A stretch of DNA of 64,000 nucleotides. Origin: Anolis carolinensis. Taxonomy: Eukaryota. The stretch spans positions 8,981,802 to 9,045,801 of the forward strand of contig NW_026943825.1 in the NCBI RefSeq assembly GCF_035594765.1, written 5' to 3'. Positions 1-64,000 of the stretch are shown in pieces (positions within the stretch are counted from its first letter, which is position 1; each line of letters begins with the position of its first letter). The position numbers and the translations under genes are program-made. Under the pieces are notes generated by a model. That model was not told the origin of the DNA. It saw only the letters and a program-made list of their open reading frames with translations, and did not search any database.

Positions 1-246
1 TTGTTGACCCTACTAGTTTACTAGTTTACTGTTTTTCTTTGACATACGGTAAATATTAAAAAACCTTTAACCTACTGATGCCTCAAAATAATTTCATTGG
101 GATCTATTTTCATTTTGAAATTTACCAGTAGCTGCTGCATTTTCCACCCTCGGCTTATACTCGAGTCAATAAGTTTCCCCAGTTTTTTGGGTAAAATTAG
201 GTGCCTTGGCTTATATTTGGGTCGGTTTATATTCGAGTATATAGGG

Positions 247-958
247 CAGGGGTCCTCAAACTTTTTAAGCAAAGCAAATCCTTCAGACTGTTGAGGGGCC
301 GAATTATCATTTGAAAAAGAAATACGAACCAATTCCTATGCACACTGCACATGTCTTATTTGTAGTGCAAAACAACAACAACAATGAGAGAACAATACAA
401 TATTTAAAAATGAAAACAATCTTAACCAACATAAACCTATCACGATTTCAATGGAAAGTATGGGCTTGCTACTGGCCAATGAGATATTCAAGTTAATTCG
501 GATTGTTGTTTGTTGTTGTTGTGTGCCTTCAAGTCATTTCAGAATTTGGGTCAGCCTAAGTCTAAAATTAATTATTTATTTACTTACTACATTTATTTAC
601 TACATTTATATCCCACCTTTCTTACCCTGAAGGGGACTCAGAGCAGCTGTATGCACATACAATATATTATATTATTAGCATAGCACAATATTAGCATTGT
701 ACATTACTATATTGAACTATACCACTATACTGTAATACTATATGTAATATATAACATATAATTAATATTATTATATGGTATTATTATTAGTATTATATTG
801 TATAACATTATAATATTTTTATCAATATTATATGTATATACAATATATTATATTGTTAAAACTGATATAAAAATGTATTATAAAACTGAGGGTGGGGGCC
901 AGGTAAATGACCTTGGGGGGCCACATCCGGCCCCCGGGCCTTAGTTTGGGGACCTCTG
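247..958. mobile_element. Non-autonomous hAT element
   Basis: TIRs CAGGGGTCCTCAAACT / AGTTTGGGGACCTCTG; 8-bp TSD ATATAGGG/ATATACGG; second copy at 59429-60133. Confidence 0.8.
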
Positions 959-1093
959 ATATACGGTAACCCCAAATCCTCACAATCTGCCTCTGCTACA
1001 ATCCACAACACGATGCCCTTCCCCGCCCCCCGCATCTGAAACTCCTCTCAATCTGTTGGACTACAACTCCCAGCGTGCTTTTAACCGACGTAC

Positions 1094-1253
1094 TTGAAGG
1101 CCTTGTACATGGGCCGGTACCAGCACAGGAAGGAGCAAGGGGTGAAGATCAAGGCCCAGAGGATGGAGAGGCCGAACCCGGAGCCGCCAGAAGTGTCCAC
1201 ACAGAACAAGGCCAGCGAGGCCAGGAAGTTGAAGAAGAGGGTCACGATGCTGG
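1094..1253 (-). CDS. SCAMP3: SCAMP3 coding exon 6 (transmembrane region); downstream exons lie beyond the left edge
   Basis: Translates [53 protein letters not shown], containing the SCAMP E-peptide CWYRP.YKAF; gcag acceptor and GTACGT donor; 160 bp, phase consistent with exon 5. Confidence 0.93.
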
Positions 1254-1379
1254 CTGCAACGCACATAGAGACACCAGGAGGGTTGCGTTATATTATGGAA
1301 GCATTTATAATTCTTATAATACTTATAAGTATTGCAGGAGCTTTAGGGTAGGAATCAGTGCCTATTTGTCTGTGCTTAC

Positions 1380-1508
1380 CCATCCAGAGGTAGTACATCG
1401 TGGTGACGGTTTTCTGCGATTCCACCGGGATCTCCACCGGGATGTCCTGATAGAAGCACGGCTTCACCGGGCAGAAGGAAGGCAGGGGTGGCCAATTGTT
1501 CGGCCTGG
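1380..1508 (-). CDS. SCAMP3: SCAMP3 coding exon 5
   Basis: [42 protein letters not shown] is the [18 protein letters not shown] signature; cgcag acceptor, GTAAGC donor; 129 bp. Confidence 0.95.
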
Positions 1509-2153
1509 CTGCGAGACGAAAACAGAGACAAAGTCAAGTAAACAGGCGACAACAAGGAGAGCGTTTTATGTTGAACTCTCGGACAAGCGGTGAGTACTGT
1601 ATATACTCGAGTATAAGCCCTTTTTTAGGACTGAAAAAGCCTCCCTCGGCTTATACTCGAGTGAGGGTCCTGGTCAGCTTATACTCAAGTATATATGGTA
1701 CATTTATTATTTTTTATATTTTATTGATATTATTACATTTATTATCTATACAAATAAAAGAGTGATGGAATCAGGGCAGCAGACAAAACAACAAAACTAC
1801 AGGCCCCCCAATCTCGAAATTTGACAACACAACCCATCATCCACGGCTCTAGGTTGATACAACAAAAAGAAAAGAAAAAATGAAGTCCTAATTAGAGGGA
1901 AAGGAATAATTGTTTTTATCCAATTGCTGCCAGTTAGAGGGCTAAGCTCCGCCCACTTGGTCTCCTAGCAACCTACTCAGCCCAGGGGACAGGCAAAGTT
2001 AGGCCTCAGGCCTCTTCCACACTGCCTATAAGATACATATTATCTGATTTTAATAGATTATATGGCAGTGTAGATTCAAGGCCCTTCCACACAACTATAT
2101 TACCCATTTATAATCTTACTAGCCGTGCCCGGCCACGCATTGCTCTATGCTTC

Positions 2154-2207
<54 letters not shown>

Positions 2208-3439
2208 CTTCATCATCATTATTATGTAGAGGCTGGATGGCCATCTGTCAGGAGTGCTTGGATTGTGTCCTCCTGCATGGTAGAAGGAATACCACCACTA
2301 TCTCAACAATTTCTCAACACCACCACCAGAAAACGCCACAGCAACGCGTGGCCGGGCACAGCTAGTTTTACTCTATTATTATTGTTACTATTACATTTAT
2401 TTTACTCTGTTTTTATTATTATTAATACATTTATTATTTCACTCTGATATTATTATTGTTATTACATTTATTATTGTACTCTATTTATTATTATTAAAAG
2501 GATACATAAGGGCATTTACATTGAAGAAAATGAGAATACAGTAGAGTCTCACTTATCCAAGGTAAACGGGCCAGCAGAAGCTTAGATAAGCGAATAACTT
2601 GGATAATAAGGAGGGATTAAGGAAAAGCCTATTAAACATCAAATTAGGTTATGATTTTACAAATTAAGCACCAAAACATCATGTTATACAACAAATTTGA
2701 CAGAAAAAGTAGTTCAATACGCAGTAATGTTATGTTGTAATTACTGTATTTAGAATTTAGCACCAAAATATCATGATATATTGAAAACATTGACTACAAA
2801 AATGGCTTGGATAATCCAGAAGCTTGGATAAGTGAGGCTTAGATACGTGAGACTCTACTGTAATCATTTAATCAGAGTTGGACAGTCTTATCTTAAATTA
2901 GAGTTTTATGTAAATATTCAAAAACATTTAACCTACTGATGCCTCGATTAATGTAATTTTATTGGTATCTATTTTTATTTCTGAAATTTAGTGCTCTAGG
3001 CTTATACTTGAGTCAATGTTTTCCCAATTTTCTTGTGGCAAAATTAGGTGCCTCGGCTTATATTTGGGTCGGCTTATACTCAAGTATATACGGTAATTTT
3101 CTCTATTGCAAAGTCCATGTAGGGCAGTGATTCACAACCTTCCTAAAGCCGCAACCTTTTAATCTGGTTCCTCGTGTTGTGGCGACCCCCAACCATCACA
3201 TTATTTTCGTTGCTCCTTCCTGTCATTTTGCTCTGGTTATGAATCATAATGTCAATATCTGATATGCAAAATGTATTTTCATTCACTGGACCAAATTTGG
3301 CACAAATACTCGATACGCCCAAATTTGAATACTGGTGGGATTTTGGAAGGGGATTGATTTTGCCATTTGGGAATTGTAGTTCCTGGGATTTATAGTTCTC
3401 CTACGCTCAAAGAGCATTCTGAACTCCATCGACGATCGA

Positions 3440-3442
<3 letters not shown>

Positions 3443-3490
<48 letters not shown>

Positions 3491-5272
3491 TTATTCTTGT
3501 ACCCCGCCCCATCTCCCCGAAGGGACTCAGGGCGGCTCACATGGGGTCTTGCCCAACATCACAATATAAAATCAAAACAAAAACACAAATTTACAACAAT
3601 AAATCAACAATATCAGTAAAACAATCGAAAAGGACAATCTTACAAGATAGAATGTTAAAACAGGTATATCAAACACAAGTCTGGGCCGAAAGGTAAATGT
3701 GTCAAATCGGGGGGAGATAGTTACATAATTGACATAGTCAATGAAGTACTATAAATGACAATAGTGACAATAAGAGGGCAGATCAGTGGGTCTATTATTA
3801 CGTAGGCAGGCATCTTAAACCAACAAAAGTCACTCATCAAAGGCTTTCCGGAAAAGCCAGGTTTTCAGATTCTTCCGGAAGGAGAGGAGGGTGGGGGCCA
3901 GCCTAATCTCCCTAGGGAGCAGGTTCCAAAGCTGGGGGGCCACGACAGAGAAGGCCCTCTCCCTCGTCCCCACCAACCGCGCCTGCGAGGGTGGTGGGAG
4001 CGAGAGGAGGGCCTCCCCCGACGAGCGAAGAGATCGTGCGGGTTCATAGGGGGAAATGCGGTCTCTAAGGTAGGCGGGTCCCAAACCGTTTAGGGCTTTG
4101 TAGGTAAGAACCTGCACCTTGAATTGGGCTCGGAAAGTAAGCGGCAGCCAGTGGAGCTCCTTAAACAGAGGCATTGAACGTGCCCTGTAATTTGCTCCAG
4201 TTAGAAACCTGGCTGCCGTGCGTTGAACTAATTGCAGTTTCCGGACTGTCTTCAAAGGCAGCCCCACGTAGAGCGCAATGCAATAGTCCAGTCTAGAGGT
4301 AACTAAGGCATGGACCACCATGGTCAGATCAGACTTCTCGAGGTATGGTCGCAGCTGGTGCACAAGTTTTAATTGTGCAAAGGCCCTCCCGGCCACGGCC
4401 GACACCTGAGCTTCAAGCGTCAGCCCCGAATCCAGGAGGACCCCCAAGCTGCGGACCTGCGCCTTCAGGGGGAGTGCGACCCCGTCAAGCACAGGTTGCC
4501 ACCCAATACCCCGATCGGACTTTCGACTGACTTGGAGGACCTCTGTCTTGTCAGGATTAAGTCTCAGCTTGTTCGCCCTCATCCAGGCCAACACAGCGGC
4601 CAGACACTGATCCAGTATCCGAGGGGCTTCCTTGGATTTAGGTGGAAAAGAGTAGTAAAGTTGGGTGTCATCCGCGTAGAGATGGCACCGAACTCCAAAA
4701 CCCCGGATGACCTCGCCCAGTGGTTTCATGTAGATATTGAAAAGCATGGGGGACAGAATAGAACCTTGCAGGACCCCACAGGACAATGGCCAGGGGTCCG
4801 AGCAGGTGTCCCCCAGCTTCACCATCTGGGAACGCCCCTCCAGGAAGGACTGAAGCCACTGCAAAACAGCACCCCCAAGGCCCATCCCAGAGAGACGTCC
4901 CAGAAGGATACCATGGTCAATGGTATCGAAAGCCGCTGAGATATCCAAGAGAACCAGCAGGGTCACACTCCCCCTGTCCAGCTCTCTGCAGAGGTCATCC
5001 ACCAAGGCGACCAAAGCCGTCTCGGTACTGAACCCAGGCCTGAAGCCAGACTGTGATTGGTCCAGAAAATCCGTATCATCCAAGAATCCCTGGAGCTGAG
5101 AGACAACCACCCGCTCCAAGACCTTGCCCAAAAATGGAAGGTTGGAGATTGGTCTGTAGTTATGCAAGTTGGTCGAATCTAGGGAGGCCTTCTTTAAGAT
5201 AGGTCTCACCACCGCCTGTTTTAGATTAGATGGAAATCTACCCTGCTCCAAAGAGGCATTAATTATTCTCAC
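3443..5272 (-). mobile_element. 5'-truncated L2-clade LINE (RT ORF 3830-5272) with (TTA)n tail, inserted in an older hAT-type repeat
   Basis: RT motifs [24 protein letters not shown] and L2-type LHWLP C-terminus; the host repeat resumes on both sides. Confidence 0.88.
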
Positions 5273-5836
5273 AATTGAACCAAACGTGGCACGAAGAAGT
5301 CACATGACCAACAGAAAATATGGAAAGAGTTTGGTGGGCATTGAAATTTGAGTTTGGGAATTGTAGTTCACCTAGATCCAGAGAGCACCGTGAACTCCAA
5401 AGAATGATGGATCTGGATCACACTTGACACCAAAACTCAATCTGCCCAAATGTGAGCACTGATGGAGTTTGGGGAAAATAGACCTTGACATTTGGGAGTT
5501 GTCGTTGCTGGGATTTATAGTTCACCTACAATCAAAGAGCATTCTGAACTCTCACCAATGATGGAATTGAACCAAATTTGGCACGAAGAAGTCACATGGC
5601 CAACAGAAAATACTGGTCTTTGGCGACCCCTTTGACACCCCCCTTCTGACCCCCCCCCCGGGGAAAGCTGCTGTAGGGCTTGTGTTTCTTTGTAATTTTC
5701 ATGGAGCAATTCTATTTCTTTAGTTCGAAGATGCACGATTACAGACACTTTTTGTCCTTTTCGTTGTGTTTTTAAGGTCTCTGTAAAGCCACGCAATAAA
5801 CCCTGGGAGCAATAGATGTGGCCTTGGCTGCTGTAC

Positions 5837-5957
5837 CTGCTCCGCCGGCCAAAGCGGCATTCTGGAGTTCTCGCTCCCGGCGGTCCAACTCCTCCGCTTT
5901 GCGGTTCAGCTCTTCCTGACGCTTCAAGAGTTCGGCCGTGGCGGCCGCGGCCGAGTC
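5837..5957 (-). CDS. SCAMP3: SCAMP3 coding exon 4 (coiled coil)
   Basis: [40 protein letters not shown]; tatcag acceptor, GTACAG donor; 121 bp. Confidence 0.93.
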
Positions 5958-6680
5958 CTGATAGGAGACAGAGGGCAGGAGCAACCAAAGGCAATACAGG
6001 TGAAAGAGTAATAATAATAATAATAATAATAATAATATCATAAACACCTGGGCCATACCTGTTCTAAGGTATACTGCTGGCATCATAAATTGGACCAGTA
6101 AATTCCCCGCTTGTGCCCTCAGCTCTTCCCCCTTCTCCCTTCCTGCAGCATAGCCATAACACTGCGCTGCCAGCCACGCCCCCATTGTTGAAAACAGAGG
6201 AGAGAGGCGGCAAATTTACTGGTGCAGTACTTTTCAAACTCATTTATCTATAAGAAATGTGGCTAAATTTAAATGGGGATTACATGAGATTGTAGTTTTG
6301 GAATGTGTCTTTCAGCTGCATATGGTAAATGATTTATCCTATTCTTTGTTCTTTTTAAAATCCAAAACGTAGCCTACTTTCTGGATAGCCCTTGTATAAC
6401 ATTGTAACGAGCCCCTATATAGATGGGCTATAGAGTAGGCTTTGGTATTCCGAACAATAAAAGCTGTATGGCAATCTACCTCATTGTGTGTCTTGGTGTA
6501 TTCTTCCGGAGAAGATTAATCCACAGCACAACTGGAGACGAGAACCTTACAGAGTCCTTCTCTGTCTGGATGGCCATTTGTTGGGAGGGCTTTGATGGTG
6601 TATTCCCACATGACAGGGGGTTTGACTGGATGGCCCTTGGGGTGCCCTCCAACTCTATGATTTTGTATTACTCCTGTTAC

Positions 6681-6815
6681 CTGAGTGCCGTAAGAGCCAT
6701 AGTTTCTGGGCTCCGTGGGGCTCAGCTTCTTGGCTGGTGGCAACGCAGGGGCTGCTGGCGTCACGGGAAGAACTGTTGGAGCCGAGGCCGGGGGCTCGTA
6801 CGGAGGGGCGGGCTG
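6681..6815 (-). CDS. SCAMP3: SCAMP3 coding exon 3 (proline-rich); NAGNAG acceptor allows start at 6815 or 6812
   Basis: QPAPPYEPP...KKLSPTEPRNYGSYGTQ matches the SCAMP3-specific LSPTEPKNYGSY; tttgCAGCAG acceptor, GTAACA donor. Confidence 0.9.
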
Positions 6816-6894
6816 CTGCAAAGGGATTGGAGGAGACATCTTTACCATTACAGTAGAGTCCCACTTATCCACCGTTCTAGATTATCCAACACAT

Positions 6895-8295
6895 TTTTTT
6901 AAAAAATAAATTTATTAGAGGTTTTCAAACTACTTGTACATTGAAAGAGGGGGAACAATATTTATAGGAAAGTTTGGAAAAAATAAGTGAAAATCCAAAG
7001 AAAAATGAAAAAGATAAAAAAGAGGAGAGAAAGAAGGAAAGAGAGAGAAAGAAAAAAAATATTATCTATCTATATATATAAAAGAGTGATAGCATCAGGG
7101 CAGCGGACAAAACCACAAAACTACAGGGCCCCCAAACTCAAAATTTGACAACACAACCCATCTTTCACGGCTCTAGGTTGATACAACAAAAAAGAAAAGA
7201 AAAATAAAGTCCTAATTACAGGGAGAGGAATAATTGTTTTTATCCAATTGCTGCCAGTTTGAAGACTCTCCCAGTGGAACTCTCTCCCCCGGGCTGTGGT
7301 GGAGGCTCCTTCCTTGGAGGCTTTTAAGCAGAGGCTGGATGGCCATCTGTCGGGGGTGCTTTGAATGCGATTTCCTGCTTCTTGGCAGGGGGTTGGACTG
7401 GATGGCCCATGAGGTCTCTTCCAACTCTACTATTTTATGATTCTATGATTCTATGATTCTATGACTAAGCTCTGCCCACTTGGTCTCCTAGCAACCTCCT
7501 CAGCCCAGGGGACAGGCACAGTTAGGCCTCACTTAGGCCTCTTCCACAGATTATCAGATTTTAACTGGATTATATGGCAGTGTAGACTCAAGGCCCTTCC
7601 ACACAGCTATATAACCCATTTAGAATCTTATATTATCTGCTTTGAACTGGATTATCTTGACTCCACACTGCCATATAATCCACTTCAGTGTGCATACTAA
7701 ACATAAAGACAACCATACAACAGACATTCAATACCACCACTACATCAACCATTTCTCACCAACACCACCAGACAACGCCACAGAAATGCGTGACCGGGCA
7801 CAGCTAGTATACAACAACAACTCTTTATTGATTAGTCAGTTTTGACCATATCAAAACATATTATATATAATATAAATACATTTTTGAACTTCCATTCAGC
7901 CCTTGTTCCTGTTCAAGTTTCTTTTGATCTGCTTCTTTTATATTCTCTCCCGTTTAAAAAAATCTTTTTGCCGATCTGTTCTTCAAGGATTGTACTTTAA
8001 ATTCATATACTCTTCGAATACCGACCAATCAGTCTTCTTTACACCCTTTGCCAGTGTTTTTTTTTCAAATAGTATGTTAGCTGGTCCATATCTTTTATCT
8101 CCCATACTTTTTTTTAACCAGTCTTCTCTATCTGGTATCTTCTCCAACTTCCACATCCTTGCTGCCGTTGACAGAAATATGATTAATTTTTCTTTATTAA
8201 TATCCTGAAAAATGTCTTTGTCCAGAATGCCCAAAAGGTAAGTCTCTGGTTTCATTAAGTAGTTCATCTTTAAAATTTTCTGACTTTCGCCATGC
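6895..8295 (-). mobile_element. Degenerate L1-like 3' fragment inserted in a MITE, itself interrupted by a Helitron and a CR1 tail
   Basis: ORF2-like C-terminus (PETYLLG...TAAR..WK...P..EDW) at 7983-8290, A-rich tail near 6895; the MITE resumes at about 8296. Confidence 0.55.
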
Positions 8296-9441
8296 ACCAA
8301 CGCATTTTGGTAGTCAATGTTTTCAATACAGTAATAATAATAGAGTAAAATAATAAATGCAATAATAATAACAATAAGATCAGAGTGAAATAATAAATGT
8401 ATTATTAATAATAATAAAAATAGAGTAAAATAAATGTAATAGTAGCAACAATAACAGAGAAAAATAATAAATGTAATCATACCAATAATAATAGAGAAAA
8501 ATAATAAATGTACCATATATTCTTGAGTATAAACTGACCCAAATATAAGCCAACCAGGACCCTCACTCGAGTATAAGCTGAGGGGGGCTTTTTCAGTCTT
8601 AAAAAAAGGGCTGAAAAACTAGGCTTATACTCGAGTATATACAGTAATTCAACATTTTCCAACTTCCAGAGATTATGCTCGATTCCGGCCACAAGGGGAG
8701 CTGTTGCTTCATCCACTATGATTGTAGTACTTCCTCCTTGCTCTTTGATCGCTGACATTTTTACGGTGTTGTAAATTAAATTAACCTCTCCCGCATTAAG
8801 CAGTCCCTAATTTCTCTATTCACAGCTGCGGCTGTTTTCGAACTGCTTAGGTGGACAGTAAGCTAGGTTATTAAACAGTCGGGAGCTCAATCCGATGCAG
8901 GCTTCGAACTTGCCACCTTGAGGTCGGCAGTGATCTATTGCTGCTGGCGGTTAACCAGCTCCGCCACAGCCTGGTAAACAACTTATTTGCAATTAAAGCA
9001 ATTAAAAAAGCAATTAAAAACATGGCTGTTCCATTGTGCTTTTGAGTAGACAAGTCTGTTATAACCTGGCCCATATCCACATTGCCCTGTCACTTTACAG
9101 TTATCTTCCCTGCTTGTTGTGTCTATTTGATGTATTGTTCTATTCTGTAATAGACACTCCCTTCATCAATTTTGACTGTCGCCCAGACTGTTGTCCTATA
9201 TTGGACCTTTTAACGCCTTGGATGATTGTTTAATATTTTAATTATGTCTATTTTAAATCATGACTCGTTTAATTTGTTTTTAAATGCATTCTTTGATGTC
9301 TCAACTGTTGATTTTATGATATTATATGATTGTATTGGGCTTGCCCCCGTGTGAGCCGCTCCGAGAACCCATTGGGGAGATGGATACAAAATAACAAAAA
9401 TAAAAAAATAAAATAACAAAATAAAATTATTAAATTATTAA

Positions 9442-9482
<41 letters not shown>

Positions 9483-10297
9483 AGTAGAGTCTCACTTATC
9501 CAAGCCTCGCTTATCCAAGGTTCTGGATTATCCAAGCCATTTTTGTAGTCAATGTTTTCAATACATCGTGATATTTTGGTGCTAAATTAGTCAATACAGT
9601 AATTACAACATAACATTACTGCGGCCCGGGCTGTGGCGCAGGCGGGAGAGCAAGCCAGCTGCAATTAACTGCAATGAATCACTCTGACCGGGAGGTCATG
9701 AGTTCGAAGCCGCTCGGAGCCTATGTTTGTTTGTCTTTGTTCTATGTTAAAAGGCATTGAATGTTTGCCTATAATGTGATCCGCCCTGAATCCCCTTCGG
9801 GGTGAGAAGGGCGGAATATAAATGCTGCAAATAAATAAATAAATAAATATTGAACTGCTTTTTCTGTCAAATTTGTTGTATAACATGATGTTTTGGTGTT
9901 TAATTTGTAAAATCATAACCTAATTTGAGGTTTAATAGGCTTTTCCTTAATCCCTCCTTATTATGCAATATATTTGCTTATCCAAGGTTCTGCTGGCCCA
10001 TTTAGCTTGGATAAGTGAGACTCTACTGTATTATTTTTCAAGGAGCAATGTGGGCAAATCACATTTGCAGCAGATCCCAAACTGGGAAGGACAGCCAATA
10101 TCCCAGAGAATTATATGGGGATGTTGTGGACCACAGGTTGAACATGAGCCAACTGTGTGATGTGGCAGCGAAGTAGACCAATGCGATTCTAGGGTGCATC
10201 AATAGGAAGCAGGATTGTTGTCTGTTGCTCGAGAGCAGTGGTTCTCAACCTGTGGGTCCTCAGGTGTTTTGGCCTACAACTCCCAGAACACACTTAC

Positions 10298-10375
10298 CCC
10301 GGGTTTGTCGAACGGATTGTAGACGTCCAGCGTGGCATATTCCGAAGTGGGCCTGTGCTGGATGACGGCAGGGTC
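10298..10375 (-). CDS. SCAMP3: SCAMP3 coding exon 2
   Basis: [26 protein letters not shown] (NPF motif); gttag acceptor, GTAAGT donor; 78 bp, phase 0/0. Confidence 0.95.
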
Positions 10376-10946
10376 CTAACGAAAAAAGGAATCGAAACTT
10401 GAGAATCATCGCAGGAAGCCAGGCTCCAAGCGCTAAGTCATCGCTCTCCGAAAAATTATCCGTGCCGAAGGAAAGAAAGTGGCCATTACTCAGCCAAGGC
10501 TGGGTTTCTAATACTCCCAAGACACAGATATTTTGGCATGTAGTTGCATGATATGTGTGGGCAGACAATAGCAGACCGCAACAGAGAGGTTTCCCTTTAT
10601 CTCCTAGGAAGATAACGCAGCCCCGGAGGGCAAACATTACGCAAAGGCCGGTTGAGAGCAAGGAGAGGGGAGTAAACATTGCATTGGACAGCCGTTCTCC
10701 AAACACTGGGCACGGCTCCAAAGGGGGAAGGAGAGCAGATAATATGCCCAGAAGGCTAATTTAGGAAATACAGAAATTGTAGTGTCCGTCTAGTCCAACC
10801 ACCTTTTGCCACCATCAAAGCCCTCCCAACAGATGGCCATACAACCTCTGCTTTAAAGCTTCATGGTTCTTCCTTTGCATGGACGGGTGCCAAACCCAGT
10901 GTCATCATATCTTCTGTTATTATTTCCCTCAACCGTATTGGGTGAT

Positions 10947-10989
<43 letters not shown>

Positions 10990-10992
<3 letters not shown>

Positions 10993-11336
10993 AACACAAC
11001 AGACATCACAGTTGTGGAATAGAAAAAGGTTTGGATCATTGATGTCGCCATCCCAGGTGACAGTCGCATGTGACGAAAAACAACAGGAAAAACTCAGGAC
11101 CTCAAGATTGAACTTCAAAGCCTCTGGCAGAAACCAGTGCACGTGGTCCCGGTGGTGATCAGCACATTGGGTGCCGTGCCAAAAGATCTCAGCCGGCATT
11201 TGGAAACAATAGGCATTGACAAAATTACGATCTGCCAACTGCAAAAGGCCACCCGACTGGGATCTGCGCGCATCATCCAAAAATACATCACACAGTCCTA
11301 GACACTTGGGAAGTGTATCTTGTTTGCTCTGTCATA

Positions 11337-11392
<56 letters not shown>

Positions 11393-12499
11393 GCTGATAC
11401 ATCACACAGTCCTAGACACTTGGGAAGTGTCCGATGTGTGATCCAATACAACAGCCAGCAGAGTGTCTGTTGTGGACTCATCTTGTTGTGTTTCAAATAA
11501 TAGGGTCAGAAAAATTCTCAAAAGCAAGCTCAATGGAGGCAACACCATCAAGTCCATAAACACCTGGGCCGTACCTGTCATAAGATATACTGCTGGCATC
11601 ATAAACTGGACACAGATGGAACTGGACAGAAAAACAAGAAAACTCATGACCATTCATCATTCACTGCACCCTCGCAGTGATGTTGACCGGCTATATCTGC
11701 CTAGAAGATCAGGGGGCAGAGGACTCTTACAAGTCAAACAAGCAGTCAAAGAAGAAGAACATGCCCTGGCAGAATATGGAAAGCAAAGTGAAGAACCTGC
11801 TTTGATTGAAGTCAGAAATCAGAAACTCCTCAAAGCACAGCAGACAAAGAATCAGTACAAGAAAACCGCACTACAAACTAGAGCTGACAGCTGGCACAAC
11901 AAAACATTGCATGGAAAGTTCCTTGACAAAATTGAAGGAAAAGCTGATAAAGAGAAGACCTGGCTCTGGCTCACGAATGGGACCCTGAAGAAGGAGACAG
12001 AAGGCCTGATCCTTGCAGCCCAGGAGCAAGACATCAGGACAAAGGCCATTCAGGCCAAGATCGAAAAATCAGCTGATGACCCAAAATGCAAACTGTGCAA
12101 GGAAACCGACGAAACCATTTATCATCTCTTCAGCTGCTGTAAGAAAATCACACAGACAGACTACAAACAGAGGCACAACTACGTGGCCCAAATGATTCAT
12201 TGGAACTTATGCCTCATGTACCACCTCCCAGCAGCAAAGAACTGGTGGGATCACAAACCTGCAAAAGTATTGGAGAATGAGCACGCAAAGATACTGTGGG
12301 ACTTCCGAATCCAGACTGACAAAGTTCTGGAACACAACACACCAGACATCACAGTTGTGGAAAAGAACAAGGTTTGGATCATTGATGTTGCCATCCCAGG
12401 TGACAGTCGCATTGACGAAAAACAGCAGGAAAAACTCAGCCGCTATCATGACCTCAAGATTGAACTGCAAAGACTCTGGCAGAAACCAGTGCAGGTGGT
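10990..12499 (+). mobile_element. R4-clade (Dong/Rex6-like) non-LTR retrotransposon fragments in tandem within (TAA)n
   Basis: ORF 11463-12524 has CCHC (CKLC..ETIYHLFSCC), RHN and PD..D restriction-like endonuclease motifs; further 3' fragments at 10990-11320 and 11397-11498. Confidence 0.8.
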
Positions 12500-13770
12500 T
12501 TGGATAATCCAGAACCTTAGATAAGCGCATCTTGGATAAGTGAGACTCTACTGTATTATGATTATTACATTATTATATTATTATACTATATTATTATTTA
12601 ATATAGTTATAATAATATAATGTAGTAATAAGATAATAATATAACGTTATTCATAATATGTTTCTATATTCTTATATATTATCTTATGATTATTACAATA
12701 TTATTATATTTACAATATTATTATTATAGTGTTATTATACTATTATTATTATTATACTATTTTATATTGATTAGCATTGAATAGCCTTGCAGCTCCTGCC
12801 TGTGGGGAATCCTTTATTGGGAGGTGTTAGCTGGCCGTTATTGTTTATACAGTAGGGTCTCACTTATCCAACACTCGCTTATCCAACGTTCTGGATTATC
12901 CAACGCATTTTTGTATTTATTTATTTACAGTATTTATATTCCGCCCTTCTCAGTATTTACAGTATTTATATTCCGCCCTTTTTGTAGTCAACGTTTTCAA
13001 TACATCGTGATATTTTGGTGCTAAATTCATAAATAGAGTAATTACTACATAGCATTACTGTGTATTGAACTACTTTTTCTGTCAAATTTGTTGTATAACA
13101 TGATGTTTTGGTGTTTAATTTGTAAAATCATAATCTAATTTGATGTTTAATAGGCCTTTCCTTAATCTCTCCTTATTATCCAACATATTTGCTTATCCAA
13201 CATTCTGCCAGCCCGTTTACGTTGGATAAGCGAGACTCTACTGTATTTACAATATTATTATTATTATGTTATTTTATATTTTTGCTATTTTTATATTATG
13301 CTATTTTATATTGATTAGCATTGAATAGCCTTGCAGCTCCTGCCTGTGGGGAATCCTTTATTGGGATTCTGGATGAATGGATTCTAATCTTGGACATACT
13401 TAAAATTTTATATAATGTGATTTTATTTTGCAATGGTATCTGTTTGATATGAATTGTTGTTTTGTAGATTTTTTTATATGAATTGTTGTTTTTACAGTGT
13501 TTTTAGGCATTGAATTTTTGCCTATTTATTGTAAGCCGCTTCGAGTCCCCTCGGGGAGAAAGGTGGGGTAAAAGTGATGTAAATAAATAAATAAATAAAT
13601 AAATTGGGAGGTGTTAGCTGGCCCTGATTGTTTATATAATGTAGTTCAGTGTACTTCAGCTTGTGGTTCTGCTAAGGCTCTTAAATCCCTGTTTCCAAGC
13701 TAGGCCTCACCCATCCATCTTTCATATGCATTTCCATTGGAACCCTCTTGTTGTTGTGCCTCTCTAGTGC

Positions 13771-13814
<44 letters not shown>

Positions 13815-14007
13815 TCCCCGCTGGGAACCCTGGGATTTGGAGTCCAGGGCGGGGCCCGGGGCCTCCTGAGCCAGGCACTTCTAGGCCTCCCTTGGACTAC
13901 AACTCCCAGAATCCCGTGGAATCACAGACTCACTCGGCAGGAAGTGAGTTCGCAAGAGTCCCGGGCCCCATCTACACTGCCAGATAGATGTCTAATGCGG
14001 TTCTGAC

Positions 14008-14064
14008 CTGGAAGGGGTTTCCGGGGTCTCCCTCGAAGGGGTTTCCCTCTCCGCTCCGGGCCAT
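14008..14064 (-). CDS. SCAMP3: SCAMP3 coding exon 1
   Basis: ATG at 14064; MARSGEGNPFEGDPGNPFQ with two NPF motifs; CAG|GTCAGA donor; GC-rich context. Confidence 0.92.
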
Positions 14065-14300
14065 GCCAGCCTGCGCCCACTCCTCTCGCTGGCTTCTGCT
14101 GCCTCTACGGCTGCTGGGATCCTCGCCTCTGATTGGCTGCCGGGGCCCTGCGCGTCATCAGAGGATGGGGTGGGGATTCCCAGGGGGCGGGGCTTTGCCT
14201 TCCCCGCGCTGGCCGACGGGAATTGGAGTCCCCAAGGCCATCGGAAAGGGGAGGGGATCTCTCTGTGCATGCTGGGAATTGTAGTCTCTTGTACTCCCTC
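14065..14300 (-). promoter_or_regulatory. SCAMP3 CpG-rich promoter/5'UTR with CCAAT, CRE-like half site, GC box and ZNF143-type motif
   Basis: ATTGG near 14132, CGTCA near 14154, GGGGCGGGGC near 14184, and GACTACAATTCCCAGCATGCAC on the minus strand at about 14265-14286. Confidence 0.7.
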
Positions 14301-14567
14301 CCTTTTTCCCCAGCTTGAGCTGGGCTGTGTTTACCTCTGTTTGAAGCCCAATAGCTCTCATGTCTTCTCTGGTTTCGGAGTGCAGGCGAGCTGCCAGTGT
14401 AGACTCATGGAGCACTTAACCTGCATTCTGAATCTGGATTGTGTGGCCTTTGTGAACTGGCACCCATGGGGATTGGTAACATATCTCTATCTCTATCTTT
14501 GCACATAATCTATAGACATATCTTCTATATCTATGCATATCGATATCTTCTATCTATACACATAATA

Positions 14568-14602
<35 letters not shown>

Positions 14603-15639
14603 CACATATGTATATGTGTGCATATACATGTGTATATACACACAATATAATTTACAATAATATATAATAACTAGCTGTGCCCGGCCACGCGTTGCTGTGG
14701 CGAAGTCTGGTGGTATGAGAAATAAAGTATTGAGGAATTGATGGTAGTTAAGGTCAAGGATAAACGTTTTCTCATGACATTAAGTCCAATTGTGTCCGAC
14801 AGCACACAGAAGTGGATTATTTGGTAGTGTGGAGTCAAGATAATCCAGTTCAAAGCAGATAATATAAGATTATAAATGGGTTATATAGCTGTGTGGAAGG
14901 GCCTTGAGTCTACACTGCCATATAATCCAGTTCAAATCTGATAATCTGTATTTTATAGGCAGTGGGGAAGAGGCCTAAGTGAGGCCTAACTCTGCCTGTC
15001 CCCTGGGCTGAGTGGGTTGCTAGGAGACCCAAGTGGGTGGAGCTTAGCCTTTTAACTGGCAGCGATTGGATAAAAACAATTATTCCTCTCCCTCTAATTA
15101 GGACTTTTTTCTTTTCTTTTTGTTGTATGAACGCAGAGGCATGGATGAGGGGTTGTGCTGCCAAGTTTAGTGTTTCTGGGGTGTGCAGTTTTGTTGTTTT
15201 GTCCTAGGCCAAAATTTCATTACCCTTTTATATACCCAATATAGATTATATTGTATATACATATAATATTCATAATAATACTAATAACACAATGTAATAA
15301 TATTACTTATATACAGTAGAGTCTCACTTATCCAAGCCTCGCTTATCCAACATTCTGGATTATCCAACACATTTTTGTAGTCAATGTATTCAATATATCA
15401 TGATATTTTGGTGCTAAATTCATAAATACAGTAATTGCTACATAGCATTACTGCGTATTGAACTACTTTTTCTACCAAATTTGTTGTCTAACATAATGTT
15501 TTGGTGCTTAATTTGTAAAAATCATAACCTAATTTGATGTTTAATAGGCTTTTCCTTAATGCCTCCTTATTATCCAACATATTCGCTTATCCAATGTTCT
15601 GCCGGCCCATTTATGTTGGATAAGTGAGACTCTACTGTA

Positions 15640-16530
15640 TATCTTTATTAAGGATTTTACATTATAAAAAATAAAATAAAAATAAAAAAGAAATGCAAAT
15701 CACCATATTTCGCAGCGAAAGTGGGGGAACACTTCTTTATAGGTAGAAAGTAGGAAGCAAGAAGAAAGAGAAAAGAAATATATATGTATACACGTACATA
15801 CCCATACCCATCTAAACCTATATGTAAATCCAAAAAAGAAAAGGATTAAAAAAATTAAAAACAAAAGAGGAAAAATACTACTACTAATAATAATAATAAA
15901 ATTAATGGGGAAAAAAGGAAAAAATAGATTGTAGACTTCCATCTGTCTTTTACTGGTTCTTCATAATCTTTTCCAAGAAAAATCATACTTATTGGTAAAA
16001 CGCCATGTCCCTTCGTCCTCCTTAATCTCCAAGGTTGTGTCGGTTCAGCAGATAAGATCAAACTTCTGTTTTAAATATTCCTTTACCCGGTCCCAGTTCA
16101 TTTCTTTCTTTGGTAAACCTTGATTCGGGGATAACCAATAAGTAAGGCTATCCATATTCATTATCTCTATGACTCTGTTTAGCCAATCCTCCTTTTTTGG
16201 AATCTCCTTTTGTCTCCAAATCCTAGCATATGTTATCCTTGCGGCTGTAATCAAAGAATTGAACAGAATCTCTTTATTCTTGTCGTCATCAATAAAAAGT
16301 ATTCAGGTTCCCTGTGAATCTTTATCTTAAGAATTGAGTGTATAGCTTCATTTTTGTTGTTCCAGAATGACTGGGCGTTTGAGCAAGTCCACCACATATG
16401 GCAGAAATTCCCCGTCTGGTATTCGCACTTCCAACATTTATTAGAAGAATTTTTGTAACATTGAGAAATTTTATAGGGGGTAATATACCACCTGTATTGC
16501 ATTTTTAGCCAGTTCTCTCGCAAATTGTAT
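15640..16530 (-). mobile_element. Degenerate L1-like 3' fragment
   Basis: CWKC...FCHMWWTC cysteine motif, TAARITYARIW, frameshifted; T-rich 3'UTR. Confidence 0.65.
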
Positions 16531-17375
16531 AAATATTATTGCGCCAAATTGCTATATGTGTGTGTGTAAAGAAATCCTTGCAAAGATGTTTGCAGGAGAT
16601 CTCTGCAAAAGAGCTCAGCTTTGCAGAGAGATAAGCCACGCCTAAAACAACAATGTATCTGTTTGCTGGCAGATGGCTGGTTTTGTCAGTTGGAATTTGA
16701 GCTTGGAGGGAGAGCACAGAAAAGACAGGCTCTCTAATAGTTACGGTCAAGTAGCAGTTTAAATATGCTATGCTGGATATATTTTGAATGCTGATTGATT
16801 AGTTATTGATCCTATGCAACTACAAGGACATTGTATGATTGCTGAACTGTTTATTTAACTTCAACTCAACAAGTAAAGTTTCCTTTTGTTCTTTCAATTC
16901 CTCTGCCTGGTCTGAGTCTTTTGCACATGGTGTTAACTGGACGCTGCTGATTCCGCTGTACACTCGGAGGTAATATACCACGTGTATTGCATTTTTAGCC
17001 AGTTCTCTCGCAAATCGTATGAATATGTGTATCTGAGGCCCTGGGCTGTGTTTACCTCTGTTTGAAGCCCAATAGCTCTCATGTCTTCTCTGGTTTCGGA
17101 GTGCAGGCGAGCTGCCAGTGTAGACTCATGGAATCAAAGCATTTAACCTGCATTCTGAATCTGGATTGTGTGGCCTTTGTGAACTGGCACCCATGGGGAT
17201 TGGTACCATATCTCTATCTCTATCTTTGCACATAATCTATAGACATATCTTCTATATCTATGCATATTGATATCTTCTATCTATATACATAATAATAATA
17301 ATAATAATAATAATGATAATAATAATAATAAATACACATATGTATATGTGTGTATATACATGTGTATATATTATA

Positions 17376-17925
17376 TCTATATATATAAATGAGTGATGGC
17401 ATCACGGCGACCAACAAAACAACAAAACTACAGGCCCCCCAACCTCGAAATTTGACAACACAACCCATCATCCACACCTCTAGGTTGATACAACAAAAAG
17501 AAAAGAAAATAAAGTTCTAATTAGAGGGAGATGAATAATTGTTTTTATCCAATTGCTGCCACTTACAAGGCTAAGTTCCGCCCACTTGGTCTCCTAGCAA
17601 CCCACTCAGCCCAGGGGACAGGCAGAGTTAGGCCTCACTTAGGCCTCTTCCACAATCTAATTTGCACTGGATTATATGGCAGTCTAGACTCAAGGCCCTT
17701 CCACACAGCTATATAACCCATTTATAATTTTATATTATCTGCTTTGAACTGGATTATCTTGACTCCACACTGCCAGATAATCCACTTCAGTGTGCAGTCA
17801 GACACAACTGGACTTAATGTCAGGAGAAAACCTTTACCCTTTACCTTATCTACCACAATTCCTCAATACTTTATTTCCCATCCCACCATAGTTCGCCACA
17901 GCAATGCGTGGTCGGGCACAGCTAG
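17376..17925 (+). mobile_element. Non-autonomous Helitron (representative; other copies at about 1745-2365, 7069-7807, 14671-15235, 25211-25690, 25722-26167, 27806-29449, 29454-30014, 3' piece ending about 62860)
   Basis: 5' TC, 3' CTAG, subterminal GCCAC...GTGG hairpin, inserted between A and T with no TSD. Confidence 0.75.
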
Positions 17926-17934
17926 TGTGTGTGT

Positions 17935-17987
<53 letters not shown>

Positions 17988-18289
17988 CATACACACAATA
18001 TAATTTACAATAATATATAATAATTATAACATATTGTATATACTTATAATATTCATAATATTGTATTGTAAAACAATATAATACTAATAATGCAATGTAA
18101 TAATATTAATTATATATTATATTTTACATGTAATATTACTAATAATATTACGATATATTGATACAGTACAGTACAAGTATTATTACCAGTATTGTACTAT
18201 GCTAATAATATAATATTGTATGTAAATTTAATTTGTAGCAAATGAATAAATAAATAATATAAAATATAATATAAAAATACAATAATATT

Positions 18290-18768
18290 TATTTATTTAT
18301 TTATTTACAGTATTTATATTCCGCCCTTCTCACCCCGAAGGGGACTCAGGGCGGATTACAATGAACACATATATGGCAAAGATTCAATGCCAATAGACAA
18401 ACAACATTCAGTTTTAGACAGACACAGAGGCATTTTTTTTAACATCTTCCAGCTTCATGATTTCTGGCCACAGGGGGAGCTGTTGCTTCACCGTCCATTG
18501 GTGGCTGTTCTTCCTCTTCTTTTCCTCGTGAGCAGTTTTATGGTGTTGTAGATTAGTTAAATTAGCCTCCCGCATAAAGCGTCCCTAAATTTCCCTAATT
18601 GACAGATTCAACTGTCTTTCAGGGCTGCTAGGTCAACAGCAAGCCGGGGCTATTTTTTTTTTTTTTATGGTCGGAGGCTTAGCCCGACCCGGGCTTCGAA
18701 CTCATGACCTCTTGGTCAGTAGTGATTTATAGCAGCTGGTTACTAGCTAGCTGCGCCACAGCCCGGCC
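18290..18768 (-). mobile_element. tRNA-derived SINE with L2-like tail (related copies at about 8645-8975, 9625-9845, 57990-58445)
   Basis: Head GGCCGGGCTGTGGCGCAGC...GAGTTCGAAGCC and tail CCGCCCTGAGTCCCCTTCGGGGTGAGAAGGGCGG plus (TAAA)n. Confidence 0.7.
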
Positions 18769-18910
18769 CACAGCGAGAGAACTGGCTAAAAATGCAATAC
18801 AGGTGGTATATTACCCCCTATAAATAGTAATACATATTTACTACATTTATATCCCGCTCTTCTCACCCCAAAAGGGAATCAGAGCAGCTTACAAATCAAA
18901 TGTGCATACA

Positions 18911-21400
18911 ATTTGACTCTAGGACTCTTGCTCTGCAGTACTGGGCCCACGCATCAGGCAGGACACACGTTAGATTTGATCTTCAGCGTAGGAATTCAAG
19001 TGACCCAAGCCTCTATTATAGAGGTTCCATGGTCGGATCACTGTGCCCTGAGGGTCAGGCTGGAGCATGCCTACCCACCTGACAAGGGCACCAAGCCAAT
19101 TTGGGCTCGCCCAAGAAGACTTATGAAACCTAGTAGGTTCCAGAATGCTCTGAAGGATCTGGAGCCTGTCAGCGACTCGATCGATGTGCAGGTGGACACA
19201 TGGAACATCAGGCTATCCAATGCACTCGACGAGATCGCCCCTAGACGCCCTCTCCAACCCCGCCGAAATCGGTCTCCTTGGTTCACCGAGGAACTTCGAT
19301 CGATGAAGCGGGAAAAGAGACGGCTAGAGAGCGTGTGGCGAGAACTTCATGACAGAGCTTTGAGATCAGCTTATAGGGCATTTATGGAGTCCTATGAGCA
19401 TGCTATCATCGAAGCAAAGCGAGTATATTATGCCTCTTTGATAGCATCCGCCAGCTCACGACCGGCAAAATTGTTCAAAATAATTAGATCTCTAACGACG
19501 GTTCCTACCAACCCAAAAAGTGATGATCAGACCCCTTCAGCCGAGGCTTTTCAGAGCTATTTTGTTGACAAGATCTCACTACTACGCCGGGACCTCCCTG
19601 CCACAATTGATACAAGGAGAGAACTTGAGACTCCATGGCCACTTGCTGGGCCTACCCTCGACCAGTTCATCCCACTGGACGCAGAGGCTCTCGATAGGCT
19701 CATAGCTGCAGCTAGACCGACCACTTGCTCCCTCGACCCGTGTCCCTCTTGGTTGGTTAAATCCTGCTTGGAGGGATTACGTGACCCACTGCTGAAGATA
19801 ATAAACAGCTCCCTGGAGCAAGGAGTCTTTCCAGAGGGATTAAAAGAGGCAGTGGTCTCTCCTCTGCTGAAAAAACCAGATTTAGATTGTTCGGTTCCCT
19901 CCAGTTATTGCCCAGTTTCAAATCTTTCATTTCTGGGCAAGGTGATTGAGAGGGCAGTAGCGGTGCAGCTGCAGCAGTTCCTAGACGATACAGCCGGACT
20001 GGATCCTTTCCAGTCCGGCTTCCGTGCGGGGCATGGGACAGAGACTGTATTGGTTTCCATCACGGATCATCTCCGATGCCAGCTTGACCAGGGCGGGTCG
20101 GTGCTGCTTGTGTTATTGGATCTCACAGCAGCATTTGACACAGTCGATCACAATCTTCTGACCCATCACCTTGCCATTACTGGAGTTAGGGGGACAGCTT
20201 TAAATTGGCTGGCCTCCTTTCTTCACAACCGTGGACAGCGAGTGGAGAGGGGAGGCCTGGTCTCTGAAAGGTCCCCTCTTCTTTATGGGGTGCCTCAGGG
20301 GGCCATTCTCTCCCCTCTGTTGTTTAACATCTATATGCGACCACTTGCTCAGCTGGTCCGAGATTTCGGGCTCGAGTGTTATCAATATGCTGACGACACT
20401 CAGCTTGTGTTAAAGATGGAAGGCCGACCGGATTCTGTACCCGACAATTTTCATCAGTGCCTCAAGGCCATTATTGGATGGTTACGTTCCAGTAGTTTGA
20501 GGGTGAATCCAGCAAAGACGGAGATCCTATGGCTGGGCCGACCGGGCAGTGGGGATATCCAGTTGCCAATCCTGGATGGTGAAGCGCTATGCCCGTCTTC
20601 ACTAGTAAAGAGTCTGGGAGTCCTCTTGGACCCTTCACTGATGATGGAGGCCCAGGTCTCCGCCGTTACCAAAACTGCCTTTTTTCATCTTCGGCAGGCT
20701 AGACGGCTAGCCCCCTATCTGTCTAGGGACAACCTGGCTACGGTGATCCAGGCTACGGTCATCTCGAGACTGGACTACTGTAACGCCCTTTACATTGGCC
20801 TTCCTGTGTCGGTGATCCGGAAGCTCAAATTGGTGCAAAATGCAGCTGTCCGGCTCCTTGCGGGAGTCCCGATGAGATGCCACATAACACCAATCTTACA
20901 GCAGCTGCACTGGTTACCAATTGAGCACCGGATCACTTTCAAAGTGATGGTACTTACCTTTAAGGCCTTACATGGTCTAGGGCCGATGTACCTGAGGGAC
21001 CGCCTCACTCCCTACAAACCCCAGAGATCCCTCCGTTCTGAGGACCAAGACCTGTTGGAAGTCCCCAGTTTTAAGACCTTGCATCTAACTGCAACCAGAC
21101 GCAGAGCCTTTTCAGTAGTGGCACCATCGCTCTGGAACACCTTGCCACCTGAAGTCCGTGCCTTGCGGGACTTGTTGGCCTTCCGCAGGGCATGTAAGAC
21201 ACATCTGTTTCAACAGGCTTTTGAGTTCTGTTGTTGATGTTTTAAAAGGTGCTTTTAGGATGTTTTTAAAGATGTTTTTAAAGATGTTTTTAAGATGTTC
21301 TTTAAATTGTTGATTTTAGCCGGTTCTTGTAAACCGCTCCGAGCCCTAGGGGAGTGGCGGCATATAAGTTTGAAAAATAAATAAATAAATAAATAAATAA
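18911..21400 (+). mobile_element. 5'-truncated L2-clade LINE (774-aa open ORF2 remnant) with (TAAA)n tail
   Basis: End of APE domain (GHTLDL...SDH), RT PQGAILSP and YADD, LHWLP C-terminus; uninterrupted frame suggests a young copy. Confidence 0.9.
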
Positions 21401-21830
21401 ATATGTTATTAGCATAGCACAATATAAGCATTAAATTACTATATTGTACTATATCATTATATAGTAATATTATTAGTAATATTACATTTAATATATAATA
21501 TATAATTAATATTAATATATTGTATTATTATTAGTAGTATAATATTGCATTACATTATAATATTATTATCAATATTATAAGTATATGCAATATATTATAT
21601 ATTTATAAATTATTGTGTATATATTATATATATGTATATAAAATTAGCATAGCATGTTGCTATATTATAATACAATAATACAGAATAATAGTAATATAAA
21701 ATAATAAACATGATATAATAATATAATACACATAATATCATATATAATAATGTAATAAAAATAATAATATTAATTAATAACAATAATAATTATAATGATA
21801 ATATAATATTCATAATATATAATAATAATA

Positions 21831-21889
<59 letters not shown>

Positions 21890-21990
21890 AAAATTTGTAT
21901 GTGTGTATGTGGCACATGGTTTTTGGAGCTATGAGTTGCCAAGTCCTTTCAAAATTAGGGAGGTGTCCCAAGCGAATTAAAAGAGAAGCC

Positions 21991-21996
21991 TTTAAT
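21991..21996 (-). terminator. Candidate polyA signal (ATTAAA) of the complexin-like gene
   Basis: ATTAAA about 590 nt past the stop codon; an alternative CATAAA near 22100 is followed by a GU-rich tract. Confidence 0.35.
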
Positions 21997-22583
21997 AATT
22001 TATCTATACACATCTAAAGCCATCTGTGTGTACGTGTCATGGGTGTCCGTAATGATTCATAATGAAGTGCAGTCATTAAAGACAAAAGAAACACAAACTT
22101 TATGTAGCACGCCTTTAGTATGTATTATAAAACCAGCTTTGCGGATGCAGGATTAGTTCTGGGATTTTCTACCCCATCCCCAGCTCCTTGTCTAGGTCTT
22201 TGGCTTCCAGACTTTTGGCCGTTTTGCCGGACACTTTCCATCTTGTCCATCTCTTGTGTTGTATTTTGCTGCCCAGAAGTGGACACAAGGTTATTATTCC
22301 AGGTGAGGTCTCTCCAAAGAGTGGGACTGCAATTCCCTTCCGTCTCTAGATACTATATTCCTATTGATGCAGCCTAGAATCGCATTGGCCTTTTGAGCTG
22401 CAGCATCACAGTGTTAGCTCACGTTTGGTTTGTGGTCCACTAAGACTTCTAAATCCCTTTCACAACCAAGGCCGGCTGAAGGTCATCGGTGACCGCTTGG
22501 CCAGTTGAACTTGACCATCACTACACCGGAAAATTGTTGTTTTGTTCCGCGATTAGAGACGTTTGTATCTGATGGTGGATCTT

Positions 22584-22790
22584 TCACATGACGGGGCATT
22601 GCACCGGCCGCTTGAGGGACTCCACCGCGCTCTCGGCCGTGACCCTCAAGGAACTGAAATCTAGGCCGGACCAGGCGGAGAAGATGGAGCCGCCCTCCGA
22701 GGGGTCCTTCGGCTTCACGATTGCCAGGAGGTCCCGGGGGAGTTTGGCCTTTCCTCCGGCCGCTTCCAGTTGCTTCCTGTCCGTCCGGTT
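22584..22790 (-). CDS. Complexin-3/4-like gene, last coding exon (CAAX C-terminus)
   Basis: ctcttgctttccctgcacag acceptor; NRTDRKQLEAAGGKAKLPRDLLAIVKPKDPSEGGSIFSAWSGLDFSSLRVTAESAVESLKRPVQCPVM*; aligns by eye to CPLX3 [25 protein letters not shown]...KCHVM; 207 bp, phase 0. Confidence 0.9.
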   Translation of the reverse strand, partial: NRTDRKQLEAAGGKAKLPRDLLAIVKPKDPSEGGSIFSAWSGLDFSSLRVTAESAVESLKRPVQCPVM

Positions 22791-23510
22791 CTGTGCAGGG
22801 AAAGCAAGAGGAAGCAGGACGGAATTAACGTTGTGTCATTTGGTCTCACAATACATCCCTATAAGTCAGCAGCTAATCCTTTCTATCTATATACATCAGT
22901 CTTGTGGTTGTGTTTGAGCATTGCATATATACATCCCTAAAGACCAGTAGCTAATCCTTTCTATTTATATACTGCCCTCTTGTGGTCACATCTGGGCACT
23001 GCATACATACATCCCTATAGGTCAGTAGCTATAGGTCCATTCAACTTGAGATTTCCTTTTCCCATTTCGTAACACTCTGCATTTCGCCTGGGATCTACGA
23101 ATTAGTCTCCTGTTTTTAACACTGTATCCTGCTTGTTGATTTTAATGATTGTTTTTATTGATGTTGATTTTTTTTACTGGGATAATTGTTTTATTGCTTT
23201 GTTACTGTTATTTGTTTGTTTTATCGGGCCTGGCCCCATGTAAGCCGCCCCAAGTCCCTTCGGGGAGATGGGGCGGGGTATAAAAATAAAGTTATTATTA
23301 TTATTATTATAGGCCAGCAACTAAACCTATCTATGTATATAATGCCCTCTTGTGGCTGTATTGCAGTGCTGCATACTTAAATACCGACAGGCCAGTAGCT
23401 AATCCTTTCTATCAATACACTGCCCTCCTGAGTTTGCATCTGAGCACTGCATACATACATGCCTATACCAATATAAAGCAGTAGCGAATTCTTTCTGTCT
23501 ACATACTCCC

Positions 23511-24310
23511 CTCTTGTGGTTGCATCTGTACACTGCGTACATACATCCCTATAGGTCAGTAGCTAATCCTTTCTATCTTCTTGCTGCCCTCTTGTGGTTG
23601 CATCTGTACACTGCGTACATACATCCATATAGGTCAGTAGCTAATCCTTTCTATCTACATGCTGCCCTCTTGTGGTTGCATCTGTACACTGCGTACATAC
23701 ATCCCTATAGGTCAGTAGCTAATCCTTTCTATCTACATGCTGCCCTCTTGTGGTTGCATCTGTACACTGCGTACATACATCCCTATAGGTCAGTACCTAA
23801 TCCTTTCTATCTCCATGTTGCCTTCTTGTGGTTGCATCTGTACACTGCGTACATACATCCCTATAGGTCAGTGTCTAATCCTTTCTATCTCCATGCTGCC
23901 TTCTTGTGGTTGCATCTGTACACTGCATACATACATCCCTATAGGTCAGTAGCTAATCCTTTCTATCTTCATGCTGCCCTCTTGTGGTTGCATCTGTACA
24001 CTGCGTACATACATCCCTATAGGTCAGTAGCTAATCCTTTCTATCTGCATACTCCCGTCTTGTGGTTGCATCTATACACTGCATACATACATCCCTATAG
24101 GTCAGTAGCTAATCCTTTCTATCTCCATGCTGCCTTCTTGTGGTTGCATCTGTACACTGCGTACATACATCTCTATAGGTCAGTAGCTAATCCTTTCTAT
24201 CTGCATACTCACCTCTTGTGGTTGCATCTGTACACTGCGTACATACATCCCTATAGCTAAGTAGCTAATCCTTTCTATCTCCATGCTGCCCTCTTGTGGT
24301 TGCATCTGAA
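23511..24310. repeat. 78-bp minisatellite, about 10 near-identical units with degenerate flanking units (22850-24560)
   Basis: Unit CTCTTGTGGTTGCATCTGTACACTGCGTACATACATCCCTATAGGTCAGTAGCTAATCCTTTCTATCTCCATGCTGCC; seen as a 26-aa periodicity in the ORF track. Confidence 0.95.
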
Positions 24311-24661
24311 CAATGCATACATAACTAGAGACCAGCAGCTAAACCTATATATGTATATAATGCCCTCTTGTGGCTGTTTATGAGCGCTGCATGCATACAT
24401 ACTAATAGGCCCGTAACTAATCCTTTCTAGCCATGCACTGCCCTCTTGTGTTTATATCTGAGCACTGCATACAGACATACCTATATAGACCAATATCTTT
24501 ATGCTGCCCTCTTGTGGTGGCTTCTGAGTACTGCATACCTATACACCAATCGCTAACCCTACTTATATATTGTCGTTTTACAAACCAAACAAACCAACCA
24601 ACCAACAAACAATTATCTTTTGATTTTATATCTATCGTCCATGGGGAGAAGGGAGTCCCAC

Positions 24662-24749
24662 CTTGGGCAGCTGATATTTCTCCCGGAGGTGAGCCCTCAT
24701 GGAGGCACGCTCCGCTTTCCGTTGCGCAAAGGCCGACTCCCGTTTGGTC
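24662..24749 (-). CDS. Complexin-3/4-like gene, central-helix exon
   Basis: ttgcag acceptor, AAG|GTGGGA donor; 88 bp; TKRESAFAQRKAERASMRAHLREKYQLPK versus CPLX3 [29 protein letters not shown]. Confidence 0.93.
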
Positions 24750-25156
24750 CTGCAATCCGGAGGTAAGAACCGTGTGTTGGACATGAGACACGTCTGGGAT
24801 ATACATGTTCCAACCCATCAAGCCATGATGGGGCCAGGATGTAATCATCGTACGATGAGATATTCATTGAAAAGCTATAGCCAAATGTTTCCAGGCAGGA
24901 AACAATCAGGGCCAGCTAACTCCTCCCAACAAAGGATTCCCCCAGGCAGGAAGCAGCCAGGCTTTGCAGCTGCAAGGCTATTCCATGCTAATCAAGGTGG
25001 CCAATGGCAATGTATTTATGAATTTAGCATGAAAACATTGCAACATTTACTACAAAAACAATGATTACTAAAAGGCAGACTGCCTTGGATAATACAAAAC
25101 CTTGGATAAGTGAAGCTGGGATAAGTGAGACTCTACTGTGTGTATGTGTGTGTGTG

Positions 25157-25211
<55 letters not shown>

Positions 25212-25670
25212 TAGCTGTGCCCGGCCATGCGTTGCTGTGGCGAAGTCTGGTGGTATGGGAAATAAAAGTATTGAGGAATTGGTGGTAATTAAGGTCAAGG
25301 GTAAAGGTTTTCCCCTGACATTAAGTCCATTATAAATGGGTTACATAGCTGTGTGGAAGGGCCTTGAGTCTATACTGCCATATAATCCAGTGCAAATTAG
25401 ATAATCTGTGGAAGAGGCCTAAGTGAGGCCTAACTCTGTCTGTCCCCTGGGCTGAGTGGGTTGCTAGGAGACCAAGTGGGCGGAGCTTAGCCTTCTAACT
25501 GGCAGCAATTGGATAAAAACAATTATTCCTCTCCCTGTAATTAGGACTTGATTTTTCTTTTCCTTTTTGTTGTATCAACCTAGAGGTGTGGATGATGGGT
25601 TGTGTTGTCAAATTTTGAGGTTGGAGGGCCTGTAGTTTTGTTGTTTTGTCTGCTGCCCTGATGCCATCAC

Positions 25671-25722
<52 letters not shown>

Positions 25723-26470
25723 TAGCTGTGCCCGGCCACGCGTTGCTGTGGCAAAGTGGTGGTGGTATTGGTTAAAAATTGTTGTATATTTTTTATTTGA
25801 CGTTATTTGCATTTTTAAATTAATTTTATTGTAAGTTATATTTTTATTTATTATATTTTATTATTTTCTTTTAGTTATTTTCTGTTATTATAGCATTTTA
25901 TTGTATTAATTTTTTAGAGTTTTTTATTATTTTTTATTGGGTTGCTAGGAGACCAAGTTGGAGGAGCTTAGCCTTCTATCTGGCAGCAATTGGATAAAAG
26001 CAATTATTCCTCTCTCTCTAATTAGGACTTTATTTTTGTTTTCTTTTTGTTGTATCAACCTAGAGGCATGGATGATGGGTTGTGTTGTCAAATTTCGAGG
26101 TTGGGGGGCCTGTAGTTTTGTTGTTTTGTGGGTTGCCGTGATGCCATCACTCTTTTATATATATAGATATACACACACACACACACTCCTTGCCCAGTTT
26201 TCAACAGACCTCACAACCTCTGAGGATGCCTGCCATAGATGTGGGCAAAACATCAGGAGAGAATGCTTCTGGAACATGGCCAGACAGCCCGGAAAACTCA
26301 CAGCAACCCTGTAAAGAAGTGTTTTGCTCACCCTCATCTTAATAGCCTCTGACCCACATTTTCAAAACCAAAATCAAGGGTCTCATACGACTGCTTCTGG
26401 GACCCCTCATCTTAGTATGTTGTGATCCTCTGATCGGCATGTTCAAAACCAAAAACCGACACTTTCTTAC

Positions 26471-26610
26471 TGTTGCTTCTGGGATCCCTGGGACGTTCGG
26501 TTGCGGCTCAAGAATCCCGGAGCGTCGGTCTCCCTCTCCTTGGGGACGTCCTTTGAGATGCAGCACATCAGTTGCCTGGCAGGAGCGCCCAGTTTAACTG
26601 CAGATCCCAT
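26471..26610 (-). CDS. Complexin-3/4-like gene, first coding exon
   Basis: ATG at 26610, 2 nt after a cttcttccag acceptor; MGSAVKLGAPARQLMCCISKDVPKERETDAPGFLSRNRTSQGSQKQ plus CA|GTAAGA donor; the phase-2 end joins the next exon in frame. Confidence 0.8.
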
Positions 26611-26792
26611 GACTGGAAGAAGGCTGGAACACACAACGTGCAAGGATACGAAAGGCAACAGAACAAAAATATAATAGCATCCCTCCAAAATGATTTGAAA
26701 TACTTGACTTGTCAGGCTTTTCCCCCGAGGAATCAGCCACAACCGGAGCCCGTGGCACAAGACTGGGACTGTTTTCCTTCCCGCGAACTCAC

Positions 26793-26850
26793 CTGTGTGG
26801 GAACCTTTGTGTTTTCGGCCTCGGCTCCCTTCGAATGTCCCGGAAGGATG
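26793..26850 (-). other. Probable 5' non-coding exon of the complexin-like gene (5' boundary approximate)
   Basis: Consensus donor CAG|GTGAGT at 26793/26792 pairs with the acceptor at 26613-26614 (180-bp intron); splicing gives gtcATGG Kozak context; TTTAAA TATA-like element near 26875. Confidence 0.55.
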
Positions 26851-27030
26851 AGAGCTCTAGTTGTCTCAAGGTCTTTAAAGAAAGATCTGGAGCAGCGCAG
26901 TCTCAGGCTTTCCTTGATCCCGACGGGTGACAGCTGGGTGGGTGGTGTCTCATGACAGGGATGATGGCCACCTGTCCGTCATCGGGACGTGCCGATCACC
27001 TGAGACACACTGCCCCACTTGGAACTAGAG

Positions 27031-27743
27031 CAGCGATGGGCGAGCTTTTGAGCTTGGTGTGTCAACATTCACCAAAAAACCTGGCATGACTAGAGTGTGT
27101 TAATGTGGGATTTGTGTATTAGTAGTGTTTAAATGAAATTTTTGTCTGGCATGTATTGCATACAGGTTGCATCATCCAGAGTATGCTATAGTCTGTAAAG
27201 AGTTAATGACTGAGAAGCTGTGTTGACCTTGATGAGTGGCTGGAACCTGGGGAGTAGAAGTGTGTTTGTACATTACTGATTGCGTCAGTTGAGATCTTAC
27301 TCTGTTCTAGTTTGTGTCTGCCTAGAGTGAAGGCCAAGCCTGCGTTCGTCTGCAATTCTGTTTGTCTTGTAAAGTAAAGCTTTGTATATACTTTTTAACA
27401 TCGTTTCTGACGTCTCTTCGTTCTGCGCTCCATTGACAACATACAACTGCTGCTACGCTGCGAATTACTCTGACAGAGTGGTGTGTCACTTTGAGAAAAA
27501 ACCCATAATTTTGCAATATGTATAGTTTAAATAACAAAAATGTATAATTGTAATATATAACTGTATTTAATAAATCAAAAACTATTTACTACCATTATTT
27601 CCATGTACAACAATCTATGGTACCTCTTGCAGTTTCCACGCTGATTTCTCTCTATTCTAGTTTCAATGTAGTCATGAATAATGAATAATATAATAGTAAT
27701 AATATGATAATATACTACAATAATAATAGAATAATAATAGAAT

Positions 27744-27791
<48 letters not shown>

Positions 27792-30183
27792 TCTATATAT
27801 ATATACTAGCTGTGCCCAGCCACGCGTTGCTGTGGCAAAGTGGTGGTGGTATTGGTTAAAAATTGTTGTGGAATTTTTATTTGATGTTATTTGTATTTTT
27901 TAATTAATTTTATTGTAACTTATCTTTTTTTATTTAATATATTTTATTATTTTCTTGTATTATTGTTAGTTATTTTGTGTTATTATAGTATGTTATTGTA
28001 TTAATTTTTAGTGTTTTTTATTATTTTTTAGTGTTTTTTATTATTTTTATTGTATTATTTGTATTTATTTTATTTTTATTCTTTCATTATTATTTGTGTT
28101 TTTATTATTTTATTATATTATTTGTATGTATTATATTTTATTATATGATTATATTATTTTTATTTATGTTTTTTTAATTGTATTATTTTATCTTGTTTTT
28201 TTATTTGTTTTTTGTATTTATTTTATTATTTTTGTTTCTCTTTGTATTGGGTTGCTCTGAGTTCTGTGGTCTGCCTGGTCATGTTCCAAATGTATTCTCT
28301 CCTGATGTTTCGCCTGCATGTATGGCAGACATCCTCAGAGGTTGTGAAATGTGTTGTAACGAAAGCAAGTGGGGTTTATATATCTGTGGAATGACCAGGG
28401 TGGAAGAAAGAACTGTTGTCTGCTTTAGGCAAGTGTGAATGTTGGAATTGGCACTAAATAGCCTTGTAGCTTGAAAGCCTGGATGGTTCCTGCCTGCCTG
28501 GAATGAACAAAATGTGGCTCCCAGTATGAAAAAAATCTGTGAAATCAGGACAGCTAACTAAAGAACAGCACTGAGCAATCAGGGAATTCCAGACATGATG
28601 TCCTGAGGGCCAGCTAACATCTCCCAACAAAGGATTCCTCTCTGAAGCAGGAAGCAGCCGGGCCTTGAAGGTGGAAGGGCATTCAATGGCAATCAAGGTG
28701 GCCAAGTGGGACATTCACAGTCGCCTCAGACAGATCAGAGTTGTCCCATCCTGGATATCATTGCTGAGATAGAAATAAACATCCCACTTGCCTGTTTTCA
28801 AACAGATCTCATAGTCTCTGAGGATGCCTGGCATAGACATGGATGGCCGTTTGGCAGCAGAGAGGGTCGAGAGGGAATGGGAGGTTTAATCGGCTTTTCC
28901 TGAATCCCTTCTTATTATCCAACATATTCAGTTATCCAATGTTCTGCCAGGGTGTTTATGTTGGATAAGCGAGACTCTACTATATATCTTATATTATCTG
29001 CTTAGAACTGGACTATATGAGGCTTCTTCTACAGAGTTGAATAAAATGCACACTGAAGTGGATTATATGGCAGTGTGGACTCAAGATAATCCAGTTCAAA
29101 GCAGATAATATAAGATTATAAATGGGTTACATAGCTGTGTGGAAGGGCCTTGAGTCTACAATGCCATATAATCCAGTGCAAATCAGATAATCTGTATTTT
29201 ATAGGCAGTGTGGGCTGAGTGGGTTGCTAGGCGACCAAGTGGGCGGAGCTTAGTCTTCTAACTGGCAGCAATTGGCTAAAGACAATTATTCCTCTCCCTC
29301 TAATTAGGACTTTATTTTTCTTTTCTTTTTGTTGTCGGAACCTAGGGGCAAGGATGGTGGATTGTGCTGCCAAATTTCTAGGTTCTGGGGCTTGTACTTT
29401 TGTTGTTTAGTGGGAGGGGAGGACACCATTTGTCTTTTATATATATAGATATACTAGCTGTGCCCAGCCACGCGTTGCTGTGGCAAAGTATGGTGGGATG
29501 GGAAATAAAGTATCTTATATTATCTGCTTAGAACTGGATTATATGAGGCCTCTTCTACACAGCTGTATAAAATGCACACTGAAGTGGATTATATGGCAGT
29601 GTGGAGTCAAGATAATCCAGTTCAAAGCAGATAATGTAAGATTATAAATGGGTTATATAGCTGTGTGGAAGGGCCTTGAGTCTACACTGCCATATAATCC
29701 AGTTAAAATCAGATAATCTGTATTTTATAGGCAGTGCGGAAGAGGCCTAAGTGAGGCCTAACTCTGCCTGTCCCCTGGGCTGAGTGGGTTGCTAGGAGAC
29801 CAAGTGGACGGAGCTTAGCCTTCTAACTGGCAGCAATTGGCTAAAAACAATTATTCCTCTCCCTCTAATTAGGACTTTATTTTTCTTTTCTTTTTGTTGT
29901 ATGAACGTAGAGGCATGGATGAGGGGTTGTGCTGCCAAGTTTAGTGTTTCTGGGATGTGTAGTTTTGTTGTTTTGTCCTAGGCCGAAATTTCATTACCCT
30001 TTTATATATATAGATGCAATGTGCATAATTCCCATGGAGTAAACAACAAAACCACTGGACCAAACACACCAAATTTGGCCACAAAAGACATTGTCATCCA
30101 ATCAATCTGCATGCAGCAGCGTGTCAGCAAAAATGGCTAGGTGTGTCAGTGCTGACACGCGTGTCATAGGTTGGTCATCACTG
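27031..30183. mobile_element. hAT-type element expanded by nested solo LTR, Helitrons, Penelope and MITE pieces
   Basis: Perfect 8-bp TSD AACTAGAG (27023-27030 and 30184-30191); imperfect TIRs CAGCGATGG / TCATCACTG. Confidence 0.75.
27098..27475. mobile_element. Solo LTR
   Basis: TG...CA ends with 5-bp TSD GAGTG; 378 bp. Confidence 0.7.
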
Positions 30184-32299
30184 AACTAGAGGCTCTCGGG
30201 ACCAAAATACAGTAGAGTCTCACTTATCCAAGACTCGCTTATCCAAGGTTCTGGATTATTCAAGCCATTTTTGTCATCAATGTTTTCAATATATTTTGGT
30301 GCTAAATTCGTAAACACAGTAATTACAACATGACTGCGTATTGAACTACTTTTTCTCTCAAATCTGTTGTATAACATGTCTTGGTGCTTAATTTGTAAAA
30401 TCATAACCTAGACTTTTCCTTAATTCCTCCTTATTATCCAAGATATTCGCTTATCCAAGGTTCTGCCGGCCAGTTTAGCTTGGATAAGTGAGACTCTACT
30501 GTAGCAAGCCCTTTGTCCTCTGAATTGATTCCAAATTCATGTGTTGCCCGTGTTGGGCATATTCATGGTTAGCGTTACGATTTTACTAGCGTATAGACCC
30601 AAATTTGAGAGTGGATTGATTTTGTCATTTGGGAGTTGTAGTTGCTGGGATTTATAGTTCACCGACAATCAAACTGTTCGCAAAGGTAAAAACCTTAAGT
30701 TGCAGAGTCAGCAGAAACAAAGCCCCGAAGTAATGTGGTAAACTTACTTTAATGCTGTAAAAGAAGCATAATGCAGGAACAAAAAACTCAGAGAGAGAGA
30801 ATACAGGCAGAGTGCAAAAAATATATAAATGACAAACATAGCTCCACCTGTATCTAATTGATAAAGCTCAAGGTACAAGCATACTACCAGTTAAAGGTAC
30901 ATGAACATGAACTATATAATTTTGCAAACATTCTAATACTTTCAACACAAACAGCATTCTGAATCCCACCAATGATGGAATTGAACCAGTCTTGGCACAC
31001 AGAACTCCCAACAGAGAATACTGGAAGGATTTGGTGGGCACTGACCTTGAGTTTGGGAGTTGTAGTTCACCTACATCCAGAGAGCACTGTGGACTCAAAC
31101 AATGATGGATCAGGACCAAACTTGGCACCAATACTCAGTAGGCCCAAATGTGAACACTGGTGGAGTTTGGGGGAAATCAACCTTGGCATTTGGGAGTTGT
31201 AGTTGCTCGGATGTATAGTTCGCCTACAATCAAAGAGCATTCTGAGCCCCAGCAATGATAGAATTGGGCCAAACTTGACACAGAACTCCCATGAATGATA
31301 GAAAATATGGAGAGATTTGGGTTCCTAAGAGCATAAGAAATAGAGTCTCACTTATCCAACACACGCTTATCCAACATTCTGGATTATCCAACGCATTTTT
31401 GTAGTCAATGTTTTCAATACATCGTGATATTTTGGTGATAAATTCGTAAATATAGTAATTACAACATAACATTACTGCGTATTGAACTACTTTTTCTGTC
31501 AAATCTGTTGTATAACATGTTTTGGTGCTTAATTTGTAAAACCTAATTTGATGTTTAATAGGCTTTTCCTTAATGCCTCCTTATTATCCAAGATATTCAC
31601 TTATCCAACATTCTGCCGGCCCGTTTATGTTGGATAAGTGAGACTCTACTGTATATAGGCCACGTCGAGTGCCATCTCCCACGAATTGGAGCATTTGCTG
31701 AGGATTTTGCTGTCCAAAGCAATCGGTCAGAGGAGTGCTCCGGAGGGGCTTAGGCAGGGCTTAGGCGGCCGTAAGCGTGAGGGACTCTCAGGCCAAGGGC
31801 AAACGAGAACAGGTGGTCACTGGGCTTCCACCTTAAGCTCCTTACAGCAAAAGTAGGGGACGGGCACGGACAAGAAACACACCATCACAGCAACACTCAT
31901 GAAGCCCGTGGACAGTTTCAGCAGAAAGGAGGAAACCGTGAAAATGAACACAATCTGGATCCCAGTATTAAAAATACTCTAAAATCAGGAGAGTAAATAA
32001 AGAACAACACACAAAAACAGGAGAATTCCAGGCAGGAAACAATCAGGGCCAGCTAACACCTCCCGACAAAGGATTCCCCCAGGAAGGAAGCAGCTGGGCT
32101 TTGAAACTGCCAGACCATTCAATGCTAATCAAGGTGACCAATGGCAACATTCACAGGACCTTCCCCTATGCGGTACTTGGAACCGGATGACTCACAAGGA
32201 AAGCCCAGAAACAGAGGCTGGCTGGCCATCTGTCAGGAGGGCTCTGGTGGTGTTGTTCTGTTGTATTGGAAACTGCCCAGAGTCCCATGAGGAGATAGG

Positions 32300-32875
32300 T
32301 TGGTATATAAAGTGATTATTATTTTATTGTATGTCACAGCAAACAAGATAGACATGCTGGATTTCGTATCACCAAATCACAAGTCGAACACTTCCCAAGT
32401 GTCTAGGACTGTGTGATGTATTTGTTAGATTTTAGCCTTTCTTGTAAGCCGCCCCGAGCCCTAGGGGAGTGGCGGCATAGAAGTTTAAATAATAAATAAA
32501 TAAATTAAAATAAATTTTCAGATGATGTGTGTAGATCCCAGTCGGGTGGCCTTTTGCAGTTGGCAGATTGTGATTTTGTCAATGTCTATTGTTTCCAAAT
32601 GCCGACTGAGATCTTTTGGCAAAGCACCCAGTGTGCCCATCACCACCAGGACCACCTGCACTGGTTTCTGCCAGAGTCTTTGCAGTTCAATCTTGAGGTC
32701 CTGATAGTGTTATTATTATTTTATTTTATTATGACACAGCAAACAAGATAAACATGCTGGATTTCATATCACAAAATCACAAGTCGAACACTTCCCAAGT
32801 GTCTAGGACTGTGTGATGTATTTTCGGATGATGCACGCAGATCCCAGCAGGGTGGCCTTTTGCAGTTGGCAGATC

Positions 32876-32934
<59 letters not shown>

Positions 32935-33226
32935 TTCATGTCAGGAGCAACTTGAGTCGCTTCTGGAGTGAGAGAATTGGCTGTCTGCAAGGATGTTGCC
33001 CAGAGGACGCCCGGATGTTTTTGATGTTTTTACCATCCTTGTGGGAGATTTCTCTCTTGTCCCCGGATGGAGCTGGAGCTGATAGAGGGAGCTCATCCGC
33101 ACTCTCCCTGGGTGGGATTCGAACCTGGCAGCTTTCAGGTCAGCAACCCAACCTTCAAGTCACTTAGTCCACTACACCATCGGGGGTTCCACTATTATTA
33201 TTATTAAACTCATCTTGTTGTGTTTC

Positions 33227-33265
<39 letters not shown>

Positions 33266-33328
33266 CAGAAACACAACAAGGTAAGTCCACAGCAGACACT
33301 CTGCTGGCTGTTGTACTGGATCACATGC

Positions 33329-33330
<2 letters not shown>
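32300..33330 (-). mobile_element. Cluster of R4/Dong-like 3' fragments plus a SINE, interspersed with TAA/TTA microsatellites
   Basis: Reverse complement of the 11200-11500 sequence (CACTTCCCAAGTGTCTAGGACTGTG) occurs repeatedly. Confidence 0.7.
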
Positions 33331-33384
<54 letters not shown>

Positions 33385-33673
33385 CTGCCTGGCAGAATGG
33401 GGTTCGGCCGTTGAGGTCTCATCCAAATCTATGATTCTATAAAAATAATGATTACATTATTAGATAATAATGTTGATAAGAGTCTCTGGAGGCTTTTAAG
33501 CAGAAGCTGGCTGGCCATCTGTCGGGAGGGCTTTGGTGGTGTTTTCCTGCCTGGCAGAATGGGGTTGGGCTGAGAAATGCAAACGTCTTGAGGAGGAGGA
33601 ACTTTACGGCCGGGATCCCATGAGACAAGACAAGAGCAATTCAAGGGGCAGACCCGTGGTATCAATTCATGTA

Positions 33674-33819
33674 TTTATTTTTACACAAAGCCTGTACAAA
33701 ACCCATATAAAACTCTGTCATCGCAAGGGGGTTATGGTTATTATTATCCAAAAATAACTCCCAAAGGGGAAGGGAATGGAGATATCTGCAAGGGGAATGG
33801 AGGGAGGCACGGTTTTATT
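33674..33819 (-). terminator. Two AATAAA polyA signals in the CLK2 3'UTR (33814-33819 and 33674-33679)
   Basis: TTTATT on the plus strand about 270 and 410 nt downstream of the stop. Confidence 0.6.
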
Positions 33820-34087
33820 TACATGGAGTGGATTGCCATTGGGTTATTATATATACACTATCTCACATATAGACAAGCTTTACATGATTTTAAAAAAAGG
33901 AAACCCGGAGGGTCGGGGGAGCGAGGGTGGGATCAGGGTTTCGTCCGCATTGTCTCTTTGAAAAGCACCAAAATGGACCCGTGCACACACCCCCCCCCCC
34001 CGTGCCGGCCTCCACAGGGGCCAAGTGTGCGGAGGAGGAGCGCCTTGCATGCGAAGGGGAAGGAGGGGGTTCGGGACGCCGCGCCCG

Positions 34088-34276
34088 TCACCGGCTGATG
34101 TCCCGGCTGGCGTCCCAGGGCTTGGGTCCCGGGGGGTGCGGGGGCTTGAGGGGGTCAAAGAAGGGGTGCTTCAAGGCCTCGGCCAGGGTCAGGCGCTTGG
34201 AGGGCTCGTACTCCAGCATTCCCTCAATCAGGTCGAAGAGCTGGTGGTGCTCCTCTGCTTCCGACGCCAGGTATCT
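34088..34276 (-). CDS. CLK2: CLK2 last coding exon 13
   Basis: [40 protein letters not shown]...WDASRDISR*; the CLK2-type C-terminus; exon lengths sum to 1506 nt (501 aa plus stop). Confidence 0.96.
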
Positions 34277-34778
34277 CTGCAAAGGAAAGGAACATATTTT
34301 TGTTTTATTTATCTGAGTCCCGTTATGCCAAAGAAGGAGGATCTAATGATAAGAGCTGCTCAGCAGTGGAATATTCTATTGGACATAACCTATTGGAAAT
34401 AACTGCACCCAGTCTCTTGACACATATATCCTTTTGGAAATAAATGGCAATCACAACCTTGATGCCATATCCATTTGGCAAATATGAATCTCCATGAACA
34501 TGTGGAGACATACCACTAGTCAATTTATAATAATTTTCTTTAACCCATATCGATAAATTTTCCAAATGTCTCTGTCTCCATAACTGTGACCACGCCATTC
34601 ATTTATTTTGTCCCTAAATCCGCCTCCCAGTGATTTTTTATTTCTCCTTCATTGATTTAGTCCCGACCCTAGGGCCTTGAATTTACCATACACCGAGCCA
34701 TTTAAGTCATGTAATTATCTTGAGAGTCTCACAGTGTCTAATTACCGAAGACTATTCACAAAAGCGAGACTAAATGTA

Positions 34779-35124
34779 CAGTAGAGTCTCACTTATCCAA
34801 GCTAAACGGGCCGGCAGAAGCTTGGATAAGCGAATACCTTGGATAATAAGGAGGGATTAAGGAAAAGCCTATTAAACATCACATTAGGTTATGATTTTAC
34901 AAATTAAGCACCAAAACATCATGTTATACAACAAAAATTAAGCACCAAAACATCATGTTATACAACAAAAAGTAGTTCAATACGCAGTAATGTTATGTTG
35001 TAATTACTGTATTTACGAATTTAGCACCAAAATATCACGATATATTGAAAACATTGACTACAAAAATGGCTTGGATAATCCAGAGGCATGGATAAGCAAG
35101 GCTTGGATAAGTGAGACTCTACTG
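34779..35124. mobile_element. Tc1/mariner-pogo-type MITE (representative; about 14 copies, e.g. 2539-2860, 15254-15637, 30210-30501, 38267-38574, 48190-48513, 56401-56698, 57652-57974, 62977-63302)
   Basis: TIR CAGTAGAGTCTCACTTATCCAA, TA flanks, internally repeated CTTATCCAA. Confidence 0.8.
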
Positions 35125-35737
35125 TACTTCCATCATAGCTGCTAAATGGCAGACTATCTGGTATCCCCTACTCCCAAAGATTATGCCCATGTGGTAGAAA
35201 TGAAATAGAATCATTAGAACACATCCTGTTGCAGTTACTCAGCCCAATGAGGTCAACTCATTCACCCAATCATGACTCAATTGTCTGACCATAGCCCGCA
35301 AGGGAAGGTCAGATATCTGGTGGAGGATAAGCACCATGCGGTGACCCTCACGGTGGCAAAGTTCCTTGCAGTGGCAGCAAGGCTGAGAAAAAAACCTAGT
35401 CTCTGATCAGGGTTTTACCTGACTTTGTGTAGTTTGTTAAGCAATTCCCCCGGTTTGACTGTTCTGTAAACTCTTGTATATTATTCACTTAACAGCTGTG
35501 GGTCCATGGACCGTAATAAAGTTATGTATGTATATATTCATTGATTTCATTTAATATCTTATATTTTTTACTGGTTATTCCTTTCACATTTTTATGTTCC
35601 TCTCTATCTCTTTGACCTCCCCCAGTCTACAACATCGTTTGGGTGACATCAAGCTGCCCTGCGTATCTTTCTTCCCGGAACCTAAACAGCTTTGAGATCA
35701 ATCTTTCTTTTCGTACAAAGCACTAGTAGCATCTTAC

Positions 35738-35828
35738 CTGCAGTGGCTTGCAGTTCTCCCGTACGTAGCGCCCTGCGGAAGTGTTTTCGTCCCAGTCTAG
35801 GCGGCCGTGATAGAAGTATTTCTGCTTC
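35738..35828 (-). CDS. CLK2: CLK2 exon 12
   Basis: [30 protein letters not shown]; 91 bp. Confidence 0.96.
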
Positions 35829-35919
35829 CTGCGGAGGAACAAGACATTGCCAAGGAGGGTCAGTTACTCAAAAGTCACTCTGGCATAAAGGGTTTGGGGA
35901 AAATACAGTCAAACACATA

Positions 35920-36689
35920 CTGTATATACTCGAGTATAAGCCTAGTTTTTCAGCCCTTTTTTAAGACTGAAAAAGCCGCCCTCGGCTTATACTCGGGTGA
36001 GGGTCCTGGTTGGCTTATATTTGGGTCAGCTTATGCTCGAGAACGTATGGTACATTTATTATTTTTCTCTATTATTATTGGTATTGTTACAGTTATTATT
36101 TTTCTCTATTATTGTTGCTATTATTTTACTCTATTTTTATTATTATTAATAATAAATTTATTATTTCACTCTGATCTTGTTATTATTATTGCATTTATAA
36201 TTTTACTCTATTATTACTTGTATTCTTTTCCTGTATTATTATTATTACATGTATTATTTTACTCTATTATTGATATTATTACATGTATTATTTTTCTCTG
36301 TTATTGTTGCTACTATTACATTTATTTTACTCTATTTTTATTATTATGAATACATTTATTATTTCACTCTGATCTTATTATTATTGCATTTATTATTTTA
36401 CTCTATTATTATTAAAAGGATAAATGAGCAGATTTACATTGAATAAGATGAGAATAATGATTTGATCAGAGTTGGAGAGACTTATCTTAAATTTGAGCTT
36501 GATGTAAATATTCAAAAACATTTAACCTACCGATGCCTCAATTAATGTAATTTTATTGGTATCTATTTTATTATTTCTGAAATTTACCAATCTCGGCTTA
36601 TACTGGAGTCAATGTTTTCCCAGTTTTTTTGTGGTAAAATTAGGTGCCTCAGCTTATTTTCGGGCTGGCTTATACTCGAGTATATACGG
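35920..36689. mobile_element. Second Tc1/mariner-type MITE family (other copies at about 1596-3093, 8300-8644, 40402-41078, 48020-48843, 53797-54490)
   Basis: TIR C(C/T)GTATATACTCGAGTATAAG, TA flanks, AT-rich interior. Confidence 0.75.
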
Positions 36690-37073
36690 TACATTAAAAA
36701 GGTTGCTGGGGCTTCCGATGGCTTGGAAAGAGAGGAAGGAGGGAGCTCGCGCAAAGGGAGGAAAGAGAAGACGAAGATTATCCTTCTCTTTGAGCCCAAA
36801 GAATGCAAAAAAATGGTACATTAAAAAACATAAATGACTTACCATATATTCTTGAGTATAAGCTGACCCAAATATAAGCCAACCAGGACCCTCACCCGAG
36901 TATAAGCCGATGGGGGCTTTTTCAGTCTTAAAAAAAGGGCTGAAAAACTAGGCTTATACTCGAGTAGAATCATAGAGTTGGAAAAGACCAGTTCATGCCC
37001 AGTTCTATATACAGTATTTCCTTGATATACAGTGCCATCTCCCCCAATCCTAAAAGCAACGGGTGTCACTCAC

Positions 37074-37153
37074 CGGGTCTTCCGGGTCATCCGGGATGGG
37101 ATGGGGCCCAGGATCCGCTCCATCATGGCCAGATGCTCTCGGTTGTCATGGGT
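37074..37153 (-). CDS. CLK2: CLK2 exon 11 ([17 protein letters not shown] motif)
   Basis: [26 protein letters not shown]; 80 bp. Confidence 0.97.
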
Positions 37154-38573
37154 CTGAATGAACACATTGAGAAGGGGTGGGGAAGAAGGATGCTATCCAC
37201 AGGCTTCAAAGGTTCCAGTTGGCCATGTTGCATTTCTGTGCCAGTTTTGGTTCAGACCCCTCAGAAATATGCGTTTTCTGGTGGTCTTTGGCAACTCCTC
37301 TGAAACCCACTCACGACCTCCCCCCAGATTGAGAAACTCTTTTCCTGCCTTTTGAACTCATGGTTCCATTGAGTTCTAATCTCCAGAGCAGCAGAAAACA
37401 AGCCTGCTCTCTCTTCCTTATTTCAACTCTGGTCCAAGCACTCTTTGCAAGAATCCCAGAAACTATACTAAGGAGACTGGAAGAAACTGGTTATATTACA
37501 ATCCAGTTGTGAGATAGATGATATTATTATTATTATTATTATTAGGTAAAGGTTTTCCCCTGATGTTAAGTCCAGTCGTGTCCAACTCTGGGGGTTGAAG
37601 CTCATCTCCATTTCTAAGCCAAAGAGCCGGCGTTGTCCGTAGACACCTCCAAGGTCATGTGGCTACGGGCATGACTGCATGGAGTGCTGTTATCTTCCCG
37701 CCGGAGCAGTACCTATTGATCTACTCACATTGGCATGTTTTTGAACTGCTAGGTTGGCAGAAGCTAGAGCTAACAGCGGGAGCTCATTCCGCTCCCCAGA
37801 TTTGAACCTGGGACCTTTCGGTCTGCAAGTTCAGCAGCTCAGCACTTTAACACTCTGAGCCACCAGAGGCTCCTATTATTATTATTACAACTTTATTTAT
37901 ATCCTGCCACCATCTCCCAGAGGGACTCGGGGCAGCTCACAAAACACTCAAGGTTCCAAGTCTTTTTTGAACTGTTCAGTTATTATTATTGTCCTGGTTT
38001 TAATTCCGTTGATGTGTTTTATTGCTTTATATAGTTATGTTTTTAATTGCTTGTTTTGTGCTTTAACCTGTGCTGTTGGGCTTGTCCCCATGTGAGCCGC
38101 CCCGAGTCCCTTCGAGGAGATGAAGGCGGGATACACAAATAAAGTTGTTGTCATTATTATTATTATTCTGTTATTCCCAGTAATTGCAGGGCTGACAGAA
38201 GTCCAATCCCAAAAATAGTTCAAGGGGCATTAGGTTGCCCATCCCATTAAGACATGGTGCTTGGTACAGTAGAGTCCCACTTATCCAACGTTCTGGATTA
38301 TCCAACGCATTTTTGTAGTCAATGTTTTCAATACATTGTGATATTTTGGTACTAAATTTATAAATACAGTAATTACTACATAGCATTACTGTGTATTGAA
38401 CTACTTTTTCTGTCAAATTTGTTGTATAACATGATGTTTTGGTGCTTAATTTGTAAAATCATAACCTAATTTGATGTTTAATAGGCTTTTCCTTAATCTC
38501 TCCTTATTATCCAACATATTCGCTTATCCAATGTTCTGCTGGCCTCTTTATGTTAGATAAGTGAGACTCTACT

Positions 38574-38617
<44 letters not shown>

Positions 38618-38765
38618 TTCATTTATATCCCGCCTCCATCTCCCCTGAAGGGGACTCGGGGCGGCTCACAGAAATATCAAATACAGTAAAAACAATAACA
38701 GTATACAATAAATCAATAGACAAAAAACATGCACCAATTACAAAATCTAAACATGGTACACTCAC

Positions 38766-38848
38766 CTGGAATAAGGTGAAGCCCATATAGTATTCAAAGA
38801 GAATGCATCCGGTGCTCCAGACATCACAGGGCTGGGCCCAGCCAAGCT
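38766..38848 (-). CDS. CLK2: CLK2 exon 10
   Basis: [27 protein letters not shown]; 83 bp. Confidence 0.96.
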
Positions 38849-38975
38849 CTGAGGAAATGAAGGAAAATGGGATCTCACTGACCATGGGATCTCACTGAGC
38901 AGCTGGTCAAACCAAAGCAGGTCGAATCCCACAGCAAACACCCACTCAAGACCCCAATGGCCCCTTTGTGCTGAC

Positions 38976-39105
38976 CTAGAATGACCTCTGGCGCCCGGTA
39001 GTGCCGCGTAGAGACAATGGTGCTGTGATGCTCGTGGTCGAAGGTGGCACTGCCGAAATCAACCACCCGGACTGCGGTGTTCTTGACACTTCGCTCGTCT
39101 CGCTT
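38976..39105 (-). CDS. CLK2: CLK2 exon 9 (DFG to APE)
   Basis: [43 protein letters not shown]; 130 bp; uses an AAG acceptor. Confidence 0.94.
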
Positions 39106-39356
39106 CTTGTGGGAAACGGGGGCGAAAGCAGGGCGGGGAAGGGGGGGAGGAAGCAGCGGTTAAGGGTACAGAACAGAGACATCTTTAGCTTCCCCTGCTT
39201 GGCTCCCATTCCATCTTGTCTTCGGATAGCAGGGCATGGGCAAACCTGGGCCCTCCGGGTGTTTTGGACTTCAACTCCCACAATTCCTAACAGCCGGTAG
39301 GTTTGCCCATGCCCTGGGACAAGGCGGAACTGATTTTCCCCAAACCACGGGCTCAC

Positions 39357-39451
39357 CTTTTCCAGGTTGTACGTCATTTCGTAATCCGAATTGACAAAGA
39401 GGATGTTTTCCGGCTTGAGGTCTGTATGAGTGAGCTTGTTTTCATGCAAAA
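39357..39451 (-). CDS. CLK2: CLK2 exon 8 (catalytic loop)
   Basis: [31 protein letters not shown]; 95 bp. Confidence 0.96.
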
Positions 39452-39560
39452 CTGCAAAGATACAGAAGAGGGGGAAACTATTAGTTCGCTTTTAGAATTT
39501 AGAATTGAACGGAAGTTGATGAACACATCTAATAATAATAATAATGGCCTTATTTGTATT

Positions 39561-40248
39561 TGTAAAGAAGTGTGTTTTATTTTGATTTATAGATGTCATG
39601 TTTGTTTAATTTCGTTTTAAAAGTCATGTTTAGCTATGTTTAAAAGGGTAAGTATTAGTTACCAGTGCGTGGGGGATGGTAACCAGCTCAGCATTCTGAG
39701 GCAGGTTACCATTGTAACGAGGGCGGAGCCAACCGCCGTTTGAAGAAAAAGGAGGGAATATTTTAAAAAACAGTTTAGTCTGTGATTTTTAGTCACAGGG
39801 AAGACACTGGTTCCAAGTTAGGGAAACTAGGGGAACTCAGATCTCTGGTGGTGTTAAATTAAGCAAGTTGGGTGACTTGTTTGAGTTTATTTGTAGAGTC
39901 TGAGTAGTAGGGGGAAGAAGTCCCAGTTAGATCCAAAGTGATCAGTTAATAGCTTTGCAACCATTATCTAAGTGCTTATAAAGAAGTTACTGTAACCACT
40001 AAGCTCTGTGCCTGAAATAAACTTATTTTTTTTGTTCTTCAATATCCAAGTCTCTATCACCTATTTTCAAAATTAAGTAATGCTACCATCTAATGTGAAT
40101 AAGAATAAGAAAAAATAAGAGAATAAAGAAAAAAAGATAAATTCCTCTCTGCCTGACATCTCCACAATTGGTGGCAGCGGTTATAGTTATATATATATAT
40201 AATAAAATAATTAATAAAAAGATTCCTTCTCTACCCCACATCTCTACA
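39561..40248 (+). mobile_element. LTR-derived element with internal PBS-like sequence
   Basis: TGTA...TACA termini, 5-bp TSD GTATT, AATAAA near 40016, TGGTGGCAGCGG near 40168. Confidence 0.65.
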
Positions 40249-40636
40249 GTATTTATACTTTATTTATATTTATATTCATCTATTATTTATTTACTTACTT
40301 TTATGTATTTATATGGAAGTTGAGAACACATCTAATAATAATAATAATAAAGATAGCCTTATTTATACTTATACTTATTTATAATGTATTTATTTTTACT
40401 TACTGTATATACCCGATTATAAGTCTAGTTTTTCAGCCCTTTTTTTAAGACTGAAAAAGCCCCCCCCCCCCCCCCCCCGGCTTATACTTGGGTGAGGATC
40501 CTGGTTGGCTTATATTCGGGTCAGCTTATACTCGAGAATATATGGTACATTTATTTTTTTCTCTATTATTATTGGCATTATTACATTTATTATTTTTCTC
40601 TATTATTGTTGGTACTTTTACATTTATTTTACTCAA

Positions 40637-40677
<41 letters not shown>

Positions 40678-41738
40678 ACATTTATTATTTCAATCTGATC
40701 TTATTATTATTATTGCATTTATTACTTTACTCTAATATTACATGTATTATTTTCCTGTATTATTATTTATTATTATTACATTTATTATTTTACTCTATTA
40801 TTATTAAAAAGATGCATAAGCAAATTTACATTGAAGAAGATGAGAATAATGATTTGATCAGAGTTGGACAATCTTATCTTAAATTTGAGCTTGATGTAAA
40901 TATTCAAAAACATTTAACCTACTGATGCCTCAATTAATGTAATTTTATTGGTATCTATTTTTATTTCTGAAATTTATTACCCTCGGCTTATACTGGAGTC
41001 AATGTTTTCCCAGTTTTTTGTGTTAAAATTAGGTGCCTCGGCTTATATTCCGGTCGGCTTATACTTGAGTATATACGGTATATTCATTTATTATGTACTT
41101 TTATGTATTTATATTTATGGGGCCCCTGGTGGCACAGTGTGTTAAAGCGCTGAGCTGCTGAACTTGCGGACTAAAAGGTCCCAGGTTCAAATCCCGGGAG
41201 CCGAATGAGCACCCACTGTTAGCCCCAGTTCCTGCCAACCTAGCAGTTCGAAAACATGCCAATGTGAGTAGACCAATAGGAAGGTAATGGCGCTCCATGC
41301 AGTCATGCTGGCCACATGACCTGGAGATGCCTGTGGACAACGCCGGCTCTTCAGCTCAGAAATGGAGATGAGCACCAACCCAGAGTCGGTCACGACTGGA
41401 CTTAACATCAGGGGAAACCTTACCTTTTATTTACATTTGAGAACACATCTAATAATAATAATAATAGCCTTATTTATACTTATATTTATTTATAATTTAC
41501 TTATTTTTACTTATATTTATATTTATTTATTTATTTACTCATATTTATTTATATTTATACGGAAGTTGATGAACACATCTAATAATAACGATAACAACAA
41601 CAATATTAATAGTAATTTATATTTATATTATTAGCATAGCATAATATTCAATATTCTATTCAACCCATCATTTGCCATTGATGCACCTCTTCTTGGCCCC
41701 CATGAACGCACCCGGTCTTGCCCACTCCGAATACTCAC

Positions 41739-41905
41739 ACTTGACAGCCTGGCACACTTGGTAGGCCATGTGCCTGATCTGGTGGAGCGGGTAAGGGAGG
41801 TAGTTGTTGTCCTTCAGGAAGTCAAAGGTGCTGAGCCCCAGGAGCTCAAAGGAAATGCACATGTGGCCGTGGTAGTCAAACCAGTCGTACATCTGGACAC
41901 ACAGG
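41739..41905 (-). CDS. CLK2: CLK2 exon 7
   Basis: [55 protein letters not shown]; 167 bp. Confidence 0.96.
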
Positions 41906-42330
41906 CTGGAGCGGGAAACGGAAAGCAAGACGCAAGTGGGTGAAAAAAGGAAAGCGGATGCACACCGCCTTTGACTGAAGACATTCAGGGAGAGATAGGA
42001 CGAGAAACTGAAAATACAGTAATAAGTATGTGCATGGATTTTGGTATTTCATGTGAAACATTAGTTGCATGGGCCATCTAGTCCAACCGCCTTATGACAG
42101 GTGGGAAAAGCACAATGAAAGCAGCCCTGAAAGATAGCCACGCAGCCTGTTTAAAAGCCTCCAAAGAAGGAGGCACACTCTGATGCTTATAATGTTTTAA
42201 TTGCTGCATGTTTTAACTTGTTGTATGTTTCCTGCTGTGCTGGAAACCGCTCTGAGTCCCTTGGGGAGATAGAGTGGTATATAAATAAATTTTATTTATT
42301 ATTATTATATGATGCAAACCCCACATACTG

Positions 42331-45300
42331 TGTCAGGCTTACTTCAAAGGACCAGTCTGAACGCAGATCAAAGACAGCTGCTCTCAAACACAATCTTTAT
42401 TGAAGAATACATGACTTTGGAAAAGTCGAGAATGACCTAATGTTTACATACATCTAATTTTATCACTTCTGATGCAACGTAATATCACACGCAAATATCA
42501 TCATCAAACCCCACCTTCTGGATCACATTTCCACCAAGGTTTCTATCCCCCCCACACTACAGCAATTATAATTGTTTATACTTTCACCCCTGAGTTCCCA
42601 GGCTCATTTTATCTTCTCCCGCCAGGTGCTCGCATGTTTATGTTATGAAGTCAGATTCAGGGCTTGGAAATTCAGCCCTGGGATCTGGCTGCATGACATG
42701 GCGCCCCCGTTTTCTTCGTCCTCCTCTTCGGTTCTTCTTTCACCATAGTCCTGAAACAAATCAAACAATAACTCTATGGGTCCATTTTGTCTAAAGTCCC
42801 CATATATTTTTTCAGCAAGCTGCGATGGAAGACTGGGTGTATTTTCCCTAAACTTTTTGGCAATGCCAATTGGAAAGTCACTTCATTGATAACACCCTGT
42901 ATTCTGAATGGTCCAATATATTTGGGGCCCAGTTTTCTTGAAGGTAACCCCAATTTGATGTTTTGGGTACTTAACCACACTAGATCTCCTTTATCTAATT
43001 TATCGCCTTCCACCCTCTTTCTGTCTGCGAACGTTTTATACTTTTTGTGTGCTTCTTTTAACGAAGCAGTCACTTGATTCCAACATTCCATCATTTGCGT
43101 TTTCCATTTCCCTGCCTCTGTTCCTTCATTTTCTGTCCACCTCGGCAATTGGGGTAAAGGTTGTATTTCATACCCGTAAACTACTTCAAAGGGGGTTTTG
43201 TTTGTTGCTGAATGTATAGTTGAATTAAAGGCTAGTTCCGCAAACGCCAACCACCTAGACCAGTCATTTTGTCTCATGTTAGAGTACATTCGAAGGAACT
43301 GCCCAAGCGTTTGCTGAGTACGTTCTACCGCCCCGTTTGTCATGGGGTGAAAAGCAGAACTTAAACTCCTTTCTGCTCCTAGCATTTCCAAGAATTTTTC
43401 CCAAAATTTTGCTGTGAATTGTACTCCTCTGTCACTGACTACTCTACTTGGACATCCATGTAATTTGTAAATATGGTTTATGTACAATTCAGCTAGTTTC
43501 TCAGCCGATGGTAGCTTCGTCAGTGCTATAAAGTGGGCCTGTTTAGAAAACAGGTCTAATACTGTCCAAATATAACGATGTCCTTTGCTGACTGGCAGTT
43601 CTCCCACAAAGTCCATAGCTACACATTCCCAAGGCCTGGTAGGTTCCGCTACTGTCTGTAACAATCCCATAGGCTTCCCTCCTCCTGATTTATTTCTGGC
43701 ACAATCATCACATTGGACAACATGATTTTTTATGTCCTTCCTCATTCCTGGCCACCAACAATGTTTTGCTATTGCCTTTGTTGTTTTGGTAATTCCTGTA
43801 TGACCAGCGCTCTGGTTGTTGTGAAAACGATGCAGAATCTTAATCCTTAATATTGCTGGGATATACAGTTTCTTGTTTACAAACCAAAATCCCCCCTTCT
43901 GGTCCCCCTTTTCCGCGTTGGACGCGATCCATTGATCTCCTTTATAAGACTGTTTTAGTTCATTTCCCCAGTTATCTTCCCCGCCGAGTTCGACAAAAGC
44001 CGTGTCCTCCTTTTGGGTTTGTGCTCTTGTCCTGACAGCTAAGCCCCATTGTTTGTCAGAGAATATTGTCCCCTCCTTTGCTGTGGTTAGGCCTTCGTGT
44101 TGAGGCATGCGTGAAAGAGCATCTGCCAAGACATTCTGTTTCCCTTGAAAAAACTTTAATTGGAAATCGAATCTGCTGAAGTATTGCGCCCATCTGATTT
44201 GTTTGGGGGACAATTTTCTAGGAGACTTTAAATACTGGAGATTCTTATGGTCAGACCAAATTTCGAATGGGATTCCGCTTCCTTCGAGGAAGTGTCGCCA
44301 GCATTCTAAGGCTTTTAATATGGCTAATGCCTCTTTTTCCCATATTGGCCAACTTTTTTCAGTTTCGCTGAACTTCCGTGACAAATATCCACAGGGTTTT
44401 AAGTTCCCATTTTGATCCTTTTGCAATAGCACTGCCCCGTACGCACAGTCTGAGGCATCGCAATGGATTATGAAAGGGCTCCTGATATCAGGGTGTTTTA
44501 GGATGGGTCCTTCAGTGAAGCATTCTTTTAAGGCCTCGAATGCCTTTTGGCATTCTGGCGTCCAACTCAGTTTGGCGCCGGGAGCTTTCACTTTTGCTGT
44601 CTCCCCTTTCCCTTTTGTTTTTAAAAGTTCTGTAAGGGGTGCGGTTATTTGTGCAAAGCCTTTTATGAAGGGTCTGTAAAAATTTGCAAACCCCAGAAAT
44701 GATTGTAATTGCCTCCTTGTTTGAGGCACTCCCCATTCTTTCACATCTGCTACTTTAGCTGGATCCATAGCTAACCCTTCTGGAGACATCCGATATCCCA
44801 GAAAGTCAATTTGAGTTTTATTAAATTCACATTTGGACAGTTTTGCGTACAGCTTTGCTTCTCTTAGTCTCTGCAAAACTTCCCGGACCAATTTTACGTG
44901 CTTTTCCTTATCTTCAGAAATGATCAAGATATCATCAAGGAATATGAACACCCCTCTGTACAATAACGGGTGTAGTATTTCATTTATAAGCTGCATAAAG
45001 CAGCCGCTTCCATTTTTTAACCCGAAAGGCAAAATTTCGTATTCAAAATGGCCGAATGCGCAGGAAAATGCGGTTTTCCAAGTATCCTCCGGTTTGATCC
45101 TTAATTTATGATACGCTTCAATTAAATCCAGTTTAGTAAATATGCTCCCTTTCTTCAATACGGTAATTAAATCCTTGACTAAGGGCATAGGGTATTTATT
45201 GTCCTTGGTAATTGCGTTTAAATTTCGATAATCAATGCACAATCTTAGGGAATTGTCTTTCTTTCTCCTAAATAACACTGGAGCCCCGAGAGGAGAATTA

Positions 45301-48016
45301 GATGGCTTAATGAAGCCTCGAGCCAGGTTTTTATCAATGTATTTTCTCAATTCCTCCTTCTCTTGCACAGACATGGGATACACTTTTGGTTTTGGTAAGT
45401 CTGCTCCTGGGGTTATTTCAATCCCTACTTCTATATTTCTTTTGGGAGGCAATTTACTGGCCTCTTTCTGATTGAAAACATCCGCAAAGTCTCTGTATTC
45501 AGGTGGCAATAGCTGTGGGTCTATTTCCCCTGCTTCGTCTTCCTCGTCCTCCTCTTCTGCAATTTTGCTTATCTCCCATTGCATCTGCTGTTCTTTAAAT
45601 GCTAAGCTTTTTCCTCTCCAATCTACTTCAGGATTTGCTTGTTCGAGCCATGGTATCCCCAATATTACATGGTATGTGGCAATAGGGGCTATCACAAAGG
45701 ATATTCTTCCTCCCCATTTGCCTATTTTGCATGGAACTCCCCGTAATTCCTTTGTAGATACTTCCCCAGCAGCGACTGATCCATCTAGCTGCGAAAATGC
45801 AATTGGGGAGTCAAGTGCCATCTGCTGGCATTTCAGCGCTCCTGCTAATTCTGGGGTTATAATGTTCCTAGAACACCCGCAGTCTACAAACGCCTTGCAG
45901 GTGGCCCGATTTTCTAGCCCCGAGAGGCAAATTGGTACTACTATCATGCGTTTGTCCCGACTCACCAATCTTTCCGAAGATTCTGGGGCCTGCACCTCCT
46001 CCTCCGCACGCCTCCCGGTTGCTGGCTTGGGCTTTGGGGCTTTTGGCGGCTCCCCCTTCCGGGCCCAGCATTCCGCTGCTCGGTGGCCCGTCTTCCCACA
46101 TACAAAGCATCCCGGTTTAGGTTTGTTGTCGTCTCCTCTGGAGGGAATCCCCGGCCTCCCTCCGGGTCTTTCTTGCTTCCTCGTTTCTCCTCGACCTCTC
46201 GCCACCGGTCTTTGCTGGCCGCTGCTGCTCCTGAAGCGCTTTACTTGTGCCAGGGTAGATTCGACGCGCCCCGCTAGTTGAATCCATCCCTGGAGCGTCT
46301 CGGGGTCGTCTCTGTGCGCTGCCCAGCTGAAAATCTCGGGGCGTAGTCCCTCTTTAAATAGTTCCACTTTGGTTACTTCAGACCACTCCGGTACCCTTTC
46401 CGCGAGGTGGAGGAATTCCTCTGCGTACTCGGGCACCGTTTTGTCCCTCTGTTTTATTCCTTTCAGCTGGTCTCGAGCCCTCAATTGCTCTAGCCGGTCT
46501 CTGAACCGGTTCTCCAGTGCGGCGAGGAAGCGGGGCACTGACCTCAGGCATGGGTCGCGTCTGGCATGCAATTGCACATACCAGCTGGCTGCTCCTCGCT
46601 TTAGTGTGTTGCCGATGGCTCGAACCCTGCTTGCTTCGGAGGGAAATGTGTGTGCGTTGTCTTCCATGTATCCTCTAATGCTAATTAGAAAAAAGTTCAG
46701 TTCCTCTGATTCCCCTCCGTATTCCAGCTTGAGATCTTCCCTTCTAGGCATCCATTCTGCAGCCCTTTGATATTGTCTGGGCGGCATGGGGAAGGGTTGC
46801 ATCAGGTTTCCTCGGGTGGCTCCTTGGAACACGCCGCGCCCCACTCCGGTGGTCATTCTGCGCGGCTCCTGGAAGTCTGCCGCCGCTGTTGGCTCTTCCG
46901 CCCATCCGCATACTGGCCTAGCTGTAGCCTCCTCATCTCGCCTTTCCTCGTCGTACGGCACATCCTCCTCCTCTTCCTGGACCCCCCGCTCCTCTCCGCC
47001 TTCGTCTGCGAATCCACTGGACCCGATCCCTGGCCCCAGTGGCCTTTCCACCCCGACGCCCATTCGGGGGGTTGGGAGCTCTGTTGGAGACGGCGGCCTC
47101 AGGGTCCCCAGGGCTCGCTGACGCTCCACTTCTCGCGCCATGCTGCCCCGGAACTGCAGCTCCTGCCAGTATTCCTCATCTCCCTCGTCCCTTGCCGCCA
47201 CGGGGCTCTGCGTTGACGCCCGCTGGCCCCTCTGGCTCCAATCTCCTTCTTTGCTTGGTTCTCTCTCGGCGCCATATCGGCTGGCCTCCTTCTGGAGATT
47301 TTCTTCCAATAATGGCACCAATCTCCCCACGGTTTCCGACAGCCTGGATAAATTAGTTTCCAGGATGGATAACCGCAGGGCCACGGTCTCCGGCATACTT
47401 CCTCCAGATCCCCAACTGGTTTCTGCAGCTGCAGAGACGCCTCTTCCGAGCCTGGGAATTCTCTGGGTCACGCCGTTCGGCTTGGGGTACCCCGTAGAGG
47501 AAGCTATGGCTTGCAGCGTCTCTTCTCTCTTCGGCCGGGCCCCTTGCAAAGGCCTCTCTGCCTCATTTGGGCTTTGATCTTCTTCCTCGCTCATTATCAC
47601 TTCACTGCGAATTCCGCAGGAGGGTGAGAAATGGGATTCTCGACTTTAATGTCAGGCTTACTTCAAAGGACCAGTCTGAACGCAGATCAAAGACAGCTGC
47701 TCTCAAACACAATCTTTATTGAAGAATACATGACTTTGGAAAAGTCGAGAATGACCTAATGTTTACATACATCTAATTTTATCACTTCTGATGCAACGTA
47801 ATATCACACGCAAATATCATCATCAAACCCCACCTTCTGGATCACATTTCCACCAAGGTTTCTATCCCCCCACACTACAGCAATTATAATTGTTTATACT
47901 TTCACCCCTGAGTTCCCAGGCTCATTTTATCTTCTCCCGCCAGGTGCTCGCATGTTTATGTTATGAAGTCAGATTCAGGGCTTGGAAATTCAGCCCTGGG
48001 ATCTGGCTGCATGACA
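42331..48016 (-). mobile_element. Full-length Ty3/Gypsy LTR retrotransposon (Tf1/sushi-like) in CLK2 intron 6
   Basis: TG...CA LTRs at 42331-42698 and 47650-48016, identical except for one C in a homopolymer; ATACTG repeated on both flanks; purine-rich tract before the 3' LTR; single intact ORF. Confidence 0.97.
42774..47594 (-). CDS. Gypsy Gag-Pol polyprotein (about 1606 aa from ATG 47594)
   Basis: Gag with CFVCGKTGHRAAEC zinc knuckle, protease FVDCG, RT with FLDD, RNase H (CDAS...EKEALA), integrase HHCC plus D-D-E and GPF motif; no chromodomain. Confidence 0.95.
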   Translation of the reverse strand: MSEEEDQSPNEAERPLQGARPKREETLQAIASSTGYPKPNGVTQRIPRLGRGVSAAAETSWGSGGSMPETVALRLSILETNLSRLSETVGRLVPLLEENLQKEASRYGAEREPSKEGDWSQRGQRASTQSPVAARDEGDEEYWQELQFRGSMAREVERQRALGTLRPPSPTELPTPRMGVGVERPLGPGIGSSGFADEGGEERGVQEEEEDVPYDEERRDEEATARPVCGWAEEPTAAADFQEPRRMTTGVGRGVFQGATRGNLMQPFPMPPRQYQRAAEWMPRREDLKLEYGGESEELNFFLISIRGYMEDNAHTFPSEASRVRAIGNTLKRGAASWYVQLHARRDPCLRSVPRFLAALENRFRDRLEQLRARDQLKGIKQRDKTVPEYAEEFLHLAERVPEWSEVTKVELFKEGLRPEIFSWAAHRDDPETLQGWIQLAGRVESTLAQVKRFRSSSGQQRPVARGRGETRKQERPGGRPGIPSRGDDNKPKPGCFVCGKTGHRAAECWARKGEPPKAPKPKPATGRRAEEEVQAPESSERLVSRDKRMIVVPICLSGLENRATCKAFVDCGCSRNIITPELAGALKCQQMALDSPIAFSQLDGSVAAGEVSTKELRGVPCKIGKWGGRISFVIAPIATYHVILGIPWLEQANPEVDWRGKSLAFKEQQMQWEISKIAEEEDEEDEAGEIDPQLLPPEYRDFADVFNQKEASKLPPKRNIEVGIEITPGADLPKPKVYPMSVQEKEELRKYIDKNLARGFIKPSNSPLGAPVLFRRKKDNSLRLCIDYRNLNAITKDNKYPMPLVKDLITVLKKGSIFTKLDLIEAYHKLRIKPEDTWKTAFSCAFGHFEYEILPFGLKNGSGCFMQLINEILHPLLYRGVFIFLDDILIISEDKEKHVKLVREVLQRLREAKLYAKLSKCEFNKTQIDFLGYRMSPEGLAMDPAKVADVKEWGVPQTRRQLQSFLGFANFYRPFIKGFAQITAPLTELLKTKGKGETAKVKAPGAKLSWTPECQKAFEALKECFTEGPILKHPDIRSPFIIHCDASDCAYGAVLLQKDQNGNLKPCGYLSRKFSETEKSWPIWEKEALAILKALECWRHFLEGSGIPFEIWSDHKNLQYLKSPRKLSPKQIRWAQYFSRFDFQLKFFQGKQNVLADALSRMPQHEGLTTAKEGTIFSDKQWGLAVRTRAQTQKEDTAFVELGGEDNWGNELKQSYKGDQWIASNAEKGDQKGGFWFVNKKLYIPAILRIKILHRFHNNQSAGHTGITKTTKAIAKHCWWPGMRKDIKNHVVQCDDCARNKSGGGKPMGLLQTVAEPTRPWECVAMDFVGELPVSKGHRYIWTVLDLFSKQAHFIALTKLPSAEKLAELYINHIYKLHGCPSRVVSDRGVQFTAKFWEKFLEMLGAERSLSSAFHPMTNGAVERTQQTLGQFLRMYSNMRQNDWSRWLAFAELAFNSTIHSATNKTPFEVVYGYEIQPLPQLPRWTENEGTEAGKWKTQMMECWNQVTASLKEAHKKYKTFADRKRVEGDKLDKGDLVWLSTQNIKLGLPSRKLGPKYIGPFRIQGVINEVTFQLALPKSLGKIHPVFHRSLLKKYMGTLDKMDP

Positions 48017-48879
48017 ATACTGTATATACTCGAGTATAAGCCTAGTTTTTCAGCCTTTTTTTAGTACTGAAAAAAAAAACCTCCTCGGCTTATACTCGGG
48101 TGAGGGTCCTGATGGGCTTATATTCAGGTCGGCTTATACTCAAGTATATATGGTATATTTATTATTTTTCTCTATTATTGGTATTGTTACAGTAGGGTGT
48201 CTCACTTATCCAACATAAACTGGCCGGCAGAATGTTGGATAAGCGAATATGTTGGATAATAAGGAGGGATTAAGGAAAAGCCTATTAAACATCAAATTAG
48301 GTTATGATTTTATAAATTAAGCACCAAAACATCATGTTATACAACAAATTTGACAGAAAAGTAGTTCAATACACAGTAATGCTATGTAGTAATTACTGTA
48401 TTTACGAATTTAGCACCAAAATATCATGATGTATTGAAAACATTGACTACAAAAATGCGTTGGATAATCCAGAACGTTGGATAAGCGAGTGTTGGATAAG
48501 TGAGACTCTACTGTACATTTATTATTTTTATTATTATTATTACATTTATTATTTTTCTCTATTATCGTTGTTACTTTTACATTAATTTTACTCTATTTTT
48601 ATTATTATTAATACATTTATTATTTTACTCTATTTATTACTACATGTATTATTTTACTGCATTTATTATTATTACATTTATTATTTCAGTCTATTATTAT
48701 TAAAAGGACACACAAGCACATTTACATTGAAGAAGATGAAAATGACTTAATCAGAGTTGAACAGTTAATGTATTCCCAGTTTTTTGTGGTAAAATTAGGT
48801 GCCTCGGCTTATATTCGGGTCGGCGTATACTTGAGTATATACGATAATTACCCCAAGACCCCGGCTGGCAGAACTACTC

Positions 48880-49365
48880 AGACGACACAGAGAAGCCATT
48901 GAAATCCACAAGAAGCATGTGGACAATGTCAACAGAAAGGAAGAAACCATGAAAATGAACACAATCTGGCTCTCAGTATTTAAAAACTCTTAAATCAGGA
49001 CAGTAAATAAAGAACAACACTCAGAAGACAAACAGGAAACAATCAGGGCCAGGTAACACAGCCCAATAAAGGATTCTCCCAGGTAGAAAGCAGCCAGGCT
49101 TTGAACCTGCAAGACAATTCAATGCTAATCAAGGTGATCAACTGCAACATTCACACTTGCCTCCAACAGACAAGAGTTCTTTCTACCATCCTGGACATAA
49201 TTCCATAGATATATACACCCCACTTGCTTAGTTTCCAACAGACCTCACAACCACACAGATGTGAGCAAAATGTCAGAAGAGAATGCTTCTGGAACATGAC
49301 CATACAGCCTGTAAAACTCACAGCAACCCAGTGATTCTGGCCATGAAAGCCTTCCTTTGACAACA
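48880..49365 (+). mobile_element. Penelope-like element remnant (other pieces at about 24890-25020, 26190-26310, 28250-28850, 31900-32160)
   Basis: REAIEIHK..DN.NRKEETMKMN-like GIY-YIG C-terminal remnant followed by the repeated pLTR-like sequence. Confidence 0.6.
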
Positions 49366-49378
49366 CACACATACTCAC

Positions 49379-49495
49379 TTTTTGTTTTCTGGATCTTTCT
49401 CGTTAATCTTCTCGAGGACGTTGATCTCCAGGCGAGCGGCTTCTTTGTACTTTTCCACGTTCTTGATTATTTTGAGAGCCACGCGTGTGTTGCCC
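49379..49495 (-). CDS. CLK2: CLK2 exon 6
   Basis: [38 protein letters not shown]; 117 bp. Confidence 0.96.
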
Positions 49496-49815
49496 CTGCA
49501 GAGTGAAGCAGCAGGAGGAAGCAATTTGAGTATGTATATTTTGTATTATATGGTAATGTTTTTTTAACAAGATGAGGAGAAAAACCTGCATGGCAAGAGG
49601 CTCCTTGGCTTGGAAAAATGAAACAACAGCACCTCCCTATGGCTGAGTCAGGAATAGCCTCCAGATGCCAGAGATGAATAAAAGAGGGAAGCCTTGCCTG
49701 TGTTTATGTACTGTCTATCTTTGTCAATGGTATATCAGCATTGAGTGTTTGCCATATATGTACCTGTAATCCATTCTCAGTACCCTCGGGGAGATAAAGC
49801 GAAATATAAATAAAG

Positions 49816-49860
<45 letters not shown>

Positions 49861-50190
49861 GGAGCCCCCAATGGCGCAGTGTGTTAAAGCGCTGAGCTGC
49901 TGAACTTGTGGACCGAAAGGTCGCAGGTTCAAATCCGGGGAGCGGAGTGAGTGCCCACTGTTAGCCCCAGCTTCTGCCACCCTAGCAGTTCGAAAACATG
50001 CAAATGTGAGTAGATCAATAGGTACTGCTCCTATTGGAGAGAAGGTAATGGCGCTCCATGCAGTCATGCCACATGACCTTGGAGGTGTCTACGGAAAACA
50101 CAGGCTCTTCAGCTTAGAAATAGAGATGAGCACCAACCCCCAGAGTCGGACACGACTGGACTTAATGTCAGGGGAAAATCTTTAACCTTT
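49861..50190 (+). mobile_element. Sauria SINE (other copies at 41121-41428 plus, 37546-37873 minus, 55971-56290 minus)
   Basis: tRNA-like head with A box (TGGCGCAGTG) and B box (GGTTCAAATCC) and BovB-like ACCTTT tail. Confidence 0.8.
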
Positions 50191-50196
50191 ACATCA

Positions 50197-50227
<31 letters not shown>

Positions 50228-50290
50228 TATTATTATTTCAAGGACCCAAGGATCAAGTTCTGCCTCGTAATCAAACCGGGAGTCTCTTAC

Positions 50291-50357
50291 CTGCGGTGAT
50301 CCACGCACTGAACGACCCGTCCGAAAGTGCCTTCTCCAAGAGTACTAATAATCTCAT
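50291..50357 (-). CDS. CLK2: CLK2 exon 5 (Gly-rich loop)
   Basis: EIISTLGEGTFGRVVQCVDHR; 67 bp. Confidence 0.96.
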
Positions 50358-50714
50358 CTAAGAAGAGAGAGAAAGAAAGAGAAAGAGAGAAGGAAGGGGA
50401 AAGAAAGAAGGGAGTATGAGATAGCGAAGAGTCTCCAAACGAAGCATGTAAACACATCACCACAAAGACTTCCTTTGCCAGCTCAAGGAGCCGGCCTCTG
50501 AGCAAGCTAAGAAAAATCCCTCCCTAACGTATCGGCATAAGAAAATAAAAACGGAGGAAGGGGAATCAAAAGGAGCATGTTTAAGAAAAAAAAAGGGGGC
50601 TGCTTCTTTAAAAAAACATAACAAGGGAACAGGAGGGGAAAGCTAAGAGAAAAACGGTGTGACTGCGAGGGGGAGCTTAACTAGAGACTAGATTATGTTA
50701 CGATTTGGCTGTAC

Positions 50715-50808
50715 ATCTTTCTTGGAGCCAGTCGCCGATGCGATAGATGAGGTGGCCTTCGTCGTCGTCTTCCACGCTCTTGGCTCTCCGGCCGCTCGGT
50801 TGACTCTG
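50715..50808 (-). CDS. CLK2: CLK2 exon 4 (cassette exon; NAGNAG alternative start at 50805)
   Basis: QSQPSGRRAKSVEDDDEGHLIYRIGDWLQER; CAGCAG acceptor; weak GAT|GTACAG donor. Confidence 0.92.
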
Positions 50809-51145
50809 CTGCGGGGAGCCCCCCAAAAGCGCAGGCCCGGGTGGCGGAGGGTGGTGGGGAGGAGGGTTTTCGTTTCATGTTTTCATTCATTCATTTCACC
50901 CGCAGCCACGCGTCGCCCAAGGACAAGGTCAGCCCGTGGCGGGTTTGGTGGTGGTGATGGAGGAGGAAGGAGGAAGAGGGACGATTCCCAGGCCAATTCA
51001 TACGGCACAGAGGCGCATATATATGTATAAAAACGATAAGGGATATTGCAAGGGAGAAAAAAAGTCAAGATAACACACACTAGCTCAGGCTTTCTTTATA
51101 GTTATATATTTATGTATGTATAAAAAAATCACTAAATATATATAC

Positions 51146-51549
51146 CCTGTTTCCCCTAAAATAAGACATCCCCAGAAAATAAGACCTAGTAGAGGTTTTG
51201 CTGAATTACTAAATATAAGGCCTCCCCCGAAAGTAAGATCTAACAAAGTTTTTGTTTGGAAGCATGCCTGCCGAACAGAACACCAGAGCATGCAGGATCG
51301 GTAAATAGAGTGTTGTACATGGAAATAATGGCAATTACAAGAAATTCTTGATAGGACTCACAGTTTGTCTGGTTATGCTGGTTTGGGATGACAACTACTG
51401 TACACTATATAATAAATGTTCATTTTTTTTGTTTTTAAATGTGAATTCTTCTTCATGGAAAAATAAGACACCCCCTGAAAATAAGGCCTAGCGCATCTTA
51501 GGGAGCAAAAATTAATATAAGACACTGTCTTATTTTTGGGGAAACACGG
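51146..51549. mobile_element. Tc1/mariner-type MITE
   Basis: Inverted termini CCTGTTTCCCCTAAAATAAGACA / TGTCTTATTTTTGGGGAAACACGG with TA flanks. Confidence 0.65.
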
Positions 51550-53388
51550 TAGATATCCAAGAAGGAAACGGTCATGCGAGAAAACATCCTGCAAACAAGC
51601 AAACCCACCCAAGTCAGCACCAAAAAAGAACAGGGCAGAGGAAACATGGGTCTCACGTCCTAGGATACAAATGCTCCAAGGATATAGAAACTGGGTCCAG
51701 GGGCGGCTGAAGCTCTAAGCTGGGTAAGCAACTGAGTAAGCAACAATGCTGTTTACTTACACTTGACAATTACCTAGAGCCGGCCCTGACTGGGTCACAC
51801 CACTAGAACTAGCTTATAAACCACAGAAAAGGGGAGGACCACCTGAAACACGCACCAGCTTTCAACCCACTCCTCAATAAAACTGTAGAATGAGCTGCTG
51901 GAAGAGATTCGACACCTAAATCAGCACAACTGAAGACCTAGTTGGGCAAATAATCTGAGAGTGTGTTTCCTTGTTGCCAGCCAGCCAGACATTGAGATTT
52001 ATCCTGAAGCCAGCAGGACACCCAGTGAAACTATTTATCCCTCACAAAAAAACCAGAGAAGAGGACAAGACATCTAGGAGCAAATCAAAGAGGACATGGG
52101 ATGCTGCAACTGGGATACAGGGGCGCAACATAGGTGTTATATCCTTCAAAGAAAGCACCCTCTTGGTTTCAGTCGTGAAATTATAACATCAGCTTGTCTA
52201 AAAACCACCCAGGTGATGATCACTTCAGCACCATTTTGCTTGAGCCCCTGACAACAGTTCAAGTAGCTTTTGCAAAAGGGATACGATCAGATCTTAAGAA
52301 CCTCAGCACAATTTGAGCGATATCTCCCAGAATGGAGTCACTTTGCCATATTCAGAGATTGGCTAAAGGAGAAATTAGCCACGATAGCAATACATGAGCT
52401 ACCAGATCAAAGCCACATGGGCTTTCTACTAAGGGATCCAGTTGAATCTGAAACAGGACTTAATGGGCTTCTGGCCCAGACCAGAAAGGGCTCTGCTTAT
52501 GTTCTAAGCAAAACAGGGCCACTAAAAAGGGGTTGATCCAAAATAATAATAATAATAATAATAATAATAATCATTTATTTATACCCCACCTCCATCTCCC
52601 AAAGCGACTCAGGGCAGCTTACAAAGCACTCCAAGGTGCAACACACAAAATACTAAAATAGCAGGAACAATATCGTAAACAAGAACAGCCAGCAAAAGTA
52701 TCACTTCACAACTCCCCCCCCCCCACTTAAAATCAGTAAAATACAGAAATAGCTGATGGTATAAAACAACAACTGTCAATCTCACTCATGTAAAGTTGCT
52801 TGGTGAAATCTATGGGTCCTCACATATATTCATGAGAGACAGCCATTGGATAACCAGCCTCATTACAATTCTATTCTGAAATTTACTATGTCCCTCTTAT
52901 TTGGGTATTTTAATCTAATGATTCTATCTTTATATTGCTTCTGCAGTTCCTCCACCTATGAAGTTTGACTGAATTGTATTGGTGGTTGTTTGACATTATT
53001 ATTTTTGTTTTAACTTTTATTACCTTATTGTGTTTTAACCTGTGTATATTGTGCTAATGTATTTGTGTTGTTACTTTTGTAACAATGTGAGCCGCCCTGA
53101 GTCCCCACGGGGAGATGGTGGCGGGGTATAAAGTTTTATTATTATTATTAATATGAAGGCATCTGAGTATGGTCGAAGGCTTGTTGTGGACAATTCATCA
53201 AAAAGGGATTTCTGTCCAACACAAAAAGACCACGAGGATCAGCAGAACAGAAGCTGGTCCAAAGATGACATTAGTGGTCATCCAAACATCCAAACTACAG
53301 TCGTATTTCCACATGTCAACGTAAGGTGGTCTTTAGGGGCTTGGCAGATGCACCTGACACAAGGTTGTTGCAGCCAGGAAGTACTCAC

Positions 53389-53617
53389 CGATGAAGACTG
53401 GCTAAAGGAGCGGCTGTGACGGCGTCTCCGCCGCCGCTTTCGCCGACTGCTCTTGCAGCTGCGGTAGCTGTCGTCGTGGGAGCGCTGGTACTCATAGGAG
53501 TGGTGGTACTCGGCCTCATAGTAGGCGTCGCCTCGGTCGCGGCTGTAGCCCTCTCGCCGGTAGCCATCACAGTATCGTCGGTCATAAGCCCGTCGATCAG
53601 ATGAGTGGTCATCGTAA
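53389..53617 (-). CDS. CLK2: CLK2 exon 3
   Basis: YDDHSSDRRAYDRRYCDGYRR...HSRSFSQSSS; 229 bp; AG/GT boundaries. Confidence 0.93.
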
Positions 53618-55695
53618 CTGAGCGAAGCCCAGGGAGTGGAGAAGAAATATAATCAGATCCAAGAACGGAGGTAATTTTATTTTAATTACTATATTTACAC
53701 CCCACCCTTCTCACCCCGAAGGGGACTCAGAGTGGCTTACAAATTGGCAACAATTCAACGCAGTATAAACAAACATATAAAAACAATAAGTTTATACCAT
53801 ATATACTCAAGTATAAGCTGAGTTTTTCAGCCCTTTGTTAGGACTGAAAAAGCCCTCCTCAGCTTATACTCAGGTGAGGGTCCTGGTTGGCTTATATTCG
53901 AGTCGGCTTATACTCAAGTATACATGGTACATTTATTATTTTTCTCTATTATTATTAGTATTATTACATTTATTATTTTTCTCTATTATTAGTAGTATTA
54001 TTACATTTATTATTTTATTCTATTTATTTTTATTATTACATGTATTATTTTATGCTATTATTATTGTTTAATTTAATTTACTCTACTTTTATTATTAATA
54101 CATTTCTTATTTCACTGATATTATTACTACATTTATTATTTTACTCCACTTATTATTACATTTATTGGTTTACTGTATTATTATTATTACATTTATTATT
54201 TTACTCTATTACTGTTAAAAGATTACATAAGCCCATTTACATTCAAGAATATGAGAATAACGATTTAATCAGAGTTGGACAGTCTTATCCTAAATTAGAG
54301 TTTTATGTAAATATTCAAAAACATTTAGCCTACTGATGCCTCAATTAATGTAATTCTATTGGTATTTATTTTTATTTCTGAAATTTACTGCTCTCAGATT
54401 ATATTTGGGTCAGTGTTTTTCCCAGTTTTTTTGTGGTAAAATTAGGTGCCTTGGCTTATATCCAGGTCGGCTTATACTCAAGTATATACGGTACATTAAA
54501 CCATTAAAAATTAAGAAAAAACATCTATGCATTAAAAGCAAGGATTAAATACCACACAAAGTCAAAGCCCAGGAGCCATTCCAATCATCAGCTGAATTCA
54601 CCCTGTTGATTTGTGGTTATAGTCTGTTGGACCTTCTAAATCCCAAGGCCTAATGACACAGCTTGCAATGCTTTCATCCTTCTGTAAAGACTATTCTTCT
54701 TTCATAGACACCAACCAGTTACAACTTTTCTCTGGACCATGAGATTGTTATCTATAGGCTGCTGAAGATAGTTCCTTGCACACCTGATGGATCAAGCAAT
54801 ATTACAACAAATATGGTTGGACTTCAGCTCCCAGATGATCAGGAATTCCAGGATCTGTAGTCAAGCCAAGTTTGGATTCTAACCTGGAACTCATTAGGAA
54901 GACAAATCTATATACAGTGTTCCCTCACTACTTCGCGGTTCACTTTTCGCAGATTCGCTGTTTCGCGGTTTTTCAATAAACTCTAAAAGACTATTATAAA
55001 TCATAAAAAATTACAATTTACAGACTAAGGAAGGGAGGAAGGAGAAGCCAAAGGGAGAGAAAAGGAGCCCAAGTGACAACGGGAGGAGAAGGAGGCGATT
55101 TATCAACACACAATTGGTTGATAAAGACTTTTTTTTTAAATAATTTTTATTAAGGATAAAATATGGTCTCTTTTCCATAAAAAGTGGGGGAACATTAAGG
55201 ATATAGGAAAGTGGGAAAGTAAAGAAAAAAATAACAGCGGAGAGAGAGAGAGAGAGGGAGAGAGAGAGAAAAGAGGTTATATATGTCCTTCCATTCTTCA
55301 TGGTAGTCATATTTTCTCTCCTCTTTCCTTACCTAATATGTTTAGTCTTTCTTTAACCTATAGCAGTAGTGATTTATTCAGTCCTGTTTGATTTTAAACT
55401 TAACTATTTGTACTGTTTTTTTACTTCTTCAAGCAGTCCATTTAATTTTGTTGTCTTTCAGCCACTTATAAAGACTTAAAATAGTGTATAACTACTAAAA
55501 TAATGTATAAATATTAAAATAAATATAGCATCCCAACTTTGTGGATTTTCACTTATTGCAGGTGGTCCTGGAACCTAACCTATATTGTACGTACATATGG
55601 TTTGTAAGCCACCCTGAGTCCCCTTCGTGGTGACAAGGGTGGGATATAAATGTCGCTAATAAATAAATAAATAAATAAATACAGTTCTGACTCAC

Positions 55696-55859
55696 CTTCG
55701 CGATCGGACGTGGTAGCTGTCTTCCCTGCGATGTCGGCGCTCGCTGCTGCTCGACCGAGAGCGGCTCCGCCTCCGCTTGTGTTTGCGACTTCTGTAACGC
55801 TCGTAGTAGCTTCCTCGGCTGCTACGTTCCGACGAGCGGAACCTTCTGGAATGAGGCAT
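55696..55859 (-). CDS. CLK2: CLK2 first coding exon (exon 2), RS-rich N-terminus
   Basis: cag|ATG; MPHSRRFRSSERSSRGSYYERYRSRKHKRRRSRS...EDSYHVRSR; GTGAGT donor. Confidence 0.95.
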
Positions 55860-56964
55860 CTGCAAACATGGAGATGAGTCTCGGTTCGTAGGGAAGGTCT
55901 TATTTTTCAACTGCAAATTCAGCAGTTTAATCCGCTGCGCCACCGAGGTTAAGTAGATATAAAACATAGGTAAAAGGTAAAGGTTTCCCCTAACGTTAAG
56001 TCCAGTTGTGACCGACTCTGGGGGTTGGGGCTAATCTGCATTTCTAAACCGAAGAGCTGGTGTTGTCCATAGACATCTCCAAGGTCATGTGGCCATAGGT
56101 GCGCCGTTACCTTCCCGCTGGAGCGGTACTTATTGTTCTACTCACATTTGCATGTTTTCGAACTGCTAGGTTGGCAGGAGGTGGGACTAACAGCGGGCGC
56201 TCATTCCGCTCCCGGGATTTGAGCCTAGGACCTTTTGGTCTACAAGTTCAGCAGCTCAGCGCTTTAACTCACTGCGCCACCAGGGGTCCCAGATATAAGA
56301 CATACAATATAAAACACAGAGATGATAATATAGATAGAGGCATGGCTAGATTGGGCATGGAAGGCAATAGATAGAGAGATGTAATAATAATATAATAATA
56401 CAGTAGAGTCTCACTTATCCAAGCTAAACGGGCCGCCAGAAGCTTGGATAAGTGAATATCTTGGATAATAAAGAGGGATTAAGGAAAAGCCTATTGAACA
56501 TCAAATTAGGTTATGATTTTACAAATTAAGCACCAAAACATCATGTTATACAACAAATTTGACAGAAAAAGTAGTTCAATATTATGTTGTAATTACTGTA
56601 TTTACGAATTTAGCACCAAAGTATCACGATATATTGAAAACATTGACTACAAAAATGGCTTGGATAATCCAGAGGCTTGGATAAGTGAGACTCTACTGTA
56701 ATACTTTATTTTTATATCCCGCTCCCATCTCCCCCAGGGGGACTCAGGGCGGCTCACATGGGGAGCAAACCCAATGTCACATATAATAAACAGTCACACA
56801 ATAAAACCAATATAAACAATAAAACCATCTAACAGCATAAAACAACATATCAGAACAATGAGTCGGATCATAGTGCAATATATATCTATATATATTATAC
56901 ATATATAATATTATACAGGCTCAATGTATAGAGAAGCCTGGGCCGACTTGGGCCTTCCTTCCAG

Positions 56965-57102
56965 GTGTTATGGACTCCAACTCCCAGCATTCCTCACAGC
57001 CTCAGGCCCCTTCCTTTTCCCCCTCAGCCGCTTAAGCGGCTGAGGGGGAAAAGGAAGGGGCCTGAGGCTGTGAGGAATGCTGGGAGTTGGAGTCCATAAC
57101 AC
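56965..57102. repeat. Perfect 138-bp spacerless palindrome (core of a palindromic hAT-type MITE)
   Basis: 69-bp arms exactly complementary around CTT|AAG at 57033/57034; a split copy lies at 60797-61905. Confidence 0.92.
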
Positions 57103-57199
57103 TTGGTGGGCTGAGGTTTGCCCAGGCCTCCAAGCCTAAAGGAGACTAACCCGCCACAACAATCCCTCAGGGCCTTTCCTTCCTCACAGAAATAATATC

Positions 57200-57560
57200 A
57201 AGGCCCAGTCTTTCCCACCGCGCATGCGCACTCCCGCACCCTCTTGGCCGCCAGCCCCGTCCGCTTGTCCCACAAGAAGTCCGTCTTGGCGGCGGCGGCG
57301 GCGGCAGCTGAGGTCACGGCGACCACCTCTCCTCCGCTCCTCCTCCGCCACCGTCTCTTTCCTTTTCTCGCCCCGTCCTCAAACCCAGACACGGACGGAG
57401 CGTCTACTCTGAAGGAGGGGGTTAAAAGGATAGGCCAAAGAGGCAACGCGCATGCGCAGCCAAAGGCTCACGCACGGGGAGAGCGACGCCACGTAGGTGG
57501 GCCGGCGTAAGAATGCGTCATGACGTCACGGGAGGAGAGATAGATAGAGGAGGATATTGG
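57200..57560 (-). promoter_or_regulatory. CLK2 CpG-island promoter and probable non-coding exon 1 (candidate donor at 57239)
   Basis: GC/CpG-rich; NRF1-type GCGCATGCGC near 57220 and 57448; perfect CRE TGACGTCA at 57521-57528. Confidence 0.65.
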
Positions 57561-58589
57561 TCGTGAGGACATAGAGCAATGAGATTAAAGAGGGTACTCC
57601 CAGGCGAGCTTGCGGGACTATTTAATAACAAGAATAATCATAATACGAGTACAGTAGAGTCTCACTTATCCAAGACTCGCTTATCCAAGTTTCTGGATTA
57701 TCCAAGCCATTTTTGTAGTCAATGTTTTCAATATATCATGATATTTTGGTGCTAAATTCGTAAATACAGTAATTACAACACAACATTACTGCGTATTGAA
57801 CTACGTTTTCAGTCAAATTTGTTGTATAACATGAAGTTTTGGTGCTTAATTTGTAAAATCATAACCTAATTTGATGTTTAATAGGCTTTTCCTTAATCCC
57901 TCCTTATTATCCAAGATATTCACTTATCCAAGCTTCTGCTGGCCCGTTTAGCTTGGATAAGTGAGACTCTACTGTAATAGTTTTTATTTATTTATTTGTT
58001 TGTTTATTTACAGTATTTATATTCCGCCTTTCTCACCCCGAAGGGGACACAGGGCGGATCACATTGTACACATATAAGGCAAACATTCAATGCCATATAA
58101 CGTAGAACAGAGACAGACGCAGAGGCAATTTAAACCTTCTCCAGCTTCCAGCCTCCAGATTTTGGCCAAGGGGGAGCAGCTGTTTCATCATCCACTGCGA
58201 CGGCACTTCCTCATTTCAACGGCGGCTGGATAATATTTATGGTGTCTTAAATTAGCCTCCCCACATATAAGTGGTACCTAAATTTCCTACTTGATAGATG
58301 CAACTATCTTTCGGGTTGCATAGGTCAGCAACGAGCAGGGGCTATATTTTATTTTTAATTGTCGGGTGCTCACTCCGACACTGGCTGGCCTTGAACTCAT
58401 GACCTCATGGTCAGAGTGATTTATTGCAGCTGGCTGCTAACCAGCCTTCCCCCTCAGGGGACCCAAAGCGGCTCACAACAATACATCCTGCATATCAGAG
58501 ATTTACATTACAATTCCCCTTTGTAGAGATAAAGCGGGGTATAAATATAATAATTATAATAACAGTAATAATAATAACAATAATCATCA

Positions 58590-59415
58590 TCATCTCTTCC
58601 TTTTTCCTTCCATTTTCCTCAGCATCGTGATCGTTTCCAAGCTTTCCTGTATCCTCATGATGTGGCCAAAATACTTTAACTTTGCCTCTAATATCCTTCC
58701 CTCCAGTGAGCAGCCATTGGGCATTATTTCCTGGAGGATGGACTGGTTGGATCTTCTTGCCAAGGTCCAAGGCACTCTCAGGATTTTCCTCCAGCACCAG
58801 AGTTCAAAAGCGTCTCTCTTCCTTTGCTCAGCCTTCCTTATGGTCCAGCTCTCGCATCCATAGGTGACTATGGGGAATACCATTGCTTTGACTATGCGGA
58901 CCTTCGTTGCCAGTGTGATGTCTCTGCTTTTCAGTATTTTGTCAAGGTTGACCATTGCTCTCCTCCCAAGAAGGAAACGTCTTCTGATTTCCTGGCTGCA
59001 GTCTGCATCTGCAGTGATCTTCGCGCCTAGAAATATAAAGTCTGTCACTGCCTCCACGTTTTCTCCCTCTATTTGCCAGTTGTCAATCGGTCTGGTTGCC
59101 ATGATCTTGGTTTTCTTGACGTTTAACTGCAATCCAGCTTTTGCACTTTCTTCTTCCACCTTGGTGATAAGGCTCCTCAGCTCCTCCTCACTTTCAGCCA
59201 TCAGAGTGGTATCATCTGCATACCTAAGGTTGTTAATGTTTCTTCCAGCAATTTTAACTCCGACCTTGGATTCCTCAAGCCCCGCACGTCACATGATGTG
59301 TTCTGCGTACAAGTTGAATAGGGAGGGTGATAGTATGCACGCCTGCCGCACTCCTTTCCCAATCTTGAACCAGTCTGTTGTTCCGTGGTCTGTTCTTACT
59401 GTGGCTACTTGGTTT
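58590..59415 (-). mobile_element. RTE-BovB LINE fragment
   Basis: GVRQACILSP, NLRYADDTTLMAESEEEL, LNVKKTKIM, YGCESWT, FELWCWR are typical BovB RT/C-terminal motifs. Confidence 0.85.
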
Positions 59416-59428
59416 TGAGACTCTACTG

Positions 59429-60133
59429 CAGGGGTCCTCAAACTTTTAAAGCAGAGGGCCAGTCCACAATCCTTTAGACTGTTGAGGGGCCGAATGATCA
59501 TTTGAAGAAAAAAAATGAACAAATTCCTGTGCACACTGCATATGTCTTATTTGTAGTGCAACAACAACAACGAAAGAACAATACAATATTTAAAAATGAA
59601 AACAATTTTAACCAACATAAACCAATCAGGATTTCAATTGAAAGTGTGGGCCTGCTACTGACCAATGAGATAGTCAAGTTAATTAGGATTGTTGTTGTTG
59701 CGTGCCTTCAAGTCATTTCAGACTTTGGCCAAGCCTAAGTCTAAAATTAATTATTTATTTACTGCATTTATTTACTACATTTATATCTCACCTTTCTCAC
59801 CCCGAAGGGGACTCAGAGCACCTGTATAATACAAGATATTATATTATTAGTATAGCACAATATTAGCATTATATATTACTATATTGAACTATACCATTAA
59901 TTATACTATTATATAATATGTAATATATAACATATAATTAATATTATTACATGGTATTATGATTAGTATTATATTGTATAACATAATATTATTATCAATA
60001 TTATATGTATATACAATATATTATATTATTAAAACTGATATAAAATATTATATTATAAAACTGAGGGCGGGGGCCAGGTAAATGACCTTGGAGGGCCGCA
60101 TCCGGCCCCCGGGCCTTAGTTTGGGGACCTCTG
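59429..60133. mobile_element. Non-autonomous hAT element (same family as 247-958)
   Basis: Same TIRs and interior; 8-bp TSD CTCTACTG/CTCTGCTG. Confidence 0.82.
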
Positions 60134-60149
60134 CTCTGCTGTACTGTAA

Positions 60150-60462
60150 ATAAATAAGGGCGGTGTCGATCCTCCATCAGTAGCTAGGTGGCGCTCCCTC
60201 CCTGCATTCTTATCGGGTCTTCCGCGCATGCGTATGAGAAACACCTATACACGCACTCAGGCGCTGACTCCCTCTCTCCTCCTTTTTTGCCCGCCTCGCG
60301 CCGGTTGGGTCTAGAGCGCATGCGCGGCCCCGCGTGAGGCGGCGCGCGTGGGGCCTGTGCCCTGCCCACGACGCGGCTCTCCATCTCTCTCTGTGTCTCC
60401 TGAGGGGATGCTGAGGGCCGCTGGTTGAGGAGAAGGAGGAGAAGAAAAGGGAGCCCGCCGCC
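60150..60462 (+). promoter_or_regulatory. HCN3 CpG-rich promoter/5'UTR
   Basis: CpG-dense; NRF1-like GCGCATGCG near 60224 and 60315. Confidence 0.6.
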
Positions 60463-60764
60463 ATGGATCCCCTCAGCGGGAAGGCGGCCCTGGACGGCGA
60501 GGCCCCGGGGCGGCCTGGCGGAGGAAGCGGGGCCAGCGTGGCCGAGCAAATCGTGGCCGCCGACCTAGCCTCGGCCGCCGCGGCCGCCGCCGAACCTCTC
60601 CCCCCGGGGGGCACCTTCGTCCAGCGGCAGCTCGGGGCCCTGCTCCAGCCCGCCGTCAACAAGTTCTCGCTCCGGATGTTCGGGAGCCACAAGGCCGTCG
60701 AGATCGAGCAGCAGCGCGTCAAGTCCGCCGGCACCTGGATCATACACCCCTACAGCGACTTCCG
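60463..60764 (+). CDS. HCN3: HCN3 coding exon 1 (hyperpolarization-activated cyclic nucleotide-gated channel)
   Basis: gccgccATGG Kozak; [42 protein letters not shown] is the HCN N-terminal domain; CG|GTGGGC donor; short N-terminus and head-to-head position with CLK2 indicate HCN3. Confidence 0.92.
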
Positions 60765-63700
60765 GTGGGCCTCGAACCTTCTCTCTAAATCTAGATCAGG
60801 CCTGGGCCCACTTGGGCCTTCCCCTCAAGTGTTTCGGACTCCAACTCCCAGAATGACTCACGGCCTCAGGCCCCTGCTTTTCCCCCCTCAGCCGCTTATT
60901 ATAATTTATTATGCTTTATTATGTTCTTGAAATAAAAAAGTGATACAACAGACCATAGGATAATTCTGCCTGAAATGCAGGCATTTATATTCTACCATCT
61001 AAGAAATTACATTACAAAGTATTTTTAATGTACTAAAAAGCAAAAATATACTATTCTAGGAGTAAGAACATGATTTATTACTAGCCTTAATGAAATATAG
61101 ACTTATCATAAATGCACGTTATATTCTTCTTCTATATCTCTCTGTTAACCAAATGATAACATACTGCTTGGAAATCCTATTATTATTACTACAGTAGAGT
61201 CTCGCTTATCCAACGTAAACGGGCCGGCAGAACATTGGATAAGCGAATATGTTGGATAATAAGGAGAGATTAAGGAAAAGATTAATTATTACTATTATTT
61301 TATTTTCCAACTGTCGTACTGGAACAACAATGATTGTTTAGTTTAACTTTAACAGTTTTTGGCAGTTCTTTGTTAGAGCATTTCCAATGTCAGCTGCTTC
61401 TAACCTAGCGATTTTATTTGAAGTGTTTAATGCCAATGTTTTTTACTTTTGCTTTTTGGTGTGTTTCTTTGCCAAGTACTTTTGCATTTTTATATCACCA
61501 TTTGTTCAGATTTTTTTTTCTTTTTTATATAAATATGGACACTTTAGCTTTAGTCTTAGCTTCAGCCTGGAATATATACAATAACCCACTTTAGCTTTGT
61601 TTTTGGCTTTTGGGTTTTTTTCTCTTTCTCTCCCATGTTTGATCCGTTTTTAATCTCAGTTTTCCTACTTTCTATACAATCAAATGTTCTCACCCTTTTG
61701 ATGTTAATTTACTCTATCTTATAAAGTAAAACTTCAATAAAAATATTTAGGAACCACCACTCCCACGACGCCACATAGGATGGGAGTTGTAGTCTAACGC
61801 TTAAGCGGCTGAGGGGGAAAAGGAAGGGGCCTGAGGCCATAAGGCATTCTGGGAGCTGGAGTCCAAAACGCCTGGAAAGAAGGCCCAAGATGGCCCAGGA
61901 GGCCTGCTATATACAACTATGTATTGCCTTCCACCCCTAATCTAGCCATGCCCTTATCTATGTCTGTTATCATCGGTCTCTATAGCTATATCTATCTACA
62001 GTAGAGTCTCACTTATCTAACATAAATGGGCCGGCAGAATGTTGGATAAGCGAATATGTTGGATAATAAGGAGGGATTAAGAAAAAGCCTATTAAACATC
62101 AAAATAGGTTATGATTTTACAAATGAAGCACCAAAACATCATGTTATACAACAAATTTGACAGAAAAGTAGTTTATTACACATTAATGCTATGTAGTAAT
62201 TAACTGTATTTACGAACGACAGATGGCCATCCAATATCTGCACAATAATAATACACATCGAATCATAGCACCAGACAGTTAGGAGACACCCCTAAAGGCC
62301 ATCCAGTCCAACCCAATTCTGCCATGCAGGACACAATCCAAGCACTCCCAACAGATGGCCATCCAGCCTCAATACTAATACTACTACTACTAATAATAAT
62401 AACAACAACATCATCATACAATCCTAAGGTTTGGAGTGACCCCTAAGGATCATCCAGATCAACTTCCTTCTACCATGCAGGAGGACACAATTCAAGCACT
62501 CCTGACAGATGGCCATCCAGCCTCTACATAATAATGATGATAAAGATTAATAATAATAAAGCATAGAATCCAAGAGTTTGGAGAGACCCCTAAGGGCCAT
62601 CTAGCCCAACCCTTTCTACTATGCAGCAGGACACAATCCAAGCATTCACAACACATGGACAACGTATAAATACTATACAATACTACACAGGGACATAGAC
62701 CCCCTCTACCCTCACCACTTTCACAGTACACAAATAACCAAATGCATACTAAACATAAAGACAACCATACAACAGACATTCAATACCACCACTACCTCAA
62801 CAAGTTCTCACCAACACTACCAGACAACGCAACAGCAACGCGTGGCCGGGCACATCTAGTTTTATAAATATATCTATTACCTTCTATCTGCAATCTATCC
62901 ATGTGTCTATCTGTACTATCATCTCTGTTGATAGCTATATCTAATATCATCCCTATCTCATATCTATTTATACATACAGTAGAGTCTTGCTTATCCAGCA
63001 TAAACAGGCTGGCAGAACGTTGGATAAGTGAAAATGTTGGATAATGAGGGATTAAGGAAAAGCCTATTAAATGTCAAGTTATGTTATGATTTTACAAATT
63101 AAGCACCAAAACACCATGCTTTACAACAAATTGACAGAAAAAGCAGTTCAATACTTGGTAATGTTATGTAGTAATTACTGTATTTATGAATTTAGCACCA
63201 AAACATTACAATGTATTAAAAACATTGACTACTAAAAGTCAGACTGCGTTGGATAATACAGAACGCTGGATAAGCAAAGGTTGGATAAATGAGACTCTGC
63301 TGTATCTCTATGTCTTTAGCCTTCTATCTGTTATCTAGCCATACGTCTATCTATATCTATTACCATCACTCTCTATAGCTATATCTATCCTCATCTCTAT
63401 ATCATATATCTACGCATACATCTCTCTATTGCCTTCTATCTGTAATCTATCCATTCATCTATCTACATTTATTTTCATCTCTCTATAGCTATATCTCTTT
63501 ATTATAATCCTCTCTATACATATATCTATAGCTCACTATCAGTAGTCTATCCATGTATCTACCGGCCACCGCCTTCCTCTCAACTTCACTCCTGTCCTCT
63601 CTGCTGGGCTTCTGGGCCTCTGGCGCTGTCTCTGGTCCTGAATGCCATCTGCTGTGAGATTTCAGTGCTTCCAGGCCTGCCGGTGCAATCTATTCCTTTT

Positions 63701-64000
63701 GCTGCTTTGGAGGTTGCCCCAGCGCAGGGACCGGACAGGTTGGGAGGTTGCAAGTGCAGATTGTGGACTCCCCCGGCCCAAGAAGGACATCAATGGAGTT
63801 GGGAGGAAGACGGCAGCAGGATCGTGTTCAGCAGAAGCATCCCACCAGGATCTTGGGATGGGACAGTCCTTAGGATTTTCTCTTCCAAAAGGCAGACGGT
63901 GATTGAGAAGACTTCCTCCCCTTTTTGCCCAAGATCCTGGTTCAAAATGTTCTCAGTAATCACAACTGGGCTAGAGAGAGGGCTCGTGACCTATCTCCGT

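Follow-up and report, generated by a model that had tools for sequence, protein, structure and literature searches.

A fourth CaaX complexin lineage in jawed vertebrates, likely the genome-duplication sister of CPLX3, at the SCAMP3–CLK2 locus of Anolis carolinensis

Introduction

Complexins are small proteins that govern the release of vesicles at nerve terminals. The described complexins closest to the gene reported here are those of the CaaX subfamily, CPLX3, CPLX4 and cplx4c. A review puts the number of complexins in mouse and human at four (PMC4611016), and a survey of zebrafish counts five CPLX3/4 genes (Zanazzi and Matthews 2010, PMC2941751) and describes an 88-nt exon as invariant in CPLX3/4 genes. 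The chromosomal setting has also been treated: Lamb 2021 (PMC8040251) orders the members of paralogon 7 as HCN1, HCN2, HCN3 and HCN4, with the branching ((A,B),(C,D)), and the term 'cplx' does not appear in its main text or in the part of the supplement examined.

The present study concerns a window of 64,000 nt from Anolis carolinensis, numbered here from its first nucleotide, which carries an intact, spliced complexin gene. The gene belongs to a fourth CaaX lineage that extends across jawed vertebrates. On the HCN3 block, it is likely the counterpart of CPLX3 produced by whole-genome duplication (WGD), its WGD sister, and it was apparently lost in mammals. The lineage is absent from both the four-complexin and the five-gene counts. 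Literature searches found no published description of it, and the supplements of PMC5806438 and PMC12954441 held no matches. Its database labels are 'complexin-3', '-3-like' and '-4-like', which are shared between two different lineages.

Results

The genes of the window are ordered SCAMP3 (−), complexin (−), CLK2 (−) and HCN3 (+), and sequence matches to each gene bear out this order, which had been read from the letters alone in an earlier note. The 5' part of SCAMP3 (1093..14064, minus strand, ATG at 14064) was located by tblastn with records named SCAMP3, the first three exons being 100% identical, and the gene extends past the left edge of the window. The coding span of CLK2 (34088..55859, minus strand) runs from an ATG at 55859 to a stop at 34088, and its top PDB match is CLK2 (E 2e-34, against 3e-24 for CLK3). 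The first coding exon of HCN3 (60463..60764, plus strand) likewise has HCN3 as its top PDB match (E 1e-24). RNA-like contigs place the complexin gene, with four exons and a product of 144 aa, at 22105..26913 on the minus strand; these limits are the contig ends, and the true start and end may be further out.

The 5' untranslated exon of the complexin (26793..26913) is separated by a 169-nt GT-AG intron, spliced out in contigs from two runs, X1 and X10, from the first coding exon (26471..26623, ATG at 26610, 140 coding nt), which specifies an N-terminal QLMCC motif (C16, C17) and then a linker that replaces the acidic accessory helix. The 88-nt central-helix exon (24662..24749) encodes the predicted SNARE-binding helix, and the last exon (22105..22790) has 207 coding nt that end in CPVM, a CaaX sequence, and TGA (22586-22584), followed by a 3' UTR with AATACA at 22126. 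All four exons lie on the minus strand, and the three coding exons (140, 88 and 207 nt), separated by GT-AG introns, give one open frame of 144 aa. The last exon is joined to the middle exon in contigs from all four sequencing runs compared there. In the comparison at the 5' end, two of four runs splice the 5' UTR exon to the first coding exon, and the other two read through the introns and appear DNA-like. The RNA nature of the runs is a guess, no record listing them as RNA, and no tissue is given for the RNA-like lizard runs. A plan of three coding exons, the middle one of 88 nt, is that of the CaaX subfamily, and the intron phases equal those of lizard CPLX3 and CPLX4. Since the gene has introns, removed in the spliced contigs, it is not a retrocopy, just as the earlier note had argued.

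In a genome scan the middle exon of the complexin matches Pfam Synaphin (PF05835) with 33.6 bits (E 5e-5, cut-off 27), the Anolis sagrei orthologue, 89% identical, matches the same family with 53.4 bits (E 4e-14, cut-off 27), and an ESM Atlas search returned complexin clusters only.

Members of the lineage occur in sharks (three), coelacanth, Polypterus, gars, teleosts, salamander, frogs, turtles, crocodilians, emu, snakes and lizards, and the lineage was already present before the split of sharks and bony fish. They form one clade, both in a quick tree of 59 rows (34/34 assigned sequences, SH-aLRT 99) and in a careful, unrooted tree (14/14 members, 100/100), with an inner branching that roughly tracks species groups. 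The lineage does not nest in the CPLX3 clade, this genome's own CPLX3 being on another contig (C13), and forcing the squamate members together with lizard CPLX3 is rejected (AU p=4e-8). The pattern that would have spoken against antiquity, a gene restricted to the genus and nested in squamate CPLX3 or CPLX4, is therefore not what the range from sharks to emu and the AU test reveal. A recent lizard copy, or a decaying pseudogene, of CPLX3 or CPLX4 would account for the label 'complexin-3-like' and perhaps for an identity to lizard CPLX3 of just 37% over 106 residues, but the open frame, the canonical splicing and the orthologues stand against it, and the trees together with the AU test refute it, leaving its probability practically nil.

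The position of the lineage among its sisters is best seen in the unrooted careful tree, where the split (new+CPLX3)|(CPLX4+4c) is supported at 100/99. This pairing matches the published (HCN3,HCN4) pairing, and the gene is likely the fourth copy from the two rounds of genome duplication (2R). In the same tree the lineage sits neither within nor beside the cplx4c clade, and grouping it with 4c is rejected (p=0.02). Orthology of the lizard complexin to zebrafish cplx4c was ruled out by these results. The earlier note had missed cplx4c as a further sister, which makes the quartet full.

Rooting relied on a single long-branch outgroup sequence, a lizard complexin-1/2-type protein, and the best rooted tree places the lineage outside CPLX3+4+4c at 75/72, with CPLX4+4c still together at 94/99. 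The rooted test rejects neither new+CPLX3 (p=0.34) nor new+CPLX4 (p=0.13). Without the outgroup, the best 31-row tree does not recover CPLX3 as monophyletic, an indication that long branches are in play, and CPLX3 monophyly is not rejected (p=0.14). The outside placement, together with the long stem and distinct chemistry of the lineage, is what would be expected of a paralogue older than 2R, formed as a tandem or segmental copy in the chordate ancestor and surviving on the HCN3 block only, so that CPLX3 would have no 2R sister here. However, the 75/72 support is unstarred and unites two long branches, the rooted test leaves new+CPLX3 standing, and the gene shares its 88-nt exon and intron phases with lizard CPLX3 and CPLX4. 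A set of precisely four lineages that pair as expected, on a block of four chromosomes, offers the simpler account, and a pre-2R origin is considered improbable. Of the proposal that the gene is an ancient sister of CPLX3 and no recent copy, antiquity and a place on the CPLX3 side of the unrooted tree stand; sisterhood is unproven on the rooted tree, and CPLX3 can be called the immediate sister with a fair degree of probability.

The lizard genome has four HCN loci, on contigs C2, C9, C13 and C16, with a SCAMP gene on each and CaaX complexins on C2, C13 and C16. The genome scan gave no complexin match on C9, and no cplx4c gene or relic was found in this genome, including a 140-kb stretch of C9 that surrounds its RAX-type gene, by a search that was not exhaustive. 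C13 and C16 both show the order SCAMP-CPLX-CLK, and on each of them CPLX and CLK are oriented alike. On C13, the CPLX3 contig, HCN4 sits at a distance of about 0.88 Mb and on the side of SCAMP; some 170 kb separate CPLX3 from the CLK paralogue, and the closer of the SCAMP genes has an inverted orientation. The idea that the window keeps an ancestral SCAMP-CPLX-CLK-HCN block is supported by the CLK2 linkage, which zebrafish clone names repeat, with the qualification that the four-gene order is broken on the lizard CPLX3 chromosome. The zebrafish member is named si:ch211-81a5.8, and si:ch211-81a5.7 is given as CLK2-like (PMC2751788); because these clone-based names, on which the fish synteny rests, are adjacent, the complexin–CLK2 linkage is likely more than 400 Myr old. 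Among protein records, linkage to SCAMP3 in other species is drawn from A. sagrei and Sceloporus only, the latter with SCAMP3 (XP_042294855) and the complexin (XP_042294857/8) on one 37.05-Mb contig; a SCAMP3 exon with intron flank, used as a protein-search query, returned two Anolis clusters only.

In Pleurodeles this gene and a 4c-type gene are on equal-sized contigs, about 200 accessions apart, and probably share one chromosome. This would suit a copy of CPLX4 or cplx4c made after 2R and relocated beside CLK2 before the shark divergence, as would the quick 59-row tree, in which the lineage falls beside bird 4c at 84, and the failure of the rooted test to reject new+CPLX4. Such an origin is nonetheless very improbable: new+4c is rejected, CPLX4 and 4c cohere with or without the outgroup, and a chance landing between paralogues of the SCAMP and CLK genes that flank CPLX3 is unlikely.

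The proteins of the lineage are chemically distinct. All 34 members are basic (net charge +3 to +34, median pI 10) and all 22 sister sequences acidic (−3 to −16), and a basic lineage set against three acidic sister branches would likely tune secretion differently. Cys-Cys occurs within the first 30 residues in 22/34 members and in 0/22 sisters, and the EYEEYQ accessory-helix motif in 0/34 and 20/22, respectively. A CaaX end is present in 30 of the 34 (CPVM in the lizard) and is missing from the crocodilian and emu records. The lizard protein has a net charge of +13, a helix starting at residue 44 and, in a low-confidence region, prolines in the linker; no helical acidic accessory helix was found before the central helix in this low-confidence part of the predicted fold. 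The start of the predicted helix lies 6 residues ahead of the first arginine of the central helix, compared with 17 in CPLX3, the control, both folds being low in confidence (mean pLDDT 67 and 64). Amniote members lack the acidic accessory helix and keep the SNARE-binding helix; shark, gar and amphibian members retain a partial accessory helix. This remodelling of the protein itself had been overlooked in the earlier reading of the locus.

Lizard R50, R61, R65, K71 and Y72 align, in a weak match (E 0.3), with complexin-1 R48, R59, R63, K69 and Y70, the SNARE-contact residues of the complexin-1/SNARE structure. All five are invariant or nearly so across 29 members, and the protein is predicted to engage assembled SNARE complexes while anchored in the membrane.

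Discussion

A 2R origin is very likely for this lineage, which would complete a quartet comprising CPLX4 (HCN1 block), cplx4c (HCN2), the present gene (HCN3) and CPLX3 (HCN4). Its apparent loss in mammals, human included, is based on the four-gene count of the review and on negative searches. Recognition of the lineage corrects widespread database labels, and it means that work on the retina of zebrafish, frogs and reptiles has left one complexin out of the count.

The zebrafish gene ranks within the top 50 transcripts of retinal cells other than microglia (PMC6423051, Table 2), and the lineage proteins may, like the CPLX3/4 subfamily, be farnesylated and sit at ribbon-synapse terminals. A gene of the same origin could instead serve regulated exocytosis outside the synapse, for example in egg cortical granules, glia or endocrine cells. 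Fast divergence, reversed charge and loss of the accessory helix would fit such a role, the zebrafish retinal fraction includes Muller glia and progenitors besides photoreceptors (PMC6423051), and a Xenopus laevis record of the lineage is named 'Xoo1 protein', which may, at a guess, denote an oocyte cDNA; searches of the literature for Xoo1 found no paper on the Xenopus protein, and Xanthomonas papers only. However, enrichment in the retina agrees with where CPLX3/4 are known to reside (PMC4611016, PMC2941751), and a non-synaptic role is regarded as rather unlikely.

A mode of action can be proposed with slightly less than even prospects. The C-terminal cysteine of the lizard protein would be farnesylated and the N-terminal Cys-Cys palmitoylated, and the basic surface would bind acidic lipids, so that both ends of the protein might be fixed to the plasma membrane. 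From there the central helix could dock into the syntaxin-synaptobrevin groove. The amniote form, lacking the acidic accessory helix, would be a weak clamp on spontaneous fusion and might act chiefly as a stabiliser, or by competing with other complexins, retinal cells being the probable site. More speculatively, the lineage could be a fifth complexin type of jawed vertebrates, the missing fourth CaaX copy of 2R, rebuilt before sharks as a polybasic protein lipid-anchored at both ends; in amniotes, having shed the clamp helix, it might be a natural anti-clamp with a promoting or competing action at SNARE complexes in the retina (or egg) of non-mammals, discarded in the mammalian line. With its charge reversed and its accessory helix shortened, the lineage lends itself as a natural experiment to a comparison of the disputed clamp models, electrostatic repulsion and helix propagation (PMC4611016).

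Among known systems, complexin-1/2 have central-helix residues that align, in the weak match noted above, and they differ in having no CaaX end, another exon plan and 27% identity over 73 residues. CPLX4, of the LMAN1-CPLX4-RAX block, is alike in exon plan, central helix and CaaX end, but the lizard CPLX4 is 34% identical and maps elsewhere, to 306.0 Mb on C2, with a lectin gene on one side and an OAR homeobox gene on the other. The cplx4c lineage (zebrafish; 'complexin-3-like' of passerines and owl) is likewise an extra non-mammalian CaaX complexin (PMC2941751), but it is a different, acidic clade that groups with CPLX4, Pleurodeles carries both genes, and this lizard genome gave no 4c match. 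CPLX3 (human 15q24; zebrafish cplx3a/3b) resembles the lizard gene in its three coding exons, the 88-nt central-helix exon and its intron phases, a CaaX sequence ending in Met, the SCAMP-CPLX-CLK neighbourhood and a shared side of the unrooted tree. The new lineage has nevertheless been a separate clade since before sharks, at 37% identity in this lizard, and in contrast to the acidic CPLX3 it is basic, with an N-terminal CC and neither the EYEEYQ motif nor the acidic C-terminal run.

Gene order and structure

The proposed gene order of SCAMP3 (−), complexin (−), CLK2 (−) and HCN3 (+) was borne out. SCAMP3 was identified by tblastn; the top PDB hits of CLK2 and of HCN3 were to these proteins, ahead of their paralogues. 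The complexin gene has three coding exons on the reverse strand, of 140 nt (26610–26471), 88 nt (24749–24662) and 207 nt (22790–22584), with GT–AG introns, and a 5′ UTR exon at 26913–26793 (−). Joined, the coding exons specify a protein of 144 aa ending in CPVM. Contigs came from sequencing runs that are guessed to be RNA and carry no tissue label. In four of four runs aligned to the last exon, contigs break at its acceptor and continue at the 3′ end of the middle exon. Of four runs aligned at the first coding exon, two splice out a 169-nt intron to reach the 5′ UTR exon, and the other two are DNA-like through introns. A single contig of 1022 nt (run X10) covers all four exons. These junctions, together with the GT–AG introns, confirm that the gene is not a retrocopy.

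A 78-bp tandem array occupies the last complexin intron (15 copies at 23308–24485 and 2.3 copies at 22851–23031), and LINE-type reverse transcriptase frames lie between SCAMP3 and the complexin (815 codons, 18790–21234, +) and between CLK2 and HCN3 (232 codons, 58593–59546, −). A CLK2 intron carries a Ty3/gypsy LTR retrotransposon (42331–48016, −) with gag-pol in a single unbroken frame of 1623 codons (47645–42777). Since its flanking repeats of ~370 nt are 100% identical except for a 1-nt offset, the insertion is very recent.

Distribution and database records

Using the last exon as query, six lizard proteins were retrieved, and a profile built from these found 55 proteins in one search and 91 representatives in another. 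Top scores on the new-lineage profile, which was built in part from several of them, were obtained by 35 of 82 new representatives, two short fragments being doubtful. Names were looked up for 21 of the 82. Among fishes, there are named members in basking, horn and bamboo sharks, coelacanth, Polypterus, gars and many teleosts; among tetrapods, in Pleurodeles and four frogs, in turtles, alligator and gharial, in emu, and in snakes and lizards, so the gene is not limited to Anolis. It is already annotated, automatically and under misleading names (complexin-3-like, complexin-4-like, complexin-3, CPLX3, uncharacterized, si:ch211-81a5.8, Xoo1).

Neither a mammalian member (the three named mammalian matches in the 55-protein search are CPLX3) nor a bird member beyond emu (other bird matches belong to the cplx4c clade, 4c, or CPLX3) was found, a weak negative, as the first search also missed emu and the second hides members within 50% clusters. 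The human SCAMP3–CLK2 gap is less than 1 kb. Mouse and human have four complexin genes according to a review (PMC4611016).

An old Xenopus laevis record, Xoo1 (P0096, AAA03155.1/Q91915), belongs to the new lineage and departs from it after the central helix, without a CaaX end, a pattern expected from a cDNA frameshift. Alligator, gharial and emu records (P0027, P0029, P0060) also end without CaaX, reflecting gene-model errors or archosaur decay. Otophysan fishes have two divergent forms (P0149/P0134 versus P0079), possibly a teleost-duplication pair, one with a C-terminal-domain deletion. Database errors at the locus (P0163, P0170, P0018 and P0021) include SCAMP3 proteins misnamed CLK2 isoforms (Sceloporus and an older Anolis record) and a turtle member misnamed beta-keratin-related; in addition, one Anolis model omits the first coding exon. 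P0066 and P0071 are predicted lectin (LMAN1L-like)–CPLX3 fusions, probably read-through models of adjoining mammalian genes.

Phylogeny and synteny

In a quick tree of 59 rows, 34 members formed one clade (support 99), in which sharks branch first and the amniotes group with each other. A careful unrooted tree of 31 rows, hand-picked for balance without near-duplicates and fragments, recovered 14 members (100/100), the 4c clade (96/94) and the split of new lineage plus CPLX3 from CPLX4 plus 4c (100/99). Grouping squamate members with the lizard's CPLX3 was rejected (AU test, p = 4e-8) which, with the single clade from sharks onwards, shows an ancient, separate origin and not a recent lizard copy. 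A new lineage plus 4c grouping was also rejected (p = 0.02), and CPLX3 monophyly was not rejected (p = 0.14). The earlier note had made the gene a sister of CPLX3; the unrooted split agrees, but with a single outgroup the best tree places the new lineage outside the rest (75/72), and neither new lineage plus CPLX3 (p = 0.34) nor plus CPLX4 (p = 0.13) is rejected. CPLX3 is the likely immediate sister. Passerine and owl 'complexin-3-like' proteins (P0041, P0043–P0051, P0053, P0055) group with cplx4c, not CPLX3.

The A. carolinensis genome has four HCN genes, on contigs C2 (299.6 Mb), C9 (33.79), C13 (19.96) and C16 (9.04, the window), all of which carry SCAMP genes. CaaX complexin loci are found on C2 (306.0 Mb), C13 (20.85 Mb) and C16. 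That on C2 is flanked by a lectin gene and an OAR homeobox gene, the LMAN1–CPLX4–RAX order of PMC2941751. The C13 order is HCN (−) 19.96, SCAMP (−) 20.70, SCAMP (+) 20.79, CPLX3 (−) 20.84–20.86 and CLK (−) 21.03 Mb, where we infer HCN, the two SCAMP genes and CLK to be HCN4, SCAMP5, SCAMP2 and CLK3. Of the proposed ancestral SCAMP–CPLX–CLK–HCN block, SCAMP–CPLX–CLK is thus common to both loci, but the position of HCN differs. No 4c-type gene was found in this genome, including C9:30.66–30.80 Mb; the lizard seems to lack 4c while having the new lineage, so the members of the quartet that were retained may differ among groups of reptiles and birds. Lamb 2021 (PMC8040251) assigns HCN1, HCN2, HCN3 and HCN4 of paralogon 7 to A–D in that order, branching as ((A,B),(C,D)), and the complexin tree shows the matching pairing.

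Synteny in other species is indirect, from clone-based names, accessions and contig sizes. Consecutive zebrafish clone-based names denote adjoining genes. A cyprinid member bears the zebrafish name si:ch211-81a5.8, and si:ch211-81a5.7 is listed as CLK2-like in PMC2751788. In A. sagrei and Sceloporus, SCAMP3 and the complexin are on contigs of matching size, with near-consecutive accessions in Sceloporus. A zebra finch 4c-type protein (XP_030112759) is 311 accession numbers from HCN2 in Lamb's tree (PMC8040251), a weak hint that 4c is located on the HCN2 block. In Pleurodeles the new-lineage gene and 4c seem to share one chromosome, which counts against separate blocks; a chromosome fusion would explain this.

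Protein features and possible function

The central helix retains R50, R61, R65, K71 and Y72, conserved across 29 members and equivalent to R48, R59, R63, K69 and Y70 of complexin-1 (E 0.3), where these residues are SNARE contacts. Outside this helix, the new lineage is unlike its sisters (CPLX3, CPLX4 and 4c) throughout. Net charge is +3 to +34 in 34/34 members (median pI 10.1) and −3 to −16 in 22/22 sisters, two fragmentary sister rows being left out. CC occurs within the first 30 residues of 22/34 members but 0/22 sisters, whereas the motif E(Y/F)E(E/Q)YQ is found in 20/22 sisters and 0/34 members. A CaaX end is present in 30/34 members and missing from the records of two crocodilians, emu and one catfish. 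In AlphaFold2 models, of low confidence overall, the long helix starts at residue 44, six before R50; the distance to the equivalent arginine is 17 residues in a CPLX3 control modelled at equal depth. Erosion of the accessory helix looks greatest in amniotes, since shark, gar, coelacanth and amphibian members retain it in part.

According to PMC4611016, the complexin central helix binds the syntaxin–synaptobrevin groove, CPLX3/4 are kept at membranes through farnesylation of the CaaX box, and clamping of premature fusion falls to the accessory helix and the C-terminus. By analogy, the new protein may be tethered to membranes by a farnesyl group, probable N-terminal palmitoylation and basic residues; predicted SNARE binding would be retained, and the clamp would be weak in amniotes. 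The zebrafish gene is among the top 50 transcripts depleted in microglia when these are compared with the remaining cells of the retina (log2FC −7.4; PMC6423051, Table 2), a listing that places its expression in the retina without giving the cell type. The Xenopus record name, Xoo1, may hint at a non-neural site.

Altogether, the original observation proved real and its interpretation, a CPLX3 ohnolog lost in human, largely right. No paper setting this lineage apart was found, including the available parts of PMC11613576 and PMC5445133, and closed papers, supplements or gene-tree databases may do so. Fourth ohnologs that mammals have lost are a familiar type of result; the reversal of charge and the lost clamp helix go beyond this.

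Follow-up and report, generated by a model that had tools for sequence, protein, structure and literature searches.

Textbooks list four vertebrate complexins. The question raised by the DNA considered here, a window of 64,000 nucleotides from Anolis carolinensis (contig NW_026943825.1), is whether it carries a functional complexin in addition to those already known or one of the known complexins at another locus. A first-pass annotation of the window had proposed a hidden, functional extra paralog between CLK2 and SCAMP3, composed of three minus-strand exons joined at GT-AG sites in phases 2 and then 0.

We found these three coding exons on the minus strand at 26610-26471, 24749-24662 and 22790-22584, with GT donors, AG acceptors and junctions of phase 2, then 0, and each translation matched the segment originally proposed. 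Four public RNA runs, each from a different study, yielded one contig apiece that spanned both joints between coding exons; three of these contigs had no mismatch and the remaining one had a single mismatch, an agreement well beyond chance. Unique intron stretches had a depth of 0 in the same four runs, indicating that these runs behaved as RNA; contig depths over the gene were modest (5-67). Two features absent from the first-pass annotation were also identified, a 5' UTR intron of 169 nt (GT-AG, CT..AC on the plus strand), whose joint 26623/26793 was present in two of the four runs, and a transcript 3' end near 22105, as the contig pieces stopped at 22105-22132. The locus is a genuine four-exon gene, three of its exons being coding, with a product of 144 amino acids. 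A retrocopy was rejected because the introns have been retained. The gene and its neighbors are arranged in the window as follows:

37073..50343, minus strand: CLK2, the upstream neighbor, with kinase-domain exons (glycine loop 50314-50337, HTDLKPEN 39405-39428, DFGSA 39046-39060, LAMMER 37115-37132)
26793..26954 (upstream limit approximate), minus strand: first exon of the complexin gene, 5' UTR, non-coding; RNA contig pieces extend to 26913 and 26954 (two runs); donor CAG/GTGAGT
26471..26623, minus strand: exon with the start codon; 13 nt of 5' UTR, ATG at 26610-26608, 46 full codons plus 2 nt, phase 2
24750..26470, minus strand: intron 1, 1721 nt, GT..AG; joint 24748/26470 (cut +1) in 4/4 runs
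24662..24749, minus strand: 88-nt exon encoding the central SNARE-binding helix; Pfam Synaphin match, aligns with Complexin-1 residues 47-73
22791..24661, minus strand: intron 2, 1871 nt, GT..AG; joint 22790/24662 in 4/4 runs
22105..22790, minus strand: last exon; 68 codons at 22790-22587, CAAX box CPVM, stop codon 22586-22584, about 479 nt of 3' UTR
1093..14043, minus strand: SCAMP gene, the downstream neighbor, inferred to be SCAMP3; extends past the window edge

Intron 1 contained interspersed repeats, with (TA)n/(TG)n runs throughout, and intron 2 carried a 78-bp minisatellite at 23308-24485 (about 15 copies). A Gypsy element (ORF 42774-47600) was located inside one CLK2 intron.

The exons were searched singly, and the database orthologs of A. 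sagrei (P0055, 144 aa) and a gecko (P0002) represented the full-length protein. The exon at 26471..26623 encodes an N-terminus with a Cys-Cys pair followed by a variable basic linker, and its product was 78% identical to that of A. sagrei exon 1. The last exon was 91% identical to that of A. sagrei and 100% identical to UniProt A0A803TY07, the A. carolinensis model of this gene, which lacks the true first exon and needs correction. The description of the gene as hidden was apt for this truncated model, but not for other reptiles, since orthologs are annotated as "complexin-3-like" in >20 squamates and turtles, a prior annotation that the first-pass caveat had foreseen.

The proposed position of the gene was supported by both neighbors. 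The best PDB match of the kinase was human CLK2, with 78.3 bits versus 65-68 for CLK3/CLK4, and 49.2 versus 38-41, which distinguished it from CLK3. The SCAMP gene was recognized by NPF repeats in its first coding exon (about 14011-14043), an NWPPLP exon at 1486-1497 and a further exon motif at 1105-1122, and its exons matched Pfam SCAMP with 64.1 and 52.0 bits (cut-off 27). The order kinase-complexin-SCAMP was common to A. sagrei, lacertids, turtle, and Xenopus.

The complexin identity of the product was established by its middle exon. Exon 2 alone matched Pfam Synaphin (PF05835) with 36.3 bits (cut-off 27, E = 8e-9), and the domain was present in all orthologs retrieved; exons 1 and 3 searched alone had no Pfam match. 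About 30 long multi-stretch matches to exon 3 from an exhaustive search were discarded as low-complexity noise. The PDB phmmer search with exon 2 was weak (E about 0.5) and was used for alignment alone; HMMER placed R50, R61, R65, K71, and Y72 on R48, R59, R63, K69, and Y70 of the Complexin-1 chains in the PDB, in agreement with the correspondence first proposed. These five residues of CPX I are essential for SNARE binding (Reim et al. 2005, PMC2171701), and their counterparts did not vary among 15 orthologs from squamates and turtles.

The gene also had the structure that defines the CPLX3/4 subfamily, namely three coding exons, the middle one of exactly 88 nt, and a CAAX end (PMC2941751), as the first-pass annotation had recognized. 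Exon 2 was 88 nt in A. carolinensis, A. sagrei, Lacerta, Podarcis, and Dermochelys, and the CAAX box ended in Met, being CPVM in the anole and CP[VI]M throughout squamates and turtles. Residues C141, P142, and M144 were invariant in the same 15 orthologs, as were Cys16 and Cys17. We rejected N-myristoylation as a family feature because residue 2, Gly in the anole, is Glu in many orthologs.

Mean column identity across squamates and turtles was 75% for the anole-type gene versus 93% for CPLX3, which indicated much faster evolution and could reflect relaxed constraint or a shifted function. Such a rate is also compatible with a transcribed relic that is heading to a pseudogene and has no protein function, as are the modest contig depths, the crocodilian models without a CAAX box and the loss from mammals and birds, which shows the gene to be dispensable (the mammal and bird proteins retrieved included no clade member). 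We consider a relic very improbable, and for squamates and turtles it is already contradicted by an ORF that was intact in >20 species, by a dN/dS of 0.10 in anoles (bootstrap 0.05-0.19, no replicate >=1) and by the invariance of the SNARE-contact residues, Cys-Cys and CAAX box. The >20 species with an intact ORF diverged well over 100 My ago. Furthermore, every change in exon 2 was synonymous in both species pairs (anoles and lacertids). Less favorably, dN/dS in lacertids was 0.38 with a bootstrap range that went up to 0.92 (0.17-0.92). The anole gene is under purifying selection, strongest on the central helix, and together with its expression (spliced contigs in four studies) this bore out the proposal of a functional gene. 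The crocodilian models, which lack both the Cys-Cys pair and the CAAX box, are possibly degraded, and the crocodilian genes may be decaying; at least one lineage has thus lost these two features or can do without them.

We then considered whether the anole gene might simply be the CPLX3 (or CPLX4) of the lizard, moved to a new locus and evolving fast, with no additional gene involved. Annotation pipelines name its orthologs complexin-3-like or, in some cases, complexin-4-like, and CPLX3 was the best-scoring named relative. However, six species other than A. carolinensis itself (Sceloporus, Dermochelys, Pelodiscus, Euleptes, Heteronotia, and Lerista) carry both the anole-type gene and a canonical 157-aa complexin-3. 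In unrooted trees of anole-type, CPLX3, CPLX4, bird-type, Xenopus, and stingray sequences, a 99/98 split separated the anole-type clade from CPLX3, CPLX4, and a "complexin-3-like" type found in birds, and this split held with Xenopus removed. The flanking genes are CLK2, not CLK3, and a SCAMP gene, whereas CPLX3 lies in the order CSK-LMAN1L-CPLX3 and CPLX4 in the order LMAN1-CPLX4-RAX (PMC2941751). A relocated CPLX3 or CPLX4 is hardly credible given these findings. We assign the anole gene to the CPLX3/4 subfamily as an ortholog of neither CPLX3 nor CPLX4, and the occurrence of a true complexin-3 in the same species agreed with its proposed status as an extra paralog.

The separate paralog could nonetheless be a young, reptile-specific CPLX3/4 duplicate, as clear full-length orthologs came mainly from squamates, turtles, and crocodilians, and the Xenopus and stingray rows formed long branches in the tree that could be attracted to the fast reptile clade. 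In opposition to this, the Xenopus laevis Synaphin gene had the matching kinase-complexin-SCAMP position and orientation, with CLK exons 86-100% identical to those of the anole window. In addition, a stingray protein had the N-terminal Cys-Cys and CP.M end of the clade and stayed with the anole-type clade when Xenopus was removed from the tree, and its grouping with the bird type was rejected by an AU test (p=0.019). No exon of a CLK or SCAMP gene turned up in a search up to 10 kb from the stingray gene, and a homolog search with the stingray protein (P0080) yielded the query sequence alone. We regard a young duplicate as decidedly unlikely. The CLK2-SCAMP complexin lineage occurs in squamates, turtles, and Xenopus and, perhaps in a decaying state, in crocodilians; judging by its sequence, the stingray protein probably belongs to it as well.

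This old paralog departed from its relatives in the region preceding the central helix. The accessory-helix sequence is conserved at 56-100% identity among CPLX3/4 (PMC2941751). In the anole-type clade this motif gives way to a basic Ser/Gln/Pro-rich stretch, with 1-2 acidic and 5-7 basic of 24 residues in the amniote members versus 6-8 acidic residues in CPLX3/4, and column identity in the region was 59% versus 95%. The acidic C-terminal cluster of CPLX3 was also missing. The stingray member retains a recognizable accessory motif. In AlphaFold models whose overall confidence was low (mean pLDDT 61 and 69), the predicted helix began 7 residues ahead of the first SNARE-contact Arg, versus 17 in a CPLX3 control at equal alignment depth.

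Based on these observations, we propose that the central helix, like its counterpart in other complexins, would bind in the groove of assembled SNARE complexes, and that the CPVM box would be farnesylated, holding the protein at vesicle or presynaptic membranes, to which the N-terminal Cys-Cys may supply an extra palmitoyl anchor. The protein would then most likely act as a membrane-concentrated facilitator or stabilizer of primed SNARE complexes. As the acidic accessory motif of CPLX3/4 has been replaced by a variable, basic and probably disordered linker, little accessory-helix-dependent clamp is most likely. The loss of the acidic accessory motif and C-terminal cluster, the new invariant Cys-Cys and an identity to CPLX3/4 of just 28-39% could instead suggest a functional protein that no longer acts as a classical complexin, such as a membrane adaptor with two lipid anchors that works outside regulated exocytosis. 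We consider this unlikely, given that the strongest constraint was exactly on the SNARE-binding helix and that all five critical residues have been kept.

We therefore read the anole gene as an ancient ohnolog-like paralog encoding a lipid-anchored SNARE binder whose clamp is weak or absent. Taken as a whole, a separate old CLK2-SCAMP3 lineage with a SNARE-binding, lipid-anchored product and little accessory-helix-dependent clamp seems to us the likely explanation. More tentatively, the jawed-vertebrate ancestor might have possessed four CPLX3/4-type ohnologs (CSK-LMAN1L-CPLX3, LMAN1-CPLX4-RAX, MATK-[bird type]-RAX2-like, and CLK2-[anole gene]-SCAMP3), two of them kept by mammals, with the CLK2-SCAMP3 member being "clamp-less" after loss of the acidic accessory helix and having N-terminal palmitoyl (Cys-Cys) and C-terminal farnesyl anchors; this larger scenario in its entirety is possible but rather doubtful. 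If the "clamp-less" reading is true, the gene represents a natural experiment for the long debate on the role of the accessory helix. With its SNARE-binding helix and prenyl anchor (CAAX) kept and its accessory motif gone, it is a natural variant for testing clamping versus facilitation.

Recent reviews count four vertebrate complexins (e.g., PMC11613576), and the anole gene and the bird type indicate that the CPLX3/4 branch was once larger and was in part lost in mammals. The scope of the finding is modest in that the family and likely mechanism are known and annotations of related species already predict the gene. Our literature search found no paper on complexin-3-like or complexin-4-like genes and nothing relevant on complexin in Anolis; the gene is not new as an annotation, yet it is undescribed in the literature, and the neurobiology of reptiles, turtles, and frogs gains an unstudied candidate release regulator.

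Like CPLX3 (Reim et al. 2005, PMC2171701), the anole protein belongs to the Synaphin family, is encoded by three coding exons of which the middle one measures 88 nt, and has conserved SNARE-contact residues; the two N-termini are related, and both proteins end in a CAAX box with a final Met. The anole protein differs in its locus (CLK2 and a putative SCAMP3 rather than CSK-LMAN1L), an identity of only 30-39%, its length (144 versus 157 aa), its much faster evolution, its N-terminal Cys-Cys and its lack of the accessory motif GM[TS]REE[YF]EEYQ.QL.EEK.ER and of the acidic C-terminal cluster. The bird-type "complexin-3-like" protein (e.g., Nyctibius P0136) is likewise CPLX3/4-type and absent from mammals, but its gene is flanked by MATK and a RAX-type homeobox gene, and the protein has a canonical acidic accessory motif and a CALM end and groups in a clade of its own (100/99). 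Among published CPLX3/4-type paralogs, the only "extra" one is zebrafish complexin 4c, which is divergent, has medaka and Xenopus relatives (Zanazzi & Matthews 2010, PMC2941751) and is rod-enriched (PMC5806438). Compared by published identities alone, it matches mammalian CPLX4 at 57% and CPLX3 at 50%, values well in excess of the 28-39% of the anole type, and so, on identity alone, orthology with the anole gene looks unlikely.

Farnesylated invertebrate complexins, such as the Drosophila CAAX isoform (PMC5890968, PMC2171701), have a C-terminal prenyl anchor for localization and regulation like that predicted here, although they are closer to CPLX1/2 in sequence and, unlike the anole protein, have kept a functional accessory helix. 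CPLX4 has the subfamily features in common with the anole protein but is 28-35% identical to it, falls in a separate tree clade and occupies another locus. Because CPLX4 has a low affinity for SNAREs, it needs farnesylation for its function (PMC2171701), and by analogy the farnesylation-dependent CPLX4 is a plausible model for how the anole protein may work.

Contigs from public sequencing runs show that the complexin gene of the window is transcribed and that its splicing agrees exactly with the prediction; they also reveal one exon beyond those reported in the first-pass annotation. Exon 3 together with the proximal stretch of the 3' UTR served as query and matched twenty runs, which come from 8 studies. 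Four of these that were small and transcriptome-sized, each from a different study, were aligned to window positions 21800-27400. In each, a single contig (684-1022 nt) spanned the complexin exons; three of the contigs had 0 mismatches to the window and the other had 1. The joints 22790/24662 and 24748/26470 occurred in every one of these runs, with skipped ends reading CT..AC (i.e., GT..AG on the minus strand), so that both predicted junctions were seen exactly. Depth over the unique intron stretches was 0 in the four runs, so they behave as RNA, a point on which their records are silent; together with the joints, this established transcription and splicing of the gene. The RNA contigs placed the 3' end of the transcript near 22105. 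The gene and its neighbours are as follows.

about 26793-26954, minus strand, untranslated first exon (joint 26623/26793 in two runs)
26610-26471, minus strand, coding exon 1 (46 codons + 2 nt)
24749-24662, minus strand, coding exon 2 (1 nt + 29 codons)
22790-22584, minus strand, coding exon 3 (68 codons + stop codon)
50337 down to 37073, minus strand, exons of the CLK kinase gene, 5' neighbour, best match human CLK2
first coding exon at about 14.0 kb and others at 1.1-1.5 kb of the window, SCAMP gene, 3' neighbour

The three minus-strand exons had been proposed on GT-AG sites, and donors (CA/GTAAGA, AAG/GTGGGA) and acceptors (TTGCAG/G, GCACAG/AA) were read at these coordinates; the per-exon translations agreed with the corresponding segments of the proposed protein. 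The UTR exon has an upstream ATG at its extreme 5' limit (26951-26953, minus strand), from which a 16-codon uORF would start; this ATG was covered by one contig only, from run X9, and may precede the main transcription start. About 15 copies of a 78-bp minisatellite take up much of intron 2 (23308-24485, and 22851-23031); its repeat unit also matches A. sagrei intron 2 many times, making the array older than the split of the two anoles.

Homology searches were run exon by exon, with database orthologs as full-length stand-ins. Exon 3 was 100% identical to UniProt A0A803TY07, a 112-aa "uncharacterized protein" of Anolis carolinensis whose sequence runs on through exon 2. The first 15 residues of this entry are translated intron 1 (about 24822-24866, minus strand, just 5' of exon 2), and hence the real exon 1 (26471-26610), which is backed by the RNA contigs, is missing and the entry is mis-modelled. 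By one exhaustive search with exon 3 and two homolog searches, orthologs were recovered from over 15 squamates, and from turtles and crocodilians as well; that of A. sagrei has 144 aa (exon 1 78% and exon 3 91% identical, exon 2 identical). As had been suspected, most orthologs carry the NCBI name "complexin-3-like". A literature search found no paper using these names, and reviews number the complexins at four; annotation pipelines thus predict the gene in related genomes, but it is undescribed and unstudied. Two crocodilian models, P0064 (Alligator sinensis) and P0065 (Gavialis gangeticus), keep the central helix and are without the second Cys of an N-terminal Cys-Cys pair and without a CAAX box, reflecting either gene decay or a mis-predicted last exon.

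The assignment of the middle exon to the complexin central helix was borne out, as exon 2 alone scored 36.3 bits against Pfam Synaphin (cut-off 27). HMMER aligned it to Complexin-1 residues 47-73 in SNARE-complex structures, with R50, R61, R65, K71 and Y72 falling on Complexin-1 R48, R59, R63, K69 and Y70, the five residues essential for SNARE binding (Reim et al. 2005, PMC2171701). The defining traits of the CPLX3/4 subfamily are a coding region of three exons and a middle exon whose 88-nt length does not vary (Zanazzi & Matthews 2010, PMC2941751), and in CPX III and IV a CAAX box with a terminal Met is farnesylated (Reim et al. 2005, PMC2171701). The window gene likewise has three coding exons and ends in CPVM, and exon 2 is 88 nt long in the window, A. 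sagrei, Lacerta, Podarcis and Dermochelys, in line with the CPLX3/4-type end and structure first proposed.

Profile scores separated the window-gene group (127-264 bits) from true CPLX3 (about 100 bits). In a maximum-likelihood tree of 56 proteins, built without a CPLX1/2 outgroup, a 99/98 branch placed the reptile group, the crocodilian models, Xenopus laevis P0126 and stingray P0080 on one side and CPLX3, CPLX4 and a separate bird-type clade on the other. Both this paralog and CPLX3 are present in Sceloporus, Dermochelys, Pelodiscus, Euleptes, Heteronotia and Lerista. These six species and the 99/98 split contradict the window gene being the CPLX3 ortholog and support its reading as an extra paralog. 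With Xenopus taken out, the stingray protein stayed on the reptile side, and an AU test rejected its grouping with the bird type (p=0.019). Its placement with the reptile group is probable rather than certain, because the outlying P0126 and P0080 are long branches and the tree had no CPLX1/2 outgroup. Zebrafish cplx4c is 50-57% identical to CPLX3/4 (Zanazzi & Matthews 2010, PMC2941751), well above the 28-39% of the window gene, which suggests that it is a different paralog.

The "complexin-3-like" proteins of birds, which are 152-155 aa long, have the canonical acidic accessory motif and end in CALM, formed a clade of their own (100/99). An example is

L003:10001-11561 (Nyctibius grandis locus), bird-type complexin, flanks at L003:3562-8705 and L003:19426-21561

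where the gene is flanked by a kinase (SH2 exon: MATK/CHK 114 bits vs CSK 74.5) and a RAX-type gene (homeodomain+OAR). Such a locus, which mammals likewise lack, would be the fourth of CPLX3/4 type and is possibly the counterpart of zebrafish cplx4c.

The window gene had been placed between SCAMP3 and CLK2. Exon scores identified the kinase as CLK2 (78.3 bits vs at most 68 for CLK3/CLK4/CLK1; in a second comparison 49.2 vs at most 41). The other neighbour is a SCAMP gene, which we infer to be SCAMP3 from its adjacency to CLK2 and the 348-aa length of the annotated orthologs. The kinase-complexin-SCAMP order recurs in Dermochelys, A. sagrei and two lacertids, and in Xenopus laevis, where Synaphin lies between the kinase and SCAMP; in Dermochelys, identity to the window is 90-100% for the CLK exons and 83-85% for those of SCAMP. 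At the Dermochelys coriacea locus (L001:1-18424), one 778-aa annotated model with Pkinase and SCAMP domains flanks the complexin; it looks like a CLK2-SCAMP3 read-through spanning it, either an annotation artefact or genuine read-through transcription. In human, CLK2 and SCAMP3 are adjacent, with their paralogs CLK3 and SCAMP2 near CPLX3 at 15q24, an arrangement that fits a whole-genome-duplication origin. Retroelement ORFs occur at 18913-21237 (+), 3830-5272 (-), 11463-12524 (+) and 42774-47600 (-): RVT_1 reverse transcriptases between the complexin and SCAMP genes and inside the SCAMP span, the latter also holding a zf-RVT ORF under the Pfam cut-off, and a putative retroelement ORF of 1608 aa in a CLK2 intron.

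Substitutions were counted per exon and summed, excluding the split codon. A. carolinensis vs A. sagrei gave Sd 41, Nd 18, dS 0.57, dN 0.057 and dN/dS 0.10 (bootstrap 0.05-0.19, no replicate at or above 1); Lacerta vs Podarcis gave Sd 10.5, Nd 13.5, dS 0.105, dN 0.04 and dN/dS 0.38 (bootstrap 0.17-0.92). Exon 2 had no amino-acid change in either pair. Among the columns that do not vary in 15 orthologs from squamates and turtles are Cys16, Cys17, the KAERA..R...R.KY.LP core and C141/P142/M144. On sequence comparison the window gene evolves faster than CPLX3 (mean column identity 75% vs 93%, comparable taxa). Synonymous divergence from A. sagrei (locus L005) was high, with dS 0.57 for the gene and 0.86 in exon 1, and alignable intron segments were about 80% identical, a biased figure as only conserved intron parts align; the locus (22587-26610) seems fast-evolving.

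The conserved central helix most likely binds assembled SNARE complexes, and farnesylation probably concentrates the protein on membranes, as with CPX III/IV (PMC2171701). Palmitoylation of Cys16/17 may be an additional membrane anchor. This Cys-Cys pair is specific to the window-gene lineage, being found in squamates, turtles and the stingray, with one Cys kept in crocodilians and Xenopus; Gly2 is not conserved.

In CPLX3, CPLX4 and the bird type the accessory-helix motif GM[TS]REE[YF]EEYQ.QL.EEK.ER is nearly invariant (6-8 of 24 residues acidic), whereas in the amniote window-gene group a basic Ser/Gln/Pro-rich stretch of variable length replaces it (1-2 acidic, 5-7 basic). The Xenopus region falls between the two states, and in the stingray the motif can still be recognised. 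AlphaFold2 on the ortholog alignment predicted a single confident helix at 43-72 with 1-42 disordered, and a helix at 40-78 for a CPLX3 control of the same alignment depth; the helix would thus start 7 residues before the first contact Arg, versus 17 in CPLX3, in models both of low overall confidence, as expected for complexins. Because a short, basic pre-helix segment replaces the acidic accessory helix, accessory-helix-dependent clamping is probably slight, and the protein's main role would then be to stabilise or facilitate primed complexes. The acidic cluster of the C-terminal half is also gone (5-7 acidic residues vs 13-18 in CPLX3/4). The window gene is a new addition to an established family, not a novel type of system.
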